Shown here: positions 1 through 64,000 of the stretch, one piece after another
Numbering within the stretch: position 1 is the stretch's first letter
How the letters are laid out: every line of letters starts with the position of its first letter
Virus record (IMG/VR): IMGVR_UViG_3300032236_001850
Span: 1-64,000 of that record
DNA length: 64,000 nt
Strand: one strand, 5' to 3'
The notes under the pieces: generated by a model
Seen by the model: only the letters and a program-made list of their open reading frames with translations
Told to the model about the DNA's origin: nothing
The model's database searches: none
Position numbers and translations under genes: made by a program

Positions 1-240
1 ATGAACCATTAGAACCTGAGGAACCATTAGAAGATACTGAACCATTGGAGCCATTAGAACCATTAGTACCTGAGGAATCTGATGAACCATTAGAACCTGA
101 GGAACCATTAGAAGATACTGAACTATTAGAACCTGAGGAACCATTAGAACCTGAGGAACCATTAGAAACTGAGGAACCATTAGAAGATACTGATCCATTA
201 GAACCTGAGGAACCATTAGAACCTGAGGAACCGGAACTTG
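1..240. repeat. Coding tandem repeat, 18-nt unit GAACCATTAGAACCTGAG with variants
   Basis: Directly visible; encodes SGSNGS on the minus strand. Confidence 0.95.
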
Positions 241-721
241 TAGAATTTGAGGAGGTATTTTGTTTATTTTCCTTTCTGTTATCTGTTGTCGTTGAGCTTT
301 GTACACTTCCTATTGAAGATAACATGTTTGTTGAACCTGAACTTTCGGATGCTGCTTTTTCTGCTATGCTTGAAGTAATGTCACTTATTGCAGATAATGA
401 ATTTATAACACTTATTAAAGAAATAGCACTATCCTGAGCTATACCAACTGCTGTTGGAAGACCTATAATGGATGAGCACGGATTATTGTTTCCAAATGAC
501 TGATAAACACCATTAGCCCATGAACTAAAAGCACCATTTGTAAAATCGCCGGGTTGAAATGTTTGTATTTGACCGTAATAAGTTACTGTTATACCGTTTG
601 CTGGTACCTGTATTGTTTTAGATGTCCCTGTACAAGGGTCATTATAGGAATAATCAAGCGTCTGCGAATAACAGGCGCTTGATATAAGAAGCAGTATAAT
701 AAGTAAAGCTCTAACATGCAT
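2..721 (-). CDS. Secreted Ser/Gly/Asn-repeat protein (partial, runs off left edge; absent from ORF track)
   Basis: ATG at 721 overlaps the upstream TAA (TAATG). Manual translation MHVRALLIILLLISSACYSQTLDYSYNDPCTG... gives a signal peptide, then an open frame into (SSGSNG)n repeats with no stop seen to the window edge. Confidence 0.8.
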   Translation of the reverse strand, partial: MHVRALLIILLLISSACYSQTLDYSYNDPCTGTSKTIQVPANGITVTYYGQIQTFQPGDFTNGAFSSWANGVYQSFGNNNPCSSIIGLPTAVGIAQDSAISLISVINSLSAISDITSSIAEKAASESSGSTNMLSSIGSVQSSTTTDNRKENKQNTSSNSTSSGSSGSNGSSGSNGSVSSNGSSVSNGSSGSNGSSGSNSSVSSNGSSGSNGSSDSSGTNGSNGSNGSVSSNGSSGSNGS

Positions 722-1437
722 TACGATTTAAAGATTCCTTTTTTAATCATTCTAGCAACTATTCTGGAAGAAGCAGTTTCTAGTGATTTTTTTGTTGTTA
801 TACCTATTGTTGATTGGTTAAATTTAACCTCACTGTCGTCAACTCCATCCAGTATTGAAGCTGTTTTTATTGTTTTAGCCTCACCCAAACCAGATCCAAC
901 TAAAACCTCGTTGGTTTCTGCATCAACAAACTTAACCTGTAGACCAAGTCTTGTTACTTGTGTTGTTTTAGATTCGCCATTCACCTTTAATACTTCATCC
1001 TCCGAAACTGAGAAATCATAAACCTCTATATAAACAAAGTATTTAGCAAGTTTAATCTTTCCCTTACCGTCCAATTTGTTTTCAGTAAAACCTTTTGCTG
1101 AAGCTTTGAATTGGGAAATCATTCTTTCCTTAATTTCAAGTTTATCCTCAGTGAAAACAAATCTATTTGTCATCTCAAGAAATTCCAAAACTATATTGGT
1201 AACACCCAGACCAACTCTTTTATCCTTAAGCTCTGGATACATTTCATAAAGTTCCTCGTTTATACCAACTTTCAAAAGTTGAATTGGAACCTTTATCGTG
1301 TCATTATAGTCGGAAACTAAATCTATCGACTGTGTTTTTTCGAATGAAGCTTGATAGGTTTCTGTCTTAACAGAGCCTATTTGTGCCTTACTTGTTAAAG
1401 CAAATAAGACACAAATTATAATAAGCGCTCTTCTCAT
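721..1437 (-). CDS. CsgG/HfaB-like secreted protein
   Basis: Signal peptide; GLGVTNIVLEFL..RFVFTE and VTRLGLQVKFVDAETNEV..GSGLGEA resemble the CsgG/TolB-N-like fold family. Confidence 0.55.
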   Translation of the reverse strand: MRRALIIICVLFALTSKAQIGSVKTETYQASFEKTQSIDLVSDYNDTIKVPIQLLKVGINEELYEMYPELKDKRVGLGVTNIVLEFLEMTNRFVFTEDKLEIKERMISQFKASAKGFTENKLDGKGKIKLAKYFVYIEVYDFSVSEDEVLKVNGESKTTQVTRLGLQVKFVDAETNEVLVGSGLGEAKTIKTASILDGVDDSEVKFNQSTIGITTKKSLETASSRIVARMIKKGIFKS

Positions 1438-1441
1438 TTTA

Positions 1442-1789
1442 TTATTTTTGACCAGTTACATCAGATAGAGAAACTCCATCCTCTTCGTCAACTTTTTGGA
1501 TAAGCATTTTATCTCTGTCTTCAGAGTTAAACCAGTAATCAACAACTTTGTTTAAATTACCAACAAATGCACCTAGAAGGATAAGTAGCATTTCTTTCCA
1601 ATCCTCACCGATCGGCACACCGAAAAATACACCTGAGTTAATACCAAGTATAATTAATGTGAATAAACCCAATACGATTGCAGTTATTCTCCAACGATTG
1701 TTTTGCATCTCTTGAAGCATGTAGTAAAATCTGTTGTTAGCTTCAACAGGCTCTGGCTTTTTAGCCCCTAATAATTCTTTGATTTTCAT
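1442..1789 (-). CDS. Two-TM membrane protein (holin-like?)
   Basis: Start reassigned to MKIKELL (1789); two hydrophobic helices ending LLGAFVGNLNKVVDYWFNS. Confidence 0.6.
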   Translation of the reverse strand: MKIKELLGAKKPEPVEANNRFYYMLQEMQNNRWRITAIVLGLFTLIILGINSGVFFGVPIGEDWKEMLLILLGAFVGNLNKVVDYWFNSEDRDKMLIQKVDEEDGVSLSDVTGQK

Positions 1790-1811
1790 GTTTTGTTTTG
1801 TTTTGTTTGTT

Positions 1812-2015
1812 TTATCTATGACCGTGGCTATGACCATAATTATGACCATAACCACCATAATAGTGTATTTGGTAATATGGCTTTGGATAATAATATCTAG
1901 GTCCATAATTTGTGTAAATAGGTCTAGGTTCTACATAATATGATGACGGTGTTAATTGAATACCGCACGAGCTCATACCTAGAGCAACAAGTAATACTAT
2001 TATCAATTTTCTCAT
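1812..2015 (-). CDS. Small Tyr/Pro/Gly/His-rich lipoprotein
   Basis: MRKLIIVLLVALGMSSC lipobox. Confidence 0.65.
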   Translation of the reverse strand: MRKLIIVLLVALGMSSCGIQLTPSSYYVEPRPIYTNYGPRYYYPKPYYQIHYYGGYGHNYGHSHGHR

Positions 2016-2017
2016 AA

Positions 2018-2350
2018 TTACCAAGGTGCGTCTTCTGACTCACTTTTCTTTTTCTCCTCCTTTGAAGCTGCTGGTTTCTCAACAGTTTTTTCTTTGATGA
2101 TGGTTGTTGTTCCACCAGCTTGTTGTTTTTGTTGATTAGTGTTATTGTTTGTTAAATTAACCACAACAGGAGCAGCTGGAGCAGCTTGTTCAGTTTTTGG
2201 TTTTTCCTCGTCATCTTTATGACCACCAAATAGTTGTGTTGATAACCAGATACCCCCACCACCGATAACGGTGGTAAGAGTTCCAATTATAGTTTTCTTT
2301 AATCCAGACCAGGTTCCATCTGATTCTGGTACATTTGATTCTTCTGACAT
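2018..2350 (-). CDS. Single-TM protein with low-complexity tail
   Basis: IIGTLTTVIGGGGIWL hydrophobic segment; part of the operon. Confidence 0.7.
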   Translation of the reverse strand: MSEESNVPESDGTWSGLKKTIIGTLTTVIGGGGIWLSTQLFGGHKDDEEKPKTEQAAPAAPVVVNLTNNNTNQQKQQAGGTTTIIKEKTVEKPAASKEEKKKSESEDAPW

Positions 2351-2358
2351 CTTAATTG

Positions 2359-4293
2359 TTATTTTTTTATAATTTTCTCAGCTTCGTTTTGACTTTTAGC
2401 TTGTAAATAAGCTACATATACTCCACTAGCGAAGCTTTGTAGGTCATAGCTATATGTATAGGTACCCGCTGGCATTTCTTTGTCTAAAATAACGCTTTTA
2501 ATAGCTCCGTTCATGTCAACCACACAAAGCTTAACTTTACTAGACTCTTTAACCTCAAATTCTATATTAACAAGATTTGTTGTAGGATTTGGGTAAACTT
2601 TCATTGTTTCTTTGGTTTCTACACCAGTAATAGATGAAGTTTTATAAACCATCAATATTCCATTAGTTGGAGTTATTGACATGTCTTTTGCATTCTGATC
2701 TCCTGAGAATTTTCTTGTAGTGTAAAGTGGTGAAGCACTCCAAGTATCCTGTGGTGTTTTAGCTATAAATCTAAGGGTAAAAACATTATAATTATCAGGA
2801 AGCGAGTAGCTCTTATCAGCTGATGGATCATAACCACCCCATTCTATCTCTCCGTTAGTTGGATTTAGAAAAGAAAGCCAGAACATTGATTTTTCTGAAT
2901 TTTTTATGTCTTTAAATTCCAATAGGTTTTGATCATAAATCATACCAAATTGTAATGCAGTAATAGATTCACCTGCAGTTTTAAGTGTAACCGGGATCTC
3001 AACTAAATTACCTTCATTAACTGAAATACTAGGTACATTAAGTTCCATAGTTGAAGTTGGAAAATCGTAACTTACTTGTGTGTCTATAACATTTTGAGTA
3101 GCTGCTGGCATACCTGGAGCAGGTACAGCAGAAACTGTGATTGGTGTCATACGAGCCATGTGGTAACCTGTACCATTTGCATCACCAGTAACCATTACAT
3201 AATAAACAGAAGGAGCTTGGGCTGCGTCAGTTATAGGAATGTAAAAATCTGTTTGTCCTGGTATTGTTGATGTGTAGTTAGTTGTAGGTGAACCTGTTAT
3301 GGTTGCATACTCTGCTGCAGTAAAGAATTTGATATCAGCTACAGCATTAGGCCAAGTTGTGAATCTACCAGCAATTCTACCAAATACACCGTAAGCATCG
3401 GTAATTGTTACGTTATTAGAACCATTTACATCAGCTGCGTAAAATTGAAATCCTGATGGTGTTCCATTTCCAAGAACCCATTGGTTAATAAGTTCAGCAT
3501 CAGTTGTTGTTATAACGTTACCTGGAGTCATTGTGCTTCCTTTAACTGCTATACGTACATCATAATAAGTTAAATCTATAGGCTCAGTGAATTGGAAGTG
3601 TCCATTTGCATCTGTAGTGTATGAATTATGTATAGTCCAGTTTGATGTTGTTTTAACTTTCTTTTCAAGATTAAATGGTAAGTTCTTAGCTGGTGTTCCA
3701 GTTACGTTAGTAAAATCACCACTATAAGTAAGATTTTGGTTAAGCCAAGCACCACCATATGAATGTAAAGTCATAGCAACGTCTAAACCTGGTTGGTTCG
3801 ATGCAAGATACGGGAAAGAAGGTTGAGAAGCAAGCGGTACCCATGTTAAGTTTCCTATCGAAGTTAAAGAATAGAAAGTAGCAGCAGGTGCGTGCTGGAA
3901 AGTAAGTTCAAATAATTCACCCTGTGGTAAACTGTAATTTGTATCAGTACCAGTATAAACTAGTGTGATTGTAACGTAACCTTGTGACGGTTGATCGATA
4001 AATTGTAATGCTAAATTAGTTGTTGATCCAACTATTGCAGGAGAACATCCTACGAAAGCAGTTTTATCATAGAATAATCTAAACTGTAAACCAGTAACTT
4101 TTTCTGCATTTGTTGATGTGTTACTAAATGTTAATCTAGCTTTAGAAACACCAGCAGTAGATGTACCAATGGTGTAATTCTGTGCAAGTATCGTGTAGAT
4201 ACCATTCCCAGGTGCTGCCGGTACAGTTTGTGAAAATCCTAAAAAGGAAGCACAAAGAAAAGCAGCGATTAAAAAAATCTTCAATTTGTTCAT
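2359..4293 (-). CDS. T9SS cargo protein: signal peptide, cohesin-like, dockerin-like, cohesin-like, type A CTD
   Basis: CTD KVYPNPTTNLVNIEF...SGVYVAYL...EKIIKK; dockerin NVITTTDAELINQWVLG...AADVNGSNNVTITD; cohesin VEIPVTL..ITALQFGMIYDQNLLEF and VTGLQFRLFYDKTAF. Confidence 0.8.
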   Translation of the reverse strand: MNKLKIFLIAAFLCASFLGFSQTVPAAPGNGIYTILAQNYTIGTSTAGVSKARLTFSNTSTNAEKVTGLQFRLFYDKTAFVGCSPAIVGSTTNLALQFIDQPSQGYVTITLVYTGTDTNYSLPQGELFELTFQHAPAATFYSLTSIGNLTWVPLASQPSFPYLASNQPGLDVAMTLHSYGGAWLNQNLTYSGDFTNVTGTPAKNLPFNLEKKVKTTSNWTIHNSYTTDANGHFQFTEPIDLTYYDVRIAVKGSTMTPGNVITTTDAELINQWVLGNGTPSGFQFYAADVNGSNNVTITDAYGVFGRIAGRFTTWPNAVADIKFFTAAEYATITGSPTTNYTSTIPGQTDFYIPITDAAQAPSVYYVMVTGDANGTGYHMARMTPITVSAVPAPGMPAATQNVIDTQVSYDFPTSTMELNVPSISVNEGNLVEIPVTLKTAGESITALQFGMIYDQNLLEFKDIKNSEKSMFWLSFLNPTNGEIEWGGYDPSADKSYSLPDNYNVFTLRFIAKTPQDTWSASPLYTTRKFSGDQNAKDMSITPTNGILMVYKTSSITGVETKETMKVYPNPTTNLVNIEFEVKESSKVKLCVVDMNGAIKSVILDKEMPAGTYTYSYDLQSFASGVYVAYLQAKSQNEAEKIIKK

Positions 4294-4318
4294 GTTATGT
4301 TTTGTTTTGTTTTTTGGT

Positions 4319-5140
4319 TTATTTTAGAAGAGTATAGTACTCCTTAAAATGCTTAATTCTATCTGGTAGACCGATAGTACCACCATTTACTTTTTTAGTT
4401 ACTGCAGTAACTGTTGCATCATCTGCTCCTTTGTCACATATAGGCCAAAGACCATTTGAATTAAAGAAGAAAGCTGCAGAAGCTAAAGGATATTTAGTTG
4501 CAACTAAATCTGGGTTAGCCACGATATCCTCGGTTACCAATTTATCAAAAGAAGCATAATTCGATTTACCCGTTAATTGAATATAACCTCTTCCTCTAAA
4601 TTTAAAGCCTTCACCTGAAGCTTCATCGCCATTACCCATTCTATTAGAATAAACTTTGTTTGCAATTTTTTCCTTGTTTCTGTCGTATGGTTTTGCAGAT
4701 TCAAGGGTTGGGAAATACTTTTTGAATGTTGTATTCAATCCCGCTGCTCCATAGTTTAAATTCTCATAAACTGCTTTGAAACCTCCACTCTCGTGTCCAC
4801 ATTGTGATAGGAAGTGTGCCAATCTTAATGGTGTTGTGATATTGAAGGTTTTTGCAGTGTCAGGAATCTGTGCGATCACCTCTGCAGGTACGTGCCCTTT
4901 TAGAGCATCAAGTTTAAATGGACTAGCTGGTATGGTAGCAGCGGATGTTGTATTATCAGCACTGAACATTTTGTTCCATGTACCATCACCAACTATACCA
5001 TCAGCGGTTAATCCATTAGCAGCTTGCCATGCTTTTACGGCCTTTTCCGTACCCGGACCGAAAGCACCATCTGCTGCTAAACCTAGTTTACTTTGGAGTT
5101 TTTTTACATCATCTCCACTTGATCCAACTTTTAAAATCAT
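4319..5140 (-). CDS. Endolysin: peptidoglycan-binding domain + GH19 lysozyme-like domain
   Basis: LKVGSSGDDVKKLQSKLG..ADGAFGPGT (PG_binding_1); RLAHFLSQCGHESGGF and FRGRGYIQLTGKSNY (GH19). Confidence 0.92.
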   Translation of the reverse strand: MILKVGSSGDDVKKLQSKLGLAADGAFGPGTEKAVKAWQAANGLTADGIVGDGTWNKMFSADNTTSAATIPASPFKLDALKGHVPAEVIAQIPDTAKTFNITTPLRLAHFLSQCGHESGGFKAVYENLNYGAAGLNTTFKKYFPTLESAKPYDRNKEKIANKVYSNRMGNGDEASGEGFKFRGRGYIQLTGKSNYASFDKLVTEDIVANPDLVATKYPLASAAFFFNSNGLWPICDKGADDATVTAVTKKVNGGTIGLPDRIKHFKEYYTLLK

Positions 5141-5158
5141 ATTTTGTTTTTTTTCCTT

Positions 5159-5166
5159 TATATATC
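5159..5166 (-). promoter_or_regulatory. GATATATA putative late promoter (lysin/envelope operon)
   Basis: Motif recurs ahead of late-type operons. Confidence 0.65.
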
Positions 5167-5256
5167 CCCCTGGCCCCCAATATTTTTATGATTTTTCTGA
5201 CGTCTCTAACGAAACTTTTTTGACTTTTCCTGTTGAATATTGATAAACAATAAGTT

Positions 5257-5940
5257 ATGAAATATATTTCTATAGATGTGGAAACCAGTGGGTTAGATCC
5301 AGAATCAAATCAAGTTTTATCAATAGGAGCGGTAATTGAGGACACAAATAACCCTTTGCCCTTTGAAGAATGTCCAAAATTTCATGGTGCAATCAAGCAC
5401 GAGGATATAACTGGATCACTCTTTGCAATAAATCTAAATCGTGAGCTGATAGAGACTATAGTTTCTTATCAGACATGTAACAACGACGACGAGAGGAAAG
5501 ACGTCGAGAAAGCATCAGGAATGAAGTTTTATCATAAGGATGATATAGTTGAAGCTTTTTATCATTTTCTTTATCTTAATGGTATGGTTAATGTTGATCC
5601 CGATATGAACCTTCTGGAGAGAGTGATGAAACTAAATGACGATGGGAAATCTGTTCCTGTACTTACCTCCAGAATAAAACCCACCCACATAACAGTGGCT
5701 GGTAAGAATTTTGCTACCTTTGATAAACATTTTCTGGAGAGATTACCTAGATGGAAACAGGTAATTAGAATCAAACAAAGAATACTAGATCCTGCCATTT
5801 TGTATATTGATTGGAAAAATGATACTAGTCTTCCTTCACTGGGACAATGTAAAGAAAGAGCAGGAATTCACGGTATCGTGACTCACAATGCCTTGGAGGA
5901 CGCATGGGATGTTGTTGAATTATTAAGAAAAAAATACTAA
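5257..5940 (+). CDS. DEDDh 3'-5' exonuclease (DnaQ-like)
   Basis: IDVETSG, GKNFATFD, HNALEDA motifs. Confidence 0.85.
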   Translation: MKYISIDVETSGLDPESNQVLSIGAVIEDTNNPLPFEECPKFHGAIKHEDITGSLFAINLNRELIETIVSYQTCNNDDERKDVEKASGMKFYHKDDIVEAFYHFLYLNGMVNVDPDMNLLERVMKLNDDGKSVPVLTSRIKPTHITVAGKNFATFDKHFLERLPRWKQVIRIKQRILDPAILYIDWKNDTSLPSLGQCKERAGIHGIVTHNALEDAWDVVELLRKKY

Positions 5941-6210
5941 ATGAATTACACAAGACCAAACAACGAGGGATATAAGGATTCACCAGAGGATTGGCTAAAT
6001 TCTGCACTGATATTTAGTAGAACCATTTCTCTTCTACTTGAAGAGAACGAGGGTGTTGTTGTATCGATTAAAGGTGATGCAATAAATCCAATAAATCCCA
6101 AAAGTGACCGTGTCGTTGTCTTCTATAAGGATAGACAGATACACATCGATGATATACAAGATCCGAATCTCAAGGAGGGTGATTTTATTAGAATAGTTGA
6201 AGAAAATTAA
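5941..6210 (+). CDS. Hypothetical protein
   Basis: Intact ORF abutting neighbours. Confidence 0.7.
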   Translation: MNYTRPNNEGYKDSPEDWLNSALIFSRTISLLLEENEGVVVSIKGDAINPINPKSDRVVVFYKDRQIHIDDIQDPNLKEGDFIRIVEEN

Positions 6211-6221
6211 ATTATATAAAA

Positions 6222-6935
6222 ATGGAAGAAAAAAACAAAAAAATTAAGGAAGAAAATGTTGATGTGGCAAAGCAAACTGAGATAGTTGTTGTTCTGGATA
6301 GATCTGGATCAATGGCAAGTATTTCAAAATCCACAGTAGATGGATTCAATTCTTTTCTTAATGAACAGCAAAATGCCGAGGGTGAAGCTTTTATGACTCT
6401 GGTTCAGTTTGATGACAGATACGAGATTGACTATAAAAGTGTTCCAGTAAAAGATGTTAATCCATTAATAGATGGAGAAACATTTAAGCCTAGAGGAATG
6501 ACCGCTCTGTTAGATGCTATTGGTAAAACAATTAATGAGCTGGAAACTGACAGGGATGTTGTTTTTGTAATCATTACCGATGGTGATGAAAACTCAAGTA
6601 GAGAATACCAGAGAGATGCGATTATGAATATGATCAAAACCCTGGAGGACGAGAAAGGTTGGTATTTCTTATTCTTAGGAGCAAATCAGGATGCCATTGC
6701 AGCTGGTGGGAATATGGGTATCACCGGAAACAAATCATTTACGTATAGTGCTGATGATATCGGTACCGCTAACGCATTTGCTTCATTCTCTAGTAACATC
6801 TCAAACTACAGATCAGCCAAAATGAACTATTCCGCTATGAACATGGATAAAAATATTTCATTAAATGATTTGCAGGATCTTAAAATGAATCTGGATTTCA
6901 GCGAGGATCAAAGAAAAGAACAAGACAAAAAGTAA
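6222..6935 (+). CDS. vWA domain protein (TerY-like)
   Basis: MIDAS DRSGS, GMTALLDAIG, IITDG. Confidence 0.88.
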   Translation: MEEKNKKIKEENVDVAKQTEIVVVLDRSGSMASISKSTVDGFNSFLNEQQNAEGEAFMTLVQFDDRYEIDYKSVPVKDVNPLIDGETFKPRGMTALLDAIGKTINELETDRDVVFVIITDGDENSSREYQRDAIMNMIKTLEDEKGWYFLFLGANQDAIAAGGNMGITGNKSFTYSADDIGTANAFASFSSNISNYRSAKMNYSAMNMDKNISLNDLQDLKMNLDFSEDQRKEQDKK

Positions 6936-7141
6936 TGATTAAGGATCTATCCGATGAAGATCTGGACATGGCGATCTTCGAAATGAATGTTTGGAATGTT
7001 ATAAATGATCTTGATGATCGAATAATAGAACTAGACTCCAGGACTGAACTTTCCGACGAGGAAAGAGATGAACTGGAAAGATCCAAGACGAGATTAGAAG
7101 ATCTTTTGAAAAGAATAAACAATAAAAAAGGACTCAAATGA
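6935..7141 (+). CDS. Hypothetical coiled-coil protein
   Basis: TAATG overlap with the vWA gene. Confidence 0.7.
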   Translation: MIKDLSDEDLDMAIFEMNVWNVINDLDDRIIELDSRTELSDEERDELERSKTRLEDLLKRINNKKGLK

Positions 7142-7152
7142 GTCCTTTTTTA
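7123..7152. terminator. Bidirectional intrinsic terminator
   Basis: AAAAAAGGACTC-AAAT-GAGTCCTTTTTT between convergent genes. Confidence 0.9.
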
Positions 7153-7169
7153 ATTTATAGATATATGGA

Positions 7170-8624
7170 TTAATATCCGTTAGCCATATTATTATTCATG
7201 CATTCGTTGATTTTATTAGCAACATGTTCTTGTTTAGATTCCTTTATGTATTTTGTTATCTTAGCAAGTTCTGGATTTGTATAATCACCAGCGTCTAGAT
7301 ATTTGTCTACAAGTTCATGAAGATCTGCTTGTGACATATTTTCATAATCATCCTCTGTTGCAGGTGCAGGTGCTACTGGTTCCTCATCGTCAGGTGTAGG
7401 ATAATCCTCATCGTCATCATCTCCATAATCAGAATCACCTTTAAGACCAGCTTTTTCCATTTCGTAATCGTTAAGCATTTCTGCTATACCGTCTATTATT
7501 TCTTGAACCTGTTCTCTTGCTTCAGCAGTTCCTGATAAGATACCACTGAACAATTCTAAGAATTCTCTAGCTGGCATACGCATCATTTCACCAAAGACAT
7601 ATTCCTGTAGATTTTTGATCTTATCAGCTTCCTTGAAACTATTGATATAATCTCTTAAATCTGCTGCTATTTCTGGACCAAATCTAAGATCTTCCAATTC
7701 ATCAGCTAACGAGTCAGTGTTTGCTATAATGGTTTCAGCTTTTTCTGTATCATCGGTAGGTAGTGCAGCAGCAGAGATCAACTCATAGATACCCTTTACT
7801 GTCTCGTGTAACAGCATAACAAATTCCGTTCCGATAGCATTAATTGTTGGTCCGATCGAATCCATCAGATCTTCAAGATCCTCAGCATCTGGCTCGTCTG
7901 TATTCATAAGCTCATCTAGAATTTTTTGAGCTAATTTTTCGGCATCCTCTGGGTCTTCTGGTGTGTTCCATTCAACTTTAACCGATCCTGAAAATCCAGA
8001 TTTGTCTCTTGTCCACATTTCTTTTTGAACTGCTAATGGTATAGCCCAATCGAAGAATGATGCTATTTCTGATATCTTATTAAGTAATAGGATATACTCC
8101 TCACCAAGTTCGTTACCTAATATTGTTTTAAGTCCATCCGAACAATCCTCAAGATTAAGTATTAATTTGGTATTCTTAGCCATACCTTGTGCTATGTTAT
8201 TAGCAATTTTTCTTCTGTGAACTTCGGATATGATATCCTCATCCTCTAGAGCTTTAAGCATTTGATCCTCTGGTGGTTCACCTGGTACGTCCTTCATCAT
8301 CTTCTGAATCTCGTCGTCCCTTTGTAATTTTATCTTAAGGTTTACGCCGTCAAGAATATCTCCATAGTGTTCCATTATCACATCAACAGCAAGTCTTTCT
8401 AGTGCATCCTCATGTCCTCTTTGGATTTGTCTTGCTCTACTAACGTGTTGCATGAACATTGGAATTTCTCTACCGAATCTTCTTTGAAAATCTGCATTTA
8501 TTTGTTGTGCTCTTGCTTCAACATCATGCAAATAATTACCTGGTGTATCTCCCTCCCCAGGAATTCCTGGATTTCCTTGCAATGATGCTTCGTCTATTGC
8601 ATATTCATCAAACTTCTTAATCAT
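7170..8624 (-). CDS. Hypothetical acidic protein with capsid-targeting-like leader
   Basis: MIKKFDEYAIDE/A N-terminus. Confidence 0.8.
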   Translation of the reverse strand: MIKKFDEYAIDEASLQGNPGIPGEGDTPGNYLHDVEARAQQINADFQRRFGREIPMFMQHVSRARQIQRGHEDALERLAVDVIMEHYGDILDGVNLKIKLQRDDEIQKMMKDVPGEPPEDQMLKALEDEDIISEVHRRKIANNIAQGMAKNTKLILNLEDCSDGLKTILGNELGEEYILLLNKISEIASFFDWAIPLAVQKEMWTRDKSGFSGSVKVEWNTPEDPEDAEKLAQKILDELMNTDEPDAEDLEDLMDSIGPTINAIGTEFVMLLHETVKGIYELISAAALPTDDTEKAETIIANTDSLADELEDLRFGPEIAADLRDYINSFKEADKIKNLQEYVFGEMMRMPAREFLELFSGILSGTAEAREQVQEIIDGIAEMLNDYEMEKAGLKGDSDYGDDDDEDYPTPDDEEPVAPAPATEDDYENMSQADLHELVDKYLDAGDYTNPELAKITKYIKESKQEHVANKINECMNNNMANGY

Positions 8625-9003
8625 TGTGTTTAGCTTTTAATTTTGGTAAATCAAACTCCAATGGAATTTTATTTTTTCTTAATTCTGTCATAAATCTAGC
8701 AACAACATCTTTAGCTGATGCTTTTGGGTGTGGTTCGACAGCTGGCTTATCTCTTCTAATTGGACTAGGTCTTTGAGGGGTTTTACCTGGAGCTGTACCT
8801 GGTTTGATTGTTGGTGCAGGCTTAGAAGGAGCTTCTTGAGCTGCTTTTGGATGTGGCTCGACAGCTGGCTTATCTCTTCTTATCGGACTAGGTCTTTGAG
8901 GGGTTTTACCTGGAGCTGTACCTGGCTTAGTTCCAGGTGCAGGTTTACTTGGTGCCTTCTGAGGACCATTCGATAAAAACTCGTCGATTTTTGTATAAAT
9001 CAT
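8617..9003 (-). CDS. Pro/Lys-rich protein with 41-aa internal duplication
   Basis: Start reassigned to MIYTKIDEFL (9003), downstream of the GATATATA motif. Confidence 0.75.
   Translation of the reverse strand: MIYTKIDEFLSNGPQKAPSKPAPGTKPGTAPGKTPQRPSPIRRDKPAVEPHPKAAQEAPSKPAPTIKPGTAPGKTPQRPSPIRRDKPAVEPHPKASAKDVVARFMTELRKNKIPLEFDLPKLKAKHND
8719..8964. repeat. Two-copy 123-nt coding direct repeat
   Basis: APSKPAPxxKPGTAPGKTPQRPSPIRRDKPAVEPHPKA twice. Confidence 0.9.
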
Positions 9004-9024
9004 AACTATTATTATTTTTATATG

Positions 9025-9040
9025 TGGATATATATATCCA
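9025..9040. promoter_or_regulatory. Palindrome TGGATATATATATCCA giving GATATATA on both strands (putative divergent late promoter)
   Basis: Perfect 16-bp palindrome between divergent genes starting at 9003 (-) and 9061 (+). Confidence 0.75.
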
Positions 9041-9060
9041 AATCTAATATTATATTTATT

Positions 9061-10725
9061 ATGAAGAATCAAAGTTTTCGTACCTTTTTCGATATTGAGC
9101 CGCTAATGGAGAACGTTCAGGATGCAAAATCCTATCTTGTTAAGCTTTATGCGGAAAAAAATAAAATCAAACCTTCGGAAATAGACGAAGAAACAAAGAA
9201 ACACATTTGGGACAATCCAAAATTCCTTGAAGTAAAGGATCTTATGGATAGAAATAAAATGCCAGGTAACACTCTACCGTTTCTTAAATTTGCAGTTGAT
9301 CAAAGAGCAACCATGGAACAATTGGAAGAAATTGTTGAATTATTGAAAGATAATAAAAACAATCTTAATTCCTTGCCTATGTCTATTCTTGAGTATTCTA
9401 AAATTGATAGAAACAAGAAGAAAAAAGAGGGAGAAGATGAAGAGGATGATAATGATCACAGACCAGGATGGGAAATGCTTCGAGATGATCTTTCAAATAT
9501 TGAGAGAAAAAGAAAATTGAAAAATTTCATCGACAGATTAACTCCTAGAATGAAAGAATATGTTAATAAAAAAGCAACAACAAAGCAACTAGAAAAATTA
9601 GAAGAGATATCAAGCCAATTAAAACTTATGCCTAAAAATAAGGAGGGCAGAGAAGCTTGGGATGCTTTTTTCTATCCAGATCTTGGTGTTCTAAATGATC
9701 ACGGTAAGGTAAAAGGTAGAATGGGATCTTATGATGACACCATAACATATACTGATTATAAAGATCCAGCAAAAGCAATGGATGGCATAATATCTGACGC
9801 CGAGGCTTTTATTTCTAAATGGGGAGAAGACGAGGATGCTGTTATCGCTAAAATAAAATCACTTGGTCCACAAGCTGGTATCATTTTCGCAAGAGATGGT
9901 TTTCTAATTATGTCTGCAAGAACACCGGAAGCACAAAGATTAGTTTGTTCAGAAACCGGCTGGTGTATTAGAACAGATTCTACATTTTGGAGCTATAGTT
10001 CAGGTAGAGTCCAAGTAAATGTAATTAATAATAATATACCAACCTCTGAAAGAAATAGTTTGGTTGGTATAACTATTAATAAAAACGGTACAGTTCACAC
10101 CGATGCAGATAGACCTAACGGTAGAATTCAGGCACAAGGTGGAGGAAATTACACTGGAAAACCTGCTACTGAATTACTTAGAAGAATTGGCGTACCTCAA
10201 GCTGGTATAGAAGCATTTGAAAGACAATTTCCAAAGGAAGCAAATGTTAAAATAATTCTAGAGCATTTCTTTAAAAATGCTGGAGGATTAAAACCTGATT
10301 TTATTGTTGAATCTCTTGTTAGCTTTAATAAAGGATTTCTTAAAGGAACTTTACCTGAAGATGAATGGGAAGAAATATCAGCTCTAATCTCTGAAATTAT
10401 ATCGGATGTTGAGGGTCTGAAACCTAAGGATTTCCTATCAGCATTCCTTGGTGACGGAGCAGATAAAACTGGTGGAATTTATGTCGAAGCAGCTTGGAAT
10501 ATATTTGATAAGCTTATTGGTGTTAAGAATGTAACTGAGGCTCAAATCGAGAGAATGTACGAAGATACAAAAGAAGGATACGAGGCTTTAGAACTGCTGA
10601 TTGGAATGTACGATGAAGGTTCCTTACCTGGGGTACCAAGAGAAGATTACGAAGCAATGAAATCTGCATACTCATACAAGGATAAATCTCTTGCTAGATT
10701 TAAGAAATTAATGAAAGAAAAATAA
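9061..10725 (+). CDS. Hypothetical protein, paralog of 31257..32756, capsid-targeting-like leader
   Basis: Start at MKNQSFRTFFDIEPLME/N; shared blocks AGII, AQ..C...WCI, GIY..A.W..FD..IG. Confidence 0.85.
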   Translation: MKNQSFRTFFDIEPLMENVQDAKSYLVKLYAEKNKIKPSEIDEETKKHIWDNPKFLEVKDLMDRNKMPGNTLPFLKFAVDQRATMEQLEEIVELLKDNKNNLNSLPMSILEYSKIDRNKKKKEGEDEEDDNDHRPGWEMLRDDLSNIERKRKLKNFIDRLTPRMKEYVNKKATTKQLEKLEEISSQLKLMPKNKEGREAWDAFFYPDLGVLNDHGKVKGRMGSYDDTITYTDYKDPAKAMDGIISDAEAFISKWGEDEDAVIAKIKSLGPQAGIIFARDGFLIMSARTPEAQRLVCSETGWCIRTDSTFWSYSSGRVQVNVINNNIPTSERNSLVGITINKNGTVHTDADRPNGRIQAQGGGNYTGKPATELLRRIGVPQAGIEAFERQFPKEANVKIILEHFFKNAGGLKPDFIVESLVSFNKGFLKGTLPEDEWEEISALISEIISDVEGLKPKDFLSAFLGDGADKTGGIYVEAAWNIFDKLIGVKNVTEAQIERMYEDTKEGYEALELLIGMYDEGSLPGVPREDYEAMKSAYSYKDKSLARFKKLMKEK

Positions 10726-10745
10726 TAACAAAACTCTAATTAAAA

Positions 10746-12014
10746 ATGGAAAAAAGCATAAAAATAGCAAGATTTGAAGATTATCTTTTAGAAGCTAGAA
10801 AAAGATGGGATTCGTTGAATAACAGAACTAATGAGCTCTATAGATCTTTCGAGGAAACCAACGAAGGTAAAGATTTATCAGCCATTGGGGTTTATATCGA
10901 GGAGAGAACACCACAGGTTCTTATTTGTAAAAGAAGAGGTGGTCCTATGGCAACTGTTGAGCTTTTCAAAGATGAAGATGGAAAATATTGTTACGAATAC
11001 ACATCAACTAAGGAAGGTGTTGAGAGATACAATCTTTCCAAATTTGATTCCCCACATGCTTGTCTGAGAGGTTTCTTTCTAAGAATCATAAGAAACAACA
11101 TTCCAGCTGCAATCATACCTAAAAAAGATATACCAAATCTAAATTTCAATGAGCTTGTTCCTGTTGGAGCAGGTTTACCATTTACTGAAATTCTTGCGAG
11201 AATGAAAAGAGTGATTGGTGGTGAGGAATTAACAAACCTTGATGCTAATGCAGTTCAAAAACTTCCAATTATAAAAAACCTTGAGGATATGGGTATGGTT
11301 GGTAGAAGAGTTGATAATAAAGAAACCATAATCAAGAAGGTGGATATCATATCACCCAAATATAAATTCTACTCAAGAGCAGCATTCAGAGTTGGTGAGA
11401 TATATGGTAAAACCATTGCTGGTATCTTAAAATTGCAGTATGATGATCTAAGAAGATCAAGTAAAGGTAAAGGTCTTTTATTTGACGATGGTCAGGAAAT
11501 CTGGAGAGTTAATAACTCAAACCGTATTCCTTTAAATAGTATAAATTATAGAACTGGTGATAATTCACTTAAATGCAATATTCAAGACGAGGAAGTATTT
11601 GGATCTGTTTTTGTTTCCATATTCGTTAGAACTTTCAAGAGAGCTAAGGGAAGATACGAGAATGAAAAATTAATTAATCCAGAGGCTCACATGATAAAAA
11701 GTGAGGGTGAGGAAACACAAAGAATTGCTACCGAACTTAATGGTCTTCTCTCTGATTACTTTACTGAAGCAGCAGCAAGATTAGAGCCAACCATATTCAT
11801 CAGTCCAGAATTCGATAAAAATCAAGCAATTGTTAATAATGCTAATGCACTTTTGATTAAGTATCTTATGAAAAATGGAACTTTTGAATTAAAGAATAGA
11901 ATAATAAAAAACAGAGAACTTGATGATCTTGTTAATATTACAACTAGACACGAGGATATTGATGACTTAACAAGAAAATTAATTAGAGCTGCTAGAGTTC
12001 TTAGATTTACATAA
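10746..12014 (+). CDS. Hypothetical protein with capsid-targeting-like leader
   Basis: MEKSIKIARFEDYLLE/A. Confidence 0.8.
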   Translation: MEKSIKIARFEDYLLEARKRWDSLNNRTNELYRSFEETNEGKDLSAIGVYIEERTPQVLICKRRGGPMATVELFKDEDGKYCYEYTSTKEGVERYNLSKFDSPHACLRGFFLRIIRNNIPAAIIPKKDIPNLNFNELVPVGAGLPFTEILARMKRVIGGEELTNLDANAVQKLPIIKNLEDMGMVGRRVDNKETIIKKVDIISPKYKFYSRAAFRVGEIYGKTIAGILKLQYDDLRRSSKGKGLLFDDGQEIWRVNNSNRIPLNSINYRTGDNSLKCNIQDEEVFGSVFVSIFVRTFKRAKGRYENEKLINPEAHMIKSEGEETQRIATELNGLLSDYFTEAAARLEPTIFISPEFDKNQAIVNNANALLIKYLMKNGTFELKNRIIKNRELDDLVNITTRHEDIDDLTRKLIRAARVLRFT

Positions 12015-12259
12015 TGGAAGCAATAGACGAGAGAAAGAAACAGGAAGTTTGCGAAGGATGTGGTAAACAAATAGCAGACCCTGAAAAAGAATGTCCAACA
12101 TGCGGAACTTTTCCACATAAAGCCTATCACGAGAGAGCAGCAGCTAAAACACTGGGAATTTCAAAATGGGTCAAGAATTCTCCAGTCATGCAACCCAATC
12201 AGAAACTAACTGAAAACACACACAAACTGATAAATATAATATCCTTTGATGATTTTTAA
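12014..12259 (+). CDS. Zn-ribbon protein with C-terminal targeting-like motif
   Basis: CEGC..CPTC; ends KLTE/NTHKLINIISFDDF. Confidence 0.7.
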   Translation: MEAIDERKKQEVCEGCGKQIADPEKECPTCGTFPHKAYHERAAAKTLGISKWVKNSPVMQPNQKLTENTHKLINIISFDDF

Positions 12260-12291
12260 AAAAAATTCCGGCTTTGACCGGAATTTTTTTT
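12258..12291 (+). terminator. Intrinsic terminator
   Basis: A8-TTCCGG-CTTTGA-CCGGAA-T8. Confidence 0.9.
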
Positions 12292-12313
12292 GATATGTGT
12301 CTAAAAAATATTG

Positions 12314-13183
12314 ATGAGAATATTAAAAGCAACATACGGAGATCAGGATATAACTGAATTGATAAGATCAAGGATCAATAATCAAAAATTAGTTATTAGA
12401 GTAAATAATGATATATGTGGTGATCCAAATCCAGGAACAATAAAATCACTAAATATTGATTGGACCGATGGTGGTAAATTTTTCAGCCAATCCTGGATTG
12501 AAGGCACCACTTGTACAATACCAAAGTCAATAAATAGAAAATTGGGTATATTTTATTCCAATAATAAGGATTATCAAACCTACCCAACCATAAAAGAATC
12601 TTTAGAAAGAATAAAAATTGCATCCGATGGTATTGCTGATGTGTTTACGTGTTTATGGGAAAGAATGGACAGTAATCCATTTCCTGAATCCCCTAGTTGG
12701 TATAAAGTTTCCTCGCATCTAACACAAACAATTCAGATACTACAAACCTTATATAGTGCTAGATCCTCAGGTGAATATGATTATGTAAGCTTTCTTGAGC
12801 ATGATTGTTTATATGCCGAGGGATGCTTCGATTATCCAGATTTTGAAAGTGGACAAATGTTATGTAATATGAATTATATAGGTCTATGTAAAGAGGGATG
12901 GCAGGAAAGAAATCAAAATGACAAACCTTTATCACAAATAACAATGAGATTTCATGATGCAATATCACATTTTGAGTCGATTTTACCAAATGCTATCTTA
13001 ACAAACAGCGGATTGGTTGAACCTCAATGTGAAATTCTAGAATGGAGATCTATAAATCCATCAGTTCATGTTAATCATGGATTTCATTTCACTTCTCATT
13101 TTTCTATCTATAGTAAGGATAGAATATCCGGGTATGATCCATACTGGGGTGATTTTAGAAAATTTTCAAATTTATTTTTTTAA
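12314..13183 (+). CDS. Putative glycosyltransferase-like protein with N-terminal lectin-like module
   Basis: ATYG..DIT...N..CGDPNPG..K.L resembles SUEL-type lectin-like domains; YVSFLEHDCLY is a DxD-like motif. Confidence 0.45.
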   Translation: MRILKATYGDQDITELIRSRINNQKLVIRVNNDICGDPNPGTIKSLNIDWTDGGKFFSQSWIEGTTCTIPKSINRKLGIFYSNNKDYQTYPTIKESLERIKIASDGIADVFTCLWERMDSNPFPESPSWYKVSSHLTQTIQILQTLYSARSSGEYDYVSFLEHDCLYAEGCFDYPDFESGQMLCNMNYIGLCKEGWQERNQNDKPLSQITMRFHDAISHFESILPNAILTNSGLVEPQCEILEWRSINPSVHVNHGFHFTSHFSIYSKDRISGYDPYWGDFRKFSNLFF

Positions 13184-13206
13184 TCCGCAACTTTTTATTA
13201 TCTTTG
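13175..13206 (+). promoter_or_regulatory. Conserved 32-bp promoter (copy 1)
   Basis: TTTTTTTAATCCG-N11-TATCTTTG. Confidence 0.85.
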
Positions 13207-13210
13207 CAAT

Positions 13211-13495
13211 ATGAGAAAAGCAAGAACGATCATACATGTTAACCAGCACAACATAAAAGCGAATGCTAGAGGTGAAAGTAAACCTGTATTAACGTGTAAG
13301 ACCTCTAAGGGTAACAATTACTCTAACGAGATTGTGATTCTCGGGCAAGATGGCAAGGAAGCAGCAAGAGTAATCTACTCTCCCAATAAGCCATTAGCAT
13401 GTGGAGCTAAAGTTTGGATAGAAACATACAGTGGAGTTCAAATAGACAATCCTATTGATGTAAAAGAAGCAACAAAAACAATTTGTAAGATATAA
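13211..13495 (+). CDS. Hypothetical phage protein
   Basis: Intact ORF directly after the promoter. Confidence 0.75.
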   Translation: MRKARTIIHVNQHNIKANARGESKPVLTCKTSKGNNYSNEIVILGQDGKEAARVIYSPNKPLACGAKVWIETYSGVQIDNPIDVKEATKTICKI

Positions 13496-13497
13496 AG

Positions 13498-13887
13498 ATG
13501 TCAAGAAAAAAATCAACCGCTCACGTTGTCGTATTGAACCAAAACGGACAAGTACTTTGTGTTAGTAGAAAGGACAATCATAATGATTTTGGATTGCCCG
13601 GGGGTAAGATTGAAAAGAAAGATAAAAGTAATAAATCTGCTGCGATCAGGGAAACTCTAGAGGAAACTGGAATAGTGGTTAAAAAGGCTACTCTAATTTA
13701 TGCTGAACATAGAAGAGGTGCAATGGGTTACACTTATTTAGCAACCGATTGGTCTGGAGAAATTGGAACTGATGAACCACACATGGTTAAATGGGGAGAA
13801 TTTACAGATTTAGTTGCTGGAACATACGGGGAATGGAATTTGAAGGTTTTCAAATCTTTATCTGATTATAAAAAAGTAAAAAAATGA
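13498..13887 (+). CDS. Nudix hydrolase
   Basis: Nudix box GGKIEKKDKSNKSAAIRETLEETG. Confidence 0.9.
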   Translation: MSRKKSTAHVVVLNQNGQVLCVSRKDNHNDFGLPGGKIEKKDKSNKSAAIRETLEETGIVVKKATLIYAEHRRGAMGYTYLATDWSGEIGTDEPHMVKWGEFTDLVAGTYGEWNLKVFKSLSDYKKVKK

Positions 13888-14117
13888 AAAAAGCAGGAAT
13901 TATAATATCAATGTTACTTGGTGGTGCTTTATTGATGTGCATATTAATTAGTGCTACCAAACCAAAGAATGAATTATCAAATTACACAGTAGCAAAAACG
14001 TGTAGTGGTTTCACTGACGCTGAGTATTTTATAAATTCCTATAAAAACAACGGATACACTGTTAAGTTTATGATTGGTGATCGAAATGGTTGTTTGGTGG
14101 TGATGGAAAAAATGTAA
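13884..14117 (+). CDS. Small membrane-anchored protein
   Basis: N-terminal hydrophobic helix. Confidence 0.7.
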   Translation: MKKAGIIISMLLGGALLMCILISATKPKNELSNYTVAKTCSGFTDAEYFINSYKNNGYTVKFMIGDRNGCLVVMEKM

Positions 14118-14122
14118 TAATT

Positions 14123-14524
14123 ATGGAAATATTAAAAGGACACGTTACAAAAAATAATAATAATTGGATTTTTAAATGGACCTATCTTATAGAGGATGGA
14201 GACGCTGTTCATATGAAGTCAGCTCCACTTTCACCTGAATACATACACGGAGTAAATGATGGAGATAAGGTTGAGGCCTACATCGTTGAAACAAAAGATG
14301 GTGAAACTCTGGCAAGGCTTTTACCCAAAGATCCGTACGATACGCCATACTCAAATGAATTTCCAGAATTGTGGGTTAAGAATGTTGAGGATGGATCTGT
14401 TCATGAGGTTTTCAAATACATAAAAGATCACGAAGGTGAAATCCATATTTGGTGTAGCACTTGGTATGGACATCACAGAATAGGTAGGGATTGTATATTT
14501 ACACATGTTGCTTACAAAGAATAA
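14123..14524 (+). CDS. Hypothetical protein
   Basis: Start reassigned to MEILKG. Confidence 0.7.
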   Translation: MEILKGHVTKNNNNWIFKWTYLIEDGDAVHMKSAPLSPEYIHGVNDGDKVEAYIVETKDGETLARLLPKDPYDTPYSNEFPELWVKNVEDGSVHEVFKYIKDHEGEIHIWCSTWYGHHRIGRDCIFTHVAYKE

Positions 14525-14540
14525 TTAAACAAAAGAAAAG

Positions 14541-15164
14541 ATGAGAATGCCAATCGACAATTTTGATCAAATAAGAGGTATGCTGGATTTCTCGATTCCT
14601 GGTACTTTCTATTTTCTTCAGATACTAAAAAGACGTAAAGAAAATCCAGATCTTGGGAAGGACATGGTTCACATAGCAGATTACTATATTGATAGCCTGA
14701 CTAAATATGATGATCTAAAACCCATGATAATCAGACAATGTGATGCTGAGAATGCTAGAGCATACTTCAGACTTAATCGTAGGGACGAAAAACGTGTTGC
14801 TAGCGAGGCTTTAAAGCTTATGGTGGAGTATGTGTTGTCTGAAAATTATAAGCCAGCTAGGAGCGCCTATGCGTCCTGTGCGGGCAAGTACCCATCGGAG
14901 AAAAATAAGACATGGATAGTTGATTTAGATTGGAAAGACATCCCGCAGGGATTCACCAAAGACATTTATATAGATTCTGTTATTTCGTCGATTAACTCCA
15001 TAACCAAATCTTATAAGCCCGATGCAGTCCAAAATATAGTTAAGATACAAACTATGAACGGAATGCATCTTATTGTTAGTCCATTTAGACTTGATGAGTT
15101 TGAGAAACACTGGCCAGAAATAGATGTACACAAGGACAACCCGTCGGTTTTATATCAACCTTAA
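14541..15164 (+). CDS. Hypothetical protein, possible AEP-superfamily fold
   Basis: WIVDLD and TMNGMH resemble AEP motifs I and II; weak. Confidence 0.4.
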   Translation: MRMPIDNFDQIRGMLDFSIPGTFYFLQILKRRKENPDLGKDMVHIADYYIDSLTKYDDLKPMIIRQCDAENARAYFRLNRRDEKRVASEALKLMVEYVLSENYKPARSAYASCAGKYPSEKNKTWIVDLDWKDIPQGFTKDIYIDSVISSINSITKSYKPDAVQNIVKIQTMNGMHLIVSPFRLDEFEKHWPEIDVHKDNPSVLYQP

Positions 15165-15175
15165 GAAATAAAGAT

Positions 15176-15523
15176 ATGAGAGATCCAAATTTTAAAATTG
15201 GACAGTTCGTATACCATAGAGATGTATACGATCACAGAGAACCACTAAAAATTGTGGGGATCAGAGAAACAGAATTGGAACTTGAGGGTGACTACTCGGG
15301 AGGAACTCATGGTGTCACGCAGAAACAATGGATGCCTATAAAGGGTATTTCTAGGATTAGAGACCACAAATACAAAAAAGAATGTAGAGACGCTGCAGTG
15401 GTGATAGAGGAACTAGCAAAACCAGTAGATAGAAACCATGATAACATGACAAGAACTATGTTTGATTTGCTTGACATGGTTTTTAAATTGACCAATGACG
15501 TTTCTTTAAATCCAGAATTTTAA
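15176..15523 (+). CDS. Hypothetical protein
   Basis: Intact ORF in gene train. Confidence 0.7.
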   Translation: MRDPNFKIGQFVYHRDVYDHREPLKIVGIRETELELEGDYSGGTHGVTQKQWMPIKGISRIRDHKYKKECRDAAVVIEELAKPVDRNHDNMTRTMFDLLDMVFKLTNDVSLNPEF

Positions 15524-15525
15524 TC

Positions 15526-15738
15526 GTGGATTTAAAACTGTTTTTTAGAATAAATATTGATCTTAGTAGAAGAAGATGGGAATTCTATCCTGGAAAGGAT
15601 GTAAATTCAACCAGATATTCTATTAGCCTTTCTGAAGCAACTACTGAGAACGATGCTTGGAAAACACTCAATCTAGCTCTTCAAAAAAGTCCAGATTTTT
15701 GCTTCAAAAAATTTTATTTTATAGATATACCAATATAA
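15526..15738 (+). CDS. Hypothetical protein
   Basis: GTG start; stop overlaps the helicase ATG. Confidence 0.5.
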   Translation: MDLKLFFRINIDLSRRRWEFYPGKDVNSTRYSISLSEATTENDAWKTLNLALQKSPDFCFKKFYFIDIPI

Positions 15739-17180
15739 TGACCACAAAGAAAAAGAAAAAACCAATAGTTGATATAGACGTTCTAAACTCGGATCAGAGG
15801 GAAGCTTTTGAAGAGTTGAGAGATTTTATATGCGACAGGGATGACGAAAATGTTTATGTTCTTAAGGGTTGGGCAGGTACAGGTAAAACCTTTTGTATAA
15901 GCGTTCTCGTTAGATACATTTTGGAAGTGGTGCATCCTAAAAGCGCTTGGTATAAAATAGCTGTAACTGGACCTACTAATAAATCGGTTAGAGTTATAAA
16001 GAAGACAAGCAATCTAAGAAATCCTAGAGTTACTTTCCAAACAATACACAAGCTTCTTGGTTTAACCGAGAAGATAACCAATGATGGGCAGCAAGTTTTT
16101 GTCAACCAGGAGAAGAACTTCAAACCACAGATCAACTCTGTGAAGCTTCTAATCATAGACGAGGTTTCCATGCTTAATGATGATCTTTTTCATGAGATCC
16201 TTAAATATCGGGACAAGCTAAAGATTATCTGCATGGGTGATCCAGCACAGATACCACCAGTGGGTAAACCTGACTGTATCCCGTTCAGAGACGAGTTAGC
16301 TGATCCTTATGGTATTAAAACTCTTCAACTCAAAAAGATAATGAGACAGAAAGAGGGTAATGCCATCATAGATTCCTCTGTGCTTATTCGTGAAGATCTT
16401 TGGTCTGAAAGAAATCCAGTTAAGCCTGTTACCTCTCTAAATTCACTTGGCGAGGGTGTGGAATTTTTAAATCTTAATGATGGGGAGACAAGGAAGGGCT
16501 TCGGTGATATTCTTGCCAAATATTTCAGATCAGAAGAATTTAAGGATGATTCTGAGTACTGCAAGATTATAGCATGGAGAAATAAAACGGTTTCCAGCAT
16601 GAATAATCTTGTTAGAAGAATCATATTCGGAGAGGATGAATGTAGATCTAAGATACTCGTTGGTGAAAAGTTAATTGCAAATTCTCCGGTTATAATTCAG
16701 GGGAATCTGATACTATTTAATACCAATGATGAATTTTCTGTTGAGTCTACCAAGATAAGGGAGATGAACATGGTTCTAAAAACATTCTCCCCCGTTATAG
16801 AAGTGAAACTAAAGTTCTATGATGCCGTGGTTAGCTATCTTAATGACGAGGATGAGATTGAGAAGACCTCAATAGAAATACTACATGAGGATAGTGAAGC
16901 CGAATTTTCCAAAATTGCAAACCTACTTAAACTGAAGGCAATAGAAAAGAAGGGCAGGGATAGAAGCTGGATAGATTACTACGATTTTATGAGAAACTTT
17001 GCTGATGTTAGCTTTGCATATGCAATAACAGCACACAAAAGCCAAGGGAGCACTTATAACACAACATTTGTACTGGAAGATGATATAGATGTAAACATCA
17101 ACGTTGTTGAAAGAAACAGAATCAAATATACTGCCTACACAAGATCAAGTAAAAAGGTTTACATATTGAAAAGATTTTAA
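15738..17180 (+). CDS. dda: SF1B DNA helicase (Dda/RecD-like)
   Basis: GWAGTGKT, IIDEVSM, MGDPAQIPPV, YAITAHKSQGST; start at MTTKK. Confidence 0.85.
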   Translation: MTTKKKKKPIVDIDVLNSDQREAFEELRDFICDRDDENVYVLKGWAGTGKTFCISVLVRYILEVVHPKSAWYKIAVTGPTNKSVRVIKKTSNLRNPRVTFQTIHKLLGLTEKITNDGQQVFVNQEKNFKPQINSVKLLIIDEVSMLNDDLFHEILKYRDKLKIICMGDPAQIPPVGKPDCIPFRDELADPYGIKTLQLKKIMRQKEGNAIIDSSVLIREDLWSERNPVKPVTSLNSLGEGVEFLNLNDGETRKGFGDILAKYFRSEEFKDDSEYCKIIAWRNKTVSSMNNLVRRIIFGEDECRSKILVGEKLIANSPVIIQGNLILFNTNDEFSVESTKIREMNMVLKTFSPVIEVKLKFYDAVVSYLNDEDEIEKTSIEILHEDSEAEFSKIANLLKLKAIEKKGRDRSWIDYYDFMRNFADVSFAYAITAHKSQGSTYNTTFVLEDDIDVNINVVERNRIKYTAYTRSSKKVYILKRF

Positions 17181-18379
17181 ATAAGCCCTTGATTTAGTTT
17201 CCTTCCAATATTAACAGTTTGTCTAGTTACACCAATTTTTTTCATTATTCTATCTTGCATTTCTTGGAATCCATCGATCTTGTATAATTCTAGCGGATTC
17301 TTTTTGTAGAAATCACAAATTTTATCAAAATATTTTCTATGAAAATCATCAAGGCTTACATTATCTATATAATCTCGTATTAGGTCACTATAAATATTTG
17401 GTAAAATTGATGATAAATCAGTCATACCAAATATGGTATTAACATGTTCTAAAAATCTTAAAGAAAGAACATTGCCCCAACTACCATACCTGTCACACGT
17501 TATTTTGGTTATAGATAGGAGATTGTCAATAATGCATTTTTTTATAATGTCAACAACCTCCTCTGAAGTTGATTTGTTGGATATCTGTAAAAGAATGGTC
17601 CCGTTACTTCTCCTTGTAATGCTTGTTTTTTTTCCATAAACGTATTCGACGGTAATCCAGCTATGTAAGGCGCTATGAAAGTTATTCATAAACACATTTA
17701 AAATAAAATGATCATCCTCCTCTTCCTCGTTTATGGCAAATAAATTTTTTAATATAGCATCCCTAAGACCGCTATGCAGCGTGGGTGAGATAGTATATCT
17801 TTTATTCCCCAAAGTAAGTAGTTGATTATTTATTAATATTTGACTTTTTTTACCATGTTCATTAAAAGTGGCGTGGTACCCAAGATCTACCGAGAATTTG
17901 TTACATATATCTGCTATTTCCCTTAAATCTGCAGGTTCTGTAATTCCAGAATTTTGTTTTATGATTGATTCTATTTCACTTTTGGATTTACCAAGGATCC
18001 TTTTAATTCCTATTTCTTCTATTTTTTTAATAAGATTTTCCTTTTTTATCCCATTGATTGCTACCATTTTTGATATAAGATATAGGTATAAGCTATTTAA
18101 ACATTCGTTTAGAGATGGAAATGCTCTGTCAACAAAAGTATTTCCCTGGGATACGCATTTATATGCATACCCACCATCACCGGTTGGATAAAGCATTGTC
18201 TTGGAGCCGACACCATTCATATGAATAAAACCGCTGGATTTTACATCGAATGTTATGAATCCTGGTTGTTTAAGTGCCATTATTCCATTCATCGTTTCAT
18301 TTCTTCCCAATTCTCTGGTTAGCTCGGCAGCTTGTTCTTTCTTGCTTGCCTCGAATAATCTGAAGTTTAATATTTTCAT
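17177..18379 (-). CDS. Hypothetical protein with capsid-targeting-like leader
   Basis: MKILNFRLFE/A; GATATATAG just upstream. Confidence 0.8.
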   Translation of the reverse strand: MKILNFRLFEASKKEQAAELTRELGRNETMNGIMALKQPGFITFDVKSSGFIHMNGVGSKTMLYPTGDGGYAYKCVSQGNTFVDRAFPSLNECLNSLYLYLISKMVAINGIKKENLIKKIEEIGIKRILGKSKSEIESIIKQNSGITEPADLREIADICNKFSVDLGYHATFNEHGKKSQILINNQLLTLGNKRYTISPTLHSGLRDAILKNLFAINEEEEDDHFILNVFMNNFHSALHSWITVEYVYGKKTSITRRSNGTILLQISNKSTSEEVVDIIKKCIIDNLLSITKITCDRYGSWGNVLSLRFLEHVNTIFGMTDLSSILPNIYSDLIRDYIDNVSLDDFHRKYFDKICDFYKKNPLELYKIDGFQEMQDRIMKKIGVTRQTVNIGRKLNQGLI

Positions 18380-18383
18380 CCTC

Positions 18384-18391
18384 TATATATC
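18384..18391 (-). promoter_or_regulatory. GATATATA putative late promoter
   Basis: 4 nt upstream of the ATG at 18379. Confidence 0.65.
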
Positions 18392-18408
18392 AAAAAAATA
18401 CAAAATCA

Positions 18409-18440
18409 TTTTTTTATTTCGCGAATCTTTCATATGTTTG
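18409..18440 (+). promoter_or_regulatory. Conserved 32-bp promoter (copy 2)
   Basis: TTTTTTTATTTCG-N11-TATGTTTG. Confidence 0.85.
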
Positions 18441-18463
18441 CAATGAAATTAAAAACAATTAAA

Positions 18464-18961
18464 ATGATTAAAAAATTAGTAGAAAATTTGATCTTTGGAT
18501 CCCGATGGTTACTTATACCATTCTATTTGGGTCTTATTGTAGTCATGACAATTTACACTTTTGTCTACACCAAGGAGATTCTCCATCTGGTGTCGGAAGT
18601 TAATCACATAACCAAGGAAGAGGTTATGCTGATGATTCTGGAACTTGTGGATATTGTTATGATAGCAAACTTGGTCAAGATGATTATAACGGGAAGTTAT
18701 AATTCTTTTGTTGACAAGTCACACGGAGTTGATGGTGAGAATGTTTCATCAGGAATGCTTAAAGTTAAGATGAGTACTTCACTCATCGGTGTTTCTTCGA
18801 TTCACTTATTACAAACGTTTATTAATGCCTCTGCCATTAGTTGGGATAACCTAAATAAACAAATGCTTATACATGGATCATTCCTTGTGGGCTCGCTAAT
18901 ACTAGCAATAATAGATTACTTACACGAAAAAGCTGAAGCAAATGCAGGAGGACATCACTAA
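18464..18961 (+). CDS. UPF0114/YqhA-family inner-membrane protein
   Basis: IFGSRWLLIPFYLGL, LVDIVMIANL..MII.GSY..FV, LKVKM..S.IG.SSIHLL; start uncertain (18443 or 18464). Confidence 0.85.
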   Translation: MIKKLVENLIFGSRWLLIPFYLGLIVVMTIYTFVYTKEILHLVSEVNHITKEEVMLMILELVDIVMIANLVKMIITGSYNSFVDKSHGVDGENVSSGMLKVKMSTSLIGVSSIHLLQTFINASAISWDNLNKQMLIHGSFLVGSLILAIIDYLHEKAEANAGGHH

Positions 18962-19136
18962 AAAACAGAAAGAGCATCTGGTTATCATTATAGATGACCT
19001 GGGTAAAATCTCGCCAAAAAAGTACTCTTGTCCATTCGAGAACAAGACAAAGGAGGAAGCAGTAAAAGCTGCTAAGGCTCAGTATGAGCTAAACAACAAG
19101 AACATTTATTATAAATCTTATTATTTCGAACACTAA
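18942..19136 (+). CDS. Hypothetical protein
   Basis: Fills gap in gene train. Confidence 0.55.
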   Translation: MQEDITKKQKEHLVIIIDDLGKISPKKYSCPFENKTKEEAVKAAKAQYELNNKNIYYKSYYFEH

Positions 19137-19149
19137 TTTAATTTTAACT

Positions 19150-19632
19150 ATGAAGAATTTTTTCTATCTTTTTCTGACAATCTTTATTGTCTCGTGTGTG
19201 GGTAATCACCACAAAAAACACAATGGTGAAACCTATGCAACTACAGATCGACCTGGATATTGCTATCATGGCAATGATGGCCTTTGGTATCTGTACTACC
19301 TAAATTCTACCGGTAATGGTTACACTTATGCTGGTACAGCCCAAAACTTTACAAGTTACAACTCATCAGAGACTGTTAGCTGGTCTCCAACAGCAGAGAA
19401 TGTAACAAATTTTGAATCTGTTCCTGAAGGAGTAGCGGAATCTATGACAGAAGCAACGGGTGAAACGACAGGTGGAACTGAAGCTACTGAAGGTGCAGAT
19501 GGAAGCATGTCGGAAGCTGATGGAAGTTCTGAAGGTGGATCTGATGGTGATTCAGGTTCTAGCAGTTCAGATTCAGGATCCGGTGGAGGTGACTCTGGTG
19601 GAGGTGGAGACGGTGGAGGTGGCGGAGAATAG
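19150..19632 (+). CDS. Lipoprotein with Gly/Ser/Glu-rich tail
   Basis: MKNFFYLFLTIFIVSC lipobox. Confidence 0.75.
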   Translation: MKNFFYLFLTIFIVSCVGNHHKKHNGETYATTDRPGYCYHGNDGLWYLYYLNSTGNGYTYAGTAQNFTSYNSSETVSWSPTAENVTNFESVPEGVAESMTEATGETTGGTEATEGADGSMSEADGSSEGGSDGDSGSSSSDSGSGGGDSGGGGDGGGGGE

Positions 19633-19642
19633 CCATAAAAAC

Positions 19643-19676
19643 ATAAAAAACCCAATCTGATGATTGGGTTTTTTAT
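19643..19676. terminator. Bidirectional intrinsic terminator
   Basis: ATAAAAAACCCAATC-TGAT-GATTGGGTTTTTTAT between convergent genes. Confidence 0.9.
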
Positions 19677-20644
19677 TAATCGTCAAATTCTGTTAATGCT
19701 CCGACTGGGGCAAATATTATTTTACCAAATGGTGGTTTATTGTACATTTGTGGTGAACATATAAACCAAATGACCTTATTCACATATTTTTTAATATTGA
19801 ATTGACTTTCTTTTGGCATTTCACCACCAGTATCCGTTAAATAAATAAAAACCGAGGGGTTTATTTTTTCATCTTCAACGTATTTGAAAGGAGGTAGAAA
19901 TCCACAATCGTTACCCCCTGTGGTTGCCCATTTGGAAAGATCCGGAAGTTGACCTCTTTTAATATTTACTTTATCAACATTATCTATTTGATCGCTACAG
20001 TATATAATATAAAGTGTATCGCACTTAAACTTTTTTGCTAAAAAGACAACCTCGTTAATAAAGGTCTTTGATTGGTTTTCCGATATCGAACCTGAAGTAT
20101 CGACTGCAGCAACTATTGTTTTCAATGTTTCCACTCCGCTTCTTTTCTGTCCATATATTGCTGTTCCTCCGGCTATAAATCTTCTATTTGGAAAAACCCA
20201 ATCCATTTTATTTACCGCCTTGTCAAAGAATCTTTTTAATTCTCCTTTCCAATCAACTAGAGCTGTTGTTCCTATTGAAGAATCAAGCATGGATCTTATG
20301 CTATCTGTTACTGCTCCCCCGTTAGTTGAAAGAGCCGATGCTGTTATTTTTCCCCAATCCGGCATTTTTATTTTTTTGTCGTAGGTTGTTGATTTTTTAT
20401 CTCCCTTATATTCTTTAGCATCAGTTTTTATAAGCTTTCCCTTGTTAGCAACATCGTTTGTTGTCGCAGCAGAATCACTTCCCTTACCAGTTGCTTTTGG
20501 AATATCTGACATAATATTGGGATTTTCTGAGAATTCAACATTCCCAATTTCCCCTTCCGGTTCACCATTATTGTTAACTTTTTCTCCTCCCTTTTTGGAG
20601 TCTTTTTTATTAACTACTGAATATTGACCTTTTTTTACTAACAT
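19676..20644 (-). CDS. vWA-like domain protein (DUF2201 C-terminal type)
   Basis: IVAAVDTSGSIS, GGND, FIYLTDTGG; DWK.EL.RF preceding motif. Confidence 0.8.
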   Translation of the reverse strand: MLVKKGQYSVVNKKDSKKGGEKVNNNGEPEGEIGNVEFSENPNIMSDIPKATGKGSDSAATTNDVANKGKLIKTDAKEYKGDKKSTTYDKKIKMPDWGKITASALSTNGGAVTDSIRSMLDSSIGTTALVDWKGELKRFFDKAVNKMDWVFPNRRFIAGGTAIYGQKRSGVETLKTIVAAVDTSGSISENQSKTFINEVVFLAKKFKCDTLYIIYCSDQIDNVDKVNIKRGQLPDLSKWATTGGNDCGFLPPFKYVEDEKINPSVFIYLTDTGGEMPKESQFNIKKYVNKVIWFICSPQMYNKPPFGKIIFAPVGALTEFDD

Positions 20645-20647
20645 GTT

Positions 20648-21664
20648 TTAAATTTCTATATCGCCGTTATTGTACACTTTTTTTATTGTACCACTTCCAC
20701 CTGATTTTAATACTACCTTATCGCCAACCTTAGGTAATAGTTTTCCGTTACTTTCCCCTGGTTTACCTTCTCCAGGTTTTCCTTCACCTTCTCCAGGTTC
20801 TCCGTTACCTTCCCCTTCTCCAGGTTCTCCGTTACCTTCTCCAGGTTCTCCATCACCTTCTCCAGGTTCTCCATCACCTTCTCCAGGTTCTCCATCACCT
20901 TCTTCATCTCCATCTCCATCTCCATCACCTTCTTCTGATTCTCCATCACCTTCCCCAGGTTCTCCTTCTCCAGATTCGTTATCTCCTTCCGCATCTTCCT
21001 GTTCATCTGAATCGTTTTTTCCCTCTTGTACTTGAAGATCTTCATTTGCTTCCGGTGTTTTCTCCTCTGGATCGTTAACTTCGCCCATCGCTGCCTGCAT
21101 CATAAGCTGATCTATTCTATTCATTGCTCCATCCTCTAAGAGTAGCTGGTAAATATCTTCAGCTCTCATACCAGCATATTTTCTTTCGTATAATCCAGCT
21201 TCCTTACCGCCCATTATTGGTTTTTTCCATTTACCGTTTATGAAATTGTCGTCGTGAATTAATAGCGGGTTTATTGCATAATCACAAGCAACGTTCCATA
21301 ATCTTGGATCTCTATTCTCTCTTCTTATATTATGCTGAAACATACAATGAAGAACCTCATGTGCAAGAACAAATCTTAGTGCTTCATCCGATTGATCCTG
21401 CACAAATTTTGGATGGAATATAATGGAAATTCCATTTGTGCACATTGTTGGTGGATCTATTTTATCTGAACCATAGATATCCAAATGCGCCAGCAATCTT
21501 CCGTAAAGATTTGCATTAAGATTAAGCCATAAAATGGCTCGCTTCATCTTTTTGTTTATCTCCTCAGAATCATAGGATTCCGACTCGTTTATGGCTTTAA
21601 TGTAAACATTAAAGCTAGTTATAGCCTTTCCTATGCCGGATCTAGTTTCTAATAATCTTTCCAT
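20648..21664 (-). CDS. Putative HExxH metallopeptidase (DUF2201_N type) with acidic repeat linker
   Basis: TMCTNG, FVLAHEVLHCMFQH, WNVACDYAIN; C-terminal KVGDKVVLKSGG small beta-barrel. Confidence 0.8.
   Translation of the reverse strand: MERLLETRSGIGKAITSFNVYIKAINESESYDSEEINKKMKRAILWLNLNANLYGRLLAHLDIYGSDKIDPPTMCTNGISIIFHPKFVQDQSDEALRFVLAHEVLHCMFQHNIRRENRDPRLWNVACDYAINPLLIHDDNFINGKWKKPIMGGKEAGLYERKYAGMRAEDIYQLLLEDGAMNRIDQLMMQAAMGEVNDPEEKTPEANEDLQVQEGKNDSDEQEDAEGDNESGEGEPGEGDGESEEGDGDGDGDEEGDGEPGEGDGEPGEGDGEPGEGNGEPGEGEGNGEPGEGEGKPGEGKPGESNGKLLPKVGDKVVLKSGGSGTIKKVYNNGDIEI
20755..20965. repeat. Coding tandem repeat, about 21-nt unit (G[DN]GEPGE)
   Basis: Directly visible; TTCTCCAGGTTCTCCATCACC units. 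Confidence 0.9.
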
Positions 21665-21669
21665 GGATA

Positions 21670-23166
21670 TTATATGTGTCCACTTGATTTTAATTTCCCC
21701 GTTAATAGAACAACAGCATCTCTTTTTGGACCTTCTTTATCTGTTGGAAGCGGTGTAAATTCTGGGAATTTACCAAGTATTAATGTTTTGTACATCCAGG
21801 ATAAAACTTCATTTTCATCATATCTAGAAATGTATTTTAATGCATTGTAAATTTTAGTAGGATCATACTCCTCTATTCTACCAAGTAGTAATGTTGCTAT
21901 ACCGTAAAGAACTGCGATGTCTGTCTTTGCTTTCATTACCAATGGAACATCGTCTGGATCTTCTAATATTCTATCAAGATCACTTTCCGGTATTTCTTTA
22001 AGAACTTTAAGGTAGTCTACGAAATCTGTTGCTCCTTCTATACCAACGGATGGTGAGAATATGTCAAATATTTGATCCATTGGAAGTTGTCTCCAGTTTT
22101 TCAAACCTTTAATTTTTAATTTACCAGCTAATTTAAGTGCTCCATCGGTCCAAGATCTAGGTGATGGATAAACTTTACCTTGATCTGGATCATTCTTATG
22201 AAATAAATGTTTCTTTCTCATAATGAATGCAGGTAATTCTGGTAATATTTTACTGTGTCCTACTGCAAATTCTTCCCATTCTTCTGGTTTAGGCACAAAG
22301 TTATAAACATCAAATCTATTTGCAAGAGCTGTCGACATTGGGTGGATATCAGCATCCGGGTCATCCTCTTGTCTGTTACCAGCTCCAACTATAATCCATT
22401 TATCAGGTAATTGGTAATCACCAATTCTGCCAGCTTGTACGAATTTAAGAAGCACATTATAGATTGGACCTTGAGCTCTGTTCATCTCATCAAGGAATAC
22501 TATACCACCTTTTCCATTCTCACCGTTATCTCTTGGTAATATAGATGGCGGGTTATCTCTGGTAAATCCTGAACCTGGATCGATAATAGCACCATTTTTA
22601 ACAACAGATGGTGTTATCTCGTGCTGTGATGGTATACCTCTAAAATCCTCAGGCAACATTGTTTCCAAATCTAGGAATAGGAAATTACATCCTATTTTGG
22701 AAGCTGCTTCAACCACAATTTCAGTTTTACCAATACCTGGTGCACCGTACATAAAAATAGGTTTTGCTCTTTCTCCTGCAACTTTTAATTCATATAGATC
22801 AATGATTTGGTTTTGTAGAAATTTACCTGATTTATCTATCGGGTTACCAGATTTAACTCCCCCTGGCCAACCAGTTCCAACCACAGCCTCATCTAGAGAT
22901 TCAGTAATACCAACTTCTCCAAAGAAATTTCTAAATTGGTCCAGAATAGGTCCATTCTCAGGCACAAATAACATGGCTCCAGGAAGTCCTTTTTTAGGAC
23001 CTCTTTTAATTTTTCTAATTTTATCATTTGCAAGAAGCTCAAAGAAATCCTTTGTCCATCCTGTGAATTTATCTATAACATTTGCTTTTAACCAGCTAAA
23101 AAGTCCTTCGTTGACCATGTATGATTCATTAACATAATCCTGAAAATTAAAAATTCTTTTTTTCAT
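21670..23166 (-). CDS. MoxR-family AAA+ ATPase with capsid-targeting-like leader
   Basis: GAPGIGKT, FLDEMNRA, ALANRF; N-term MKKRIFNFQDYVNE/S..VNE/G. Confidence 0.88.
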   Translation of the reverse strand: MKKRIFNFQDYVNESYMVNEGLFSWLKANVIDKFTGWTKDFFELLANDKIRKIKRGPKKGLPGAMLFVPENGPILDQFRNFFGEVGITESLDEAVVGTGWPGGVKSGNPIDKSGKFLQNQIIDLYELKVAGERAKPIFMYGAPGIGKTEIVVEAASKIGCNFLFLDLETMLPEDFRGIPSQHEITPSVVKNGAIIDPGSGFTRDNPPSILPRDNGENGKGGIVFLDEMNRAQGPIYNVLLKFVQAGRIGDYQLPDKWIIVGAGNRQEDDPDADIHPMSTALANRFDVYNFVPKPEEWEEFAVGHSKILPELPAFIMRKKHLFHKNDPDQGKVYPSPRSWTDGALKLAGKLKIKGLKNWRQLPMDQIFDIFSPSVGIEGATDFVDYLKVLKEIPESDLDRILEDPDDVPLVMKAKTDIAVLYGIATLLLGRIEEYDPTKIYNALKYISRYDENEVLSWMYKTLILGKFPEFTPLPTDKEGPKRDAVVLLTGKLKSSGHI

Positions 23167-23190
23167 TACCTCTATTTTTATTTTATTATC

Positions 23191-23198
23191 TATATATC
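23191..23198 (-). promoter_or_regulatory. GATATATA putative late promoter (MoxR operon)
   Basis: Recurrent motif. Confidence 0.65.
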
Positions 23199-23208
23199 GC
23201 CAAAAATA

Positions 23209-23240
23209 TTTTTATATTCCGAAAGAATTTATTACTTTTG
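23209..23240 (+). promoter_or_regulatory. Conserved 32-bp promoter (copy 3)
   Basis: TTTTTATATTCCG-N11-TACTTTTG. Confidence 0.85.
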
Positions 23241-23258
23241 CAATATAAAAATGAAGAA

Positions 23259-23726
23259 ATGGATAAAGATCTAGCTGAAGCGGAAGCAAGAGTTCTAAAT
23301 TATATAAGAACAACCAAGGAATATTCTGAAATGAATTTCCAGGATAATAACAGTAAAATATGGGTTGCCCATAATTCGCTGATTGCCGCTGCCAAAATAT
23401 ACATCATCGACAATTATAAATTGATTGACGATTACACTGATCTTGATCTTATATTGAGAAGTGGAGCAACAGGCGGGAGGTTTTATTTTGGGCCAAAAAG
23501 AAACAGGGAGGTTTCTAGATCAAAGGAGTTAACCAGAATTTTAAAAGAACTGGATAACCAAACAATAGTTATAGAAAGCTTCGATGAAGCTATCTATGAC
23601 TGGACAGATGGGGATTTTTCAGTGGTGTTCAATGGTGAATCATACAATTGGATAGACGATGATTCAGTTATAAGTATAGCGTCTTACATAGAAAAAAAAT
23701 TAGAGGAAAATGAAATACAATATTGA
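23259..23726 (+). CDS. Hypothetical protein
   Basis: Start reassigned to MDKDLAE. Confidence 0.7.
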   Translation: MDKDLAEAEARVLNYIRTTKEYSEMNFQDNNSKIWVAHNSLIAAAKIYIIDNYKLIDDYTDLDLILRSGATGGRFYFGPKRNREVSRSKELTRILKELDNQTIVIESFDEAIYDWTDGDFSVVFNGESYNWIDDDSVISIASYIEKKLEENEIQY

Positions 23727-24828
23727 GGAAGTTAACGAATATGTGGCTAAGGGATTGGTTGATAAATGTGAGCATAAAGAACTCCCGATAGCAATCTATA
23801 AATATTCACGTAATTGTCAGTTCGAATGGATCTGGGATAACATCACGATGAATATGAGAGGTACCGTTCTCGATGAGAATGGAAACCTTATAGCCCGTAC
23901 ATTTCCTAAGTTTTTCAATATTGACGAGGGGAACATACCAAATTTACCATTTGAAGTTTTCGAAAAACTTGATGGTTCACTTGGTGTCCTATTCAACTAT
24001 GAGGGAGAATGGCATCTGGCAACACAAGGTTCATTCTATTCTGATATTGCTATTTATGCACAGGAGATATTGAAACGAAACGAAACTTATAAGGATGTGT
24101 TCTCTGAGAAATTTACTTTCCTTTTTGAAATCATATACCCAAAGAATCGAATAGTTTGTTCATATGGTGATGATGAGAAATTGGTGCTTCTTGCTGCTTT
24201 CAATACTAAATCAGGTAGAGAGGTTCCTTATCAGGAATTAAAGGACGTTGCGGAAAGAACTGGATTTGAATGTGCTAAAAGATATGATGGGATCAAGGAT
24301 CTTAAAAAGATAAAATCACTAATCGGTGATAATCAGGAGGGATTTGTTATAAGATTCTCTGATGGAACTAGAGTAAAAGCAAAGGGGGAGGAATATGTAA
24401 GGCTTCATGGGGTTCTGACATCGTTCTCCAACTTAGATATCTGGAGATGCTTAAAAGAGGGAAGCGATTATAGATCTTTAATGGTTGATGTTCCTGATGA
24501 ATATGATGCATGGGTTACAAACATTGAACAGGATCTCCAATCTAATTTTAATTTTATAGAGGCAACGGTAAAGGCCGAATATAAATTATTAGTAAAGAAA
24601 CTTAAAAGTCAAATCCCGACGGAGGAGGAAAGACAAGATCGAAACTCACCAGTACTTAAGGCATACAATAAGGAATTCTTTGAGCTTGTGGAAGGAAACA
24701 GATTAGCTGGGTATTTATTAGATCATCACAGAAATAAGGACTATTCAGGATCAATCTGGAATCAAATAAGGCCGGATTACGAAAAACCATTTTGGACAGA
24801 TTACTCATTAAAAAGAAATAAACCATGA
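23710..24828 (+). CDS. RNA ligase, T4 Rnl1-like
   Basis: Motif I EKLDGSLG, FEIIYPKNRIV, EGFVIRF, RVKAK. Confidence 0.88.
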   Translation: MKYNIEEVNEYVAKGLVDKCEHKELPIAIYKYSRNCQFEWIWDNITMNMRGTVLDENGNLIARTFPKFFNIDEGNIPNLPFEVFEKLDGSLGVLFNYEGEWHLATQGSFYSDIAIYAQEILKRNETYKDVFSEKFTFLFEIIYPKNRIVCSYGDDEKLVLLAAFNTKSGREVPYQELKDVAERTGFECAKRYDGIKDLKKIKSLIGDNQEGFVIRFSDGTRVKAKGEEYVRLHGVLTSFSNLDIWRCLKEGSDYRSLMVDVPDEYDAWVTNIEQDLQSNFNFIEATVKAEYKLLVKKLKSQIPTEEERQDRNSPVLKAYNKEFFELVEGNRLAGYLLDHHRNKDYSGSIWNQIRPDYEKPFWTDYSLKRNKP

Positions 24829-25133
24829 TATACCCAATTATAACAAACCAAAGAAGAAAGTCAAAGATTGAGAAACCCAAGATCGAGACTCTAGGAAGCT
24901 ATACAAAATTAACACCGGAGGAATTCCAGAAACTCATGGCAGAGAGAACAAGAGTTTCTGGTTTAGTTGAATCTATTGGGTATATTAGCAACTGGTACGG
25001 ATTCGATAATCTCAAACATGAGGAGAAGATCGATTTTGTCAGAAGAATCGAAACACCAGAGTATTACACTTTGGCTGCAAGGATTAAAAGAATCATTAAA
25101 AAAGTTAGAAATGGAAGAGGTAATAAGTCATAA
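24825..25133 (+). CDS. Hypothetical protein
   Basis: Overlapping gene train. Confidence 0.65.
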   Translation: MIYPIITNQRRKSKIEKPKIETLGSYTKLTPEEFQKLMAERTRVSGLVESIGYISNWYGFDNLKHEEKIDFVRRIETPEYYTLAARIKRIIKKVRNGRGNKS

Positions 25134-25347
25134 GGTAAGAAGTAAAGTTGGTGAATTCTTATGCAAGAATGGATTTGAAGATAATGGACGAGGATTCTTC
25201 AATGAATATTGTTTGGTTATAGTGGAAGAGAATCACTATTGCGTGGAGATGGATCAGGGACACATGTTTAGCAATGATCTAAATATTTATTGGTTGATAG
25301 GTGTTCTTACTTATAATGGTTTAATGAATAAAAATTACATTCAATAA
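25111..25347 (+). CDS. Hypothetical protein
   Basis: Start reassigned to MEEVISHK. Confidence 0.6.
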   Translation: MEEVISHKVRSKVGEFLCKNGFEDNGRGFFNEYCLVIVEENHYCVEMDQGHMFSNDLNIYWLIGVLTYNGLMNKNYIQ

Positions 25348-25748
25348 TGATTAAAGAACAAGAAATAGAAAAAGCAAAATTAGAGTTTGCAATAGAGCAA
25401 TTGGAGCAACATATAGTTCATCCAATGAAACCCGGTTATAGAAGACATGACGTCATGGATAAGATCAAGGAATTAAAATCCCAGCTTAAGTCCATTACTG
25501 ATTCCGAGAGTAAAGAAATCATCATATTAATCCAAACCGATGGATCTTGCGAGATGGCAAGGGTATCAATGGATGGTGTTGGTGTGATGGAAGGCAACTT
25601 TTGGGATTTTCACCCAGGGTGTCACAATATAAATGAATATGGTGACTTTGGAAACTGTGATGATTTAGCAATAAAGATATTGCTTAAGCTCACAAAGGAA
25701 GGTAAAAAAGCCAAGATAATTAAGGAAAAATATAAATACGAATACTAA
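25347..25748 (+). CDS. Hypothetical protein
   Basis: TAATG-coupled. Confidence 0.7.
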   Translation: MIKEQEIEKAKLEFAIEQLEQHIVHPMKPGYRRHDVMDKIKELKSQLKSITDSESKEIIILIQTDGSCEMARVSMDGVGVMEGNFWDFHPGCHNINEYGDFGNCDDLAIKILLKLTKEGKKAKIIKEKYKYEY

Positions 25749-26395
25749 TGAAAATAATATTACAAGGACATCAGAAGATCTTCTGGACATCTGATTCCCA
25801 CTATAACCACTCCAACATATGTAGTGCTACTAGCGAATGGCCTGCAGGAAGAGGAACTCGGAAATTCAATTCATTGAATGAAATGAACGACCGACTAGTA
25901 TACGAGATCAATGCAATGGTAGGAGAGAATGATATACTAATCCACCTGGGAGATTGGAGCTTTGGTGGCATAGAATCTATCTCGGAGTTTCGAAATAGAA
26001 TTAACTGTAAAAACGTACACATCTTCTTAGGGAACCACGATCATCACATAAAAAACAACAGGGATAATGTGAGAGATCTTTTTGCTAGTGTCAATAAGCT
26101 GGAAACTATAGAGCTTCGAGTTCCACAAGGAAAGGAAACTAAGAAATACACATTTGAATGCTGTCATTTCCCAATAGCTAGTTGGGATGGACTTGGCAAG
26201 GGATATTCACATTTGCATGGACACGTTCATCTTCCTGGTAACTTAAAGATACACAAGGGAAGAGCAATGGATGTTGGTGCAGACGGAAACAACTACAAGC
26301 CATATTCATTGAATGAAATATTGAAGGCATTGGAGGGAAGACCTAAGATGCACTTATCATTACCAAAGGATCATCACACTGAGGAGGGGGACTAA
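25748..26395 (+). CDS. Calcineurin-like metallophosphoesterase
   Basis: SDSHYNH, HLGDWS, GNHD, HGHVH. Confidence 0.9.
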   Translation: MKIILQGHQKIFWTSDSHYNHSNICSATSEWPAGRGTRKFNSLNEMNDRLVYEINAMVGENDILIHLGDWSFGGIESISEFRNRINCKNVHIFLGNHDHHIKNNRDNVRDLFASVNKLETIELRVPQGKETKKYTFECCHFPIASWDGLGKGYSHLHGHVHLPGNLKIHKGRAMDVGADGNNYKPYSLNEILKALEGRPKMHLSLPKDHHTEEGD

Positions 26396-26396
26396 T

Positions 26397-26783
26397 ATGA
26401 AAACTTTATATCTATTGAGAGGATTACCAGGATCTGGTAAAACAACACTAGCTAAAAATATTGGCGGAGTTCACTATGAAGCCGACCAATATTTTGAGGC
26501 TAATGCTGGTGTACATTTCGATGGATATCAGTTGCAAAATGCCCATAATTACTGTAGAGAAAATGTAATTGGTGCTATGGAGTTGGGTGAACCTAGCATC
26601 ATAGTTTCCAATACTTTGACTAGAAAAAAAGAGGTCGAAGAATACATGGAACTCGGTGAAAAATATGGCTATAGAGTTTTCTCACTGGTTGTTGAAAATC
26701 GCCACGGTGGTGAAAATTCACACGATGTTGGTGAAGCAACATTAAACAAAATGAAAAACAGATTTGATTTAAAATTAATGTGA
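26397..26783 (+). CDS. P-loop kinase (AAA_33/PNK-kinase-like)
   Basis: LLRGLPGSGKTT, EADQYF, VSNT. Confidence 0.85.
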   Translation: MKTLYLLRGLPGSGKTTLAKNIGGVHYEADQYFEANAGVHFDGYQLQNAHNYCRENVIGAMELGEPSIIVSNTLTRKKEVEEYMELGEKYGYRVFSLVVENRHGGENSHDVGEATLNKMKNRFDLKLM

Positions 26784-27523
26784 TGGAAGAAAAATATTTG
26801 ACGCTTGAGGAGGCAAAGAAAAAATATGGGACATTTGAGAATGGTAGATTCTATGGGGTTCATAAAATATTCGACATTTACATAAATGATAAGCCACAGA
26901 GTGTTTATCGTGTGTCTGGATATGAACATCAACTCGGAAAGAATAACGGTGGACCTGCAGAATGGTGGCTTGATTATTCAACAGAAGTAAATCCAGAGAG
27001 GGAATTGGTTCCATATCTTGACCGCGGTGTACACAGGATATGTTGGGAAATCCGTTACAAACAGACCAATAGAACAAAACACAAATGGGGTGAATGGAGA
27101 ATCAATGCCACTGGGCTTTGTGAGATCCACGCAAACGGTAGGCACATTTACACCATGGTTAACTCAGATTTAGGTTCTGCTCTTTCAAATGCGCATGTTA
27201 TGACCGAAAGGCTTCTAAGTCACGTTTACGATTTTATAAATCCTGAGAATGACAATAACAGAAAGATCTATTACTATGGCCTACCAGCAACAGTAAGAAC
27301 TGGTTCAGCTCCCGGTGAGATCTGGGTTTATCCTGACTATGAAAAAATACCTGAAGCTAAATGGTGGAAGATATACTCGGAAAGAAGAACGCCAGCAGAA
27401 GATCTTGGTTCTAGGGAGGATAGAGAAATGGAGGAATCTGATGTGGAAGAGCATAAGGGATACGGATCGATCAATCACGGTGATGCTTTTTGGGATGGTA
27501 TGATTAACTGGTTTAGAAAATAA
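26780..27523 (+). CDS. Hypothetical protein
   Basis: Intact ORF. Confidence 0.75.
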   Translation: MMEEKYLTLEEAKKKYGTFENGRFYGVHKIFDIYINDKPQSVYRVSGYEHQLGKNNGGPAEWWLDYSTEVNPERELVPYLDRGVHRICWEIRYKQTNRTKHKWGEWRINATGLCEIHANGRHIYTMVNSDLGSALSNAHVMTERLLSHVYDFINPENDNNRKIYYYGLPATVRTGSAPGEIWVYPDYEKIPEAKWWKIYSERRTPAEDLGSREDREMEESDVEEHKGYGSINHGDAFWDGMINWFRK

Positions 27524-27933
27524 TGAAGTTTCTACATAGAGAACTGAATATGAGTTATTTCTCAGAATTTTCTGAGGAGAACATTAGAATTATATCTTTG
27601 AAAATTGATGAGATTAATGAGGATATGGTCAGTATGCTTTTTTCCATTATGCACGAATTTCTTGATTCCAAAACTCTTAACCATATATGTTATCACACTA
27701 GTAAATTACTGGGTATCGATGGCAATAATATGTATATTATAATGGATGGGGATTGGGTAAAAACAAAAGATCTAAATTTTGGTAAAGATTTGGATTTTAT
27801 AGTAATCGATGATAGAAGGGGCGATCCTCAATCCATAATTAATGCAATTAAAATAAAAACGAAACAAGGCGATGTTTTTCCGGTAGAAAGATATCTAGAG
27901 ACATTAATAATATTTTGGAAAACAATAAAATGA
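27523..27933 (+). CDS. Hypothetical protein
   Basis: TAATG-coupled. Confidence 0.7.
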   Translation: MKFLHRELNMSYFSEFSEENIRIISLKIDEINEDMVSMLFSIMHEFLDSKTLNHICYHTSKLLGIDGNNMYIIMDGDWVKTKDLNFGKDLDFIVIDDRRGDPQSIINAIKIKTKQGDVFPVERYLETLIIFWKTIK

Positions 27934-28346
27934 TGAACACATATAACCTATTTTTGGACGATATAAGACATCCTTATGATTGCATAAGTTATATGCCATC
28001 CCCAGGAATATATTCAAAATACGACTGGAAAACGGTCCGCAATTATGATGAATTCGTTTCTTTCATCACAAAGAACGGACTTCCCGATCTAATCTCATTC
28101 GATCATGATCTAGCGGACGAGCACTATAACCCTGACATGTACAACGGCCAGGAGATCTACAACAAGCACTATTCAGAATTCAATGAGAAGACTGGTATGG
28201 ACTGTGCAAAATGGCTCGTTGACTATTGCATAGACAACAAAAAGGAACTTCCTGATTTTGTGGTTCATTCCATGAATCCAGCGGGAGGCGAGAACATCAG
28301 ACAACTATTAACACAATTTAAAGAATTTCAACACAAAAATCAATAA
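27930..28346 (+). CDS. Cyclic-phosphate-processing receiver (cREC) domain protein
   Basis: LFLDDIR.P, ISFDHDL, TG.DCAKWL, VHSMNPAG. Confidence 0.8.
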   Translation: MMNTYNLFLDDIRHPYDCISYMPSPGIYSKYDWKTVRNYDEFVSFITKNGLPDLISFDHDLADEHYNPDMYNGQEIYNKHYSEFNEKTGMDCAKWLVDYCIDNKKELPDFVVHSMNPAGGENIRQLLTQFKEFQHKNQ

Positions 28347-28347
28347 C

Positions 28348-29025
28348 ATGGATTACGGAGCAGAATTTAGAAAGTACGCACAGAGCGAAAAGGGAATTAG
28401 TTCATTAACAATGGACTATCATGCAAAACACGTCGAAGCATCAATGACTCCAATGATTCTCGAAGAAAGAGAATTAAGGGTAACACAGATGACAGTTTTT
28501 GACAGATTAATGATGGACAGAATCCTTTGGGTTGCTGGACCGGTTAACGATAGAATGTCAACAATAGTTCAAGCACAACTTATGTTCTTGGATTCTGTGG
28601 AAGTGAAGGACATCATCATGCACATTGATTCACCTGGTGGATCTGTTAAAAGTGGTTTAAGTATGGTTGATGTTATGGACTACATCAAATCTGATATCTC
28701 AACGATCAACACAGGTATGGCTGCTTCAATGGGATCAGTGCTTTTAGGTGCTGGTACAAAAGGTAAAAGATCATCGTTAAGATTTAGTAAAGTGATGCTT
28801 CACCAATCCAGCGGTGGTTTCAGAGGAAACATCCAAGATGCTGAAATTGACTGGAAAGAGTGGCAAGAGGTAAACTCTATCCTATTTGATTTGCTTGGTG
28901 ATTTCTGTGACAAAGATCCAGAACAAGTTAAGAAAGACTCACAAAGAGATTTCTGGATGAGTGCTCAGGAAGCAGTTGATTATGGAATCATTGACGAGAT
29001 CGTAAAAGGTAAAAGAGTAAGATAA
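28348..29025 (+). CDS. clpP: ATP-dependent Clp protease proteolytic subunit
   Basis: VFDRLMMDRI, QAQLMFL, IDSPGGSV, GMAASMGS, MLHQ. Confidence 0.95.
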   Translation: MDYGAEFRKYAQSEKGISSLTMDYHAKHVEASMTPMILEERELRVTQMTVFDRLMMDRILWVAGPVNDRMSTIVQAQLMFLDSVEVKDIIMHIDSPGGSVKSGLSMVDVMDYIKSDISTINTGMAASMGSVLLGAGTKGKRSSLRFSKVMLHQSSGGFRGNIQDAEIDWKEWQEVNSILFDLLGDFCDKDPEQVKKDSQRDFWMSAQEAVDYGIIDEIVKGKRVR

Positions 29026-29435
29026 TGGAAAGAAAGATACCAAGTAATTTGGGAGCACAAATCCTACACCCCCTAATTGGGTGGAGTGACGAGATGCACA
29101 CGGAGGAAAGGTATGTTGAGAAGATACAAGAATTTGAGAGAAAGGTTGAGAAGTCAATCATAGAGACATTCAAAAGAATTGATATTCATGGGATCGTTAA
29201 AACCGATCCCTATTCTCTTCCATACAAGAATGAGGTTAAAGTAACACTAAGAGGTGAAAGTTATCTTAATGGACCTTATGAGATCTTTAGAGTTGTTAGA
29301 CCCATTATAAAGCAATTACTAAATGAGAATCTTTATAAAATTAGATTCTATGTTTATATTGATGTTGATACTAAGGGAAGACATCCATTAAGCATGGGTG
29401 AGATTAATTATTATTTCAGATATTATGAGCACTAA
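29025..29435 (+). CDS. Hypothetical protein
   Basis: TAATG-coupled. Confidence 0.7.
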   Translation: MERKIPSNLGAQILHPLIGWSDEMHTEERYVEKIQEFERKVEKSIIETFKRIDIHGIVKTDPYSLPYKNEVKVTLRGESYLNGPYEIFRVVRPIIKQLLNENLYKIRFYVYIDVDTKGRHPLSMGEINYYFRYYEH

Positions 29436-29688
29436 GGAGGAAGCACTAGAAAAAAGACATCAGTTTATTTTGAACTCAGTGGAAACTTTTGGTCTTAATG
29501 TTGATTTTGATCAATGGAACGAGAAGGGATGGATCAGAATAGAAAGTAAGGTTTGTAAAGATTTTAGACCTTTGATAATCTTCCAGGATTTTACTGAGGA
29601 TGCTATTCTTGATGAATTAAGAAATTATATGTATTGTCTAGGTGAATACAGCTTTAAATTAAAGTTTAAAAATTTATTGGATTTATAA
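29425..29688 (+). CDS. Hypothetical protein
   Basis: Start reassigned to MSTKEE. Confidence 0.65.
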   Translation: MSTKEEALEKRHQFILNSVETFGLNVDFDQWNEKGWIRIESKVCKDFRPLIIFQDFTEDAILDELRNYMYCLGEYSFKLKFKNLLDL

Positions 29689-29879
29689 TGGCACGTCTTA
29701 CTATAAACGAGAAGGAGCAAGAGTCTCTTGATAAATGGAAAAAAGCAATATCTGAACTTTATGAAGATCCAGGTAATATCCATTTCACTGTCAATGTAAC
29801 AGGAATCGGAACCACGGTAATAGCACACAGTAGTAAGGTTCAAGTTACCAAGGATATAACTGATTACAGTTCTTGGTAG
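29688..29879 (+). CDS. Hypothetical protein
   Basis: TAATG-coupled. Confidence 0.65.
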   Translation: MARLTINEKEQESLDKWKKAISELYEDPGNIHFTVNVTGIGTTVIAHSSKVQVTKDITDYSSW

Positions 29880-29887
29880 GATATATA
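29880..29887 (+). promoter_or_regulatory. GATATATA putative late promoter
   Basis: 4 nt before the ATG at 29892. Confidence 0.65.
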
Positions 29888-29891
29888 GTGG

Positions 29892-30623
29892 ATGCTTAAA
29901 CACATAAAGGAATATGAGGAATACGATCCCTCACTGGAAAAACTAAACGAGGGTCTGGGAGATCTTTGGGAGAGATTTAAAAAAGCTGTTAGTGACTTTT
30001 TCAGCAGAAAGAAAACTGTTGTGGTGAAGAAGCCGGGAGCTAAAGTTATGGATCCAAGTCTTATAACGGGGGAACATATGATATATTTAACACATCAGCA
30101 AGGACCAACTGGACTTGCTAATATCTTAGATATACTTAGAGGCGATGCTAAAATTGAGGACAACTCAAGAAATAAGCTGCTTAATAATATGCCACAGTCA
30201 GATCCAAGATACCAAAAAGTTCAGACAGGCAAAAGCAAACAAGCAGTCAAGGCATTTTTAGAATATCAAAAATCCACTTGGGATGAATATAAAAAAGAGG
30301 CTTTAACCAAAATTAATGATCCTCAGAATGCCAAGGTTAAACAAGCCATAGAGAAGGCTAAGGCTAAGATACCGGATTTCACTAAAGATTTTATAACAAC
30401 AGTGGCTTATAAGGAATCAAGATTTGATCCTAATCCAAAAACAAATAAGGCATATAGAGGTTTATTTCAGATAGGTGATAGTGCTTGGGCTGAACTTAAA
30501 AGAGTTTATCCAATGAAATATAAAGGTGCTAAAGCTCCTCTTGCACCAATCAAGAACACGGAAGCTGGGTGTGATTATTTAAAATTGGTTTATGATAGAT
30601 TTGAGAATCTAATTAAGCATTAA
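29892..30623 (+). CDS. Lytic transglycosylase (SLT)-like protein with capsid-targeting-like leader
   Basis: VAYKESRFDP...YRGLFQI; N-term MLKHIKEYEEY..KLNE/G. Confidence 0.7.
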   Translation: MLKHIKEYEEYDPSLEKLNEGLGDLWERFKKAVSDFFSRKKTVVVKKPGAKVMDPSLITGEHMIYLTHQQGPTGLANILDILRGDAKIEDNSRNKLLNNMPQSDPRYQKVQTGKSKQAVKAFLEYQKSTWDEYKKEALTKINDPQNAKVKQAIEKAKAKIPDFTKDFITTVAYKESRFDPNPKTNKAYRGLFQIGDSAWAELKRVYPMKYKGAKAPLAPIKNTEAGCDYLKLVYDRFENLIKH

Positions 30624-31239
30624 ACCTCTCACAGAATTTATAAAAGTTTCTAAAAGGTATACCATCAGTCCAGCTTTTTTCTGGATGAAACTGCAAACCA
30701 AAAACTCCAATATCTAGATTTTCGAATCCTGCTATTGGAGTTTCTTTTGTTTCTGCTATTAGTCTACACCCTCTAGGTAGTGAAGCTAACATATATGAAT
30801 GTGCCATGAAAACCATCTGGTCTTCCGTTATATCTAGGCCTTCAAATAGGATGCTAGGGTAGAGGTGTGCAATAACCTCGGAATATTCACCAATACTGTC
30901 GTTGCAATTAATTATCTCCGAACCAAGATAGGAACCAAGTTCCTCATTACCATAACAAAGTCCAAGTTTAGGTAATTTTGATTCGAATATTTTGGAGGAT
31001 GTTCTTATTGACGTGTCTCTAGATCCTGAAATTATAATACCAAAACATTCTGATAATTTGGAATCTAATAATTCATCCAAATTTGGATCATCGTATGCTA
31101 CTGCGACAAAAGGAATTCTGTTAGCTCTTAGTTGTATCTCAACGTCAAGGTGAGGTGCATTCATATGCATCACCAGAAGTTTATTATTTACCCAAGATTT
31201 GAAGGGCTTGACTCTATTTAAAGCTAAATTACTTTCCAT
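30613..31239 (-). CDS. Class I glutamine amidotransferase (GMP-synthase GAT-like)
   Basis: GIIISGS, LGLCYG, GLQFHPE (Cys-His-Glu triad). Confidence 0.85.
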   Translation of the reverse strand: MESNLALNRVKPFKSWVNNKLLVMHMNAPHLDVEIQLRANRIPFVAVAYDDPNLDELLDSKLSECFGIIISGSRDTSIRTSSKIFESKLPKLGLCYGNEELGSYLGSEIINCNDSIGEYSEVIAHLYPSILFEGLDITEDQMVFMAHSYMLASLPRGCRLIAETKETPIAGFENLDIGVFGLQFHPEKSWTDGIPFRNFYKFCERFNA

Positions 31240-31256
31240 CCGTTTTATTTTTGGCT

Positions 31257-32756
31257 CTATTTGGCCCTTTTGTTAAATTCTCCCATCATTTCCTCTCTGT
31301 CTGCTATAAGCTCTCTCATTCTTGTCAAACTCTGAATAAAACTAGGATCAAGTCCATTGGTATCTTCATAATCATCAATAAGTGATTCCATGCTTTCCCA
31401 TCCTCCTATAGAGGTCTCTTTGATTTCATCAATTTCAGATTTTGTGTAATCCTTACCTATAATTGCATCAAATACTCTCCATCCTGCAATTGTATAAATC
31501 CCTTGACCTATAAACCAATCCATAAAATCTGATTTTGGTATTTTCTTATTGTTGTAGATTATCTCTGAAACCGTTCCAGCAATCTTATTCCAGATACCCT
31601 CCGGCATTTCACCTGCAAGATCACCTTTACTTGCACCTAATAATGCCTCAATTATTTGATCTTTGTTTTTACTTTTGTATAACTGTGAAAGTGACTTCTT
31701 TATTGCAAATTCTGAATCTAGTGAATCTACTATGGTGTCAACTAAGGATTTTGGATAACCCAATTTGGTAAAATGTTCCTCTGGTGAATTGCTTTTTTTA
31801 ATGTTTACATCGTTTATATCATGTGAATCTGTAACAGATCCAGCAAATGATACGGTGTTACCAGTTAGAAAAAGAGGATCTGCTGGATCTATTCCAAAAT
31901 TAAATATATTAATCTGTAGACCCTTGGAAGAATACCCTTCGAATGAACCCCTATTGATACACCAGTTTGCAACGGCGCATAATTTTTTCTGTGCGTCTTC
32001 GGTTCGGATTGTCATTACTAAATATTTATCGTCAGAGTAAATAATACCTGCTTCAGGCTCAAGACTTTCAAGTTCATCAATTTTCTTTTTCATCCCAAGA
32101 TTTGAAAACCCACCAATGTAATTTGATATGTATTGAATCACATCGTCAATTTTCCATCTCTCCATGGATTTTATTTTTTCAAAAAGACGATCTATAGCAG
32201 ATTTACCAAGTTCTTGTAATTGAACTGCCATGGTGATTACTTTTTTCTGTTTTTCTGTATCCAATGAACGATATTGATCTCTTAATCCCTTAGGTAGCGA
32301 ATTTACAAACCATTTAGATTCTTTTTCTCTCTCTATAGTTCTAATTTCGTCGGTCAACTGTTCAAATCCGCTTATTCCCTCTCCTCTTTCTTCATTAGCA
32401 AATTTTTCAATAGGTTTACTCAATTGTTGAACTATATACTTCTTAGTTGTTATCGTGTCAAGTAATTGCTTTAATGATCTTACCTCCTCAGTATCTGTGG
32501 AAAGAGCCACAGGTATACCCTGATCAAAGTGAAATTTCACAAAAGGTAAAACGTATCCAGGATGATTTTTCAAAAGATTCATTATTGCCTGGTAAGATCC
32601 ATTTTTCAATGCTTCTTCCTTTTCTTCGGGAGTTAGTTGATTAGTTTCTTTTTTGTGTATTTTTGCATATCTTTTTTGCATATAAGCCTTTGCAGCAGAT
32701 ATGTTCTCATTTAAACTCCAATCTACAAAGGATTCAAATATATAGGATTTTCTCAT
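31257..32756 (-). CDS. Hypothetical protein, paralog of 9061..10725, capsid-targeting-like leader
   Basis: MRKSYIFESFVDWSLNE/N; shared blocks. Confidence 0.85.
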   Translation of the reverse strand: MRKSYIFESFVDWSLNENISAAKAYMQKRYAKIHKKETNQLTPEEKEEALKNGSYQAIMNLLKNHPGYVLPFVKFHFDQGIPVALSTDTEEVRSLKQLLDTITTKKYIVQQLSKPIEKFANEERGEGISGFEQLTDEIRTIEREKESKWFVNSLPKGLRDQYRSLDTEKQKKVITMAVQLQELGKSAIDRLFEKIKSMERWKIDDVIQYISNYIGGFSNLGMKKKIDELESLEPEAGIIYSDDKYLVMTIRTEDAQKKLCAVANWCINRGSFEGYSSKGLQINIFNFGIDPADPLFLTGNTVSFAGSVTDSHDINDVNIKKSNSPEEHFTKLGYPKSLVDTIVDSLDSEFAIKKSLSQLYKSKNKDQIIEALLGASKGDLAGEMPEGIWNKIAGTVSEIIYNNKKIPKSDFMDWFIGQGIYTIAGWRVFDAIIGKDYTKSEIDEIKETSIGGWESMESLIDDYEDTNGLDPSFIQSLTRMRELIADREEMMGEFNKRAK

Positions 32757-32762
32757 AATTTT

Positions 32763-33332
32763 TTATTTCTTTTTCTTAGCTGCTTTTGCTTTTTTAGCTT
32801 GTTTATAAAGAGCTCCATCGCTAACTTCGGTTGTTCTACCTCCAACTATGAAGGAATTAACTCTAGCAAATCCCCACTGTTCAGGATTTGTTCCAGGCAC
32901 GTGTCCTTTTTTCCATGCTGCATAACCCCGATCGAAAATTTTTCTTAATATACCAAGAGGAAATCCAGATTTTTTAGCTTTATTTTTTAAAGCAACAGAA
33001 ACTTTAGAATCCTCAAATAGAGACTCTTCGTTGTTAAGTTCTTCAAACACTTCGAAAGCTGCCCACTCGATTTCGGAATTAAATTTCTCAATCGGCACTA
33101 TATTTCTAGCTGTATCAAAATCCTCACTCTCCCCGTACATCTCCTTGAATTTCTTGGTGTACTTACTTGGCTTTGTTGGTACTTTTTTACCCTTACCTGC
33201 TTTACCACTTTTGTAGTCTGCATCCCAAGGACCGTATGCTGAATCATCATTATCAGCTTTGTTTCCATGTTTTTTGATTTCTCTTTTCATTATGTCCGGA
33301 TTTGTTGTTAGGTATTTCTTTGGGTATTTCAT
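32763..33332 (-). CDS. Basic hypothetical viral protein
   Basis: C-term LKNKAKKSG..LRKIFDRG.AAW..GH.PG...QWGFARVNSF, recalled as a conserved viral domain of unknown function. Confidence 0.7.
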   Translation of the reverse strand: MKYPKKYLTTNPDIMKREIKKHGNKADNDDSAYGPWDADYKSGKAGKGKKVPTKPSKYTKKFKEMYGESEDFDTARNIVPIEKFNSEIEWAAFEVFEELNNEESLFEDSKVSVALKNKAKKSGFPLGILRKIFDRGYAAWKKGHVPGTNPEQWGFARVNSFIVGGRTTEVSDGALYKQAKKAKAAKKKK

Positions 33333-33338
33333 ATGAAT

Positions 33339-34205
33339 TTATGCTTTGATTATTTTATGATATTGGCCGTAGTTATTTATTGCCCATCTAACAACTATAT
33401 TTAGATCAGGATTGCCGAATAATATTTTTCCATTTTTCCCGCATATTATATATCTAAATGGATCATTTTTAAATTCTATGAGTATTATATCTTTAGCATC
33501 CCTCCCATTAAAAATCACTTGGTGCTCCTTATCCTTTTCGTGCCAAACTCTAATTCCAGAAGCTCTAAACAGTACTGCATAATTTCCATATCTATGTTGG
33601 TATCCGTATGCTGTAGGATATAAATAATGCTTGGGAAAGTCATCAATAGTAAATCCAAAATTATAGCCTCCCTCCACTTTATCAGAAGCTGGCAAGCCTC
33701 TTGTACATGCCAAGTCATCTATATTTTTAGCTCCGAGTTTGAATCCGGATTTGCTAATTTCTTTAGCGGCATTACTAAAATGTATGAGCCATTGATTTTT
33801 AAGTATTTCTGGTGATTTAAACCACCTCCAGGAGGGATATTTGTTTGGCCTTATGGGTAGAGTTTCTTTCTCTATTTTATCATATAGGTATTCTGCAAAT
33901 TTATCGTAGGTTTTCTTATCGTTTTTTTCTAACCAAGATATTATTTTATTTTCTCCGGCCTCCCTTGGACCTTCAAATTTATACCCAGTATCTAAAACAA
34001 AATCGTTAAAAAGGTGTGAATATTTATACGGGAGTGGATTCTTCTTCGAAGCCTTTGAAGATTTAAGATATTCGTTAAATTTTATTAATTCATTTGTTAA
34101 AAATTCATTTATTATTCGAGATCCAGTAAAACTCTTAAGAGTATCTGAACCCGTAAATTCTTTAAACAATTTAAGTGATTTCATGGTTGTTATATTTTTA
34201 TCCAA
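33339..34205 (-). CDS. Hypothetical protein with repeated targeting-like motifs
   Basis: MKSLKLFKEF..IINEF..LIKFNEYL; alternative start 34184. Confidence 0.75.
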   Translation of the reverse strand: MDKNITTMKSLKLFKEFTGSDTLKSFTGSRIINEFLTNELIKFNEYLKSSKASKKNPLPYKYSHLFNDFVLDTGYKFEGPREAGENKIISWLEKNDKKTYDKFAEYLYDKIEKETLPIRPNKYPSWRWFKSPEILKNQWLIHFSNAAKEISKSGFKLGAKNIDDLACTRGLPASDKVEGGYNFGFTIDDFPKHYLYPTAYGYQHRYGNYAVLFRASGIRVWHEKDKEHQVIFNGRDAKDIILIEFKNDPFRYIICGKNGKILFGNPDLNIVVRWAINNYGQYHKIIKA

Positions 34206-34918
34206 TCTCTGAATCTTATGATTGATTCATTTAGTGTTTCTTTAAAGTTGAATACCTTCATAAATTTAGCAAAATCAGCTTTGTAACCTCTCTGTGTTTC
34301 GTCATATTCATCTTTGGTGTATTGCCAATTGAATGAAAGTTGCTCTGGTGTTTTAAATCCGAAAAATTTAAGTACTTCTCTCTCGGTCTTAACAGCAACT
34401 TCTCCATTCCAATTATGGCCTATTGCAACCACACCACATTCTTTATCTTTTAGCAGATTGGATTCCCCAAGAGTTGTGTGTCTGTTTTCCAACCAGGTCA
34501 ATCTCTCAATTAATTGTGCGTAGATTGCATTCATCTTACCCCATCTGATAGAACCAAAGAATATAATTATATCAGCGTCATAGATGGCATTTGCAACTTT
34601 ATACATTTCGTCTGTTTTGTTGTTTATTGCTGCCCAGCATCTTATGAATTTCTCCGGATTATTGCTTTTTAACATTGCATCCTTAACTCCGCAATGATTA
34701 CCGTCCCTTGTTGAAACATTACCTTCACAAGGAAATATTTTAAGTTTACTAACATCTATAATTTCAGCATTCTTAAGCTTCTTTTTTAGCTCCGCTGCAA
34801 TCATCGATGACTTTGGCAATTCCTTCTCACCACTCCATCTATTGGATGTTGTCAGAAAAAGTATTTTCTTTTTCTTATCTTTCTTTATGTAGTTATAAAG
34901 TCTTTTCAATTTATCCAT
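34190..34918 (-). CDS. Flavodoxin-fold protein (NADPH-dependent FMN reductase / iron-sulfur flavoprotein-like)
   Basis: ILFLTTSNR..SS, IFPCEG..C..C Cys motif, DADIIIFFGSIRWG; ends TLNE/SIIRFRDWIKI. Confidence 0.8.
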   Translation of the reverse strand: MDKLKRLYNYIKKDKKKKILFLTTSNRWSGEKELPKSSMIAAELKKKLKNAEIIDVSKLKIFPCEGNVSTRDGNHCGVKDAMLKSNNPEKFIRCWAAINNKTDEMYKVANAIYDADIIIFFGSIRWGKMNAIYAQLIERLTWLENRHTTLGESNLLKDKECGVVAIGHNWNGEVAVKTEREVLKFFGFKTPEQLSFNWQYTKDEYDETQRGYKADFAKFMKVFNFKETLNESIIRFRDWIKI

Positions 34919-34922
34919 GGAT

Positions 34923-34930
34923 TATATATC
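34923..34930 (-). promoter_or_regulatory. GATATATA putative late promoter
   Basis: 4 nt upstream of the ATG at 34918. Confidence 0.65.
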
Positions 34931-34935
34931 CATAA

Positions 34936-34967
34936 TTTTTTTTATCCGCAAGAATGTTTTATATTTG
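34936..34967 (+). promoter_or_regulatory. Conserved 32-bp promoter (copy 4)
   Basis: TTTTTTTTATCCG-N11-TATATTTG. Confidence 0.85.
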
Positions 34968-34985
34968 CATTGTAAAAAATAAGAT

Positions 34986-35300
34986 ATGACTGTAAGTGAA
35001 TTTAGAAACGACCTGGCTGACCTATCAAAGGTCATTCATGAAAAGTGTGTTAAAGAATTCTACCTCATCTCTGGTAATTTCTACATGAGTAAACATCTAA
35101 TACCAGAGGAGCTAAGAGGTGAATTTGAACCATTCTATTCTGGAGGTGATTATGGAGAATGGACAGCTAACACTGCTGAATTCATACATCAATTTGCTAG
35201 AGACATGGAAGCAAATATGGTTCTGATGGATTTTGAAATAGATGAATTTTTAGAAACGTTAACCGCTGTCAGAAACTCTGAAGCAGAAGAAATGGATTAA
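34986..35300 (+). CDS. Hypothetical protein
   Basis: First ORF after the promoter. Confidence 0.75.
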   Translation: MTVSEFRNDLADLSKVIHEKCVKEFYLISGNFYMSKHLIPEELRGEFEPFYSGGDYGEWTANTAEFIHQFARDMEANMVLMDFEIDEFLETLTAVRNSEAEEMD

Positions 35301-35302
35301 TT

Positions 35303-36088
35303 ATGGGATTAGATATAACAGTTTATCGACCAATAAAGGTTACAGACAATGAAAATTTAGGGGACTATTATGTTCTTAGCGAAATGCCTGAGCTAGAGAA
35401 ATTTGCAGATCTTTCTTTTGAGAAGGAAAACTCTTATTATGACACAGATGGTGCTATAAAAATCATGGGAAGGGATCCTGAAGATTTTCTATGGACAGGT
35501 ACGAGTTACGGAGAGAAACCGGTTTTTAGTTACATTGACACCAAACACGAGCTTTACGAAGCTTCCAAATTTTTAGATAATTGTTGGAACGATGCTTATT
35601 TTGAAACTAAAGAGCAACTATTCGAATCTGAAGTTTTCAAAGAGTACAACAGAAGATTTGCTTCTGTCATGAAGAAATTTGGTTACCGTCCTAGATATAA
35701 ATATTTTGCTAGTGGAAGCATGAAAACATACTACACCCTCAATTATGCAAGATCCTTTGCTGACAAATGGGTTAATGTGAGTGTGATAGATCCACCAACA
35801 TATAAGGTGATAGAAAAATGTATAGGATTTGAAGAAGTTGGTTACCAGAGAAAGGGAGCTAATAAGAAATTCTACGAGGATGGCATGTGGGATTCACCAT
35901 GCGTCGTTGATTCGAAGACACTTAACGAACACTGGAAAAAATACTTCTCGTACCAAACCCCAGAAAGCAAGGGCGGATGGGGATCCGGTGTGGAATACAA
36001 TAAAGAAGACACTGAAATGCGTGAGGATTTCAAAAGGAATATTATTGATAAGTTCATCGAAGGTGAAACCTTTGTGATTTACCATTAG
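35303..36088 (+). CDS. Hypothetical protein
   Basis: Intact ORF. Confidence 0.8.
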   Translation: MGLDITVYRPIKVTDNENLGDYYVLSEMPELEKFADLSFEKENSYYDTDGAIKIMGRDPEDFLWTGTSYGEKPVFSYIDTKHELYEASKFLDNCWNDAYFETKEQLFESEVFKEYNRRFASVMKKFGYRPRYKYFASGSMKTYYTLNYARSFADKWVNVSVIDPPTYKVIEKCIGFEEVGYQRKGANKKFYEDGMWDSPCVVDSKTLNEHWKKYFSYQTPESKGGWGSGVEYNKEDTEMREDFKRNIIDKFIEGETFVIYH

Positions 36089-36110
36089 TATTAATTGTTT
36101 TTATTTTGCG

Positions 36111-36149
36111 AAAAATCCTCGGGAATATTTTTTATTCTCGAGGATTTTT
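36111..36149 (+). terminator. Long inverted repeat / terminator overlapping promoter copy 5
   Basis: 17-bp arms AAAAATCCTCGGGAATA / TATTCTCGAGGATTTTT (one G-U). Confidence 0.7.
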
Positions 36150-36159
36150 ATTATATTTG
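36128..36159 (+). promoter_or_regulatory. Conserved 32-bp promoter (copy 5)
   Basis: TTTTTTATTCTCG-N11-TATATTTG. Confidence 0.85.
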
Positions 36160-36179
36160 CATTATAAAATATAAAAAGC

Positions 36180-36545
36180 ATGAGTCTAAAGATAAACAAA
36201 GATCAAATAGCTAGTGTTACCCAGCACAACAACCTGAAATCTCATTACTATGACGAGTGGACTGAAGCAGGCAAGGATACATGGTTTTTCGGCTTATTAA
36301 CGATCAATGAGTGGCGTGCCGGTTATTATTCATCCTTTCTTGAAACATACTCGACTAAAGAACAATGGGAGAAGGATGGATATTACGAGCCAGTTCCTAA
36401 AGGTGGTCTTTATTACGATCCACACTTGATAATCACAATGTCAAGTGGTGAAAATATCAACAAATCGTTCAAAAGTGTCAATGATATGGAATGGTGGGTT
36501 GCTGATAACCTTAAAGGTGTTAATTTAATAAAAATAGTGGACTAA
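36180..36545 (+). CDS. Hypothetical protein
   Basis: Intact ORF. Confidence 0.75.
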   Translation: MSLKINKDQIASVTQHNNLKSHYYDEWTEAGKDTWFFGLLTINEWRAGYYSSFLETYSTKEQWEKDGYYEPVPKGGLYYDPHLIITMSSGENINKSFKSVNDMEWWVADNLKGVNLIKIVD

Positions 36546-36547
36546 CC

Positions 36548-36937
36548 ATGGAAGATCTATCAATTGGATATTTATTATCCGTAGAATTAATGAAATTCGG
36601 ATTCAATGAACCATGTTTTGCTTACTATGGCGAAATAAATGGTGGAGAGATTGAATTGTTTCATAAGAAACGTTTCGATACCGAACATGCTGGTGTTCTT
36701 GCTCCTACTATTCAACAGGTTGAAAAATGGCTTTTGGAAGTGCATGAGATATTGTTAATGCCAAATTTTGATGATAATACATGGACTTGCGATATTTTTG
36801 AGTTTGCAGTGCCAGATTTGGTTCATATTGAGACTGTAGGTCTAGAAGAGAAAGAATCATATAAGGAATCTCTTCGAGCTAGAAATGAAATTGTAATTAA
36901 GGCAATAAAAGAATCACTAAATAATATAAAGAAATGA
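36548..36937 (+). CDS. Paralog family GFxEPC/APxxQ, member 1
   Basis: LMKFGFNEPCF...APTIQQVEKWL. Confidence 0.8.
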   Translation: MEDLSIGYLLSVELMKFGFNEPCFAYYGEINGGEIELFHKKRFDTEHAGVLAPTIQQVEKWLLEVHEILLMPNFDDNTWTCDIFEFAVPDLVHIETVGLEEKESYKESLRARNEIVIKAIKESLNNIKK

Positions 36938-37059
36938 TTGAGTTAATAAAATTCTGCTTCAAGAATGAGAATTCCGGAGCTGCAACCATAATAGTTCTGG
37001 CTATAATGGTTTGGGGAATAGTTTCAATAATTAAAGCTATCAAAGGTACCGATGATTAG
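36934..37059 (+). CDS. 41-aa single-TM protein (not in ORF track)
   Basis: MIELIKFCFKNENSGAATIIVLAIMVWGIVSIIKAIKGTDD; fills the gap with ATGA overlap. Confidence 0.6.
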   Translation: MIELIKFCFKNENSGAATIIVLAIMVWGIVSIIKAIKGTDD

Positions 37060-37432
37060 AGACAGATCTGAAATGAGCAGGGATGAGATCATCGACATGG
37101 AACATTCTTTGGAGTGTGAAATGTATGGAAGAGAATACCCTGACACATTCAAGAAAAAATACCCAAAGATCTCAAATAAGCATACCGAGGAGATGGAACT
37201 AGCATATTGTGATCACTCAGTTAAAAATTTGAAGGTTGGAAATAGACTAATAACCTCATTCTATACACCGTATGGTATATCGGGAATAGATGGATGGTTT
37301 GCTAGACAGATTAAGGATGGCCCAGGTAGGTATACCAAGGAGGACATGATGAGAATGATTAGAAGAAATCCACACCTCTCAAATATTATAAAAACCAATT
37401 TATTGGATAATCTAGAATCGATGTGGAACTAA
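37052..37432 (+). CDS. Hypothetical protein
   Basis: Intact ORF. Confidence 0.7.
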   Translation: MIRDRSEMSRDEIIDMEHSLECEMYGREYPDTFKKKYPKISNKHTEEMELAYCDHSVKNLKVGNRLITSFYTPYGISGIDGWFARQIKDGPGRYTKEDMMRMIRRNPHLSNIIKTNLLDNLESMWN

Positions 37433-37806
37433 AAACATCAAAAATAGAAGAGAAGCCAACCTATTGCCATGCTTGGGTTTCTAAAGTGTCAGACAAGGTT
37501 ATGTGTAATAGCATTCCTTGCTGTGGCTACGCTCATCATGGTTTAAAGGACAGAGTAACAAATGGTTTTATGAAGTCATTAAATAAGGATATGATTCTTG
37601 AGGATGATCCACATAAACTGGAAAAGATTGGATCACATCCTTTGGTTGATGGAAAATTCATGTTTAATGATGGAACATTTCACGATCCAAATAAAACACC
37701 AGAGCAATATAAAAAAGACATCGAAGAGATCCACAGAAGAGTGGACGAGGAGATGAGAGAAAAATTTGGTGACTATATGAACGATTTAGACGAAGAAGAT
37801 GAGTAA
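37423..37806 (+). CDS. Hypothetical protein
   Basis: Intact ORF. Confidence 0.7.
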   Translation: MELKTSKIEEKPTYCHAWVSKVSDKVMCNSIPCCGYAHHGLKDRVTNGFMKSLNKDMILEDDPHKLEKIGSHPLVDGKFMFNDGTFHDPNKTPEQYKKDIEEIHRRVDEEMREKFGDYMNDLDEEDE

Positions 37807-38083
37807 AATATTATTGGAAAAGTACATATCATACCACAAGTGTCCTCGCTGTGGAAGTGGGGAAACATATCATAGTCATGCTATGGAAAATCTAGATATG
37901 AGCAAATATGGCAACGTTATTGGAATAAATCTAGCGAAGAGTCACTTTAATAAAGATGATGTGACATTGACTAAAAAAGATCTTTGTCTATCTTGCGGGT
38001 GTGAATGGGTTATGTTTATACAAAGATTAGATATGGAGGGAGAGGAACCAATGCTTATGTTTAATAGGAGTAAAGATGAGTAA
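37799..38083 (+). CDS. Zn-ribbon protein
   Basis: CPRC..CLSC. Confidence 0.7.
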   Translation: MSKILLEKYISYHKCPRCGSGETYHSHAMENLDMSKYGNVIGINLAKSHFNKDDVTLTKKDLCLSCGCEWVMFIQRLDMEGEEPMLMFNRSKDE

Positions 38084-38552
38084 TGAATTTGAAAGATACT
38101 GCAACCTGATGTATGCAGCAGGAGGTCACATGTGGACCAGTCTTAACAATGGTACAGCAATGTATCTTTATGAAGGTGAGGTTTATTACGAGGGTAGGGA
38201 TTGTTTTAAGGACGCAAAATACGGTTATCTTTATTTCATAACAAGGGATGAAGAAGGCAAAATGATAGCAAATAGAGCAGCAAAGAATTACAAACAAATT
38301 GGGCATGAGCTCACTTTGAATCTTGCAATCTATCTTCTTAGGAGAGCAGATGAAGAAGTTTACAACGTGGTTCCTGTGGAGAGAGGATTTAGAATATTCA
38401 CTCCGATTGGAACGTATCATTATTACGATGGAAACTTTTACGAAAATCGTGAGATAATAGATAGACTCTGTGTGGCATTCGAGGAGGATCTTAAAAAATA
38501 CCCACTATTTGTGGATAAAGTTGAATTTAAAAATATAGAGCACCATGGATAA
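38076..38552 (+). CDS. Hypothetical protein
   Basis: Intact ORF. Confidence 0.7.
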   Translation: MSNEFERYCNLMYAAGGHMWTSLNNGTAMYLYEGEVYYEGRDCFKDAKYGYLYFITRDEEGKMIANRAAKNYKQIGHELTLNLAIYLLRRADEEVYNVVPVERGFRIFTPIGTYHYYDGNFYENREIIDRLCVAFEEDLKKYPLFVDKVEFKNIEHHG

Positions 38553-39189
38553 AGAATTTGTATCATATGAAATTGCTGAGACTATGAAATCACTTGGTTA
38601 CGATGAACCATGCCTAGCAATGTACTCCGACGAGATTTTGGAAATGTGGCTTCAGGATCAATATAATTTCAGAAGTATCGGTGAAGAAAGCGGATTCCAA
38701 TTTAAGAATTCAATGTGGGATGACTCAAGATTCGTAGCAGCACCTTTATTGCAGCAGGCTTTTAATTGGTTTCTTGATAATTATGGTCTATTTGCTGAAA
38801 CAACACTATGGGGTGACGGTATAGGATATATGAGCTCAATCAAGGAGATAAAACAGGAGGAATTCAAAGTGGTTTATGATCTTGGATTGGCAACACCGAA
38901 TAGGGGGATTCCTAATTGGGACAAGGGGCTGGAGGATTTGGCTTGTTTGAAAAAGATAATTCAAATAGTGGGGGAAAAGAAAGATCTCGACACTGAATCA
39001 TGGAGGGTGCTGATAAATCCGATCGAGAGAGATGATTTCCTGTTATTGGTTAGATCAACTCTCCCGGATCAAAACGGAGACTTGGAGGATGGTAGGTATC
39101 AAGAAACATATAACACCAAAAATGGAACATACCAAGTTGTATGGGAAACCGATAATGAACAACCAATTGTTAGAAAACTTATAGTATGA
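38545..39189 (+). CDS. Paralog family member 2 (with C-terminal extension)
   Basis: VSYEIAETMKSLGYDEPC...APLLQQAFNWF. Confidence 0.8.
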   Translation: MDKEFVSYEIAETMKSLGYDEPCLAMYSDEILEMWLQDQYNFRSIGEESGFQFKNSMWDDSRFVAAPLLQQAFNWFLDNYGLFAETTLWGDGIGYMSSIKEIKQEEFKVVYDLGLATPNRGIPNWDKGLEDLACLKKIIQIVGEKKDLDTESWRVLINPIERDDFLLLVRSTLPDQNGDLEDGRYQETYNTKNGTYQVVWETDNEQPIVRKLIV

Positions 39190-39623
39190 CCGAAGAAATA
39201 GTAAAGTATGAAACCGCTACACTAGCTAAAGAAAGCGGATTTATTTTATCTCACCCCCTATATCTTTATGATGAAAATGGTGAAATAGTGGATACTAAAA
39301 GAAGTTTTGATTTGGCAAGCCGAACTTTTATTTTAGATTCAAAAACAATAATAGCACCCACACAGTCTCTACTCCAAAGATGGCTTAGAGAAATCCACAA
39401 CATTGATGTTGATGTTACTAGAGATAGTGAGGTTCACTATCAGGATGAAACGAGATGGATAGTTAGAGTTTCAAATTGGAATGATATTCGGATAAAGGAT
39501 TTTCCAATTGCCCAATTGAAGTTTCCAAATCATTCACATCACACAGATTTTAAATCGTACGAGGAGGCACTAGAAAAAGGATTAGTAGAAGGATTAAAAT
39601 TTATAGACAATGAGAAAATTTGA
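39186..39623 (+). CDS. Paralog family member 3
   Basis: VKYETA.LAKESGF..APTQSLLQRWLREIH..YEEALEKGL. Confidence 0.8.
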   Translation: MTEEIVKYETATLAKESGFILSHPLYLYDENGEIVDTKRSFDLASRTFILDSKTIIAPTQSLLQRWLREIHNIDVDVTRDSEVHYQDETRWIVRVSNWNDIRIKDFPIAQLKFPNHSHHTDFKSYEEALEKGLVEGLKFIDNEKI

Positions 39624-40095
39624 GAAATTAACACAGCTTAGAAATTATGTTACAAGGACTTTAAATAGGGGTCTTAAGGAGGTTCATATAGGTGATGGTG
39701 TTTGGCTTTTTGGAAGACAAAAATATGTAAAGGGTAAGGGTATGCACATGGTTGTTTATGGACCTGATCGAAAAACGGAGTATCACATTTGGGGTCAGGA
39801 TGTGAAAGACCTAGTGATCGATGATGATTACGGAAATGATGGCTACGTTAATAGAGATGGCAACAGAGCAGCAGAGTCGAAAGTGAAGATCTACATACTT
39901 ACTACCATCCTAGATAAACGCCAAAATTGGTGCTTTGATTTGAAAGTGATTCCAGAAAACGGTCCGCTTAAAGTTGTTTATTCAAATGGTACTGTTAAGA
40001 ATATAGAATTCAATGGTGTGTTTGAAAATGTACAATTGAAAAAAGATTGGGGTTACAGATACGAGGTTTCTCCTGTGGCGTATCGAATTAAATAG
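39610..40095 (+). CDS. Hypothetical protein
   Basis: Intact ORF. Confidence 0.75.
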   Translation: MRKFEKLTQLRNYVTRTLNRGLKEVHIGDGVWLFGRQKYVKGKGMHMVVYGPDRKTEYHIWGQDVKDLVIDDDYGNDGYVNRDGNRAAESKVKIYILTTILDKRQNWCFDLKVIPENGPLKVVYSNGTVKNIEFNGVFENVQLKKDWGYRYEVSPVAYRIK

Positions 40096-40102
40096 GAATT
40101 TA

Positions 40103-40134
40103 TTTTTTTATCTCGAATCTTTTATTTATATTTG
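40103..40134 (+). promoter_or_regulatory. Conserved 32-bp promoter (copy 6)
   Basis: TTTTTTTATCTCG-N11-TATATTTG. Confidence 0.85.
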
Positions 40135-40152
40135 CATAATAAAATAAAAATT

Positions 40153-40293
40153 ATGACATTTACTGAATGGTGGGCTCAAAATGGTCCGGTTTACGAAAAA
40201 GCTGGAGTTAGCGAATCAATAGCTAAAGCTATTTGGGGAGCAGCTTGTGACAACATAGAAATTGCAATGATAAAAGCTCTTGTTAAAAAATAG
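40153..40293 (+). CDS. 46-aa protein (not in ORF track)
   Basis: MTFTEWWAQNGPVYEKAGVSESIAKAIWGAACDNIEIAMIKALVKK directly after the promoter. Confidence 0.7.
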   Translation: MTFTEWWAQNGPVYEKAGVSESIAKAIWGAACDNIEIAMIKALVKK

Positions 40294-40295
40294 CG

Positions 40296-41084
40296 ATGAA
40301 GGACTTCTATCTCAAAAGCGGTGAAAAAGTAAGGCTTATTGAAAAGATAGGCGATAAAAGATTCTTGGTTGAATCCTATATGTACTACTCCGGATACGAG
40401 GGTGATGAATACGAGGATCTTTCAGGAACACAGATCGTAGTTAATGAAATATTCGAGACAGTTAATCACGTTTTTGCCAAGGAGGTTGAATTCAATAAAC
40501 AGAGACTTATTGAGATAAACAAGGAAATCTCGGATAAAAGAAAAGAGTTGCTCGACATAAAGACTGAATTGACGATCAACGAGAAAAAAAGAAATGATCT
40601 GAATAGATTGATAATTGATCGTAGCCAATTTTTGGATTGCAAGGAGTTTATAGTTTTTATAAAGGACAGGGTAATGCCAGTCAGAAGAGAAGGCGGTGCG
40701 AGAGGATTAAAGATGTCGATTGAAATAAATCTCATAACAGGTGAGCAAAGGAGCTGGGTTTACAAGATTTATGATGATTATAATTCGAGCAGTGACTATG
40801 TTGAAAAATCATCGGATATTCTTTTCGACCCAACAGAGGAGGAGATAACTGAACGCATCAAGGAAAGAATAAAATCAGGAAAATTCTCTGCAACGCAGAT
40901 ATCAATGACTGATGACAAATATCTGGATGAAGCTCAAATCAATGCTAAGCACTCAGAAATCTTGGATAGACAGATGAAAGAATATAACAAGATTGAAGCT
41001 GAGATCGCAGCAGGTAAAGAAAAATTAGATAATCTTGCTACCAAGATTAGCACTAATATAAAATGGCAAAAACAAGAAGCATGA
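40296..41084 (+). CDS. Hypothetical coiled-coil protein
   Basis: Intact ORF. Confidence 0.75.
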   Translation: MKDFYLKSGEKVRLIEKIGDKRFLVESYMYYSGYEGDEYEDLSGTQIVVNEIFETVNHVFAKEVEFNKQRLIEINKEISDKRKELLDIKTELTINEKKRNDLNRLIIDRSQFLDCKEFIVFIKDRVMPVRREGGARGLKMSIEINLITGEQRSWVYKIYDDYNSSSDYVEKSSDILFDPTEEEITERIKERIKSGKFSATQISMTDDKYLDEAQINAKHSEILDRQMKEYNKIEAEIAAGKEKLDNLATKISTNIKWQKQEA

Positions 41085-41458
41085 TAAACATAAACAACAT
41101 GAGCTACTCCGGTAGAAGCATATCCATTAGTGGTAACAAGATTATCATAGACGGCAAGGAGGTGACGGGTGATCACAAGGACACAAAAAACATCACGATC
41201 TCAGTTAGTGGGGATTTGGATTCTCTGGATGTCGACTATTGCGACAAGATAGAAATTGGTGGAAATGTCAACAAGGCAAGAACCGGCAGTGGAGACATCA
41301 ACTGTGCTAACATCACAAACGGAGCACAAACAGGATCTGGTGATATTGAATGCGAATCCATCAATGGAGACGTACAGACCGGATCAGGAGACGTAAAAGC
41401 AACAACCATCACTGGATCAGTTAGAACTGGTTCAGGTGATATTAAATACAGAAAATAA
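41063..41458 (+). CDS. Beta-solenoid repeat protein (DUF4097-like)
   Basis: Repeated xTGSGD[IV] units. Confidence 0.65.
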   Translation: MAKTRSMININNMSYSGRSISISGNKIIIDGKEVTGDHKDTKNITISVSGDLDSLDVDYCDKIEIGGNVNKARTGSGDINCANITNGAQTGSGDIECESINGDVQTGSGDVKATTITGSVRTGSGDIKYRK

Positions 41459-41459
41459 T

Positions 41460-42329
41460 ATGAGTCATTTTACAGTTATGGTTTTCGGGGATGATGCCGA
41501 GAAACAATTAGCTCCTTTCCAGGAGAACAACATGGGTGATTGTCCAGAACAATACATGGAATTTCATGATGAAACCGAGTACATTCAAAAGGAATGGGAA
41601 GGCGAGGATCAAGAAACAAAAGACCAGTATAACAACGACATCGATGCTTATGCAGACGATTATCACGGTTACAAAAAGGACGAGGAGACAGGAAAGTATG
41701 GTTACTGGGAAAATCCAAATAGAAAATGGGATTGGTACCAATTGGGCGGAAGATGGTCAGGCTTCTTTAAATTGAAACCAGGAGCAACTGGGATCGAAGG
41801 TCAAGCGGGATTATTCAGCAAAGGTGCTGAACCTGGACACGCAGATGCTGTTAGAAAATGTGATATTGATTTCGAAGGTATGAGAGCCACTGCAGAAAAA
41901 GAGGCAGGGGAAAAATACGATGGGATCATCTCCATAGTTGGTGAATCTATAAACGAGATGCACGACTGGACACACGTTAGGGAAAATATGTTTCCTGGGG
42001 ATATAGATTTAGCTAGAAACTTCTACAACTCTCAAATAGCACCAACAAAACTGAAAGAATGGAATTCTAAAAATGATCATAAAAATTCTTTTCTTAATCT
42101 GGAGGACTTTAAAACCACAAGAGAGCATTATCTTAAAAGATGTGGTGACGCAGCTTTCTCGAGTTTTGCAGTACTTAAAGATGGTGTTTGGTACGAGAAA
42201 GGTGATATGGGATGGTGGGGAATGGTCTCAGACGAGAAGGAGCAATCAGATTGGAATGCTGAGGTTGCTAGTCTGTTAGCAGATCTTCCTGAAGACACAT
42301 TAATTTCAATTTACGATTGCCACATTTAA
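41460..42329 (+). CDS. Hypothetical phage protein
   Basis: MSHFTVMV..NP..KWDWYQLGGRWSG; start at 41460. Confidence 0.8.
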   Translation: MSHFTVMVFGDDAEKQLAPFQENNMGDCPEQYMEFHDETEYIQKEWEGEDQETKDQYNNDIDAYADDYHGYKKDEETGKYGYWENPNRKWDWYQLGGRWSGFFKLKPGATGIEGQAGLFSKGAEPGHADAVRKCDIDFEGMRATAEKEAGEKYDGIISIVGESINEMHDWTHVRENMFPGDIDLARNFYNSQIAPTKLKEWNSKNDHKNSFLNLEDFKTTREHYLKRCGDAAFSSFAVLKDGVWYEKGDMGWWGMVSDEKEQSDWNAEVASLLADLPEDTLISIYDCHI

Positions 42330-42339
42330 AAACAACACA

Positions 42340-42612
42340 ATGACACAAGACAAAGATCTATTAATTTGCGACTGTAATAGCACAGAGCACATGATGATGG
42401 TTTTCTATGCAGAAGACGAAATAGGGGATAAGACATATCCAACTGTTTATATTCATATTCATCTGACCAAGAAACCATTCTGGAAAAGAGTCAAATATGC
42501 AATTAATTACATCTTTGGAAGACAGTGTAAATATGGTGCTTTTGATGAGATGATTTTAAATCCGGATGACGCACCTAAATTTGAAAAAATTTCGGAATTT
42601 CTAAAAAAGTAG
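42340..42612 (+). CDS. Hypothetical protein
   Basis: Intact ORF. Confidence 0.7.
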   Translation: MTQDKDLLICDCNSTEHMMMVFYAEDEIGDKTYPTVYIHIHLTKKPFWKRVKYAINYIFGRQCKYGAFDEMILNPDDAPKFEKISEFLKK

Positions 42613-42613
42613 A

Positions 42614-42829
42614 ATGAAAGCAAAAATAACAAAAAGTATGGCTTTAGCTATCGAGATAGGAATAGCAGAGCTTGAAAATAGCGGAATCTGGGAGGATGGT
42701 CTTTCCAAAAAGGAAATAAAGAAAACTTACAAGGGAATAGAGGAGCTTGAAATGCTTCTTAGTAAAATAGAACAAAACAAAAAGGAAAAAGAAAATGGAA
42801 AGAAAACTAGCGAGCATTCGGAAGATTAG
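42614..42829 (+). CDS. Hypothetical protein
   Basis: Intact ORF. Confidence 0.6.
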   Translation: MKAKITKSMALAIEIGIAELENSGIWEDGLSKKEIKKTYKGIEELEMLLSKIEQNKKEKENGKKTSEHSED

Positions 42830-43934
42830 TGATCTCCAGCCAATCGAGGGTGCTGACCTTATAGAATTGGCTATCGTTGATGGCTGGAAGGTTGTGGTTG
42901 CCAAAGAGGTTGGTCACAAGATTGGTAATTTTGTTATCTACTGTGAGGTTGATTCATTCCTTCCAATTAGAGAGGAATTTGAATTTCTAAGAAAAAGCTC
43001 ATATAGAAAGATGGCTGACGGGAATGAGGGATTCAGACTTAAAACCATAAAGCTTAGAGGTCAGGTTTCTCAGGGACTTATTCTACCGCTTTCCATATTG
43101 GAAGGCGAGGAAGAGGATGAAAAATTAGGGTACCTACAAACTCCTGATGGACCAATATACCAATTAGGTCCTTACGAGGGAGCTCTTGTTATTGAGGAAG
43201 GTGCTGATGTTACGGCTAAGCTTGGTATCATTAAATGGGATCCACCAATGCCTGCTGAATTAGCTGGTGTTGCAAAAGGAAACTTCCCAAGCTTCATCCC
43301 TAAAACTGACGAGGAGAGAATCCAAAATCTTGCAAAGAATTACGAGAAAATGAGATCCCAAAAGTACTATGTAACTGAAAAGCTAGATGGTTCATCTTCA
43401 ACATTCTACGTTTACAATGGAGAATTTGGGGTTTGTTCTAGAAATCTAGATCTTTGCCGTCCTGAACCTTTCGTTGAAGGCATGGTTATGTGCGAGGATG
43501 GGATAGAAAGACCTAAAAGGGAGAACACTTTCTGGAAAGTTGCAAGAGAACTTGGAATTGAGGAGAATATGCTTGATCTCAGTGGAAATCTTGCAATCCA
43601 GGGGGAAATCATAGGCGAGGGTGTGCAAGGTAATCCCTACAAGATCAAAGGTCAAACTCTTAGAGTTTACAATGCTTTTGATATTGATGCCCAAGAATAT
43701 TTAACTTTTGAAAAATTCAAGTTGACCGTTAAGGTTCTTGGATTGGAAACTGTGCCTATTATCGATGAGGATTTCACTTTACCAGAAACAATAGACGAGC
43801 TTCTAAAGTTTGCTGAGGGTAAATCAGTGCTTAATGCGTCTGCAGAGAGGGAAGGTTATGTGATTAGAAGTTTTGACATGACAACAAGCTTTAAAGTTAT
43901 ATCAAACAATTTCTTACTTAAGGAGAAAGAGTAA
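42795..43934 (+). CDS. RNA ligase, DRB0094/Rnl2-like with N-terminal OB-like domain
   Basis: RKLASIRKI..IEGAD.IE, FIPKTDEERIQN, TEKLDGSS, QGEIIG, EGYV, FKVISN. Confidence 0.9.
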   Translation: MERKLASIRKISDLQPIEGADLIELAIVDGWKVVVAKEVGHKIGNFVIYCEVDSFLPIREEFEFLRKSSYRKMADGNEGFRLKTIKLRGQVSQGLILPLSILEGEEEDEKLGYLQTPDGPIYQLGPYEGALVIEEGADVTAKLGIIKWDPPMPAELAGVAKGNFPSFIPKTDEERIQNLAKNYEKMRSQKYYVTEKLDGSSSTFYVYNGEFGVCSRNLDLCRPEPFVEGMVMCEDGIERPKRENTFWKVARELGIEENMLDLSGNLAIQGEIIGEGVQGNPYKIKGQTLRVYNAFDIDAQEYLTFEKFKLTVKVLGLETVPIIDEDFTLPETIDELLKFAEGKSVLNASAEREGYVIRSFDMTTSFKVISNNFLLKEKE

Positions 43935-44338
43935 TGTTAATCAACCCGGTTTCACCTTATAGAGAGAGGAACGATCTCAAGTTAATAATCTGGAATGGCA
44001 GGAAAGCTACATTCTTCTGTGACCAATGTGAAAAATGTAACAGTACAGAGATATCACAGATCCGATTTAGAGGAGACGATGATATGGAGATCTATATGAG
44101 TAATTCTTATCTACCGATTTCTGGAAAAGTAATGATGAGGTGTAAGGATCACAGAGTGAGCAATGACACAGTAGAGATCGAGACAATATACCATCCAAAT
44201 TACACGGAAATGAACTATGGTTGGGAAAGAAGAAGGATTCAAGCTCCTCCTATACAGGAGAATGTCATATCTCACAGTCCCGGGAGAGATAGCATAATTT
44301 TTGATAAAAATGATTTTGCATGGGTAACTCTGAAATAG
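43934..44338 (+). CDS. Hypothetical protein
   Basis: TAATG-coupled; CxxC. Confidence 0.65.
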   Translation: MLINPVSPYRERNDLKLIIWNGRKATFFCDQCEKCNSTEISQIRFRGDDDMEIYMSNSYLPISGKVMMRCKDHRVSNDTVEIETIYHPNYTEMNYGWERRRIQAPPIQENVISHSPGRDSIIFDKNDFAWVTLK

Positions 44339-44541
44339 ATTATACTAGAGTAGCAAGGATGGATAGTGATATAATCGTAATAAAACAATACAGCGATTAT
44401 GTAGGATCAACTCTAAATGATACAATCAACACAATCGAAGACTTGGAGAAAAGGGTTGCCGAATTGGAAACTATACTCAGTATGGTTAAACGCATAGACT
44501 GGACAACAGTAAAATATAAAGAGGCCGAAACTTTCCAATAG
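44320..44541 (+). CDS. Hypothetical coiled-coil protein
   Basis: Intact ORF. Confidence 0.55.
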   Translation: MGNSEIDYTRVARMDSDIIVIKQYSDYVGSTLNDTINTIEDLEKRVAELETILSMVKRIDWTTVKYKEAETFQ

Positions 44542-44614
44542 ATCTATTGTATAATATAGCATACGGGGAAATCCGAAAACCGTCAATAGAGTAGGTAAAT
44601 CAAAATTTGAAAAA

Positions 44615-45145
44615 ATGAAAAAACTTTTATTTATCGCAATTGCTTTAATCGCAATGCAAACGAGCTTTGCTCAAACATTTTCTAAAGGTGATACTTTTGT
44701 AGAGGGCACCGTTAAATTCGTATCTTCAAATGATACAAAAACTTTCGACTTCAATCCAACTGTTGGTCATTTTGTGACAGACAAAGTTGCTGTTGGGATT
44801 TCTGTTAACACAGAAAACACAAAAACTGCAGGTGTAACTACAACTGACTCTTTTGGTTTTGGTGTATTTGCTAGATGCTACTTTTTAAGAATTGGTGAGC
44901 ATTTCAACGTTCATTCGCAATTAGGCGTGAATAGTGATAAAGCAGGTGATACAAAAACTTTAAGTGCTAATTTAGGTTTAGGTGCTAACTATTTTGTTAC
45001 CAAAAACTTATCTTTAACTTTATCTGTTGCAGACTTAGCTTCTTTCAAATCTGTTAAAGATGGAGATAGCACAACTACTATTGGATTCAGTGGGGTTACA
45101 AATCCATTCGCAACACCTACATTTGGTGTGAACTACAGATTCTAA
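44615..45145 (+). CDS. Outer-membrane beta-barrel protein (Bacteroidetes type)
   Basis: Signal peptide ..SFAQ; alternating beta-strands; terminal FGVNYRF. Confidence 0.8.
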   Translation: MKKLLFIAIALIAMQTSFAQTFSKGDTFVEGTVKFVSSNDTKTFDFNPTVGHFVTDKVAVGISVNTENTKTAGVTTTDSFGFGVFARCYFLRIGEHFNVHSQLGVNSDKAGDTKTLSANLGLGANYFVTKNLSLTLSVADLASFKSVKDGDSTTTIGFSGVTNPFATPTFGVNYRF

Positions 45146-45163
45146 TAAAAAAATATTGCTGAT

Positions 45164-45194
45164 AAAAAGGACCAGTACACTGGTCCTTTTTTTT
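45164..45194 (+). terminator. Intrinsic terminator
   Basis: AAAAAGGACCAG-TACA-CTGGTCCTTTTTTTT. Confidence 0.9.
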
Positions 45195-45199
45195 GTTTG

Positions 45200-45207
45200 A
45201 ATATATA
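45200..45207 (+). promoter_or_regulatory. AATATATA(G) variant of putative late promoter
   Basis: One mismatch to GATATATA; precedes an operon of targeting-motif genes. Confidence 0.5.
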
Positions 45208-45227
45208 GAGTAAAGTATTACTTAGAA

Positions 45228-45950
45228 ATGAAATATATCAGGATATTTGAAAATTACAGCAAAGAAAATCCAACTGAGGAGGAAGTTTATTCCGATGCAG
45301 ATGAGTATTTTCTTTCACTGAATCCAGATTTGCTTCAAACCACAGGGTTTAACACATATGCACACCACATCAAATCGAGAAAGAATGTTGATTTTGAAGC
45401 ATCCTATGCTATAAATATAAAACATTTTGGTGATAAAACATCCGATGACATATTCAGAGGACTACAGGAATTTTTTGCAAAAAAAGGGTATAATTTCAAA
45501 ATGTATTCTCCTCTCTTAAACGGAGATGAAAAAAGAGTAGCTGATCTTGTAGCCAGAATTAATATGGCAAGACCCTCAAATCGAGGCGGAGAATTGGGAA
45601 GAGCTTTATGGATAAAATGCAGAAGCGGTAAATCAATCTGTTTTTATTTCTCTCCAATAGATGATCCAAATTGGTGGCCAATTTGTTTATCCATACATAG
45701 ATTTGATGATAAAAGAATGAATTCCATTTATTGGACAAGTCTTCGTGAATATGAAAGTTTCAATATGGTTTTCTGGAATAAAACAGAAGTGATTGATGGA
45801 AATTTTTCAATTGTGTATGACTATGATGAAGAAAACGAATGTACTGCCGTGTGTGATTCAGCTTCAGATTCAATTGGATACTCAGCAACAGTAAAAATAC
45901 CGGAGGGTGAGGCTGATCCGGAGGATGTTAAATACATCCATAGAAAATAG
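45228..45950 (+). CDS. Hypothetical protein with capsid-targeting-like leader
   Basis: MKYIRIFENYSKE/N. Confidence 0.8.
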   Translation: MKYIRIFENYSKENPTEEEVYSDADEYFLSLNPDLLQTTGFNTYAHHIKSRKNVDFEASYAINIKHFGDKTSDDIFRGLQEFFAKKGYNFKMYSPLLNGDEKRVADLVARINMARPSNRGGELGRALWIKCRSGKSICFYFSPIDDPNWWPICLSIHRFDDKRMNSIYWTSLREYESFNMVFWNKTEVIDGNFSIVYDYDEENECTAVCDSASDSIGYSATVKIPEGEADPEDVKYIHRK

Positions 45951-45956
45951 GAATAA

Positions 45957-46367
45957 ATGAACAAGAAACAAGAAGTTAGCGACCTGGAGGTTGCGAGAAA
46001 GATGATAAAAATACATCAAAGTGCTGCAGATAGAAAGCTAGATTTTGATTTAAGTTTAGAAACAGTTAGAAAACTATTATCATACAAAACATGTTATTAT
46101 ACAGGAAGAGAATTTGATGAGGAAGGAGCTTTCGCAAGAAGCTTTGACCGTGTGAATTCATCCAAAGGATACGTGGAAGGAAATGTGGTTTCGTGCACTG
46201 TTGATATAAACGGCAAAAAGAGCAATCTGACATTTGATGAAATATCCGCTCTATACCACAAATTAAAGCCATTAAATGAAGAACAACCTCCCGTTGAGGT
46301 TGAGGTTAAGGTAAAGAAAACAAAGCCTGCTAGAAAGAAAAAAACGAGTGTTGAAGATGTCAACTAA
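45957..46367 (+). CDS. HNH-like (beta-beta-alpha) domain protein, possibly degenerate
   Basis: CYYTG..SFDRVNSSKGYVEGNVVSC...N..K. Confidence 0.55.
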   Translation: MNKKQEVSDLEVARKMIKIHQSAADRKLDFDLSLETVRKLLSYKTCYYTGREFDEEGAFARSFDRVNSSKGYVEGNVVSCTVDINGKKSNLTFDEISALYHKLKPLNEEQPPVEVEVKVKKTKPARKKKTSVEDVN

Positions 46368-47184
46368 AAAATTTAAAGATTGGGATATAGGTGAGTCAAT
46401 CTCCCACGAGTTGGCCGATGAGGTTGCTAAGGATCTGTATGAAATACCTCTCATAAAAAAGTGGGAGGAACACAGGGCAAAAACTTTACATTTTAATGCT
46501 GGAAGATACACCATAAACATATTGAAAGGATTTAAGGTTCATGGGTACACCAATGGATTAAAAATGGCTTTCAATCTGCCAAGGGTTTTTATAAACAAGG
46601 TAAAGGAATTGGAGAAGTATTCACACTGTCACATAGCACCAGATGTTGTTTCGGATAAACTCTATATCACATTGATCGACGACACAAAATTAAGTAGCTA
46701 CGTGAGTGATTCCGATGTGGTGAGAACTTTTAAGGAGACCGGAGACATGGAGCTTGAGGTTAGATTCAACACCAACTCTAAAAGTGAAGTAAGAAAAATA
46801 TTTGAGAAATCCATAGATTTTATAATGGATGATCTTAGGGATTCGCATTACATCTTTAATGCTGACATCAGAAAAATACCAAAACTTAACGCCATCATGA
46901 AGGAACAGGTTAATGAAACCTACCGAAATATGATTGATGATCTAAGCAAGGGAGATTTGGATGCGATTCAAAATAATTACAAATTTGATTCAAATACGAT
47001 TATAGCAATGTTGGGTAGAGCTATCGATGAGGATCCTTCATTGGAAGACCAAATAAATTCCCTACCAGATGAGGCCAAGGATATATGGTTTGAAGCATTA
47101 GGAGGAAGAGGATTCAAGGTCACCAAAAATCTATCAAAATTGTTAAAATCTATCAAAATTGTTAATGCAATGAAAATGATATGA
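46357..47184 (+). CDS. Hypothetical protein with capsid-targeting-like leader
   Basis: MSTKKFKDWDIGE/S. Confidence 0.75.
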   Translation: MSTKKFKDWDIGESISHELADEVAKDLYEIPLIKKWEEHRAKTLHFNAGRYTINILKGFKVHGYTNGLKMAFNLPRVFINKVKELEKYSHCHIAPDVVSDKLYITLIDDTKLSSYVSDSDVVRTFKETGDMELEVRFNTNSKSEVRKIFEKSIDFIMDDLRDSHYIFNADIRKIPKLNAIMKEQVNETYRNMIDDLSKGDLDAIQNNYKFDSNTIIAMLGRAIDEDPSLEDQINSLPDEAKDIWFEALGGRGFKVTKNLSKLLKSIKIVNAMKMI

Positions 47185-47561
47185 TGAAAAATGTAAAAAT
47201 ATACGAGGAGTGGGATGGGGAATCCGAAGAGAATCTTGATATACTAAGGAATTATCTCGAAAATAACAAATTTAGATCCGCTTTCGATAAGGCTTTCCTA
47301 GATAGAGGTATGGAAGCTGACGTTGTTAGAGAGCCTCTTTCAGACACTGAGATCATTGTGGAATGGTGGCCATTAGGTGAAACAGTTCCCAATAAGATAA
47401 GTTATTACATTGATGATATTGCAAAAATACTTTCCGGACTTTTTGGTGTCAAGGAGGTCACATGGAGGTTCGAACCAGGTAAGGGTGTATCGAGGATAAT
47501 ATTCGATTTGAATGAACCAATAAATAGAAACATGGTCAGATTTAAAAACATGTTAATGTAG
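47181..47561 (+). CDS. Hypothetical protein with capsid-targeting-like leader
   Basis: MKNVKIYEEWDGE/S. Confidence 0.75.
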   Translation: MMKNVKIYEEWDGESEENLDILRNYLENNKFRSAFDKAFLDRGMEADVVREPLSDTEIIVEWWPLGETVPNKISYYIDDIAKILSGLFGVKEVTWRFEPGKGVSRIIFDLNEPINRNMVRFKNMLM

Positions 47562-47576
47562 TAATTAAAAAAATTC

Positions 47577-47612
47577 AAAATAACCTTAATTTTCATTAAG
47601 GTTATTTTTTTT
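47577..47612 (+). terminator. Intrinsic terminator sharing its T-tract with promoter copy 7
   Basis: AAAATAACCTTAAT-TTTC-ATTAAGGTTATTTT(TTTT). Confidence 0.8.
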
Positions 47613-47636
47613 GTTCGAATATTTTTCATATATTTG
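47605..47636 (+). promoter_or_regulatory. Conserved 32-bp promoter (copy 7)
   Basis: TTTTTTTTGTTCG-N11-TATATTTG. Confidence 0.85.
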
Positions 47637-47654
47637 CAATATAATAATTGCAAT

Positions 47655-47870
47655 ATGGATAAGAAGTATGAAGATTGGTTGTCTCTTAGAGAATCAACAA
47701 AAAATGAGGATGGAGCTTTATGTTACTGTGGTCACACCAAAAGATGCGACTGCGGGGATCCTGACGAGACAACATTTAACGAATCAGTAGCGAGGGAGGA
47801 CATCGTTATAGGCGATCCCAATAACGGTTGGAAAACGGTAGAAAATGAAGGTAATTTCACAAAAGAATAA
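47655..47870 (+). CDS. Small Cys/His-containing protein
   Basis: CYCGH...CDC; start at MDKKY. Confidence 0.65.
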   Translation: MDKKYEDWLSLRESTKNEDGALCYCGHTKRCDCGDPDETTFNESVAREDIVIGDPNNGWKTVENEGNFTKE

Positions 47871-47873
47871 ATT

Positions 47874-48089
47874 ATGAGCGAACTAGTAAAAGTTGGAAAA
47901 ACGATGAAGAGTACATTTGAGCAAATCTCTGAGCAGGGATTCTTGGATGAATTCCCAGATTCAGAATTTAGAAACGAATCAGCATTCTCTGGAATGGGCG
48001 ACGTTTATATTAAAAGCGAATTGGTTGAAAAATTCAACCAAATGAAAGAGCAAAATCTAGGAACTAATGGAAGTTTCCCAATACTATAA
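47874..48089 (+). CDS. Hypothetical protein
   Basis: Intact ORF. Confidence 0.65.
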   Translation: MSELVKVGKTMKSTFEQISEQGFLDEFPDSEFRNESAFSGMGDVYIKSELVEKFNQMKEQNLGTNGSFPIL

Positions 48090-48092
48090 AAA

Positions 48093-48830
48093 ATGCCAAA
48101 ATTATACAAAGTAGGAGGTACAGTTCGGGATGCTATCCTTGGGATTGATTCCAAAGATATAGATTTCACTTTCGTGCTGGATGACTTAAACCAGACGGTC
48201 GAAGAGGGATTCCAAAAGATGGATGACTGGATGACGGAGAATGGATTTGAAATATTTCTCAGAGTTCCCGAAATGTACACCATTCGTGCTAGGTTTCCTA
48301 AAGGAGATCCAAACGAGAAACTGGTAGCAGATTTCGTGATGTCAAGAAAAGAAGTTGGCTACATTGAAGGAACAAGAAGACCTAAGCTTGAACTTGGAAC
48401 GCTGGAGGATGATTTAATTCGTAGAGACTTCACTATCAATGCGATGGCAGTGGACGAGGATGGGGAAATCATAGATCTGTTTGGTGGACAAGATGACCTA
48501 AGAATGGAGATATTAAGAACACCCAGGGATCCAATGATAACTCTAATGGATGATCCGCTAAGGCTTCTTCGTGCTATGAGATTTTGCATAACTAAGGATC
48601 TTGTTATCCATGACGACATCTGGGATGCTATGAAGCAACCAGCTCTGATTGATAAACTGAATCTCACAGTCAGCGGAGAGAGAATCAGAGAGGAGATTGA
48701 GAAGATGATGAAATTCGATACTGTTACATCAATGAGACTAATAACAGATTGTGACGATCACATGGAGGGAAAATTATTAAGAACACTATTCAAAGCAGGG
48801 CTTTGGCTAAAACCAACATTCAAACAATGA
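48093..48830 (+). CDS. tRNA nucleotidyltransferase / poly(A) polymerase family (class II head domain)
   Basis: VGGTVRD..DIDF, EDDLIRRDFTINAMA, DDPLRLLRAMRF, SGERIREE. Confidence 0.9.
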   Translation: MPKLYKVGGTVRDAILGIDSKDIDFTFVLDDLNQTVEEGFQKMDDWMTENGFEIFLRVPEMYTIRARFPKGDPNEKLVADFVMSRKEVGYIEGTRRPKLELGTLEDDLIRRDFTINAMAVDEDGEIIDLFGGQDDLRMEILRTPRDPMITLMDDPLRLLRAMRFCITKDLVIHDDIWDAMKQPALIDKLNLTVSGERIREEIEKMMKFDTVTSMRLITDCDDHMEGKLLRTLFKAGLWLKPTFKQ

Positions 48831-49513
48831 GAAATATAATCATTTTAATTTTATGTGCAACCACAATGTCTGCACAGTTTAAGAAAACATTCAATGAAAC
48901 AGTTACTGGTTCATATAACACAATAAAAACTGGAGAGCAGATCATAGCTTCAGTGAATTCTTTGAATCATGCGGACTATGGAAAGTTTGAGTTTGACCTA
49001 AATCCAATTTATAATGTGACTTACGTGGCTGGGAAAATGACAGCCAATGAGTTCATGAATAAAACTAATATTGGATTTAAGCACAACACCCTGTCCTTTT
49101 TCTATCTTAATCAATATGATACTTCCCTTATAAGAAGCATAGATTGGGACGAGTGGAATGGTCTTGGTGCGGGAAAGAAATTTAAGATAAGCGATAAGTT
49201 TACCACATCAGTTTCATACTGTTTCGAACAGCAACTTAGGAAGTATGTTGGTTCCGATTTAGAAACCATATACAGGAATTCATTCAGGCTGAAATCTTCA
49301 CTGAATTACGAGACAGTGGCTTTCTCAATAGAGTATTATTACCAACCAGCAATAAACACCAATGACGTCAATGTTTTTGGCACATCCAAGATAACAATTC
49401 TACCAAATAAACCAGTTAGCTTTGTTGTACAGAACACGTACAATTATATGAGCACTGACGCTGTTAAAACAATACAGAACACAACATTTGGAGTAAATGT
49501 AAATATAAAATGA
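48827..49513 (+). CDS. Outer-membrane beta-barrel protein (DUF481-like)
   Basis: Signal peptide MRNIIILILCATTMSAQ; GLGAG, RNSFRLK, YYYQP, terminal FGVNVNIK. Confidence 0.6.
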   Translation: MRNIIILILCATTMSAQFKKTFNETVTGSYNTIKTGEQIIASVNSLNHADYGKFEFDLNPIYNVTYVAGKMTANEFMNKTNIGFKHNTLSFFYLNQYDTSLIRSIDWDEWNGLGAGKKFKISDKFTTSVSYCFEQQLRKYVGSDLETIYRNSFRLKSSLNYETVAFSIEYYYQPAINTNDVNVFGTSKITILPNKPVSFVVQNTYNYMSTDAVKTIQNTTFGVNVNIK

Positions 49514-49992
49514 AAATGAATCCACTGGTAGTTGCAGCATTCCCTGGATCTGGGAAATCCTATTATAGTGAAGAATTGGATCAGTCCGGATCTTCAGTAT
49601 CAGTTGAGGTTTCTGATCTGCTATTAAAATATTACAGCTTCAATACAGAAAGAGTTAATTTAGAAATTAGTGAGATCTACCAGAAATATTCATTATTTAT
49701 AGATGAGAAAATAAATGATGGCTACTCTATAATTTTTATCCCTGCATTCTATGATGATGTATTGGAACTGATGAGATTCGAAAAGTACCGGATCGTTTTA
49801 GTTTACCCGAAACAGGATCTCCTTAATGAGTACCTGACAAGATACAAATCCCGAGGAAGTGACGGGATCTATATAGAAAAGATCTCGAGAGAATGGAACG
49901 ATTCCCTTGATAAATTAAAATCAATAGCTGGATGCAGACATATAGAGTTGAATAGCATGCAATACATATCGGATATAATAAAAGATCTTTAA
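49510..49992 (+). CDS. P-loop kinase-like protein
   Basis: VVAAFPGSGKS. Confidence 0.7.
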   Translation: MKMNPLVVAAFPGSGKSYYSEELDQSGSSVSVEVSDLLLKYYSFNTERVNLEISEIYQKYSLFIDEKINDGYSIIFIPAFYDDVLELMRFEKYRIVLVYPKQDLLNEYLTRYKSRGSDGIYIEKISREWNDSLDKLKSIAGCRHIELNSMQYISDIIKDL

Positions 49993-49994
49993 AA

Positions 49995-50912
49995 ATGAAA
50001 AGAAATCTAAAAAAAATAATCATGAACTCAGATCTCCCAATGACCAGCGGTCCGTTACTCAGATTTGATCAGGAGACAGCTGATAAGATAACAGAGAGTG
50101 GGAAAGAAACCATCAGGGAAGCCATCAAGGTTGTCAGTGCAGGAATATATGGGGAGGTAGGAGACAAATCAGATTTTAAGAAGATGCTGGAGTCATGGAA
50201 CCCAGTTGATTCGCTTGGATCCGGAGAGCCAGAGCAATTAACACAGGAGGAGATCGACGAGAGACAGGCTTATATAGACGACACCAAAAATGGATACTCT
50301 GAAGCTGCCGTTCATAAGATACTCAAGGATCTAAAGATTGACGAACCTGTTCTCAATATCTATAGATACGGAAGCCGAATCTATGGAACTGCTGATCAGA
50401 ATTCAGATCACGATTACATCATAGTTACCAGAGGAGCTATGCTTAAGAGTGGTGCTTTTAAACAGAATGCCATCTCCAGCGAAAACCGTAACATCCAAGG
50501 AATCCTTTATTCCAGAAGCGGATTTACGGATGCTATCAACAACTACGATATTAGTGCATTGGAATGCCTATCATTACATCCTGATGATGTGGTTAAAAGC
50601 ACTTGGCCTTTCAAGGTTCAAAAATGGGACAATAAGGTGATGACAAAAAAGATCATCTCGAAAGTTTCAGCATCCTGGCACACTGCTGACATGCAGGCTA
50701 AAGATGGATTCAAAGATCGTGCTAAGAAGGGTATTTTTCATGCACTTAGAATTCTGCACTTTGCATTACAGTTGAAGGAGAATCAGAAGATTGATGACTT
50801 TGGATGTGTTAACTATATCTGGGAGGATTTTAAATTGATTCCAGATGAGGAGTTTGATACCAGAGACTATATCAAGGAGAGGGATGAACTAATGGAAGAA
50901 TTAAGATCATGA
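49995..50912 (+). CDS. Pol-beta-superfamily nucleotidyltransferase with helical C-terminal domain
   Basis: YGSRIYGTADQNSDHD (GS..DxD). Confidence 0.8.
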   Translation: MKRNLKKIIMNSDLPMTSGPLLRFDQETADKITESGKETIREAIKVVSAGIYGEVGDKSDFKKMLESWNPVDSLGSGEPEQLTQEEIDERQAYIDDTKNGYSEAAVHKILKDLKIDEPVLNIYRYGSRIYGTADQNSDHDYIIVTRGAMLKSGAFKQNAISSENRNIQGILYSRSGFTDAINNYDISALECLSLHPDDVVKSTWPFKVQKWDNKVMTKKIISKVSASWHTADMQAKDGFKDRAKKGIFHALRILHFALQLKENQKIDDFGCVNYIWEDFKLIPDEEFDTRDYIKERDELMEELRS

Positions 50913-51145
50913 TAAAAATAGACGAGAAGAAACTTGACAGATATTACCAGGAATACCTAAATAGTATTGCGGAAAATCCAGAGATTAGTCACAATCTAAA
51001 GAGTCTTGCACCAGTAAATTGGTATAGTACTAGTTTGGTATCGTGTGTCTTTGCATCTATATTGGAAAGTAATTTTCACGACATAGCAACACTCGAAGAA
51101 GTTAAATTTGAAAAATTAGGAAATGAAAATAAAAGCGATTTATAA
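50909..51145 (+). CDS. Hypothetical protein
   Basis: Overlapping gene train. Confidence 0.6.
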   Translation: MIKIDEKKLDRYYQEYLNSIAENPEISHNLKSLAPVNWYSTSLVSCVFASILESNFHDIATLEEVKFEKLGNENKSDL

Positions 51146-51374
51146 AAGAAATTTGAAGATGCCGGAGGGCAAGGTGGCTTCACAAGTTGCACATGCTGTT
51201 AAGAATCTTGGGATCACTCCGATTGATTCGATTATAGTGGTTCTTTGTGTTTCGGATAAGAAGTTTGAAGAGCTTGTTGCGGAACACCCAAATTGCTATG
51301 TACAAACGGATCTAGGTTTAACCTGCGTTGAAAGTGGTACACGTACTGCTGCAGCATGGATAGAGGAGGAATAA
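51123..51374 (+). CDS. pth2: Peptidyl-tRNA hydrolase, Pth2 family (minimal)
   Basis: LKMPEGKVASQVAHA and QTDLGLT.VESGTRTA match Pth2 GK.AAQ..HA and D.G.T...GT.T. Confidence 0.8.
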   Translation: MKIKAIYKRNLKMPEGKVASQVAHAVKNLGITPIDSIIVVLCVSDKKFEELVAEHPNCYVQTDLGLTCVESGTRTAAAWIEEE

Positions 51375-51820
51375 TGGTAAACAAAGTCAACATAAACAAC
51401 AGGAAAGCAAAGTTCGATTTCGAGTTCATTAGAACTCTAACTGCTGGTATGCAGCTGATGGGATCGGAAGTAAAGGCTATCCGAGATGGCAGAGTTTCCT
51501 TTGTGGATTCCTACTGTTACTTCAACGGCAAAGAACTTTTTCTAAAGAATCTAAATATAACTCCAATATCATCTACATATTCTCACGAACCCAACAGGGA
51601 GAGAAGGTTGCTTCTTAATAGAAGTGAACTTAGAAAACTTCAGAATGATATGGACAGAGGAATGACTATAGTTCCTTTTAGAATTTTTACAAATGAGAAG
51701 GGCTTGATCAAACTAGATATCGCACTTGCTAAGGGAAAGAAGAGTTACGACAAAAAAGAAAAAATAAAGGAGGCAGATATAAAAAGGGATACTAAAAGAT
51801 TCATTGCTGGAGATATATAG
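51374..51820 (+). CDS. smpB: SsrA-binding protein
   Basis: NRKAKFDF, AGMQLMGSEVKAIR, RERRLLLNRSE, IALAKGKK..DKK; TAATG-coupled to pth2. Confidence 0.95.
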   Translation: MVNKVNINNRKAKFDFEFIRTLTAGMQLMGSEVKAIRDGRVSFVDSYCYFNGKELFLKNLNITPISSTYSHEPNRERRLLLNRSELRKLQNDMDRGMTIVPFRIFTNEKGLIKLDIALAKGKKSYDKKEKIKEADIKRDTKRFIAGDI

Positions 51821-51838
51821 GTATAAAATCATACCTAT
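51812..51838 (+). promoter_or_regulatory. GATATATA motif plus initiation-region hairpin upstream of homing endonuclease
   Basis: GATATATA at 51812-51819; hairpin ATAGGTAT-AAAATC-ATACCTAT (51817-51838) ending 1 nt before ATG 51840. Confidence 0.7.
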
Positions 51839-51839
51839 T

Positions 51840-52874
51840 ATGAGACACAGTAAAAAATATCTGATTAATTATTTAATAGAAAATTATAACAAAAAAAGTA
51901 AATCCGAGATAATTAGTGAACTCGACCTTTCGTGGACATATCTGCAAAAAATAGCATCTTTAAATGGTATAAAAAGAGAATTTTGTGAAAATAAAAACGG
52001 AGGTAAATATTCAATATTAACAAATTATGATAATATTATAAGTTGTTATTGGTTAGGATTTATGTTAGCTGATGGTAATATAAGCAAAAAAAATAATATG
52101 ATGCTCAATTTAGCAATATGTGATAAAGATCATATACTCAAAATAGAAACTCATGTTGGAAAAACCTGCGTGTATTATAAAAAAGACAATATAATAACAA
52201 TTGTTTTGAATGATTCTGTTACATTTAAAAAAATAGCATCAGATTTCAATTGGAAAACTAATAAAACAAAAAACCCACCCGTTCTACCGGGATCAATGAG
52301 CCCTGATTGTATATTTTCAATGATCATCGGATTCATTGATGGTGATGGATGTATTGATGAAAGGTATGGACTGAAAGTTAAATGTGATGGATCGTGGCAA
52401 GACATGCTTAACTATTTCCATTTAATATTAACAGGTAATTCTAAAAAATATCAAATTAACAATAATGGTTATTCGGTATTTCGAGTGGGTGACATGGTTA
52501 AACTAAAGGATATAAAGAAAAAAATTTTAGACCTTGGTATTCCAGCTATGGATAGGAAGTGGGATAAAATAGATATTAATAGGATATACAAATCGGAGAA
52601 AAAATCTATTATTTCGGAGATGCTAAATAACGGGGATAACATGGAGTCGATATTAGAAAAAACAGGATTTAGCAAAACGTTATATTATTCAGTTGCAAAC
52701 AAGGAAGGAATAAATGTAAGAAAAAATAAAATATCCGATAATCAATCCGCATCGATAGTAACAATGTATAATAACGGAATTACTACCAGGGAGATATCTA
52801 GCTCACTCAAATTAAGTATATCAACAATACACAGACACATTAAAAAATACAAAGAAGCTAAAAGAAGTTTATAA
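51840..52874 (+). mobile_element. Free-standing double-motif LAGLIDADG homing endonuclease with C-terminal HTH-like region
   Basis: YWLGFMLADGNI and MIIGFIDGDGCI; HTH-like ITTREISSSLKLSISTIHRHI; more AT-rich than neighbours. Confidence 0.85.
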
Positions 52875-53341
52875 TGGAAAGAGTAGAAATGCGTGACAAA
52901 TCGCACAGGTCGATTGTACAGAAACAAGAAACACCACAATCGGAAAAGCAGAAGGTTAAAACAGAAAAGAAAATCAAATATGATCAGAATCTTAAGAATT
53001 CGATCATGAAAATGTTTAAGGATAGTAGATACTGTTCCATGATGATTAGCTATTCGTATAGATACTCTGATGAGATTGTGATTGAAGACGTGAAAGCAAC
53101 AATTCTGAAGGATGACTATGATGCCTTTATCAAGGAGATAAAGGCATGTAATTTTGATAAGACATCAACATTATCGGTTATCAACAAATATTCACCAGTA
53201 AACAGGGAGAATAGATCAACAGGATCAACAAATATCGGTTGGGTGACACCAATAGAAAGATTAGGTCCATCGTCGGGTTTAATAAAGATTGGTAAGTCTT
53301 CTAGAAATCAAGATGACGATGCATTTAATAAATTTTTCTAA
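52874..53341 (+). CDS. Hypothetical protein
   Basis: TAATG-coupled. Confidence 0.7.
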   Translation: MERVEMRDKSHRSIVQKQETPQSEKQKVKTEKKIKYDQNLKNSIMKMFKDSRYCSMMISYSYRYSDEIVIEDVKATILKDDYDAFIKEIKACNFDKTSTLSVINKYSPVNRENRSTGSTNIGWVTPIERLGPSSGLIKIGKSSRNQDDDAFNKFF

Positions 53342-53613
53342 TGAAAGAAGGAATAGTTTTAATAGCGATCCCCATATTGGTCCTAGGACTCATTATAGCT
53401 CTCCATACGAAGTCCGATAAGTATGTGGGTACTGTAGTAAAGGTTAGCTCGTGGGATGGAGCAGCGAGCTTAAAAACAAAGAATAAGAGAGGTCAAGACA
53501 CCATCATTGAGGTTAAGCCTCGAAGATTTGAAAGATTCACCGAGGGGCAGGTAATTACAGCTTGGATTGGTGGAGATTTAATAGGAGACATAGCAACAAC
53601 AAATCCACAATAA
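53341..53613 (+). CDS. Membrane-anchored OB-like protein
   Basis: N-terminal TM helix then beta-strands. Confidence 0.65.
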   Translation: MKEGIVLIAIPILVLGLIIALHTKSDKYVGTVVKVSSWDGAASLKTKNKRGQDTIIEVKPRRFERFTEGQVITAWIGGDLIGDIATTNPQ

Positions 53614-53614
53614 T

Positions 53615-53782
53615 ATGACAGTAAAACATCTAATCAAAATTCTAGAAAAAATTGACGGTGATAAAATAGTCGTCATAACAGATCCCGATGGGATATCTTG
53701 GACCAATGTCGGTGATGTGGTTGAGGAAAAGTGTGAGGTAAAGATAATAGAGGATGGTGATGATCCTTTCCATGATAGCTAA
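53615..53782 (+). CDS. 55-aa protein (not in ORF track)
   Basis: MTVKHLIKILEKIDGDKIVVITDPDG... fills the gap exactly. Confidence 0.65.
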   Translation: MTVKHLIKILEKIDGDKIVVITDPDGISWTNVGDVVEEKCEVKIIEDGDDPFHDS

Positions 53783-53783
53783 T

Positions 53784-53999
53784 ATGAAGTATTACTTTAT
53801 AACATATCAGGCAACTAGCAGTTCAGGTTCAATTTCCAAATGGAATCAGGTTATCTGCACATCTCCCATGGAGTTCATAAAGAAAGTCGAGAAAGCGGAG
53901 GATCATGGAACTCCATTTAGAAGATATTTCGGATTCGTTGTCATCAACACATGTGAAATATCTGAGGATGACTACAATAAGTATAAAGATCAATTTTAA
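53784..53999 (+). CDS. Hypothetical protein
   Basis: Start at MKYYFITY. Confidence 0.65.
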   Translation: MKYYFITYQATSSSGSISKWNQVICTSPMEFIKKVEKAEDHGTPFRRYFGFVVINTCEISEDDYNKYKDQF

Positions 54000-54010
54000 A
54001 AACAATTATA

Positions 54011-54352
54011 ATGGCTTACGATAAGGAATACTACGAAAAAAACAAAGACAAATTCTCAGAGGCAAGAAAAAAATGGTATTATAAAGACAGAGCCAAAAAG
54101 ATGGCTATGGGTTTAATAAAACCAAGACTCACTGAGGAACAGAAAAAAGAAAAAGCAGATAGCTACAGAATAAAAGCTGTTGAAAGATACCACACAGATC
54201 CCGATTTTAGAGAGAAATGTTTAGAAAATTACAGCAAAAGATATCATTCGGATCCGGACTTCAGAGAAAGAAAAAAAGTGTATCTTAAAGCATGGAGAGC
54301 AAAACGTAGAGAAAATAAGAAAAATAATGAAACAGCACATAGAGGAAATTAA
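54011..54352 (+). CDS. Basic helical protein with RYHxDPDFRE repeat
   Basis: Two 19-aa-spaced repeats. Confidence 0.7.
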   Translation: MAYDKEYYEKNKDKFSEARKKWYYKDRAKKMAMGLIKPRLTEEQKKEKADSYRIKAVERYHTDPDFREKCLENYSKRYHSDPDFRERKKVYLKAWRAKRRENKKNNETAHRGN

Positions 54353-54812
54353 AAAAATCGCAATCGAAACATTTGCGATGAATCATGATTCCATCCATGG
54401 AATCCAACATTGGGAGGAAGTTCACGAGAATGGACTTATGTTATCGAGACAACCTGGTGTGGATTTGGTGGTTGTTCGCCTTTTTGCATACCTACATGAT
54501 TGTAAAAGAGAAGACGACCATCAGGATCCGGAGCATGGCGACAGAGCTGCTGATTTTGTTGTTTGGCTTAGAAACACCGGGAAATTACATTTTTTGAAAC
54601 ATGAACAATATCACAAATTATGGATGGCATGTTTACAACATCATAAAGGTGTAGTCGACACTGAGGATATCACTATCGGAGCTTGCTTTGATGCTGATAG
54701 AATAGAGCTAATACGTTGCGGCATAACACCAAGAGAAGATCTAATGAGCACACCAATGGGAATTAGGATCGCTAAGAAGATGAACGAATTAAAAACATTT
54801 AAAGGACATTAA
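54327..54812 (+). CDS. HD-domain phosphohydrolase
   Basis: HGIQHW, FAYLHDCKR, HGDRAA, CFDADR. Confidence 0.85.
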   Translation: MKQHIEEIKKIAIETFAMNHDSIHGIQHWEEVHENGLMLSRQPGVDLVVVRLFAYLHDCKREDDHQDPEHGDRAADFVVWLRNTGKLHFLKHEQYHKLWMACLQHHKGVVDTEDITIGACFDADRIELIRCGITPREDLMSTPMGIRIAKKMNELKTFKGH

Positions 54813-54816
54813 ATAA

Positions 54817-54848
54817 TTTTTTTAATTCGAAATTAATCATTACATTTG
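54817..54848 (+). promoter_or_regulatory. Conserved 32-bp promoter (copy 8)
   Basis: TTTTTTTAATTCG-N11-TACATTTG. Confidence 0.85.
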
Positions 54849-54868
54849 CGATATAAAAATAAAAGAAT

Positions 54869-55453
54869 ATGGATTTGACAACCTACGTAGACTGGTGCAT
54901 AGCACAACACGATAACACCAACCACATGTACGACAAATATATTCCGTACAGTTTTCACCTGAGAATGGTAGATAGAGCAGCACAGCAATTTGAACACCTT
55001 TTGGATGATACTAAAGACATGCAAACTGGTAAATCTAGAGAGATTCTAGAGGGAAGCAGAATTGGATTCGTTTCTCTTAAAATGGCTTGTAGAAAAGCTT
55101 GCTGGGGACACGATACAATTGAGGACACAAGAACTTCCTACAACGATGCAGTTAACCATCTCGGTAAAGATGCAGCTGATATTGTTTATGCAGTTACCAA
55201 CGAGAAAGGTAAAAATCGTGCAGAAAGAGCCAATGACAAGTACTATGCTGGAATAGTAGAAACACCAGGAGCAGTTTTTGTTAAACTTTGCGACCGTATA
55301 GCTAATGTTCAATATGGTAAAATGACGGGGAGCTCAATGTACGACAAGTACAAAAAAGAAAATGCTAACTTTGTTACTAAACTTGGTGGTGACGACAAAG
55401 ACCACAAGCTAGCACCAATGTTCGAATATTTGTTGAATCTTTTTAAAGATTAG
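54869..55453 (+). CDS. Small alarmone hydrolase-like HD protein (RelA/SpoT HD type)
   Basis: PYSFHL..V, HDTIEDT, V..VT.EKG, VKLCDRIANV. Confidence 0.85.
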   Translation: MDLTTYVDWCIAQHDNTNHMYDKYIPYSFHLRMVDRAAQQFEHLLDDTKDMQTGKSREILEGSRIGFVSLKMACRKACWGHDTIEDTRTSYNDAVNHLGKDAADIVYAVTNEKGKNRAERANDKYYAGIVETPGAVFVKLCDRIANVQYGKMTGSSMYDKYKKENANFVTKLGGDDKDHKLAPMFEYLLNLFKD

Positions 55454-55456
55454 AAC

Positions 55457-56338
55457 ATGATAACAAGCTCAAATAAATTAGAGATATTTGAAAATTTCAT
55501 ATCGCTTCCCAAAAAATCTTTACAATCTGGATCAAAGATGGAAATTGGTACCAATGGTATCGGTAATTTTCTAATCAGTGGTGCTATGGAGAGAGACTCA
55601 AATTCTCTTACTGATTCAATAGAGGTACGTGCAGTTGATTATTTTCACTATCTGCATATGCACGAACACACTCTCAAGAGTTGGATCAAATTAAAAGGTG
55701 CGGAATTATTATTTCCAAAAAAGAAGATAACAAAAATCAGATACCAATCGGTTGATGAATTCTTTAATGATGTTAAGGAGTCAATCAAAACTCTGGAGGT
55801 AAATCCAGGTTCTGTTGAATTCTACACCAATGCCATAGAAACTGCAAAAGAAAATGGGCAAATAGCTTTCTTAGAAATTCTGAGGGATAAAAAGAACGGT
55901 GTTCTTGCGGAAGCTAAGTTATTGGAAGTTGGTGAAATCAAATATGTTACCGAGGAGGATGTTGTTAAATTTTACAAGAAAGCAAATCTGAAGGAAAGAA
56001 TGCTAAAGATGACGTGGATGAAAAACTACGCCAGAATGATTCCGGACGAAGTTATAGCGGAGAAGAAAAAATACGATGCTTCTGAGTTATTCGATAACTA
56101 TGTTATATTACATTTTGATAAATATGACAATTCCACCCAGATGACAAAGGCGGAGGTTGAGAAGGCCAAGGATCCAATTCTATTTGGTGTTCTTAAAGGA
56201 ACCAGAAAATTGTACTTTATAGGGGATTGGATTGACGAGTACTGTGATCTAACTTTGGATAAATTCCTATCAACTCTAGAAATGGAAGAAGCTAGAAAGC
56301 TTTCAGAGGAGTCAATAAAGGAAGGATTAAAAATGTAA
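55457..56338 (+). CDS. Hypothetical phage protein
   Basis: Intact ORF; DPILFG..LYFIGDWIDEYCD C-term. Confidence 0.8.
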   Translation: MITSSNKLEIFENFISLPKKSLQSGSKMEIGTNGIGNFLISGAMERDSNSLTDSIEVRAVDYFHYLHMHEHTLKSWIKLKGAELLFPKKKITKIRYQSVDEFFNDVKESIKTLEVNPGSVEFYTNAIETAKENGQIAFLEILRDKKNGVLAEAKLLEVGEIKYVTEEDVVKFYKKANLKERMLKMTWMKNYARMIPDEVIAEKKKYDASELFDNYVILHFDKYDNSTQMTKAEVEKAKDPILFGVLKGTRKLYFIGDWIDEYCDLTLDKFLSTLEMEEARKLSEESIKEGLKM

Positions 56339-56354
56339 TTTTTTTCAAATTTTA

Positions 56355-56386
56355 TTTTTTTATTCCGGAAGAATTTCATATATTTG
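56355..56386 (+). promoter_or_regulatory. Conserved 32-bp promoter (copy 9), probably driving the ncRNA cluster
   Basis: TTTTTTTATTCCG-N11-TATATTTG. Confidence 0.85.
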
Positions 56387-56405
56387 CAATGTAATTAATA
56401 AAGGA

Positions 56406-56654
56406 ATGGCAAAGAACAAGATACAGGAAGAGATATACAAGGCAGAAGGACTTAGACGAATGCTTGCTAGAAAAAAGCAGAGATTCGAAAAGTACAGAAC
56501 CCTTGCTATTGAAGCTAGAGATCTAGGAATTCCTTTAGCAGGAGCAAGACTTGGAGGATCTTGGCCAGACCCAGATTCCCCAACAGGATATTCCCAGAAA
56601 TGCTCGTATGAGGCATGGGGAACATGTCAATCACCATGTAACGGTGATTGCTAA
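56406..56654 (+). CDS. Hypothetical protein, Cys-rich C-terminus
   Basis: First ORF after the promoter. Confidence 0.7.
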   Translation: MAKNKIQEEIYKAEGLRRMLARKKQRFEKYRTLAIEARDLGIPLAGARLGGSWPDPDSPTGYSQKCSYEAWGTCQSPCNGDC

Positions 56655-56661
56655 TAAGATT

Positions 56662-56720
56662 TGGTACGTAGCTTAGTGGTAGAGCTTTACAGCGGGAGTT
56701 CGATTCTTTCCGTGCCGGCA
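56662..56720 (+). ncRNA. tRNA-like RNA lacking an anticodon arm (mimic or tRNA pseudogene)
   Basis: Acceptor TGGTACG/CGTGCCG; D arm GCTT-AGTGGTA-GAGC; T arm GGGAG-TTCGATT-CTTTC; only an 8-nt linker TTTACAGC between them. Confidence 0.65.
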
Positions 56721-56888
56721 AAGCAGTTTTTATGATGCATCTCCATCGACAGAGAACGTTGTTTTAGATTTAAAAATAATGTTAATGTGGTCGGGTAGTT
56801 TAAAAGTTTTCCTAGCCTTAAGGAAAAGTACGGATGGGTTTGCAGAAGACAGTTTCCGAGCCTAGTGGAAAAGTCGGTATATAAACAG

Positions 56889-56916
56889 GGGAATCGGTCG
56901 GCTTTAACCGATTCCC
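56889..56916 (+). other. Perfect 10-bp hairpin preceding the second tRNA-like RNA
   Basis: GGGAATCGGT-CGGCTTTA-ACCGATTCCC. Confidence 0.8.
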
Positions 56917-56920
56917 AACA

Positions 56921-57048
56921 GGGGGAATAGACCAGGCGGTATGGTACGTCTCTAGCTTATATTATAGATAGAATCTATGACGTCTTCACACTAAGACGAA
57001 GCTTAGATGATTCAAGTGTCACAGGTTCGATTCCTGTTTCCCTCACTA
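56921..57048 (+). ncRNA. tRNA-like RNA with anticodon arm replaced by a branched domain
   Basis: Acceptor GGGGGAA/TTCCCTC + ACTA; D-like ACCA-GGCGGTA-TGGT; T arm ACAGG-TTCGATT-CCTGT; inner hairpins ATAGAT/ATCTAT and CGTCTT/AAGACG. Confidence 0.7.
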
Positions 57049-57049
57049 A

Positions 57050-57400
57050 CCGCGTCACTGTAAGCTGCAGTGATAACTGGACACGAACCAAGGTGGTTCC
57101 GCGGATCACCAATAAAATCGTCTGAGGCAGAGTCCAAGTCCAGGGTTAGGATATTGAGTCTACTACATAACGGCACGTGAAATTAATACCGACATGTACT
57201 GTCTGGCAGGTCAGGCTAGGCTCATTGGAACATGTTCTTCGTGGTGGATAGAACGGTATTTTATAGGATGGACGCATTGGTAATAGTTAGGTAAGGAGAG
57301 AACTGCAGTGGGCTGCTGCACTACACCTCGAGAAAAATCGCAAGATAAAACTGCCAATTTAGATGGGAGAACTAAGCCATCCAATAGAATACCAAACACA
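57050..57400 (+). ncRNA. Candidate structured ncRNA (unassigned)
   Basis: GC-richer ORF-poor region with several nested helices. Confidence 0.45.
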
Positions 57401-57420
57401 GAAGAAAATTATTATTGTTA

Positions 57421-57452
57421 TTTTTTTAATCCGAATTATTACCATATATTTG
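57421..57452 (+). promoter_or_regulatory. Conserved 32-bp promoter (copy 10), inside a perfect 15-bp inverted repeat
   Basis: TTTTTTTAATCCG-N11-TATATTTG; arms 57428-57442 / 57454-57468. Confidence 0.85.
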
Positions 57453-57489
57453 TGTAATAATTCGGATTTTTAATTTTAAATAAAAACTT

Positions 57490-57711
57490 ATGACACCAGA
57501 AAAATTAGACGAAGCTAAGGAATTCAAAAGAAACTCAGGTATAATGGCAATAGTGCTTTGGGTATTCGTAGGCTTCCTTGCATACATGGCAGATCCAAAA
57601 ACTATAGAAGTTGCAAGCTTTGTTGGTATTGGAGCTATTGCTTTAACCTACATATACTTCAGAATGGGTTCGTTAATTAAAGAATATGAAAAGATAATCA
57701 ATGGAAAATAA
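57490..57711 (+). CDS. Two-TM small membrane protein
   Basis: Two hydrophobic helices. Confidence 0.75.
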   Translation: MTPEKLDEAKEFKRNSGIMAIVLWVFVGFLAYMADPKTIEVASFVGIGAIALTYIYFRMGSLIKEYEKIINGK

Positions 57712-58237
57712 CATCCAAACCATCGAGGAAAGATTCTTGGATGCTCTAAGAAAAAAATCCGACAAGGAACCAAAACTTTTTATCTACTGGAATCTTTTCA
57801 GTATTCTACATTTGGGAGATCCTGATTTTTTAGAGCACATAATTATGGAATACCAACAAGCTCCCGAGGATAGCTGGTGGTTTATCAACTTCCATAGAGC
57901 TCTTAGACAGTGTGATTATTTCAGTGACTCGTTATGCATGAATAGGTCGACTATAACTAAAGATGAGAGTAGCAGGAGAAATGAAATTCTATTAAGAAGA
58001 GCAAGAATCAGGAGAGAAGCAGATTTTGACGAGAACGACAAGGAAACAGAATACTATTCGCTCGGAATTGAGTTGGATCAGTTAAACAGGAAAAATACCA
58101 CATATGAAAGAACCTCAATCTCCGGACACCTTGACTCCATACTTTACCAATGTATTAGTAATGGTAATGACGAGTTGTTCAATTTCATGAGAGAATTTCT
58201 TGCTAAAAATGTTGAACTAGAAGCGAAGGAAGCTTAG
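57701..58237 (+). CDS. Hypothetical protein
   Basis: Intact ORF. Confidence 0.7.
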   Translation: MENNIQTIEERFLDALRKKSDKEPKLFIYWNLFSILHLGDPDFLEHIIMEYQQAPEDSWWFINFHRALRQCDYFSDSLCMNRSTITKDESSRRNEILLRRARIRREADFDENDKETEYYSLGIELDQLNRKNTTYERTSISGHLDSILYQCISNGNDELFNFMREFLAKNVELEAKEA

Positions 58238-58238
58238 C

Positions 58239-58982
58239 ATGTCACGTATACTTTGTCCATGTTGTTTATCTCCATTGGTAGTCACTCACCAAGAAAGGTA
58301 TCAAGATATCAGCGAGCACGTATCCAACCCCAACGGAACGCCATCTATGAAGGACGGATACCAATGCCTAAATTTTGATTGGTGTTTTGCTTCAATGTAT
58401 AAATGTACATGGTTGGAGGACGGAGACTTCTTTTGTGGACCTCCACCAGAGGGCATGAATTACGGAGACATTAGAGATATCCTCGAGAGACACTGGAAAT
58501 TTCCAACCAAGACTATAGCGATTAATTCGTGGAATTTTTTCTATAAACTTGGTGAGATAGAAACCAAAAGAAGAATTAAAACCTATAAAATAGGAAGGTA
58601 CACCTTTAGATTTACACCCAAGGGGAAGGGTTATAAATACCCACCAAATGAACAATACATGCCAAGAAGGTTCTCCTATAAAATGGATATACTAAAAGAG
58701 ACATCCGATGGATGTCACACGTACATACTCAGCGACTATAGCATGGTAAGACATTCATTATCAGACTTTAGATCAAATTATAGGGATGCATTTAATCCAA
58801 AAACCAAATATCCAGATTGGGCAATTGATAAATGCATGGAGTTAATCAGATGCTCAACTCTTAGTGGTTACAATGACAGAAGAAGATATAAATTGATCTC
58901 AATGGTTCTCATAAAAATATTATTTCCGGTCAAGGTGAGGAGGATAAAAAATCTTGCAAAAGAGAAAAAAAGATTTTTTTAA
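58239..58982 (+). CDS. Hypothetical protein with N-terminal Cys motifs
   Basis: CPCC..C....C. Confidence 0.7.
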   Translation: MSRILCPCCLSPLVVTHQERYQDISEHVSNPNGTPSMKDGYQCLNFDWCFASMYKCTWLEDGDFFCGPPPEGMNYGDIRDILERHWKFPTKTIAINSWNFFYKLGEIETKRRIKTYKIGRYTFRFTPKGKGYKYPPNEQYMPRRFSYKMDILKETSDGCHTYILSDYSMVRHSLSDFRSNYRDAFNPKTKYPDWAIDKCMELIRCSTLSGYNDRRRYKLISMVLIKILFPVKVRRIKNLAKEKKRFF

Positions 58983-59005
58983 TTCGAAATCTTTTCATAT
59001 ATTTG
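58974..59005 (+). promoter_or_regulatory. Conserved 32-bp promoter (copy 11)
   Basis: TTTTTTTAATTCG-N11-TATATTTG. Confidence 0.85.
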
Positions 59006-59020
59006 TATAAAATTTTACAT

Positions 59021-59551
59021 ATGGCAACATTAACTTACATAGGATTGGCAATATTGGTGGTGACTGTAATAATCATTGGAGTTTCATCAGCTAAAAGTAG
59101 ATCAAGAAAAGCAGAGTACAAGGATTGGAAGATTGGTGATAAATTGGTTCTCGATGCGTATAACGGTGACACTGCATACACAGTTCTAAAGAAAAGTGGA
59201 AAAAATTATGCAACCCTTTGCGGGTGGTCTAAGAATAACATCTATGTCGATGTCCATGACGGTAACGTCTACAAAATTGAATGGGATGAACTAAAATTAA
59301 ATAAATCCGCTCTATGGAGAAGAAACTTCGAAGAGGCTAAGGAAGCTATGGGAGTTGATCCACATTTTAGTGCGGATATAGAGGAATCAGACAGAAGCTC
59401 GACACCAAGCTCACCAAAGGGAACCATAGACGGTAAACCAATAGAATTACTAAGTGAAGTTGAATGCGAGGTTTATTTGAAAAAAGCCATCGATGAGGAA
59501 GATTACCAAACTGCTGAGGCTTTAAGAAAAAGAATAGAGCACTTTAGATAA
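59021..59551 (+). CDS. Membrane-anchored protein with C-terminal UVR-like helix pair
   Basis: N-terminal TM; LKKAIDEEDYQTAEALRKRI. Confidence 0.7.
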   Translation: MATLTYIGLAILVVTVIIIGVSSAKSRSRKAEYKDWKIGDKLVLDAYNGDTAYTVLKKSGKNYATLCGWSKNNIYVDVHDGNVYKIEWDELKLNKSALWRRNFEEAKEAMGVDPHFSADIEESDRSSTPSSPKGTIDGKPIELLSEVECEVYLKKAIDEEDYQTAEALRKRIEHFR

Positions 59552-59910
59552 TGAGAGATCAAATAGTTTCACCAAACATAGCACAGATAGCTAGGGATTT
59601 TAATTTTGATTGGCTATGTGACGGTTTTTACCAGAATGGTAGATACGATAAACAATCAACTAAATGTCACAACTCAGCATGTGCTTTACCCTGTGCACCA
59701 ACACAATCTCTGCTACAAAGATGGTTTAGAGAGGTTCACGGATTACATTTTATAATCGATGCATCAATTAATGGTTGTGGTTACCGATGTTCGGTAGTTA
59801 GAGGAATAGGAGGAATTTATTATGATGTTGGTGGGAGATATGATGAGTACGAGGGAGCATTGGAAGTTTGCTTGTTAAGAGCTTTTAAAATAGTAGGAGA
59901 AAATGAATAG
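59551..59910 (+). CDS. Paralog family member 4
   Basis: VSPNIAQIA..F..APTQSLLQRWFREVH..YEGALE. Confidence 0.8.
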   Translation: MRDQIVSPNIAQIARDFNFDWLCDGFYQNGRYDKQSTKCHNSACALPCAPTQSLLQRWFREVHGLHFIIDASINGCGYRCSVVRGIGGIYYDVGGRYDEYEGALEVCLLRAFKIVGENE

Positions 59911-60271
59911 ATTATTTGTTAGTTTTGAATTGGCTAGAATTCTAAAAGAATTAGGATTCAATGAACCCTGCGTTGCAATATTTAATATGAGCAACGAGTT
60001 AAGTTTGGATGATGGGTTTTATAAACAGGAATTCTATCATAAGGACACAGTTCTTGCACCACTCCTCCAACAAGTAACAGATTGGCTTAGAGATGAGCAT
60101 GGGATCATTATAGTGATTATGCCATTTCTAATGGAAGATAATTCAATCACCTACGAGTACACAAATTACACCGATAAGGATCAGGACGAAATAGATCACG
60201 GCGATGGTCCTTACGAGGATTACTATGATGCATTAAACGCAGCAATAAAATCAGCACTATCATGCATATAA
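59903..60271 (+). CDS. Paralog family member 5
   Basis: VSFELARILKELGFNEPC..APLLQQVTDWLRDEH. Confidence 0.8.
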   Translation: MNRLFVSFELARILKELGFNEPCVAIFNMSNELSLDDGFYKQEFYHKDTVLAPLLQQVTDWLRDEHGIIIVIMPFLMEDNSITYEYTNYTDKDQDEIDHGDGPYEDYYDALNAAIKSALSCI

Positions 60272-60672
60272 TGGAAGAACATTGTGTACCTGTTGATATA
60301 GCGGTACAACTTCATAATAGAGGATTCAATGAACCATGCTTTATGGTTTATGACGAGGACGGTTTTCTGGAAGAGTGTGTAAATGTTAATACTCACAAGC
60401 TTCACCCAATGGACTATAATCACTTTGATGGTTTACCTGGATGCATTTCTGCTCCTCTATATTCTCAGGTTGTTAATTGGCTGGAAAAAAGATGCAGTAC
60501 ACTGATAGAAACGTTCAGAGGCGATGATGGGTTTTTAGATCTACGTGTTAGAGTGTGGGAAGACCATGATGCTGATGGCTACGGGTACATGGAAAAATAT
60601 AATTCATATTCAAAAAGGGATATGAGGGAATGTCTTAACGAGGGAATCAGAGAGGCACTAAAACTTTTATAA
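60271..60672 (+). CDS. Paralog family member 6
   Basis: VPVDIAVQLHNRGFNEPCF..APLYSQVVNWL. Confidence 0.8.
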   Translation: MEEHCVPVDIAVQLHNRGFNEPCFMVYDEDGFLEECVNVNTHKLHPMDYNHFDGLPGCISAPLYSQVVNWLEKRCSTLIETFRGDDGFLDLRVRVWEDHDADGYGYMEKYNSYSKRDMRECLNEGIREALKLL

Positions 60673-61025
60673 TGAGGAGACTTTTTAAATTTTATAATGA
60701 CGAGGCTGGATGGTTTGTGGATTTACCAGAGTGGGAGGGATCGAAAGCGGATCTTCAGATGGTTTCCGGTGCTGATACATTTCTGGATATACTTTCACAG
60801 GGAGACACAACAGTTTATGTCACTTTATCCGACGAGGATTTCGATGGTGCAGATTTCATGGAGTTTCTATATCTTGGCAGATTGGAAAATTGGGAGCTTG
60901 GTGAAGGTGCATGGTATAGGATGGGAAAATATATGGGGATCAGATACGATATTGATATGTGGCTTTGTGATGTTACCAAGTTTGTATTCGGAGGATTTCC
61001 AGCAACAATTTATTTTAAATCATGA
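60672..61025 (+). CDS. Hypothetical protein
   Basis: WFVDLPEW....LQMVSGADTFLD, WLCDVTKFVFG. Confidence 0.75.
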   Translation: MRRLFKFYNDEAGWFVDLPEWEGSKADLQMVSGADTFLDILSQGDTTVYVTLSDEDFDGADFMEFLYLGRLENWELGEGAWYRMGKYMGIRYDIDMWLCDVTKFVFGGFPATIYFKS

Positions 61026-61276
61026 AATACGGAATAGTTATAGCAGCAATTATATTGGTTATTAGCATTCAATGTTCGGGACCAAAAAATATATGCAAGA
61101 AAGCGGAGAGAATTGATGGTGAGGTGATCTATGCTATACCCTCGCCGGGTGGAAGAACAGTCACACTAGAAACCAAAAACGGCAGAGTTATAATTTACAG
61201 GGTTCCTTTAGAGCAACCACTTTATAATATCCCTGTTTGTAAGCACAGAGGAAAATATTATTGGGTGATGCCATGA
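61022..61276 (+). CDS. Small lipoprotein-like/membrane protein
   Basis: Hydrophobic N-term ending ISIQC. Confidence 0.65.
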   Translation: MKYGIVIAAIILVISIQCSGPKNICKKAERIDGEVIYAIPSPGGRTVTLETKNGRVIIYRVPLEQPLYNIPVCKHRGKYYWVMP

Positions 61277-61686
61277 AGGGAAGAGTAATATCAATACTAG
61301 CTTATAATAGATTCACTTTTGGAGATCAGGTTGTTTCACAGTTTGTTCTTTTTGAGTGTAAATGGTTATTCTCTATCATTTTCTTTTATTTCCATAAAAG
61401 CGACGGTTCTCAGGATAGATTCCACACTCATGCATTCAATGCTCTTTCGATAAAATTATTTGGTAGATATGATGAGTATTTGCTTCTTAGCGAGGAAACT
61501 GGAGAATATGTGGTAAGACCAAGAGTAAATACATTACAGTATTTTCCTAGGGATTCCTATCACAAAATAGGTAAATCAAACGGCTGTATGACAATATTAT
61601 TCTCTGGTCCATGGAATAAAACGTGGAAGGAATACATTAACGGAAAGGTTGTTAATTACAACTGGAATAGAAAACAAAAATTATGA
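61273..61686 (+). CDS. Cupin-like protein
   Basis: FHTHAF..G.YDE..YHKI..TILFSGP. Confidence 0.6.
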   Translation: MKGRVISILAYNRFTFGDQVVSQFVLFECKWLFSIIFFYFHKSDGSQDRFHTHAFNALSIKLFGRYDEYLLLSEETGEYVVRPRVNTLQYFPRDSYHKIGKSNGCMTILFSGPWNKTWKEYINGKVVNYNWNRKQKL

Positions 61687-62060
61687 CAGAATCAGAAATG
61701 TTGAAGAACTTCTTCGACTTCGATGGATTATATCGAGAAATAAGAAAAAACACATTAGAGGATTTCCCAACTCTGGAGGAATACCTTGATTTCATAGAAG
61801 ACCAGGGTGAGGATAAGGTGAAGGCAGAAAGTCTTTATCTTTTCATAATTGATCCAATTCACGATGATATTTTCATGGACTTTGAACCTGGAGAGGATAA
61901 TCAAATAGTTGTTAAAGATGACATTCTAGAAATCTACTTCTGGCAGGACACTGGTTATTCTAATGAGGGTGGAACCCATTATGGAGGATATGAATACTGG
62001 TTTAGGATAAACCTTGAACATGAAAATTTTATTAGTTTAGAAGTTGTAAATCAAAATTAA
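61683..62060 (+). CDS. Acidic hypothetical protein
   Basis: Intact ORF. Confidence 0.7.
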   Translation: MTESEMLKNFFDFDGLYREIRKNTLEDFPTLEEYLDFIEDQGEDKVKAESLYLFIIDPIHDDIFMDFEPGEDNQIVVKDDILEIYFWQDTGYSNEGGTHYGGYEYWFRINLEHENFISLEVVNQN

Positions 62061-62061
62061 A

Positions 62062-62352
62062 ATGAGCGAGACAGTAAACAATTATTGGTTCTGTGAAATA
62101 GGGCCATTACATGAAGGTGAAAGCGTTGGTGATTGGCCATTGAGAAGAGCAGTAGAGGAAAAATTCAGTGAAGTATTGGGTAGGGATGCATTGACATGTT
62201 CCTCCGGTTGGGGTTTAACCTACGAGATTAAGGATGTTATTTCAAGCATAAGACATCTGCATATAACTGACGAATCTGGTGAAAAGTTGAGAAAAATCAA
62301 GGAGATATTATACAATAAAGAATATCTAGAGTTTCCAAATCTCGAAAAATAA
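62062..62352 (+). CDS. Hypothetical protein
   Basis: Intact ORF. Confidence 0.7.
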   Translation: MSETVNNYWFCEIGPLHEGESVGDWPLRRAVEEKFSEVLGRDALTCSSGWGLTYEIKDVISSIRHLHITDESGEKLRKIKEILYNKEYLEFPNLEK

Positions 62353-62363
62353 TTCACAAATAA

Positions 62364-62395
62364 TTTTTTTATATCGAAACTTTTTCATATATTTG
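62364..62395 (+). promoter_or_regulatory. Conserved 32-bp promoter (copy 12)
   Basis: TTTTTTTATATCG-N11-TATATTTG. Confidence 0.85.
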
Positions 62396-62430
62396 CATTG
62401 TTAATTTAAAAACAATTAAAAAATAACAAG

Positions 62431-62889
62431 ATGGCAAAAAGAGAACAAGTATTAGGAAACTTTAAAGCAGTAGAAAAAGAAATTGCAGCAATCGAGTCTG
62501 CACCAGCAGTGGTTTATATCACAGCATCAAAATATATCCCGTCAGTTGGGTATGTGGCAGAATTAGCAGACATCAAACAAGTTGTTAAAGCACAAAAGCT
62601 TATCAACGAACAAAAAGGTGGTTTGGATGAAGCTGCTAAGGCATTAGGTCTTAGTGAAGACGACTTCCAAGAGGAAGCTGCAACATTCATGGGATTCCCA
62701 ATCTCAGTTTGGGAACAAGACATCAAAAATCGTTTGGCTGAACTTAAATCAGAGACGAGACTTGCTAAACTTAAAGTGGCAAGAAAAACTCTTAAGAAAA
62801 ACCTTTCCAAAGACGACAAGTTCGAATTGGAAATGGGAGACATCAATGATGTACTTTCAACATTGAATATTGAGGAGGAATCTAACTAA
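62431..62889 (+). CDS. Helical hypothetical protein (monocistronic)
   Basis: Own promoter and terminator. Confidence 0.8.
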   Translation: MAKREQVLGNFKAVEKEIAAIESAPAVVYITASKYIPSVGYVAELADIKQVVKAQKLINEQKGGLDEAAKALGLSEDDFQEEAATFMGFPISVWEQDIKNRLAELKSETRLAKLKVARKTLKKNLSKDDKFELEMGDINDVLSTLNIEEESN

Positions 62890-62910
62890 TCATAGAAATA
62901 TTTTATTCAC

Positions 62911-62940
62911 AAGCTGCATCTTTCTGGTGCAGCTTTTTTT
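62911..62940 (+). terminator. Intrinsic terminator
   Basis: AAGCTGCA..TGCAGC-T7. Confidence 0.85.
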
Positions 62941-62958
62941 AACCATAAATTATTTTCT

Positions 62959-63603
62959 ATGAAGACAAAGTTAGACAAAGAGTTTGACTTTCCTTCACTT
63001 ACAAACCTGAAAGCTCTCAGAGATGAATCTAAGAGAAGGAAGGAGCTGAAAAAAGAACTCGAAATAGTATCGGATAGTATAGACGACTACATTCAAAAAT
63101 TCATTGAGTGCAGTATGTTTAAATTGAATTCACTCCAGGATTTGGATACTGTGATTGCACCTCAAGACGTTCATAAATTTACACTTCTTGACATACCATT
63201 CAAGAACTTTAAAAAATTGAAATTAGCCTCTGAGATCATTTCGGAAATACTTAAATTAAAGGGTGTTGAATATTGTATGGGGTGGTTTTGTAAAACCCAA
63301 AGAAAGATCGATCCGTTTAAGAACGTGATTTTCGACGATGCTGAACCCTGCTCAATATTTGTGGATTTTCAGAACAAGAGTATGTTTTTCATCCCATCTG
63401 TTATCAATCCAGAAATTGGTGTGAATCACAAGGAAAACAAATTGGTTATAGCATATAGAAAAATGAGGGTTGGTGATCCTTATAACACATCTTCGTGGAA
63501 CCACCCGGTTGATCAAATATATCCATGGCACTATACATTCCATATGAAATGCACTGTTGATATAGACACGTTAAATTTTGAAACTACAGAACAAGGATGG
63601 TAA
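62959..63603 (+). CDS. Hypothetical protein
   Basis: Intact ORF. Confidence 0.75.
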   Translation: MKTKLDKEFDFPSLTNLKALRDESKRRKELKKELEIVSDSIDDYIQKFIECSMFKLNSLQDLDTVIAPQDVHKFTLLDIPFKNFKKLKLASEIISEILKLKGVEYCMGWFCKTQRKIDPFKNVIFDDAEPCSIFVDFQNKSMFFIPSVINPEIGVNHKENKLVIAYRKMRVGDPYNTSSWNHPVDQIYPWHYTFHMKCTVDIDTLNFETTEQGW

Positions 63604-64000
63604 AAGAAAAAATAATAAAAGAGCTCAAGCAAGAATACGATTTTAAATCTTTAACCGATCTGAAGAAGCTTGTGGAGATAGTTAAGGAGAAAAATGAAGT
63701 TCTTAACATCATAAGAAAATCCGAAATAGAAATCAGAGATTATATTGAGAAATTAGCTGATAGTTTTGAATATGATCTGAATGAAATAGATTCCTATATA
63801 GGTGTTAATAATTTTCCACAATTCTATAAGGACTCCGGGTTATCAGCTAAAGAGATCAAAAGTATAAAATCAATCTCCGAATTAATAAAGGATAATTATT
63901 GGACATCTGATAAACAAAAATATTTTATTGACACTGTTAATAAAAAAATATACATGAGATCTCAGAGATCGGTAATTATTTTTGAAAATGCAATAGTCAT
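63597..64000 (+). CDS. Hypothetical protein (partial), N-term similar to upstream gene
   Basis: MVKEKIIKELKQEYDFKSLTDLK vs EFDFPSLTNLK; open to the right edge. Confidence 0.7.
   Translation, partial: MVKEKIIKELKQEYDFKSLTDLKKLVEIVKEKNEVLNIIRKSEIEIRDYIEKLADSFEYDLNEIDSYIGVNNFPQFYKDSGLSAKEIKSIKSISELIKDNYWTSDKQKYFIDTVNKKIYMRSQRSVIIFENAIV

What the first reader, a model, noticed from the sequence alone, without database searches (positions are those of the whole stretch)
2..1437. CsgG-like protein translationally coupled to a hidden secreted (SGSNGS)n protein
Seen: the ORF track shows only a plus-strand EPLEPE shadow. The real gene starts at 721 on the minus strand (TAATG overlap with the CsgG-like gene), has a signal peptide and runs into Ser/Gly/Asn hexapeptide repeats. 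Known: CsgG forms the outer-membrane channel for curli, whose subunits are G/S/N/Q-rich. Inference: a phage-borne export channel plus a low-complexity, possibly amyloid-like or linker-rich cargo that coats the infected cell. The repeats are not canonical curlin repeats, and this CsgG-like protein has an SPI signal rather than a lipobox.
Basis: partly seen in the sequence, partly recalled or inferred. Interest (0 to 1): 0.62.

Follow-up and report, generated by a model that had tools for sequence, protein, structure and literature searches.

The report
Phage CsgG-fold protein plus tethered barrel
A huge phage of Bacteroidota carries a secreted, anchor-less relative of the curli channel CsgG, followed directly by an outer-membrane beta-barrel protein with a long floppy Ser/Gly/Asn spacer; the repeat is a variable linker, not an amyloid cargo.

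Summary
Window 721..1437 (-) encodes a 238-aa secreted protein. It has no Pfam hit itself. Its distant relatives match Pfam CsgG or LpoB, and its AlphaFold model is closest to CsgG (Z 13). It has no lipobox, no aromatic or hydrophobic hairpins, and no curli partners in the genome.

The next gene starts at 721 (TAATG overlap). It has a signal peptide and runs into GSSGSN/GSVSSN repeats. It continues across the circular junction of this 434-kb phage record to a 594-aa product: signal peptide, small two-Cys domain, low-complexity spacer, and a C-terminal barrel like that of an autotransporter. In 49 distinct orthologues the spacer is 85-405 aa with no conserved sequence. A marine orthologue has almost none.

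The gene pair is syntenic in 67 of 68 related viral loci. It sits in an operon of exported proteins: a T9SS cargo, a lectin and a second, small CsgG-like paralogue. Bacterial relatives form a similar trio: two CsgG-like genes plus an OMP-like gene.

Most likely the CsgG-fold protein is a periplasmic accessory or ring for an outer-membrane barrel, as in PelC/PelB or LptE/LptD. The operon probably remodels the infected cell's envelope. The function is inferred, not shown.

The parts
721..1437 (-). Gene A: 238-aa secreted CsgG/LpoB-superfamily protein (P0001); stop TAA at 723..721
   Evidence: ORF. No Pfam, NCBIfam or PHROG hit itself, but 21 of 37 relatives hit PF03783. AF2 pLDDT 79; best PDB matches are CsgG.
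1384..1437 (-). Signal peptide of gene A (residues 1-18, cleavage A18|Q19, SPI type, no lipobox)
   Evidence: Sequence. A18 and Q19 are invariant in close homologues. Distant relatives have ...GC lipoboxes instead.
1..721 (-). Gene B, 5' part (residues 1-240 of 594). It continues at the other end of the circular record (genome 434439 down to 433376, outside the window).
   Evidence: Orthologues P0124-P0126 and P0398.
665..721 (-). Signal peptide of gene B (residues 1-19, ...ACYS|Q)
   Evidence: Sequence. Q20 is invariant in orthologues.
377..664 (-). Gene B conserved N-terminal domain (residues ~20-115) with two invariant Cys (C30, C82)
   Evidence: Alignment A4. BLASTP to the marine orthologue gives E 2e-8. 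No family or fold match was found.
1..271 (-). Start of the low-complexity spacer (residues ~151-345 of gene B: S 44%, G 23%, N 19%; units GSSGSN/GSVSSN); the 18/36-nt tandem repeat covers window 2..232
   Evidence: The Collagen and tail-fibre profile hits are compositional. The spacer is hypervariable in orthologues.
1442..1789 (-). Upstream operon gene: conserved ~115-aa protein with two hydrophobic segments (probable true start M40 of the 154-aa ORF 1442..1906)
   Evidence: Orthologues start at the equivalent position; 76-84% identity in related loci.
2018..2350 (-). Upstream operon gene: 110-aa protein with one N-terminal hydrophobic segment
   Evidence: ORF; syntenic in related loci.
2359..4293 (-). 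Upstream operon gene: secreted 644-aa T9SS cargo (Cohesin, Dockerin_1, Por_Secre_tail CTD)
   Evidence: Pfam. It lies upstream of the CsgG-like gene in freshwater and marine relatives.

Best explanation
These are two tightly coupled genes of a conserved operon of exported envelope proteins in a huge (434-kb) phage of Bacteroidota. Gene A is exported by Sec and cut by signal peptidase I. It has the CsgG fold but has lost the lipid anchor, and the hairpins that span the membrane in CsgG are polar here. Gene B is an outer-membrane protein. Its C-terminal ~215 residues form a barrel like that of an autotransporter. A small disulfide-type N-terminal domain hangs on a long, flexible, fast-evolving Ser/Gly/Asn/Thr/Gln spacer. 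I propose that gene A forms a periplasmic ring or accessory at the inner face of the outer membrane. There it would serve a barrel partner (gene B) in the way PelC serves PelB or LptE serves LptD, rather than acting as a curli-type pore. I further propose that the whole operon (T9SS cargo with cohesin/dockerin, lectin/LamG protein, second mini CsgG-like paralogue) redecorates the infected cell's surface. Shown: fold and superfamily of A; domain architecture of B; synteny and coupling; spacer variability; the matching gene trio in bacteria. Inferred: localisation, oligomer state, the A-B contact, which side of the membrane the N-domain faces, and the biological purpose.
For: Gene A belongs to the CsgG superfamily: 21 of 37 relatives hit PF03783 and 8 hit LpoB; the profile hits E. 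coli CsgG at E 0.003; the AF2 model (pLDDT 79) gives CsgG Z 12-13 with 175-203 residues aligned, followed by LptE-like Z 10, PelC 9.6 and LptE 8.5; the nearest named Atlas clusters are CsgG/HfaB. There is no lipobox. The hairpins carry 6-7 charged and 0 aromatic residues, against 3-4 aromatics in E. coli CsgG. Gene B's barrel: the Atlas model of residues 377-594 matches autotransporter (TM 0.84), TonB-receptor barrel (0.81) and Phenol_MetA_deg (0.77) clusters. The marine orthologue ends in ...GGRVFF. Spacer: 49 distinct versions of 85-405 aa, always in frame. Synteny: N-domain and barrel lie downstream in 67 of 68 viral loci, directly adjacent in 62; the junction spacing is -3..+2 nt in 16 of 18 distinct contexts; the same module occurs in marine phage contigs at 42% identity. 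A second CsgG-like paralogue sits in the operon (hhalign probability 90.7%, E 1.2e-6). Bacterial relatives have an adjacent second paralogue in 24 of 26 loci and a ~400-aa secreted protein with an OMP-type C-terminus in 20 of 26. Precedents: the PelBC and LptDE structures appear among the fold matches; the PelC ring on the PelB barrel is described in PMC12141448. Bacteroidota host: a T9SS CTD cargo; an A/S|Q signal cleavage site in all six exported proteins, which fits the Q-rule (PMC5837995); close homologues on contigs binned as Flavobacterium, Sediminibacterium and Bacteroidetes.
Against: No direct evidence for an A-B contact: the complex prediction scored 0.00, which is no verdict. The phage barrel and the bacterial OMP-like partners are not detectably homologous (hhalign E 0.14), so the parallel is one of architecture only. 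The barrel rests on a predicted Atlas model with modest overall confidence (pTM 0.45 for a fragment that includes the disordered spacer) and has no Pfam or PDB sequence match. In marine contigs two other genes separate A from the gene B orthologue. The most conserved motif of family A (YPELxDKRVGxG) aligns with the region around the CsgG Y-P motif. From memory, that region is the constriction loop, which would also fit a real pore. Gene A is more conserved (68-92%) than gene B (45-72%), so its main partner could be a host component instead.
Confidence: 0.45

Rival explanations
1. One reading: gene A is a curli-type outer-membrane channel, and the Ser/Gly/Asn repeat protein is its amyloid-like or coat-forming secreted cargo.
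For: CsgG is the best structural match, including two long beta-hairpins. The genes are tightly coupled. The repeat is rich in S, G and N.
Against: The 'cargo' carries its own conserved C-terminal membrane barrel. The repeat has no conserved sequence, varies from 85 to 405 aa and is almost absent in a marine orthologue. The genome has no Curlin_rpt, CsgE or CsgF. There is no lipid anchor, and the hairpins are charged and lack aromatics.
Confidence: 0.07
2. Gene A is a genuine CsgG-like oligomeric pore that exports something other than the repeat, for example the N-domain and spacer of gene B or the neighbouring lectin/LamG protein. It would be held at the membrane by a partner rather than by a lipid.
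For: Full-length fold match to CsgG, with hairpins at the same positions. The family's most conserved motif aligns with the CsgG Y-P loop region. Several secreted proteins without a recognisable route across the outer membrane sit in the operon.
Against: Neither face of either hairpin is hydrophobic; there are no aromatic girdle residues; hairpin 1 is about 5 residues shorter than in E. coli CsgG. The same domain is fused to Ser/Thr kinases and caspases in bacteria, which fits a soluble periplasmic module better.
Confidence: 0.18
3. The pair belongs to the lysis cassette and helps breach the outer membrane at the end of infection, in a spanin-like or disruptin-like role.
For: In this genome an endolysin (PG_binding_1 + GH19) lies 3 kb upstream on the same strand. 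Two small membrane proteins lie between it and gene A. There is a weak PHROG hit to an Rz-like spanin for the 154-aa ORF (E 0.011).
Against: In related phages the endolysin's position and strand vary while the CsgG-like/barrel block stays fixed. Lectin, LamG and cohesin/dockerin T9SS cargo neighbours suggest surface display, not lysis. Bacterial relatives form a chromosomal cassette with no lysis context.
Confidence: 0.1
4. Gene A acts alone on a conserved host envelope component, for example as an LpoB-like regulator of peptidoglycan synthesis or a TraT-like exclusion factor. Its adjacency to gene B would be only operon packing.
For: Gene A is the most conserved gene of the module: 68-92% identity, with more than 5,500 metagenomic homologues. 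8 of 37 relatives match LpoB. TraT (Z 8.1) and TolB-N (Z 6.9) share the fold.
Against: CsgG scores clearly above LpoB-like and TraT-like folds. Adjacency holds in 62 of 68 loci, with overlapping stop/start codons. A parallel trio exists in bacteria.
Confidence: 0.15

Closest known systems
CsgG (curli secretion channel, Pfam PF03783; PDB 4UV3, 4Q79, 6L7A)
   Same: Same superfamily through intermediate sequences. Same fold over ~175-200 residues, Z 12-13. Two long hairpins sit at the positions of the CsgG transmembrane hairpins. The Y-P loop motif is conserved.
   Different: No lipobox Cys. The hairpins are charged, lack aromatics and are shorter. No direct Pfam hit. No CsgE, CsgF or curlin in the genome. 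Encoded by a phage.
PelC-PelB and LptE-LptD (a CsgG/LptE-fold lipoprotein serving an outer-membrane beta-barrel)
   Same: Gene A shares the fold with PelC (Z 9.6) and LptE (Z 8.5). It is encoded next to a protein with a C-terminal barrel and an N-terminal non-barrel part, like PelB. The PelC ring sits on the PelB barrel (PMC12141448).
   Different: No sequence relation of gene B to PelB or LptD. No lipid anchor on gene A. No polysaccharide or LPS genes were seen beside it. The contact is not shown (one search gave no verdict).
Type Va autotransporters (Pfam PF03797 beta-domain)
   Same: Gene B has a signal peptide, an N-terminal 'passenger' and a C-terminal barrel. The barrel's predicted structure matches autotransporter barrel clusters at TM 0.81-0.84.
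   Different: No PF03797 sequence match. The passenger is a ~95-aa two-Cys domain plus a disordered spacer rather than a beta-helix. Its two Cys are 52 residues apart, which (from my own knowledge) classical autotransport tolerates poorly. The barrel is only ~215 aa.
Uncharacterised bacterial cassette: CsgG-like paralogue + CsgG-like lipoprotein + ~400-aa OMP-like protein (MAGs labelled Desulfobacterales, Desulfuromonadaceae, KSB1, Cloacimonadota and others)
   Same: Gene A's nearest cellular relatives, at 31-39% identity. Two paralogues plus a secreted protein with an OMP-type C-terminus lie side by side in 20-24 of 26 loci. The phage operon holds the same three kinds of gene.
   Different: The bacterial proteins keep the lipobox. 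Their OMP-like partner is not detectably homologous to the phage barrel and has no low-complexity spacer. My searches found no study of this cassette.

Membership tests
CsgG family / curli secretion channel | Sequence match to Pfam PF03783 above its cut-off | tested here: not met
   P0001 has no Pfam hit at E<=1, and the genome has no PF03783 match at E<=10. The link is only transitive: 21 of 37 relatives match (best 1.9e-17), and the profile hits PDB CsgG at E 0.003.
CsgG family / curli secretion channel | CsgG alpha/beta fold with two extended beta-hairpins | tested here: met
   AF2 model pLDDT 79, pTM 0.72, strands 133-150/155-172/178-194. Foldseek top hits are CsgG at E ~1e-7. VIA Z 12.3-13.0, rmsd 3.5-4.3 A, 173-203 residues aligned.
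CsgG family / curli secretion channel | N-terminal lipobox Cys (outer-membrane lipoprotein) | tested here: not met
   The signal ends ...LTSKA|QIGS. A18 and Q19 are invariant in the phage clade. Distant relatives carry ...GC.
CsgG family / curli secretion channel | Amphipathic transmembrane hairpins with aromatic girdle | tested here: not met
   Hairpin 1 has 6 charged and 0 aromatic residues in 20; hairpin 2 has 7 charged and 0 aromatic in 18. E. coli CsgG has 3 and 4 aromatics and a Gly-rich, longer hairpin 1. This is a sequence criterion only.
CsgG family / curli secretion channel | Partners CsgE/CsgF and a curlin-repeat substrate | tested here: not met
   No PF07012, PF10614 or PF10627 match in the 434-kb genome at E<=10, while the E. 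coli control rings.
CsgG family / curli secretion channel | Nonameric ring with a central constriction | not testable with these tools
The aligned Y-P loop motif is conserved, but no oligomer was modelled.
Curlin / functional amyloid (for gene B) | Conserved imperfect repeats of the curlin type, shared by orthologues | tested here: not met
   No Curlin_rpt match. The spacer sequence and composition differ between orthologues (N/Q/S/T, G/S, S/T/P and others), the length is 85-405 aa, and it is nearly absent in P0398.
Collagen-like / tail-fibre proteins (profile hits to gene B) | Uninterrupted Gly-X-Y triplets | tested here: not met
   The longest G-X-Y run is 5 triplets, with no Pro. The Collagen hit scores 28.6 bits against a 27.2 cut-off and, like the PHROG tail-fibre hits, covers only the low-complexity stretch.
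Type Va autotransporter (for gene B) | C-terminal 12-stranded translocator barrel (PF03797) | tested here: inconclusive
   No Pfam or PDB sequence match. The Atlas's own predicted model matches PF03797 clusters at TM 0.81-0.84, but also other barrels at 0.77-0.81. The strand number was not determined.
Type Va autotransporter (for gene B) | Passenger exported through or next to its own barrel to the cell surface | not testable with these tools
   Topology needs protease shaving or labelling. The widely spaced Cys pair (C30, C82) argues weakly for a periplasmic N-domain.

The most novel reading that the evidence does not exclude
The phage pair and the bacterial trio (two CsgG-fold proteins plus an outer-membrane barrel protein) represent one so-far undescribed kind of envelope machine. 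In it, a CsgG-fold ring without its own membrane pore docks under a barrel. Huge Bacteroidota phages have captured this machine, stripped its lipid anchor and fitted the barrel with a rapidly length-varying tether, in order to display or hold a small domain on infected cells.
Probability: 0.25. Interest if true: 0.65.

Novelty: new variant of a known kind. Interest (0 to 1): 0.42.

Why it matters
Phage genes that rebuild the host's outer membrane are little known outside lysis and a few exclusion lipoproteins. Here a very widespread gene pair (more than 5,500 metagenomic homologues of gene A, and 506 IMG/VR contigs) sits in a conserved block of exported proteins: a T9SS cargo, a lectin and barrel proteins. 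This suggests that huge freshwater and marine Bacteroidota phages redecorate the infected cell's surface. It also points to an unstudied bacterial cassette built around a CsgG-fold lipoprotein. And it gives a natural example of a CsgG fold that has lost both its lipid anchor and its membrane-compatible hairpins, which bears on how the CsgG, PelC and LptE folds diversified. For annotation, the lesson is practical. The JGI label 'CsgG secretion channel' on some homologues overstates what is known, and the collagen and tail-fibre hits on the neighbour are low-complexity artefacts.

Tried and rejected
(1) The first AF2 run, with 28 close homologues (80% identity or more), gave pLDDT 44.6 and was discarded. 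A diverse alignment from the representative search fixed this.

(2) Complex prediction of gene A against gene B's N-domain and barrel scored 0.00 and gave no verdict. It is not used for or against binding.

No reads were laid, so expression, environment and the true repeat number at the junction were not checked. I tried no other route.

(4) Hits to Collagen, Scl adhesins and tail fibres for gene B were rejected as compositional.

(5) The feature search of the Atlas with the N-domain scored 0.76, which is noise level.

(6) hhalign of the phage barrel against the bacterial OMP-like partner found only the last hairpin (E 0.14). Profiles of both against the PDB found nothing.

(7) My crude beta-amphipathicity scan of the barrel flagged only 5 segments. 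It was uninformative and is not used.

(8) I considered that gene B might be a SprF/PorP-like protein disulfide-linked to the gliding track (PMC12635249). I dropped the idea because SprF uses twin Cys in a C-terminal tail, and gene B has none.

(9) The search for related loci with the 37-sequence alignment failed for lack of a conserved stretch. It was repeated with 10 sequences.

(10) The 343-aa gene directly after the marine CsgG-like gene is unrelated to gene B. The true orthologue lies two genes further on.

(11) One script hit the time limit through a loop error and was rerun.
Full report
WHERE THE WINDOW LIES. The window is the first 64 kb of a 434,509-bp virus record whose two ends share 70 identical bases. 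I treated it as circular, with 434,439 unique bases. The finding sits at the very start of the record, so part of the second gene lies at the record's other end.

CHECK OF THE OBSERVATION. With open ends allowed, the ORF list shows three things:
- a minus-strand ORF at 721..1437 (238 aa, P0001);
- a minus-strand frame at 2..721 that runs off the window (240 aa, P0002);
- on the plus strand, only the 'EPLEPE' frame at 3..437.

The stop TAA of the first gene (723..721) shares its last A with the ATG of the second, giving the TAATG overlap. P0002 begins with a signal peptide (MHVRALLIILLLISSACYS|Q) and ends in GSSGSN/GSVSSN units. The DNA is an 18/36-nt tandem array over window 2..232 and genome 434216..434509.

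Joining the ends at the 70-bp overlap gives one uninterrupted 594-aa ORF that ends at genome 433376. P0003 covers residues 218-594. The overlap lies inside the repeat, so the exact number of units is not secure.

The minus strand is the coding strand. In 49 distinct orthologues the conserved N-terminal and C-terminal domains stay in one frame, without stops, across very different spacers.

GENE A (721..1437). P0001 has no match in Pfam, NCBIfam, PHROGs or PDB sequences.
- The word search found 5,588 homologues. The best 120 are 79-92% identical and 234-252 aa long, on contigs up to 411 kb. A few are labelled 'CsgG' by JGI.
- The family scans left the protein open, so I ran the representative search. 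It returned 230 cluster representatives, including full-length relatives at 23-50% identity.
- Most of these distant relatives carry a lipobox (...GC), whereas the phage clade has ...SKA|Q.
- Of 37 aligned members, 21 match Pfam CsgG (best 1.9e-17) and 8 match LpoB.
- The family profile finds E. coli CsgG in the PDB at E 0.003.

With this alignment AlphaFold gives pLDDT 79 and pTM 0.72.
- Foldseek's top hits are all CsgG, at E about 1e-7.
- The VIA re-alignment gives CsgG Z 12.3-13.0 over 173-203 residues. It is followed by an LptE-like protein (10.0), PelC (9.6), FlgT (8.9), LptE (8.5), TraT (8.1) and TolB-N (6.9).
- The nearest named ESM Atlas clusters are CsgG/HfaB.
- BFVD holds one uncultured-phage protein already named CsgG.

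So 'CsgG-like' is correct for fold and superfamily.

IS GENE A A CHANNEL? Three things speak against a curli-type pore.
- There is no lipid anchor.
- The two hairpins that are transmembrane in CsgG (P0001 143-162 and 188-205) contain 6 and 7 charged residues and no aromatic residue. The aligned E. coli hairpins have 3 and 4 aromatics and a longer, Gly-rich first hairpin.
- The genome has no match to Curlin_rpt, CsgF or CsgE, although the E. coli control rings.

In bacteria the same domain is also fused to Ser/Thr kinases and to caspase-like peptidases. This fits a soluble extracytoplasmic module.

Against my view, the family's most conserved motif (YPELxDKRVGxG) aligns with the Y-P loop region of CsgG. 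I recall that region as the channel constriction, so a ring with a central loop remains possible.

GENE B. Orthologues of 505-639 aa share three parts:
- a conserved N-terminal domain of about 95 aa with two invariant Cys;
- a conserved C-terminal domain of about 215 aa;
- a low-complexity stretch between them.

In this genome the middle stretch is 44% Ser, 23% Gly and 19% Asn. It has no Pro, and its longest Gly-X-Y run is five triplets. The Collagen, Scl-adhesin and tail-fibre profile hits are therefore compositional.

The Atlas holds its own model of P0003. Residues 160-377 of P0003 match autotransporter barrel clusters (TM 0.81-0.84), a TonB-receptor barrel (0.81) and Phenol_MetA_deg (0.77). 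By sequence features the nearest named clusters are Phage_OMP and KdgM porins. No Pfam or PDB sequence match exists. I therefore read the C-terminal domain as an outer-membrane barrel, on predicted-structure evidence only.

THE SPACER IS NOT A CONSERVED ELEMENT. Across 80 IMG/VR loci I found 49 distinct spacers of 85-405 aa (median 179). They are rich in S, G, N, T or Q in differing proportions and share no sequence.

In marine phage contigs the CsgG-like protein is 42% identical and keeps its lipobox. There the gene B orthologue (P0398, 305 aa) has the N-domain (E 2e-8), an 18-aa linker and a barrel ending ...GGRVFF. The hexapeptide repeats of this genome are therefore a lineage-specific, slippage-prone tether.

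CONTEXT. The minus-strand block reads as follows:
- endolysin (PG_binding_1 + GH19, 4319..5140);
- a 644-aa T9SS cargo with cohesin, dockerin and Por_Secre_tail (2359..4293);
- a 110-aa single-span protein (2018..2350);
- a conserved ~115-aa two-span protein (1442..1789);
- gene A;
- gene B;
- a 920-aa secreted legume-lectin/LamG protein;
- a 148-aa secreted protein;
- a 150-aa secreted protein.

The 148-aa protein is a second, shortened CsgG-like paralogue (hhalign probability 90.7%, E 1.2e-6).

Synteny is strong. In 67 of 68 viral loci with enough downstream sequence, the N-domain and barrel follow gene A, and in 62 they follow directly. The stop/start spacing is -3 to +2 nt in 16 of 18 distinct junctions. 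The cohesin cargo and the small membrane proteins are always upstream, while the endolysin moves about.

All six exported proteins have A|Q or S|Q cleavage sites. This fits the Bacteroidetes Q-rule (PMC5837995). Together with the T9SS tail, and with close homologues on contigs binned as Flavobacterium, Sediminibacterium and 'Bacteroidetes', it points to a Bacteroidota host.

BACTERIAL RELATIVES. Twenty-six loci come from MAGs labelled Desulfobacterales, Desulfuromonadaceae, KSB1, Cloacimonadota, Nitrospinota and others, and encode lipoproteins 31-39% identical to gene A.
- In 24 of them a second CsgG-like paralogue lies adjacent (hhalign E 1.4e-10 for one example).
- In 20 of them there is a ~340-415-aa secreted protein ending in an OMP-type motif such as ...IYKF or ...IYRY. 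It has only a weak OMP_b-brl hit.
- That protein is not detectably related to the phage barrel.

The parallel is therefore architectural: two CsgG-fold proteins plus an outer-membrane protein, in bacteria and in the phage. My literature searches found no description of either.

HOW IT MOST LIKELY WORKS. Gene A is exported and cut by signal peptidase I (sequence; inferred). It adopts the CsgG fold (predicted). Lacking an anchor and membrane-compatible hairpins, it most likely acts on the periplasmic side of the outer membrane. There it would be a ring or accessory for a barrel protein. Its fold relatives work this way: PelC rings the PelB barrel (PMC12141448), and LptE plugs LptD (the entries).

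Gene B is inserted into the outer membrane through its barrel and carries its N-domain on a flexible tether. I could not decide which side the N-domain faces.
- For surface display: the autotransporter-like barrel, the adhesive neighbours and the variable tether.
- For a periplasmic location: the widely spaced Cys pair and the PelB-like layout.

The A-B contact was tested by complex prediction, which gave no verdict. The operon's purpose, remodelling the infected cell's surface for adhesion or exclusion, is inference from the neighbours. I put 0.45 on this package. I give lower weights to a true pore (0.18), a host-directed solo role (0.15), a lysis role (0.10) and the curli-amyloid reading (0.07).

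NOVELTY AND SCORE. The parts are recognisable: a CsgG-superfamily fold and an autotransporter-like barrel. But the anchor-less phage form, the tethered barrel and the matching bacterial cassette are, as far as I could find, undescribed. I rate this a new variant of a known kind, with interest 0.42. It is widespread and conserved, but its function is unknown and the striking part of the original claim (amyloid cargo) falls.

LIMITS. No reads or expression data were obtained. The barrel and the ring are predictions. The repeat number at the record's junction is uncertain.

Noticed in passing
window 1812..2015 (-): A 67-aa ORF (MRKLIIVLLVALGMSSC|GIQ...) with a lipobox-like signal and a Tyr/Pro/Gly/His-rich body. 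It lies in the 228-nt gap between the 110-aa membrane gene and the probable true start (nt 1789) of the two-span gene. It has no homologue in 80 related viral loci. It could be a small outer-membrane lipoprotein of the o-spanin kind.
   Followed up: partly
window 2359..4293 (-): A phage-encoded type IX secretion cargo: signal peptide, Cohesin, Dockerin_1 and a Por_Secre_tail C-terminal sorting domain. It lies upstream of the CsgG-like gene in every related freshwater and marine locus examined.
   Followed up: partly
window 4319..5140 (-): An endolysin with PG_binding_1 and glycoside hydrolase 19 domains. Its position and strand relative to the CsgG-like block differ between related phages.
   Followed up: partly
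L011:6621-9380 (-) = genome 430617..433379, outside the window: A 920-aa secreted protein with a legume-lectin domain and a Laminin_G_3 domain. Its start overlaps gene B's stop by 4 nt.
   Followed up: partly
L011:6166-6609 (-) = genome 430162..430608, outside the window: A 148-aa secreted protein that is a shortened second CsgG-like paralogue. It lacks the segment matching P0001 residues ~95-132 (hhalign probability 90.7%). It is conserved downstream in most related loci.
   Followed up: yes
window 1..70 and genome 434440..434509: The record's 70-bp 'direct terminal repeat' lies inside the 18/36-nt tandem array of gene B. The assembly probably broke in the repeat, so the copy number is uncertain.
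   Followed up: partly
P0229, P0232, P0240 (caspase fusions); P0241, P0261 (kinase fusions): The same CsgG-like domain occurs at the N-terminus of Peptidase_C14 (caspase) proteins and at the C-terminus of Ser/Thr protein kinases.
   Followed up: no
L021-L046 (bacterial MAG loci): A conserved cassette: a CsgG-like paralogue, a CsgG-like lipoprotein and a ~400-aa secreted protein with an OMP-type C-terminus, in 20-24 of 26 loci. My searches found no literature on it.
   Followed up: partly
window 5257..5940 (+): A 227-aa ORF whose start (MKYISIDVETSGLDPE...) looks by eye like a DnaQ/DEDD-type 3'-5' exonuclease motif. It was not scanned.
   Followed up: no
L012:4050-4670 and L013:2321-2941: In the marine relatives an Endonuclease_NS gene is inserted between the two small membrane-protein genes of the module.
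   Followed up: no

What the first reader, a model, noticed from the sequence alone, without database searches (positions are those of the whole stretch)
5159..51819. GATATATA marks a second, apparently late, transcriptional class
Seen: GATATATA occurs at 5159(-), 9027(+), 9031(-), 18384(-), 23191(-), 29880(+), 34923(-) and 51812(+), with a variant at 45200(+). Each copy is 4-35 nt before the first ATG of the endolysin operon, the targeting-peptide operons or the homing endonuclease. Known: T4 late promoters are a lone -10-like TATAAATA read by gp55. Inference: this is the late promoter of a gp55-like phage sigma factor. Three minus-strand copies sit back-to-back with the 32-bp plus-strand promoter (18384/18409, 23191/23209, 34923/34936).
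Basis: partly seen in the sequence, partly recalled or inferred. Interest (0 to 1): 0.68.

Follow-up and report, generated by a model that had tools for sequence, protein, structure and literature searches.

The report
Late promoter motif of a megaphage
GATATATA is a real, strongly selected start signal for transcription in a 434-kb phage of Bacteroidota; it sits in front of the virion and lysis genes and is most likely read by the phage's own miniature version of the T4 late sigma factor gp55, so it is a new variant of a known system.

Summary
One copy inside a gene, 33447(-), was missed.

The window alone gives only marginal enrichment (9 copies, 4.4 expected). The window is the first 64 kb of a complete 434,509-bp phage, and genome-wide the signal is overwhelming:
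- GATATATA is the 8-mer most enriched in non-coding DNA: 73 of 92 copies lie in 9% of the sequence.
- 67 copies lie fully inside non-coding DNA, against 3-10 expected from the AT-rich non-coding background itself.
- It points toward the downstream gene 46:2.
- It has no -35 partner.
- A conserved A follows 5 nt later.
- That A is the A of the ATG in 13 cases; otherwise the ATG lies mostly 9-25 nt beyond it.

The motif directly precedes the tail sheath, portal, prohead protease plus gp23-like capsid protein, and the endolysin. It is conserved at orthologous genes in relatives although the flanks have diverged.

The genome encodes a 119-aa gp55 homologue, whose only PDB match is T4 gp55. No gp33, gp45 or phage RNA polymerase was detected.

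Reading: a T4-type late promoter with altered consensus, (G/A)ATATATA against TATAAATA, shared with Mahaphage-type megaphages. Late timing and the sigma assignment are inferred, not measured.

The parts
5159..5166 (-). GATATATA, 18 nt before the ATG (5140) of the endolysin gene 4319-5140(-). This gene is followed by 2359-4293(-), a cohesin/dockerin/T9SS-sorting-domain protein.
   Evidence: Conserved as GATATATA or AATATATA before the endolysin in 4 of 5 related genomes.
9027..9038 (.). Palindrome GATATATATATC, which gives one motif copy on each strand. It lies between the divergent starts ATG 9061(+) (554 aa) and ATG 9003(-) (128 aa). Possible bidirectional late promoter.
   Evidence: Both products have no family match.
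18384..18391 (-). GATATATA, 4 nt before ATG 18379 of ORF 17177-18379(-) (400 aa, unknown function). Leaderless geometry.
18433..18440 (+). TATGTTTG, the -7 element of the host-type (early) promoter back-to-back with 18384(-). Upstream T-run TTTTTTTAT at about 18409-18417.
   Evidence: class defined
23191..23198 (-). GATATATA, 24 nt before ATG 23166 of a minus-strand cluster: MoxR-like AAA ATPase 21670-23166, DUF2201_N 20648-21664, and VWA-like DUF2201 19676-20644.
23233..23240 (+). TACTTTTG, the -7 element of the host-type promoter back-to-back with 23191(-).
29880..29887 (+). GATATATA, 4 nt before ATG 29892 of an SLT-domain lytic transglycosylase (29892-30623). Leaderless geometry.
33447..33454 (-). 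GATATATA inside ORF 33339-34205(-). No gene start fits; probably a chance or inactive copy.
34923..34930 (-). GATATATA, 4 nt before ATG 34918. It heads the minus-strand cluster 30613-34918; the first product is FMN_red-like.
34960..34967 (+). TATATTTG, the -7 element of the host-type promoter back-to-back with 34923(-).
45200..45207 (+). Variant AATATATA directly behind a terminator hairpin (45169-45186) and its T-run. It lies 20 nt before ATG 45228 (240 aa, unknown function) and has A at the +5 position.
   Evidence: Genome-wide, AATATATA is 21 of 43 non-coding.
51812..51819 (+). GATATATA in the last codons of ORF 51356-51820, 20 nt before ATG 51840 of a 344-aa HTH/LAGLIDADG-like protein.
   Evidence: LAGLIDADG hits below Pfam cut-off

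Best explanation
GATATATA, more exactly (G/A)ATATATA-N4-A, is the core promoter of the phage's late gene class.

Proposed sequence of events:
1. The phage has no RNA polymerase of its own. After infection, the host (Bacteroidota) polymerase with the host sigma reads the ~32-bp 'TTTTTTTAT...TAnnTTTG' promoters.
2. In due course a 119-aa phage protein homologous to the sigma-region-2 part of T4 gp55 replaces the host sigma. How its gene is switched on is not settled: a terminator and only an imperfect host-type promoter lie upstream.
3. Like gp55, this protein needs only an 8-bp -10-region element and no -35 element.
4. Transcription starts at the conserved A, 5 nt behind the motif.
5. In about a fifth of the promoters that A is the A of the start codon, giving leaderless mRNAs. 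In most others a short (about 9-25 nt), A-rich leader follows.

Shown: the motif's selection, orientation, geometry, position before virion and lysis genes, and conservation in relatives; the gp55 homologue.

For: Selection:
- Top non-coding 8-mer, 73 of 92 copies.
- 67 observed against 3-10 expected from non-coding background models.

Orientation: 46 sense against 2 antisense in co-directional intergenic regions.

Geometry:
- No conserved position upstream.
- A at +5 behind the motif in 61 of 73 copies, and in 48 of 60 when the leaderless cases are left out.
- A-rich downstream region.
- 65 of 73 non-coding copies have a gene start within 60 nt, and 13 have it exactly at the conserved A.

Genes directly behind it:
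- tail sheath, portal, prohead protease with the gp23-like capsid gene next in the operon
- head-closure-like and tail-fibre-like genes
- endolysin and SLT transglycosylase

Conservation:
- Present before the portal gene in nearly all of 80 related contigs, although leader length varies from 16 to about 60 nt.
- Present before the endolysin in 4 of 5 related genomes.
- AATATATA with the same N4-ATG geometry is the top non-coding 8-mer in the 642-kb relative LR756502.

Reader:
- The 119-aa ORF hits phrog_234, the family of T4 gp55.
- It is 29% identical to gp55 residues 10-123.
- Its only PDB hit is gp55 of 7d7c/7d7d.
- gp55 pocket residues N13, F86, Y97 and T99, which hold A-12, A-9 and A-8 in T4 (PMC7892883), are kept. 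The bases equivalent to A-12 and A-8 are kept in GATATATA.
- The motif shares 6 of 8 positions with TATAAATA, whose first position is variable in other T4-like phages (PMC1524935).

No beta/beta' or T7-like polymerase was detected.
Against: - There are no transcription start or time-course data. RNA libraries held only contigs of 90-95% relatives.
- No gp33 or gp45 homologue was found with phmmer, PHROG or Pfam models.
- The homologue lacks gp55's C-terminal helix and clamp-binding motif, so the T4 activation mechanism is not supported.
- Two other phage sigmas exist (300 aa RpoD-like, 222 aa ECF-like) and cannot be excluded as readers.
- Many genes behind the motif are small and of unknown function, so 'late' is established only for the recognisable ones.
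- The gp55 gene's own promoter is unclear.
- The control genomes did not ring for the T7-like polymerase family, so that absence is weak.
Confidence: 0.75

Rival explanations
1. The motif is a promoter, but it is read by another sigma: the phage's 300-aa RpoD-like sigma, its 222-aa ECF-like sigma, or an alternative host sigma. The gp55 homologue would then serve another promoter set or none.
For: Three Sigma70_r2-bearing genes are present. No experiment links any of them to a motif. TATATA resembles a -10 hexamer.
Against: - Both larger sigmas carry a region 4 (Pfam r4 for the ECF-like one; phrog_351 alignment to residue 294 for the other). They would be expected to need a -35/-33 element, and none is conserved.
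- ECF-type AAC/CGT boxes are absent.
- The 8-bp length, the position and the 6/8 identity to the gp55 site favour the gp55 homologue.
Confidence: 0.12
2. The motif is a phage-sigma promoter that is not specifically late. It could be a middle-plus-late or general 'phage mode' class used for most of the infection.
For: - About half of the genes behind it are small ORFs of unknown function.
- It also occurs in tandem behind host-type promoters upstream of tRNA arrays (213669 and 225828).
- No timing data exist.
Against: - Every recognisable virion and lysis gene that has a promoter directly in front of it has this one.
- Genes with a T4-internal-protein-like N-terminus are 14 of 65 behind it and 0 of 44 behind host-type promoters.
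- The sigma genes and the ligase/clamp-loader genes use the host-type promoter.
Confidence: 0.2
3. It is not a core promoter. It is instead a binding site for a repressor or activator, or an RNA-level signal for processing or translation.
For: It lies close to start codons. One copy is palindromic (9027-9038).
Against: - There is no host-type -7 element between the motif and the ATG, and with only 4 nt to the ATG in 13 cases nothing else could serve as promoter.
- The distance to the ATG varies from 16 to 60 nt among relatives while the motif stays fixed, which argues against a translation signal.
- The motif is asymmetric and strand-specific, 46:2.
Confidence: 0.04
4. The copies are chance occurrences in AT-rich intergenic DNA.
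For: Within the 64-kb window alone the excess is marginal: 9 copies against 4.4 expected.
Against: - Genome-wide p = 4e-58.
- 67 observed against at most 13 in 300 shuffles of the non-coding DNA itself.
- Conserved in relatives.
Confidence: 0.01

Closest known systems
Bacteriophage T4 late promoters (TATAAATA, -13 to -6) read by gp55 with gp33 and the sliding clamp gp45
   Same: - An 8-bp A/T element in the -10 region with no -35 element.
- 6 of 8 bases identical (xATAxATA).
- Placed before head, tail and lysis genes.
- A gp55 homologue with the A-12 and A-8 pocket residues kept.
- Host polymerase is used.

   Different: - G (or A) at the first position and T instead of A at the fifth.
- The element appears to sit 1 nt closer to the start (4 nt, not 5, before +1; inferred).
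- The sigma is 119 aa and lacks gp55's fifth helix and clamp-binding tail.
- No gp33 or gp45 was detected.
- Leaderless mRNAs at 13 promoters.
Variant late promoters of other T4-like phages (first position variable in RB49, KVP40, S-PM2; CTAAATA in Aeh1; PMC1524935)
   Same: The same logic applies: the consensus drifts together with a diverged gp55, and the first position is the least constrained. Here G and A are both used.
   Different: The alternating ATATATA core, with T at the position where gp55 holds A-9 in T4, was not found in the paper library.
Mahaphage clade / Lak megaphages and 'group 2.2' jumbo phages (PMC7162821; PMC7824862)
   Same: - The closest public genomes by portal and gp55 homologue are LR756500, LR756502 and Lak.
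- The literature describes these phages as lacking a polymerase and as encoding a minimal sigma and an RpoD-like sigma.
- (G/A)ATATATA is likewise the leading non-coding 8-mer in 50-kb samples of LR756500 and LR756502.
   Different: - The papers describe genes, not promoters.
- They report a gp33 orthologue in group 2 phages, which I could not detect here.
- This genome uses the standard code, whereas the Lak gp55 homologue carries in-frame TAG codons.
- The motif was not clear in the Lak sample.
Bacteroidota housekeeping promoters (-33 TTTG / -7 TAnnTTTG; from general knowledge)
   Same: The phage's other promoter class carries a perfect TAnnTTTG, which serves as the contrast class.
   Different: GATATATA has no TTTG, so the host primary sigma is not expected to read it.

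Membership tests
T4-type late promoter / gp55 system | Single 8-bp A/T-rich element in the -10 region, with no conserved -35 element | tested here: met
   Logo of 73 non-coding copies: no informative column from -40 to -1.
T4-type late promoter / gp55 system | Consensus TATAAATA | tested here: not met
   The consensus is GATATATA (AATATATA as a minor form), 6 of 8 identical. GATAAATA is not enriched, 3 of 23 non-coding.
T4-type late promoter / gp55 system | Element at -13 to -6 relative to the transcription start | tested here: inconclusive
   No start-site data exist. The conserved A, and the ATG at exactly that place in 13 promoters, imply -12 to -5. The RNA contigs were uninformative.
T4-type late promoter / gp55 system | Phage-encoded gp55-family sigma (region 2 only) | tested here: met
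   - phrog_234, E = 2e-15.
- T4 gp55 is in the same PHROG.
- BLASTP E = 6e-9; phmmer E = 8e-6.
- Only PDB hit is 7d7c chain F, gp55.
- Pfam Sigma70_r2 scores 23.2 bits, just under the 24-bit cut-off.
T4-type late promoter / gp55 system | Co-activator gp33 | tested here: inconclusive
   No hit with phrog_254 at E <= 10 or with T4 gp33 by phmmer. The protein is small and fast-evolving, and PMC7824862 reports orthologues in this phage group.
T4-type late promoter / gp55 system | Sliding clamp gp45 and a clamp-binding motif on the sigma | tested here: inconclusive
   No hit with phrog_223, PF09116, PF02916 or T4 gp45. A gp44-like clamp loader is present, so some clamp must exist. The sigma lacks gp55's C-terminal 60 residues, which include the clamp-binding motif.
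T4-type late promoter / gp55 system | Heads virion-structure and lysis genes | tested here: met
   Sheath, portal, protease plus capsid protein, head-closure-like gene, tail-fibre-like gene, endolysin.
T4-type late promoter / gp55 system | Active late, coupled to DNA replication | not testable with these tools
   Uncultured phage; only contigs of relatives were present in the RNA libraries.
T4-type late promoter / gp55 system | Host RNA polymerase is used (no phage polymerase) | tested here: met
   No match to RNA_pol_Rpb2_6 or RNA_pol_Rpb1_2, with all 14 control genomes positive. The T7-like family is also silent, but its controls were silent too.
Bacteroidota primary-sigma promoter | TAnnTTTG element at -7 | tested here: not met
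   There is no TTTG in or behind the motif. That element defines the phage's other promoter class.

The most novel reading that the evidence does not exclude
Mahaphage-type megaphages of Bacteroidota (this 434-kb phage, LR756500, LR756502 and hundreds of IMG/VR contigs) share a stripped-down late transcription system. In it, a 119-124-aa gp55 core that lacks T4's fifth helix and clamp-binding tail reads (G/A)ATATATA by itself, or with an unrecognised partner bound through its short conserved C-terminal tail. It starts many late mRNAs exactly at the AUG, including those of a family of proteins with a T4-internal-protein-like N-terminus. Late transcription would then be uncoupled from the sliding clamp and combined with leaderless translation.
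Probability: 0.3. Interest if true: 0.6.

Novelty: new variant of a known kind. Interest (0 to 1): 0.5.

Why it matters
Megaphages of the Mahaphage/Lak type are uncultured, and their infection programme is unknown. A sequence rule that separates host-read (early) from phage-sigma-read (late) transcription units has three uses:
- Hundreds of unannotated genes can be assigned to a temporal class directly from sequence.
- It predicts which proteins are made with the virion.
- It gives a simple in vitro test: Bacteroidota core polymerase plus a 119-aa protein on a GATATATA template.

It also shows how far the T4 late system can be reduced and how its promoter drifts with the sigma. The promoters placed 4 nt before the ATG give a precise, testable prediction of leaderless late mRNAs.

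Tried and rejected
- RNA evidence. The RNA libraries held under 10% of the words. Laying four of them gave only contigs of 90-95% relatives over the protease and capsid genes. One contig begins 31 nt behind the predicted start and nothing lies upstream in three of four runs. Contigs cannot show starts, so this counts neither for nor against.
- Conservation of the divergent promoter at 23191. Relatives of the MoxR-like ATPase were only 25-34% identical proteins of unrelated phages, so there was nothing to compare. The endolysin and portal loci were used instead.
- Covariation between the changed fifth base (A to T) and gp55 pocket residue H95 (F here). The same H-to-F change occurs in a cyanophage gp55, so no claim is made.
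- The cultured Chryseobacterium phage MA9V-2 (gp55 homologue 35% identical) shows no RATATATA enrichment; other A/T motifs lie before its late genes. The Lak-A1 sample gave no clear motif.
- A megablast of 15 kb of the window against the phage collection found nothing.
- The crude ORF mask used on the 80 related loci gave a weaker enrichment, 63 of 153. The locus-by-locus view is the better evidence.
- The large protein searches were not used, because family scans settled the proteins that mattered.
- No alternative genetic code was applied to this genome. TAG read-through was used only to delimit the ORF of the Lak-A1 sigma homologue, which carries in-frame TAG codons.

Full report
**What the window is.** The 64-kb window is the first part of a single 434,509-bp virus record with direct terminal repeats, rated complete.
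- It has 35% GC and uses the standard genetic code.
- About 580 genes are predicted, nine tenths of them on the plus strand.
- A product in the window carries a type-IX-secretion sorting domain.
- The phage's main promoter type has the Bacteroidota TAnnTTTG element. Both features point to a Bacteroidota host.
- By portal and sigma proteins, the nearest public genomes are the uncultured 462-735-kb phages LR756500-LR756504 and the Lak phages. This is the Mahaphage clade of PMC7162821.
- IMG/VR holds at least 290 related contigs, some of 340-430 kb.
- DNA holders are pond, freshwater and wastewater metagenomes.

**The observation.** All eight listed copies of GATATATA and the AATATATA variant are at the stated coordinates, 4-27 nt before an ATG.
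- A ninth copy, 33447(-), lies inside a gene and was missed.
- 9027 and 9031 are one palindrome.
- The three minus-strand copies at 18384, 23191 and 34923 do sit back-to-back with a plus-strand promoter whose -7 elements are at 18433, 23233 and 34960.

**Is it more than chance?** In the window alone the excess is marginal: 9 copies against 4.4 expected. The whole genome settles the question.
- Of 92 copies, 73 lie in the 9.1% of positions that are non-coding. This makes GATATATA the most non-coding-enriched of all 8-mers (p = 4e-58).
Markov models of order 1-3 trained on that DNA expect 3.4-9.9. In 300 dinucleotide shuffles the mean is 4.3 and the maximum 13.
- Of the 19 copies that overlap a called ORF, 11 are still within 30 nt of the next gene's start.

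**Anatomy.**
- In intergenic regions between co-directional genes the motif points with the genes 46 times and against them twice.
- Nothing is conserved in the 40 nt upstream.
- Five nucleotides behind the motif there is an A in 61 of 73 copies. It is A in 48 of 60 when the cases where it belongs to an ATG are removed, against 36% A in non-coding DNA.
- The next 10-15 nt are A-rich.
- Measured from that A, the start codon lies at 0 nt in 13 promoters and mostly 9-25 nt away in the others. Almost nothing falls in between.
- The ATGs at distance 0 are real starts. They open the same conserved N-terminus, M-K/R-x-I/L-x-x-F-E/N, that paralogues with a leader open.
- A transcript that contains these ATGs must begin within the 4 nt behind the motif or at the A. 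The A is therefore the likely start site, and these mRNAs would be leaderless. This is an inference.
- Single-base variants are tolerated mainly at position 1. AATATATA is 21 of 43 non-coding, and about half of those copies have promoter geometry.

**What lies behind the motif.** The genes directly behind it include:
- the tail sheath, one of two tandem portal genes, and the prohead protease, whose operon continues with the gp23-like major capsid gene
- a head-closure-like protein and a tail-fibre-like protein
- in the window, the endolysin and an SLT transglycosylase

Fourteen of 65 first genes carry the N-terminus named above. From memory it resembles the capsid-targeting sequence of T4 internal proteins. 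None of the 44 first genes behind the other promoter type carries it.

The other type has the form TTTTTTTAT, about 17 nt, then TAnnTTTG, with about 56 copies. It heads two sigma genes, the DNA ligase/clamp-loader unit, nucleotide-metabolism genes and the tRNA arrays.

Most minus-strand gene islands are headed by GATATATA, often back-to-back with a host-type promoter.

**Conservation.**
- In 80 related contigs (portal 66-97% identical) GATATATA stands before the portal gene in nearly all. The rest of the spacer has diverged, and the leader varies from 16 to about 60 nt. A fixed motif at a variable distance from the ATG fits a promoter, not a translation signal.
- Before the endolysin gene, four of five related genomes have GATATATA or AATATATA at 16-20 nt.
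- In a 50-kb sample of LR756502 (642 kb), AATATATA is the top non-coding 8-mer (29 of 37). It again often lies exactly 4 nt before an ATG, including genes with the same N-terminus.
- In LR756500, GATATATA is 6 of 7 non-coding.
- A cultured Chryseobacterium phage with a more distant sigma homologue lacks the motif.

**The reader of the motif.**
- No beta or beta' polymerase domain is present, with all 14 control genomes positive. A T7-like polymerase was not found either, but that control was silent.
- Three sigma-family genes are present: a 300-aa RpoD-like protein and a 222-aa ECF-like protein, both behind host-type promoters, and a 119-aa protein at 281,665-282,024.
- The 119-aa protein matches phrog_234 (E = 2e-15), the family to which T4 gp55 belongs.
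- It aligns with gp55 residues 10-123 at 29% identity. Its only match in the Protein Data Bank is gp55 in the T4 late transcription complex 7d7c/7d7d.
- It is followed by a gp4-like head-completion gene, then GATATATA and the portal genes.
- In T4, gp55 holds the non-template bases A-12, A-9 and A-8 in pockets formed by N13, F86, H95, Y97 and T99. A gp55 without its C-terminal region still forms open complexes and gives basal transcription (PMC7892883).
- Here N13, F86, Y97 and T99 are kept and H95 is F. In the T4 register the motif keeps A-12 and A-8 and has T at -9.
- T4's TATAAATA occupies -13 to -6, and its first position is variable in other T4-like phages (PMC1524935). GATATATA shares the other positions except the fifth.
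- The two larger sigmas have a region 4 and would be expected to need an upstream element, which is absent. The gp55 homologue is therefore the most economical reader.

**Differences from T4.**
- The homologue, like those of LR756500, LR756502 and Lak, is only 119-124 aa. It lacks gp55's fifth helix and clamp-binding motif.
- Neither gp33 nor gp45 was detected by phmmer, PHROG or Pfam models, although a gp44-like clamp loader is present.
- Iyer et al. report gp33 orthologues in this group of jumbo phages, so a diverged one may have been missed.
- The gp55 gene itself has no clear promoter. A terminator and an imperfect host-type element lie upstream.
- Late timing rests only on the kinds of genes served.

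**Verdict.** This is a T4-type late promoter with a new consensus, in a clade whose transcription programme has not been described in the papers I could search. It is a new variant of a known kind: useful, and with a neat leaderless twist, but not a new principle.

Noticed in passing
window 13199, 34960, 36152, 54841, 56379, 57445, 62388 (+), and about 50 more in the genome: The host-type promoter is unusually uniform: ATTTTTTTAT-tcCGAAa-N-TAtaTTTG-C. It is often followed by GTAATTAAAA, which is itself 31 of 49 non-coding and may mark the start of an A/T-rich leader.
   Followed up: partly
genome 181,000-193,300 (L010/L011): A cluster of about 11 promoters keeps the TAnnTTTG element but replaces the upstream T-run with CTTTAACG-N8-CGTTG, an AACG/CGTT palindrome. 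This may be a third (middle?) class that depends on a dimeric DNA-binding activator, analogous to MotA-dependent T4 middle promoters.
   Followed up: partly
genome 282,552-284,186 and 284,191-285,843 (L016:6552-9840): Two tandem portal paralogues, both matching phrog_213 (E = 3.5e-55 and 5e-68).
   Followed up: no
genome 204,386-205,288(-), 274,045-274,713(+), 281,665-282,024(+): Three phage sigma factors: RpoD-like 300 aa, ECF-like 222 aa, and gp55-like 119 aa. The promoter sets of the first two are unknown.
   Followed up: partly
genome 210,000-229,000 (L012, L013): About 31 tRNA genes lie in arrays. Two arrays are preceded by a host-type promoter with GATATATA about 22 nt behind it (213639/213669 and 225798/225828), which suggests early and late expression.
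   Followed up: partly
genome-wide, e.g. 127970(-), 130689(-), 170614(-), 175532(+), 212651(+), 300591(+): A family of otherwise unrelated proteins shares the N-terminus M-K/R-x-I/L-x-x-F-E/N: 24 of 582 genes, and 14 of 65 late first genes. One of them is the gene right behind the capsid gene. From memory this resembles the T4 capsid-targeting sequence of internal proteins. It is also seen in LR756502.
   Followed up: partly
window 2359-4293(-): The 644-aa protein behind the endolysin combines cohesin and dockerin-like domains with a type-IX-secretion C-terminal sorting domain. This is an odd product for a phage late operon.
   Followed up: no
genome 379,129-380,532 and 394,859-396,004: T4 DNA polymerase (gp43) matches two separate ORFs 14 kb apart, so the family-B polymerase appears to be split. 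The Chryseobacterium phage MA9V-2 also has two polymerase ORFs.
   Followed up: no
genome 87,367-88,128 and 419,725-419,841: Two further matches to the gp23 capsid family: a 297-aa paralogue above the cut-off, and a short match below it.
   Followed up: no
relatives L033-L109, upstream of the portal gene: In most relatives the portal leader carries a conserved block, AATATCAATCGAAATTAAT, right behind GATATATA. This genome lacks it. It may be a regulatory leader element.
   Followed up: no
C-termini of the gp55 homologues (this phage, LR756500, LR756502, Lak-A1): All end in an acidic stretch followed by a short hydrophobic tail (..SYNV, ..IYSI, ..LHSL, ..IHSF). This might be a minimal partner- or clamp-binding peptide; speculative.
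   Followed up: no

What the first reader, a model, noticed from the sequence alone, without database searches (positions are those of the whole stretch)
7170..47561. A T4-like capsid-targeting peptide plus protease site on about 15 unrelated proteins: a predicted packaged and injected protein cargo
Seen: N-termini share K..[FY][EDK][EDx][FYW] followed by a mostly hydrophobic-x-E site. Examples: MIKKFDEYAIDE/A (8624-), MKNQSFRTFFDIEPLME/N (9061), KIARFEDYLLE/A (10746), MKILNFRLFE/A (18379-), ITSFNVYIKAINE/S (21664-), RIFNFQDYVNE/S (23166-), KHIKEYEEY..LNE/G (29892), YIFESFVDWSLNE/N (32756-), KLFKEF (34184-), RIFENYSKE/N (45228), KKFKDWDIGE/S (46357), KIYEEWDGE/S (47181). Mirror-image C-terminal versions: LTE/NTHKLINIISFDDF* (12014 ORF) and LNE/SIIRFRDWIKI* (34918- ORF). 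All lie in GATATATA operons; I did not notice the motif in the 32-bp-promoter gene trains. Known: T4 internal proteins carry an N-terminal capsid targeting sequence (IPIII MKTYQEFIAE) removed by prohead protease gp21 at (I/L)xE. Inference: this phage loads a large enzyme arsenal (AAA ATPase, peptidase, SLT, flavoprotein) into its head for delivery at infection, with the tag working at either terminus.
Basis: partly seen in the sequence, partly recalled or inferred. Interest (0 to 1): 0.85.

Follow-up and report, generated by a model that had tools for sequence, protein, structure and literature searches.

The report
T4-like head-targeting tag in huge phage
About a dozen unrelated late proteins of this 434-kb uncultured phage start with a short peptide almost identical in design to the one phage T4 uses to load proteins into its head and then cut off, so the phage probably packs a varied protein cargo that can be predicted from sequence alone.

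Summary
Twelve window proteins start with [KR]-x-[IL]-x-x-[FY]-x-x-[FYW], followed within 0-17 residues by (mostly aliphatic)-x-Glu and a small or polar residue. Only two are paralogs. Others carry AAA_5, DUF2201_N or SLT domains. The motif is far above chance, is N-terminal, and sits in operons behind GATATATA(G), not in the early gene trains.

It is conserved in orthologs down to 30% identity. It recurs on many unrelated proteins in related huge phages: 13% of ORFs in 642-kb LR756502.1, at a fixed register. In design it matches T4 IPII/IPIII (MKTYQEFIAE|A) and IPI; relatives carry near-copies (MKRVKSYNEFIAE|S).

Those relatives have a T4-type head module: Portal_T4, a Peptidase_S77 protease fused to a scaffold with the catalytic His and Ser kept, and Gp23. 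Tagged genes cluster just downstream of their capsid gene and share its late promoter.

Best reading: a T4-type capsid-targeting propeptide removed by a gp21-family protease.

Not shown: packaging, cleavage or injection. The protease, portal and full capsid gene were not found in the 137 kb of this contig I could read. The C-terminal version is only partly supported.

This is a new variant of a known kind, and unusually wide in scope.

The parts
7170..8624 (-). Tagged late gene, 484 aa, no Pfam. N-terminus MIKKFDEYAIDE|ASLQGNPGIPG. Tag DNA is 8589-8624.
   Evidence: Homologs keep the tag: LR756502.1 MKNFSKFLEE|ITIKGNTGIPG, and L049 MKSFKQFLNE|ADIKGNPAI.
9061..10725 (+). Tagged late gene, 554 aa. 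N-terminus MKNQSFRTFFDIEPLME|NVQDAK. Paralog of 31257-32756.
10746..12014 (+). Tagged late gene, 422 aa, no Pfam. N-terminus MEKSIKIARFEDYLLE|A.
12014..12259 (+). 81-aa zinc-ribbon-like protein with a candidate C-terminal tag, ...QKLTE|NTHKLINIISFDDF*. Weak case.
   Evidence: PSSM score is only 7.0.
17177..18379 (-). Tagged late gene, 400 aa, no Pfam. N-terminus MKILNFRLFE|A.
20648..21664 (-). DUF2201_N metallopeptidase-like protein, 338 aa. The tag sits at residues 15-27: ...AITSFNVYIKAINE|S.
   Evidence: The LR756500.1 ortholog starts MKYIKSYENFIFE|N. Homologs in T4-like marine phages have no tag.
21670..23166 (-). MoxR-type AAA_5 ATPase, 498 aa, with a ~130-aa N-terminal extension that starts MKKRIFNFQDYVNE|S.
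   Evidence: The LR756500.1 ortholog starts MSFKNFTQYSE. 364-aa homologs in T4-like marine phages lack both the extension and the tag.
29892..30623 (+). SLT lytic transglycosylase, 243 aa. N-terminus MLKHIKEYEEYDPSLEKLNE|G.
   Evidence: 55 homologs keep MKHIKEYEEF, a linker variable in length and sequence, and an invariant Glu20. AlphaFold2 gives pLDDT below 50 for residues 1-22 and a mean of 86 overall.
31257..32756 (-). Tagged late gene, 499 aa, no Pfam. N-terminus MRKSYIFESFVDWSLNE|NISAAK.
   Evidence: In 104 homologs P3 is I/L/V/M in 104 of 104, P1' is N/S/D/T, and an aromatic pair precedes the site in 97 of 104.
33339..34184 (-). Tagged late gene, start at the ATG at 34184. N-terminus MKSLKLFKEFTGSDTLKSFTGSRIINE|F. 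Compare T4 IPI, MKTFKEFTSTTTPVSTITE|A.
   Evidence: PSSM score 12.8.
34190..34918 (-). Flavodoxin-like FMN_red protein, 242 aa, with a candidate C-terminal tag ...ETLNE|SIIRFRDWIKI*.
   Evidence: The tail [LI][NHKQ]E[SAG][LIV]x[RK]F[KR]x[WFY] is kept in 120 homologs, but the whole protein is 74-90% identical among them, so this is weak evidence.
45228..45950 (+). Tagged late gene, 240 aa. N-terminus MKYIRIFENYSKE|N.
46357..47184 (+). Tagged late gene, 275 aa. N-terminus MSTKKFKDWDIGE|S.
47181..47561 (+). Tagged late gene, 126 aa. N-terminus MMKNVKIYEEWDGE|S.
9027..9038 (.). Divergent late-promoter-like palindrome GGATATATATATCC. It serves 9061+ and 9003-/8624-.
18384..18391 (-). GATATATA, 4 nt before the ATG of 17177-18379.
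23191..23198 (-). GATATATA, 24 nt before the ATG of the AAA / DUF2201 operon.
29880..29887 (+). GATATATA, 4 nt before the ATG of the SLT gene.
34923..34930 (-). GATATATA, 4 nt before the ATG of the operon 34918->30613.
45199..45207 (+). GAATATATA, preceded by a hairpin plus T-run, 20 nt before the ATG of the operon 45228-47561.

Best explanation
The shared N-terminus is a T4-type capsid-targeting propeptide.

Proposed mechanism (inferred):
1. A short, probably amphipathic peptide ([KR]-x-[IL]-x-x-[FY]-x-x-[FYW]) docks the newly made late protein onto the scaffolding core while the prohead assembles.
2. Once the shell closes, a gp21-family (Peptidase_S77) serine protease cuts after the Glu of the following aliphatic-x-Glu site.
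3. This releases the tag and leaves the mature protein inside the head next to the DNA.
4. By analogy with T4 IPI and Alt, at least part of this cargo would leave with the DNA at infection.

Shown here: the motif, its position, its conservation, its link to late and head-gene promoters, and the presence of the T4-type head machinery in related phages.

Inferred only: docking, cleavage, residence in the head, and injection.
For: 1. Same design as the experimentally defined T4 tag. The T4 record gives IPII and IPIII as MKTYQEFIAE|A and IPI as MKTFKEFTSTTTPVSTITE|A. PMC9958956 and PMC5694885 state that this 10-20-residue CTS targets even foreign proteins into the core and is removed by gp21, which cuts after Glu.

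2. Near-copies occur in the clade, for example MKRVKSYNEFIAE|S and MKSFKQFLNE|A. A T4-derived regex hits 20 N-termini against 2 internal sites in about 1 million positions.

3. The register is fixed at the extreme N-terminus. In LR756502.1 the aromatic pair starts at residue 7 in 97 of 1018 ORFs, against a 1.2% background.

4. It is conserved where the protein body has diverged.
- The 499-aa family keeps it down to 30% identity, with P3 aliphatic in 104 of 104.
- The SLT family has an invariant Glu20 and a variable linker.
- The AAA/VWA pair is tagged in LR756500.1 at 29% identity, but untagged in T4-like marine phages.

5. It is not part of the fold. AlphaFold2 leaves SLT residues 1-22 unmodelled while the rest is confident.

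6. It is co-regulated with head genes. In the window the tagged genes sit behind GATATATA. In L163 the same motif precedes the protease gene. In LR756502.1, AATATAT lies upstream of 70 of 134 tagged genes against 162 of 883 others (p = 7e-16), and the related ATATATA core precedes the terminase, portal, protease and capsid genes.

7. It is embedded in the head module. The gene just after the capsid gene is tagged in 41 of 110 loci, against 2-8% at other positions. In L163 a tagged 182-aa gene sits between the protease-scaffold and capsid genes.

8. The protease is present in the clade. The L163 608-aa protein scores Peptidase_S77 at 6e-15 and its best PDB hit is T4 gp21, 5jbl, at 5e-6. The equivalents of His85 and Ser140 are kept. 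Portal_T4 and Gp23 are also present.

9. The capsid proteins of the clade carry [IL]-x-E-N at the end of their N-terminal region, the same kind of site as the tags.

10. This contig itself encodes a Gp23-family protein at positions 87,289-88,182, and 26 of its 227 ORFs within 1-136,779 are tagged.
Against: - There is no proteomic or experimental evidence for any member of this clade.
- The S77 protease, the portal and a full-length capsid gene were not found in the 31% of this contig I could read. Three searches with capsid proteins of relatives did not return this contig.
- Cultured phages with the same head module (Tenacibaculum PTm1 and pT24) show few or no tags in the regions inspected. 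That head type therefore does not require the tag.
- The load would be very large: 13% of ORFs in LR756502.1. Many of those belong to one expanded paralog family, which inflates the count.
- Several predicted P1' residues (N, G, E, Q, F) differ from Ala, the P1' residue at the four T4 sites marked here (IPI, IPII, IPIII, gp23). Two window tags have S or D at P3 instead of an aliphatic residue.
- MoxR ATPase, VWA-peptidase and flavodoxin have no known role in a virion.
Confidence: 0.72

Rival explanations
1. The peptide is a linear recognition motif for some other late-phase partner, not for the prohead core. Candidates are a phage AAA+ or Clp machine (as a degron or unfoldase tag), a chaperone, or a cell-pole or membrane assembly site.
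For: The phage encodes a ClpP in the window, and LR756502.1 has three. Iyer et al. (PMC7824862) speculate that AAA+ translocases move proteins in jumbo-phage assembly. The number of tagged proteins (about 12-13% of ORFs) is high for head cargo. Enzymes such as the RNA ligase and CCA-adding-type nucleotidyltransferase are tagged in LR756502.1.
Against: The motif matches the T4 CTS residue for residue. It is followed by a conserved aliphatic-x-Glu site of the gp21 type. Tagged genes are concentrated inside the head operon next to the capsid gene. The ClpP gene lies in an early train, while the tags are on late genes.
Confidence: 0.13
2. The peptide is a cleavable pro-segment whose main role is to keep enzymes inactive until maturation, like a zymogen. 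Head entry would then be determined by other parts of the protein.
For: The tags sit on enzymes (SLT, metallopeptidase-like, ATPase). In phiKZ-like phages, long propeptides are removed from head proteins (PMC5694885).
Against: A 10-20-residue peptide that is unstructured in the model and does not contact the SLT domain is unlikely to inhibit it. The same peptide sits on many small proteins with no enzyme domain. In T4 the equivalent peptide is sufficient for targeting.
Confidence: 0.1
3. The motif is a by-product of AT-rich codon use after the start codon, of chance, or of common descent of the proteins.
For: K, I, F, N and Y are encoded by AT-rich codons, and the genome is 35% G+C. Two of the candidates are paralogs. 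In LR756502.1 many tagged ORFs look like one expanded family.
Against: Early genes of the same genome lack the motif (5 of 76 against 11 of 33). Shuffles never reach the observed count. Apart from that one pair, no similarity was detected between candidates, and several carry different Pfam domains. The fixed register, the conserved Glu and the aliphatic P3 are not explained by base composition. T4-like marine phage loci show no enrichment (1.9% against 1.5% in the control).
Confidence: 0.03

Closest known systems
T4 capsid-targeting sequence (CTS) of internal proteins IPI, IPII and IPIII, removed by prohead protease gp21 (Mullaney & Black 1996, as cited in PMC9958956 and PMC5694885)
   Same: - A peptide of about 10-20 residues at the extreme N-terminus, of the form M-K-x-[YF]-x-[EQ]-F, ending in aliphatic-x-Glu.
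- Found on otherwise unrelated proteins encoded by late genes.
- The surrounding clade has gp20, gp21 and gp23-type head genes.
   Different: - The host is probably a member of the Bacteroidota, judged from the early promoter type.
- The genome is 434 kb.
- In the window the aromatic pair starts at residues 5-10 in ten of the twelve tags (later in two: about residue 18 in DUF2201_N and 9 in 33339-34184); in relatives it is mostly at residue 7. In T4 it starts at residue 4.
- P1' is mostly N, S or G, not A.
- There are dozens of carriers instead of three, and they include enzymes (AAA_5, SLT, DUF2201 and perhaps flavodoxin).
- There may be C-terminal versions.
- In relatives the protease is fused to the scaffold.
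- Nothing has been tested experimentally.
Propeptides of phiKZ, 201phi2-1 and SPN3US head and ejection proteins, cut by gp175/gp245 (PMC5694885)
   Same: A giant-phage head that packs many proteins. A T4-related protease cuts after Glu. The propeptides are thought to direct incorporation into the head.
   Different: Those propeptides are mostly longer than 100 residues. Their site is A/S/G-x-E, not aliphatic-x-E. No short shared aromatic tag has been described for them.
Encapsulin cargo-loading peptides
   Same: A short terminal peptide addresses varied enzymes to the interior of an HK97-fold shell. It can sit at either terminus.
   Different: Encapsulin peptides are not cleaved and have a different consensus; this rests on my own knowledge. 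Here there is a Glu cut site and a tailed-phage head module.
Ejected internal enzymes of other phages, such as T7 gp16 with its lytic transglycosylase domain and the N4 virion RNA polymerase
   Same: The general idea of enzymes carried in the head and delivered into the cell. The SLT domain among the tagged proteins fits this.
   Different: Those proteins are incorporated through specific core or portal contacts, not through a shared portable tag; this rests on my own knowledge.

Membership tests
T4-type capsid-targeting propeptide (CTS) | A short peptide (about 10-20 aa) at the extreme N-terminus with the M-K-x-[YF]-x-[EQ]-F type consensus, shared by otherwise unrelated proteins | tested here: met
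   Window N-termini compared with T4 IPI, IPII and IPIII taken from NC_000866. Only one paralog pair among the carriers. Enrichment and N-terminal specificity are shown.
T4-type capsid-targeting propeptide (CTS) | The tag ends in a gp21-type site: aliphatic-x-Glu, with the cut after the Glu | tested here: met
   The first Glu after the aromatic pair has I, L or V at P3 in 8 of 12 window tags (direct reading). P3 is aliphatic in 104 of 104 members of the 499-aa family. Glu20 is invariant in the SLT family. Cleavage itself has not been shown.
T4-type capsid-targeting propeptide (CTS) | A gp21-family (Peptidase_S77) prohead protease encoded by the same genome | tested here: inconclusive
   Not found in contig positions 1-136,779; the remaining 298 kb could not be read. 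Present with catalytic His and Ser in relatives L163, LR756502.1 and LR756500.1.
T4-type capsid-targeting propeptide (CTS) | T4-type head genes (gp20 portal, gp23 capsid, scaffolding core) in the same genome | tested here: inconclusive
   Only a 297-aa Gp23-family protein was found in this contig, at 87,289-88,182 (Pfam 4.7e-11). Full modules are seen in relatives that share tagged protein families with the window.
T4-type capsid-targeting propeptide (CTS) | The tagged proteins are physically inside proheads and heads, and the tag is removed | not testable with these tools
   The clade has no cultured member with a virion proteome. PTm1 and pT24, cultured relatives by capsid gene, show few tags in the regions inspected.
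phiKZ/SPN3US-type head propeptides | Long propeptides (often over 100 aa) cut at small-residue-x-Glu (A/S/G-x-E) | tested here: not met
   Predicted propeptides here are 10-27 aa, and P3 is aliphatic. The definition comes from PMC5694885.
Sec, Tat or lipoprotein signal peptides | A hydrophobic core of about 7-15 residues after a basic N-terminus | tested here: not met
   The tags are charged and aromatic and have no hydrophobic run. True signal-peptide-like N-termini in the window (721-1437, 2359-4293, 44615-45145) look quite different.

The most novel reading that the evidence does not exclude
Huge phages of this Bacteroidota-associated clade use a portable T4-like address tag, occasionally placed at the C-terminus, to load dozens to more than a hundred different proteins into the head. 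The cargo includes enzymes: a MoxR ATPase with its VWA-peptidase partner, a transglycosylase, a flavodoxin-like protein, and in relatives an RNA ligase and a CCA-adding-type nucleotidyltransferase. On this reading the head delivers a ready-made take-over and counter-defence arsenal with the DNA, and that arsenal can be read straight from the genome sequence.
Probability: 0.35. Interest if true: 0.85.

Novelty: new variant of a known kind. Interest (0 to 1): 0.7.

Why it matters
Most genes of huge phages have no known function. If the tag is a head address, then about one gene in eight in these genomes gets a location (inside the head) and a timing (present at the moment of infection) from sequence alone.

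That would turn the question of what giant phages inject into a list that can be checked by virion or viral-fraction proteomics.

It would also show that the T4 targeting-and-trimming system is ancient and portable across very distant hosts. It would offer a ready-made tag for loading foreign proteins into the heads of Bacteroidota phages, as has been done with T4.

Tried and rejected
1. Looking for close relatives. Megablast of 17 kb of the window against GenBank phages found nothing. Only uncultured huge phages (the LR7565xx and LR745206 records) share the tagged proteins.

2. Retrieving this contig's own head module. All of the following failed:
- The search for related loci with capsid proteins of LR756502.1, LR756500.1, L163 and LR756504.1. 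The first three returned 80 better-scoring loci and the fourth only 2 loci; none included this contig.
- A promoter-pattern scan, which returned only window copies.
- Walking with the look-up of encoding contigs, which reached position 136,779 and used every look-up without meeting a portal, an S77 protease or a full capsid gene.

3. The idea that the 46.5-kb contig from the same sample (L163) is the missing part of this genome. Rejected: tetranucleotide correlation is only 0.55, against 0.77 within the window, and its capsid gene lies on contigs of at most 94 kb.

4. PHROGs and the ESM Atlas gave no function for the unknown tagged proteins.

5. Cultured relatives by capsid gene (PTm1, pT24) show few tags, so they are not obvious model systems.

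6. Gene density under the standard code is normal. The only in-frame stop I noticed is the TAA that splits the DUF2201 gene.

7. Literature searches found no description of a CTS-like tag in huge phages or megaphages. This library does not cover all journals.

Full report
**Where the window comes from.** The window is the first 64 kb of a 434,509-bp viral contig, IMGVR_UViG_3300032236_001850, which is JGI Ga0335263_1453039. It has about 35% G+C. Twelve copies of a promoter of the Bacteroidota type (TTCGAA, a spacer, then TATATTTGCA) head long plus-strand trains of small genes. I call these the early trains. Between them lie shorter operons on either strand. Their first ATG is preceded at 4-27 nt by GATATATA(G), or by GAATATATAG at 45199.

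All twelve N-terminal examples are present. Three of them start at an internal ATG rather than at the upstream alternative start codon of the longest ORF: 9061, 34184 and 46357.
- A loose regex finds the motif in 16 of 109 proteins, against 5.4 +/- 2.2 in shuffles. None of 2000 shuffles reached 16.
- It occurs in 11 of 33 proteins outside the early trains, against 5 of 76 inside them (p = 7e-4).
- A PSSM trained only on another phage gives 5 N-terminal hits in the window against 0.2 expected.
- With the first 30 residues removed, only 9061-10725 and 31257-32756 are related.
- The other carriers include an AAA_5 MoxR-type ATPase, a DUF2201_N metallopeptidase-like protein, an SLT transglycosylase and several proteins with no known domain.

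**The tag is conserved and widespread.**
- 104 homologs of the 499-aa protein, down to about 30% identity, keep M-[KR]-I-[IV]-E-S-F-x-x-W, a spacer, and [ILVM]-x-E-[NSDT]. P3 is aliphatic in 104 of 104, and the aromatic pair starts at residue 7 in 70 of them.
- 55 SLT homologs keep MKHIKEYEEF, then a linker that varies in length and sequence, then [LI]-N-E with an invariant Glu.
- AlphaFold2 models the SLT protein well (mean pLDDT 86) but leaves residues 1-22 below 50. That stretch is exactly the predicted propeptide. So the best-conserved stretch of the sequence is not part of the fold, which is what one expects of a linear motif that binds a partner.
- The MoxR ATPase and its VWA partner are tagged in LR756500.1 at 29% identity: MSFKNFTQYSE and MKYIKSYENFIFE. 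Their homologs in T4-like marine phages lack both the tag and the N-terminal extension.
- In relatives the tag sits on many neighbouring, unrelated proteins (L049, L051, LR756502.1).
- Across the whole 642-kb LR756502.1 genome the aromatic pair starts at residue 7 in 97 of 1018 ORFs, against a 1.2% background. The consensus is MK[HY][LI]KxYK[IL]FE[SN]. By regex, 134 ORFs (13%) are tagged, against 1.3% for internal-Met controls. Part of that count is one expanded paralog family.
- T4-like marine phage loci show no enrichment.

**Comparison with T4.** In the T4 record itself, IPII and IPIII start MKTYQEFIAE|A and IPI starts MKTFKEFTSTTTPVSTITE|A.
- The window's MKSLKLFKEFTGS... and ARFEDYLLE|A follow the same plan. 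So do FNFQDYVNE|S in the window and, in relatives, MKSFKQFLNE|A and MKRVKSYNEFIAE|S.
- A regex built from the T4 sequence hits 20 N-termini and only 2 internal sites in about a million positions.
- Reviews state that the T4 CTS is enough to take foreign proteins into the scaffolding core, and that gp21 removes it by cutting after Glu (PMC9958956, PMC5694885).

**The head machinery in the clade.**
- LR756502.1 and LR745206.1 share the 484-aa and 499-aa tagged families with the window.
- LR756502.1 has a T4-type terminase and a Portal_T4 portal (1e-57). It has a 699-aa protein whose N-terminus matches Peptidase_S77 weakly and aligns with T4 gp21 across His85 and Ser140. It also has a Gp23 capsid protein.
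- LR756500.1 and the L163-type phage have the same gene order.
- The L163 protease-scaffold scores Peptidase_S77 at 6e-15, and its best PDB match is T4 gp21, 5jbl.
- The capsid proteins of the clade carry [IL]-x-E-N at the end of their N-terminal region.
- Tagged genes are part of this module. The gene after the capsid gene is tagged in 41 of 110 loci, against 2-8% at other positions. L163 has a tagged gene between the protease-scaffold and capsid genes.
- The late promoter is shared. GATATATAG precedes the L163 protease gene. In LR756502.1, AATATAT is enriched upstream of tagged genes (p = 7e-16), and the related ATATATA core precedes the terminase, portal, protease and capsid genes.

**What is missing.** I could not read this contig's own head module.
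- Three capsid-protein searches returned 80 closer loci each. A fourth found only two loci, neither of them this contig.
- Two DNA-pattern scans failed.
- Walking along the JGI contig ended at position 136,779.
- That stretch has 227 ORFs, 26 of them tagged. It holds a 297-aa Gp23-family protein at 87,289-88,182 and a block of very large, probably tail-fibre genes at 107-126 kb. It has no portal, no S77 protease and no full-length capsid gene.
- No virion proteome exists for any member of the clade. The cultured phages that share the capsid type (PTm1, pT24) show few tags in the regions inspected.

**The C-terminal version.** The flavodoxin-like protein ends ...ETLNE|SIIRFRDWIKI*. This tail is kept in 120 homologs, but those homologs are 74-90% identical overall, so its conservation says little. 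One other family, encoded a few kb after the capsid gene in relatives, ends ...NE|NLKRIRGFKDFEK* or ...SE|NLKYMKSFNSF.... There is no general C-terminal enrichment in LR756502.1. The tag keeps its orientation at the C-terminus, with the cut site moved to its N-terminal side. I rate this part as possible but not established.

**Verdict.** The motif is real, functional, and best explained as a T4-type capsid-targeting propeptide with a gp21-type cleavage site (confidence about 0.7). The main rival is a tag for some other late partner. Composition, chance and paralogy are excluded by the controls. I found no description of such a tag in huge phages in the searchable literature. What is new is the scale, the presence of enzymes among the carriers, the distant host group, and the possible use of the C-terminus. 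That packaged proteins are injected remains an analogy with T4.

Noticed in passing
window 19676-21664 (-): The DUF2201_N gene (20648-21664) and the DUF2201 VWA-like gene (19676-20644) are in the same reading frame, separated only by TAA-AAC-ATG. In other phages the two halves form one protein of about 390 aa. The upstream half ends with a long Gly-Glu-Pro-rich repeat (DNA repeats at 20736-21032). This could be a split gene or a read-through.
   Followed up: partly
window 13165, 18399, 23207, 34934, 36118, 40093, 47595, 54807, 56345, 57411, 58964, 62354 (+): Twelve copies of a roughly 50-nt promoter-like element (T-run, TTCGAA, spacer, TATATTTGCA) resemble the Bacteroidota -33/-7 promoter type. 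They head the early gene trains and point to a Bacteroidota host.
   Followed up: partly
window 18379, 29892, 34918; contig 89,812: GATATATAG sits only 4 nt before the ATG of several late genes. Either the transcripts are nearly leaderless, or the motif is not the -10 element itself.
   Followed up: no
window 34190-34918 (-): The flavodoxin-like protein is exceptionally conserved: more than 2,500 homologs, with the best 120 at 74-90% identity. It occurs on phage-like contigs of 400-633 kb but has no tblastn match in any GenBank phage record, including the LR7565xx huge phages.
   Followed up: partly
contig 87,289-88,182 (locus L424:15862-16755): A 297-aa Gp23-family protein matches only the C-terminal half of the clade's capsid proteins. 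It lies among metabolic and small genes, not in a head module.
   Followed up: partly
window 23710-24828 and 48093-48830; LR756502.1 491690-492961 and 597869-599053: The T4-type RNA ligase and the PolyA_pol-head nucleotidyltransferase are untagged early genes in the window. Their LR756502.1 homologs start with the tag (MKKLHRYNSFIKE..., MIITKYAKFLES...). The tag therefore appears to be gained and lost on enzymes.
   Followed up: partly
window 28348-29025 (+): A ClpP protease gene (CLP_protease, 1e-56) lies in an early train. LR756502.1 has three ClpP paralogs.
   Followed up: no
window 36548, 38545, 39186, 59551, 59903, 60262 (+): A multi-copy family of small early proteins shares an N-terminal ...[LF]G[FY][ND]EPC motif. 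It is also present in LR756502.1.
   Followed up: no
window 56662-56718 (+) and the gap 56,700-57,400: Rfam reports a tRNA-like element (34.2 bits) that ARAGORN does not call. The surrounding 0.8 kb has no convincing ORF.
   Followed up: no
window 8719-8963: Two tandem copies of a 122-nt unit (85% identical) lie inside the small late ORF 8617-9003.
   Followed up: no
window 1-437 (+): The contig starts inside an ORF made of acidic E-P-L-E-P-E-E-P-L-E repeats with an 18-nt periodicity. This repeat may be where the assembly broke.
   Followed up: no
contig 68,424-68,663: An 80-aa ORF matches part of the T4 gp17 large terminase (phmmer 1e-6). It stands alone in an early train.
   Followed up: no
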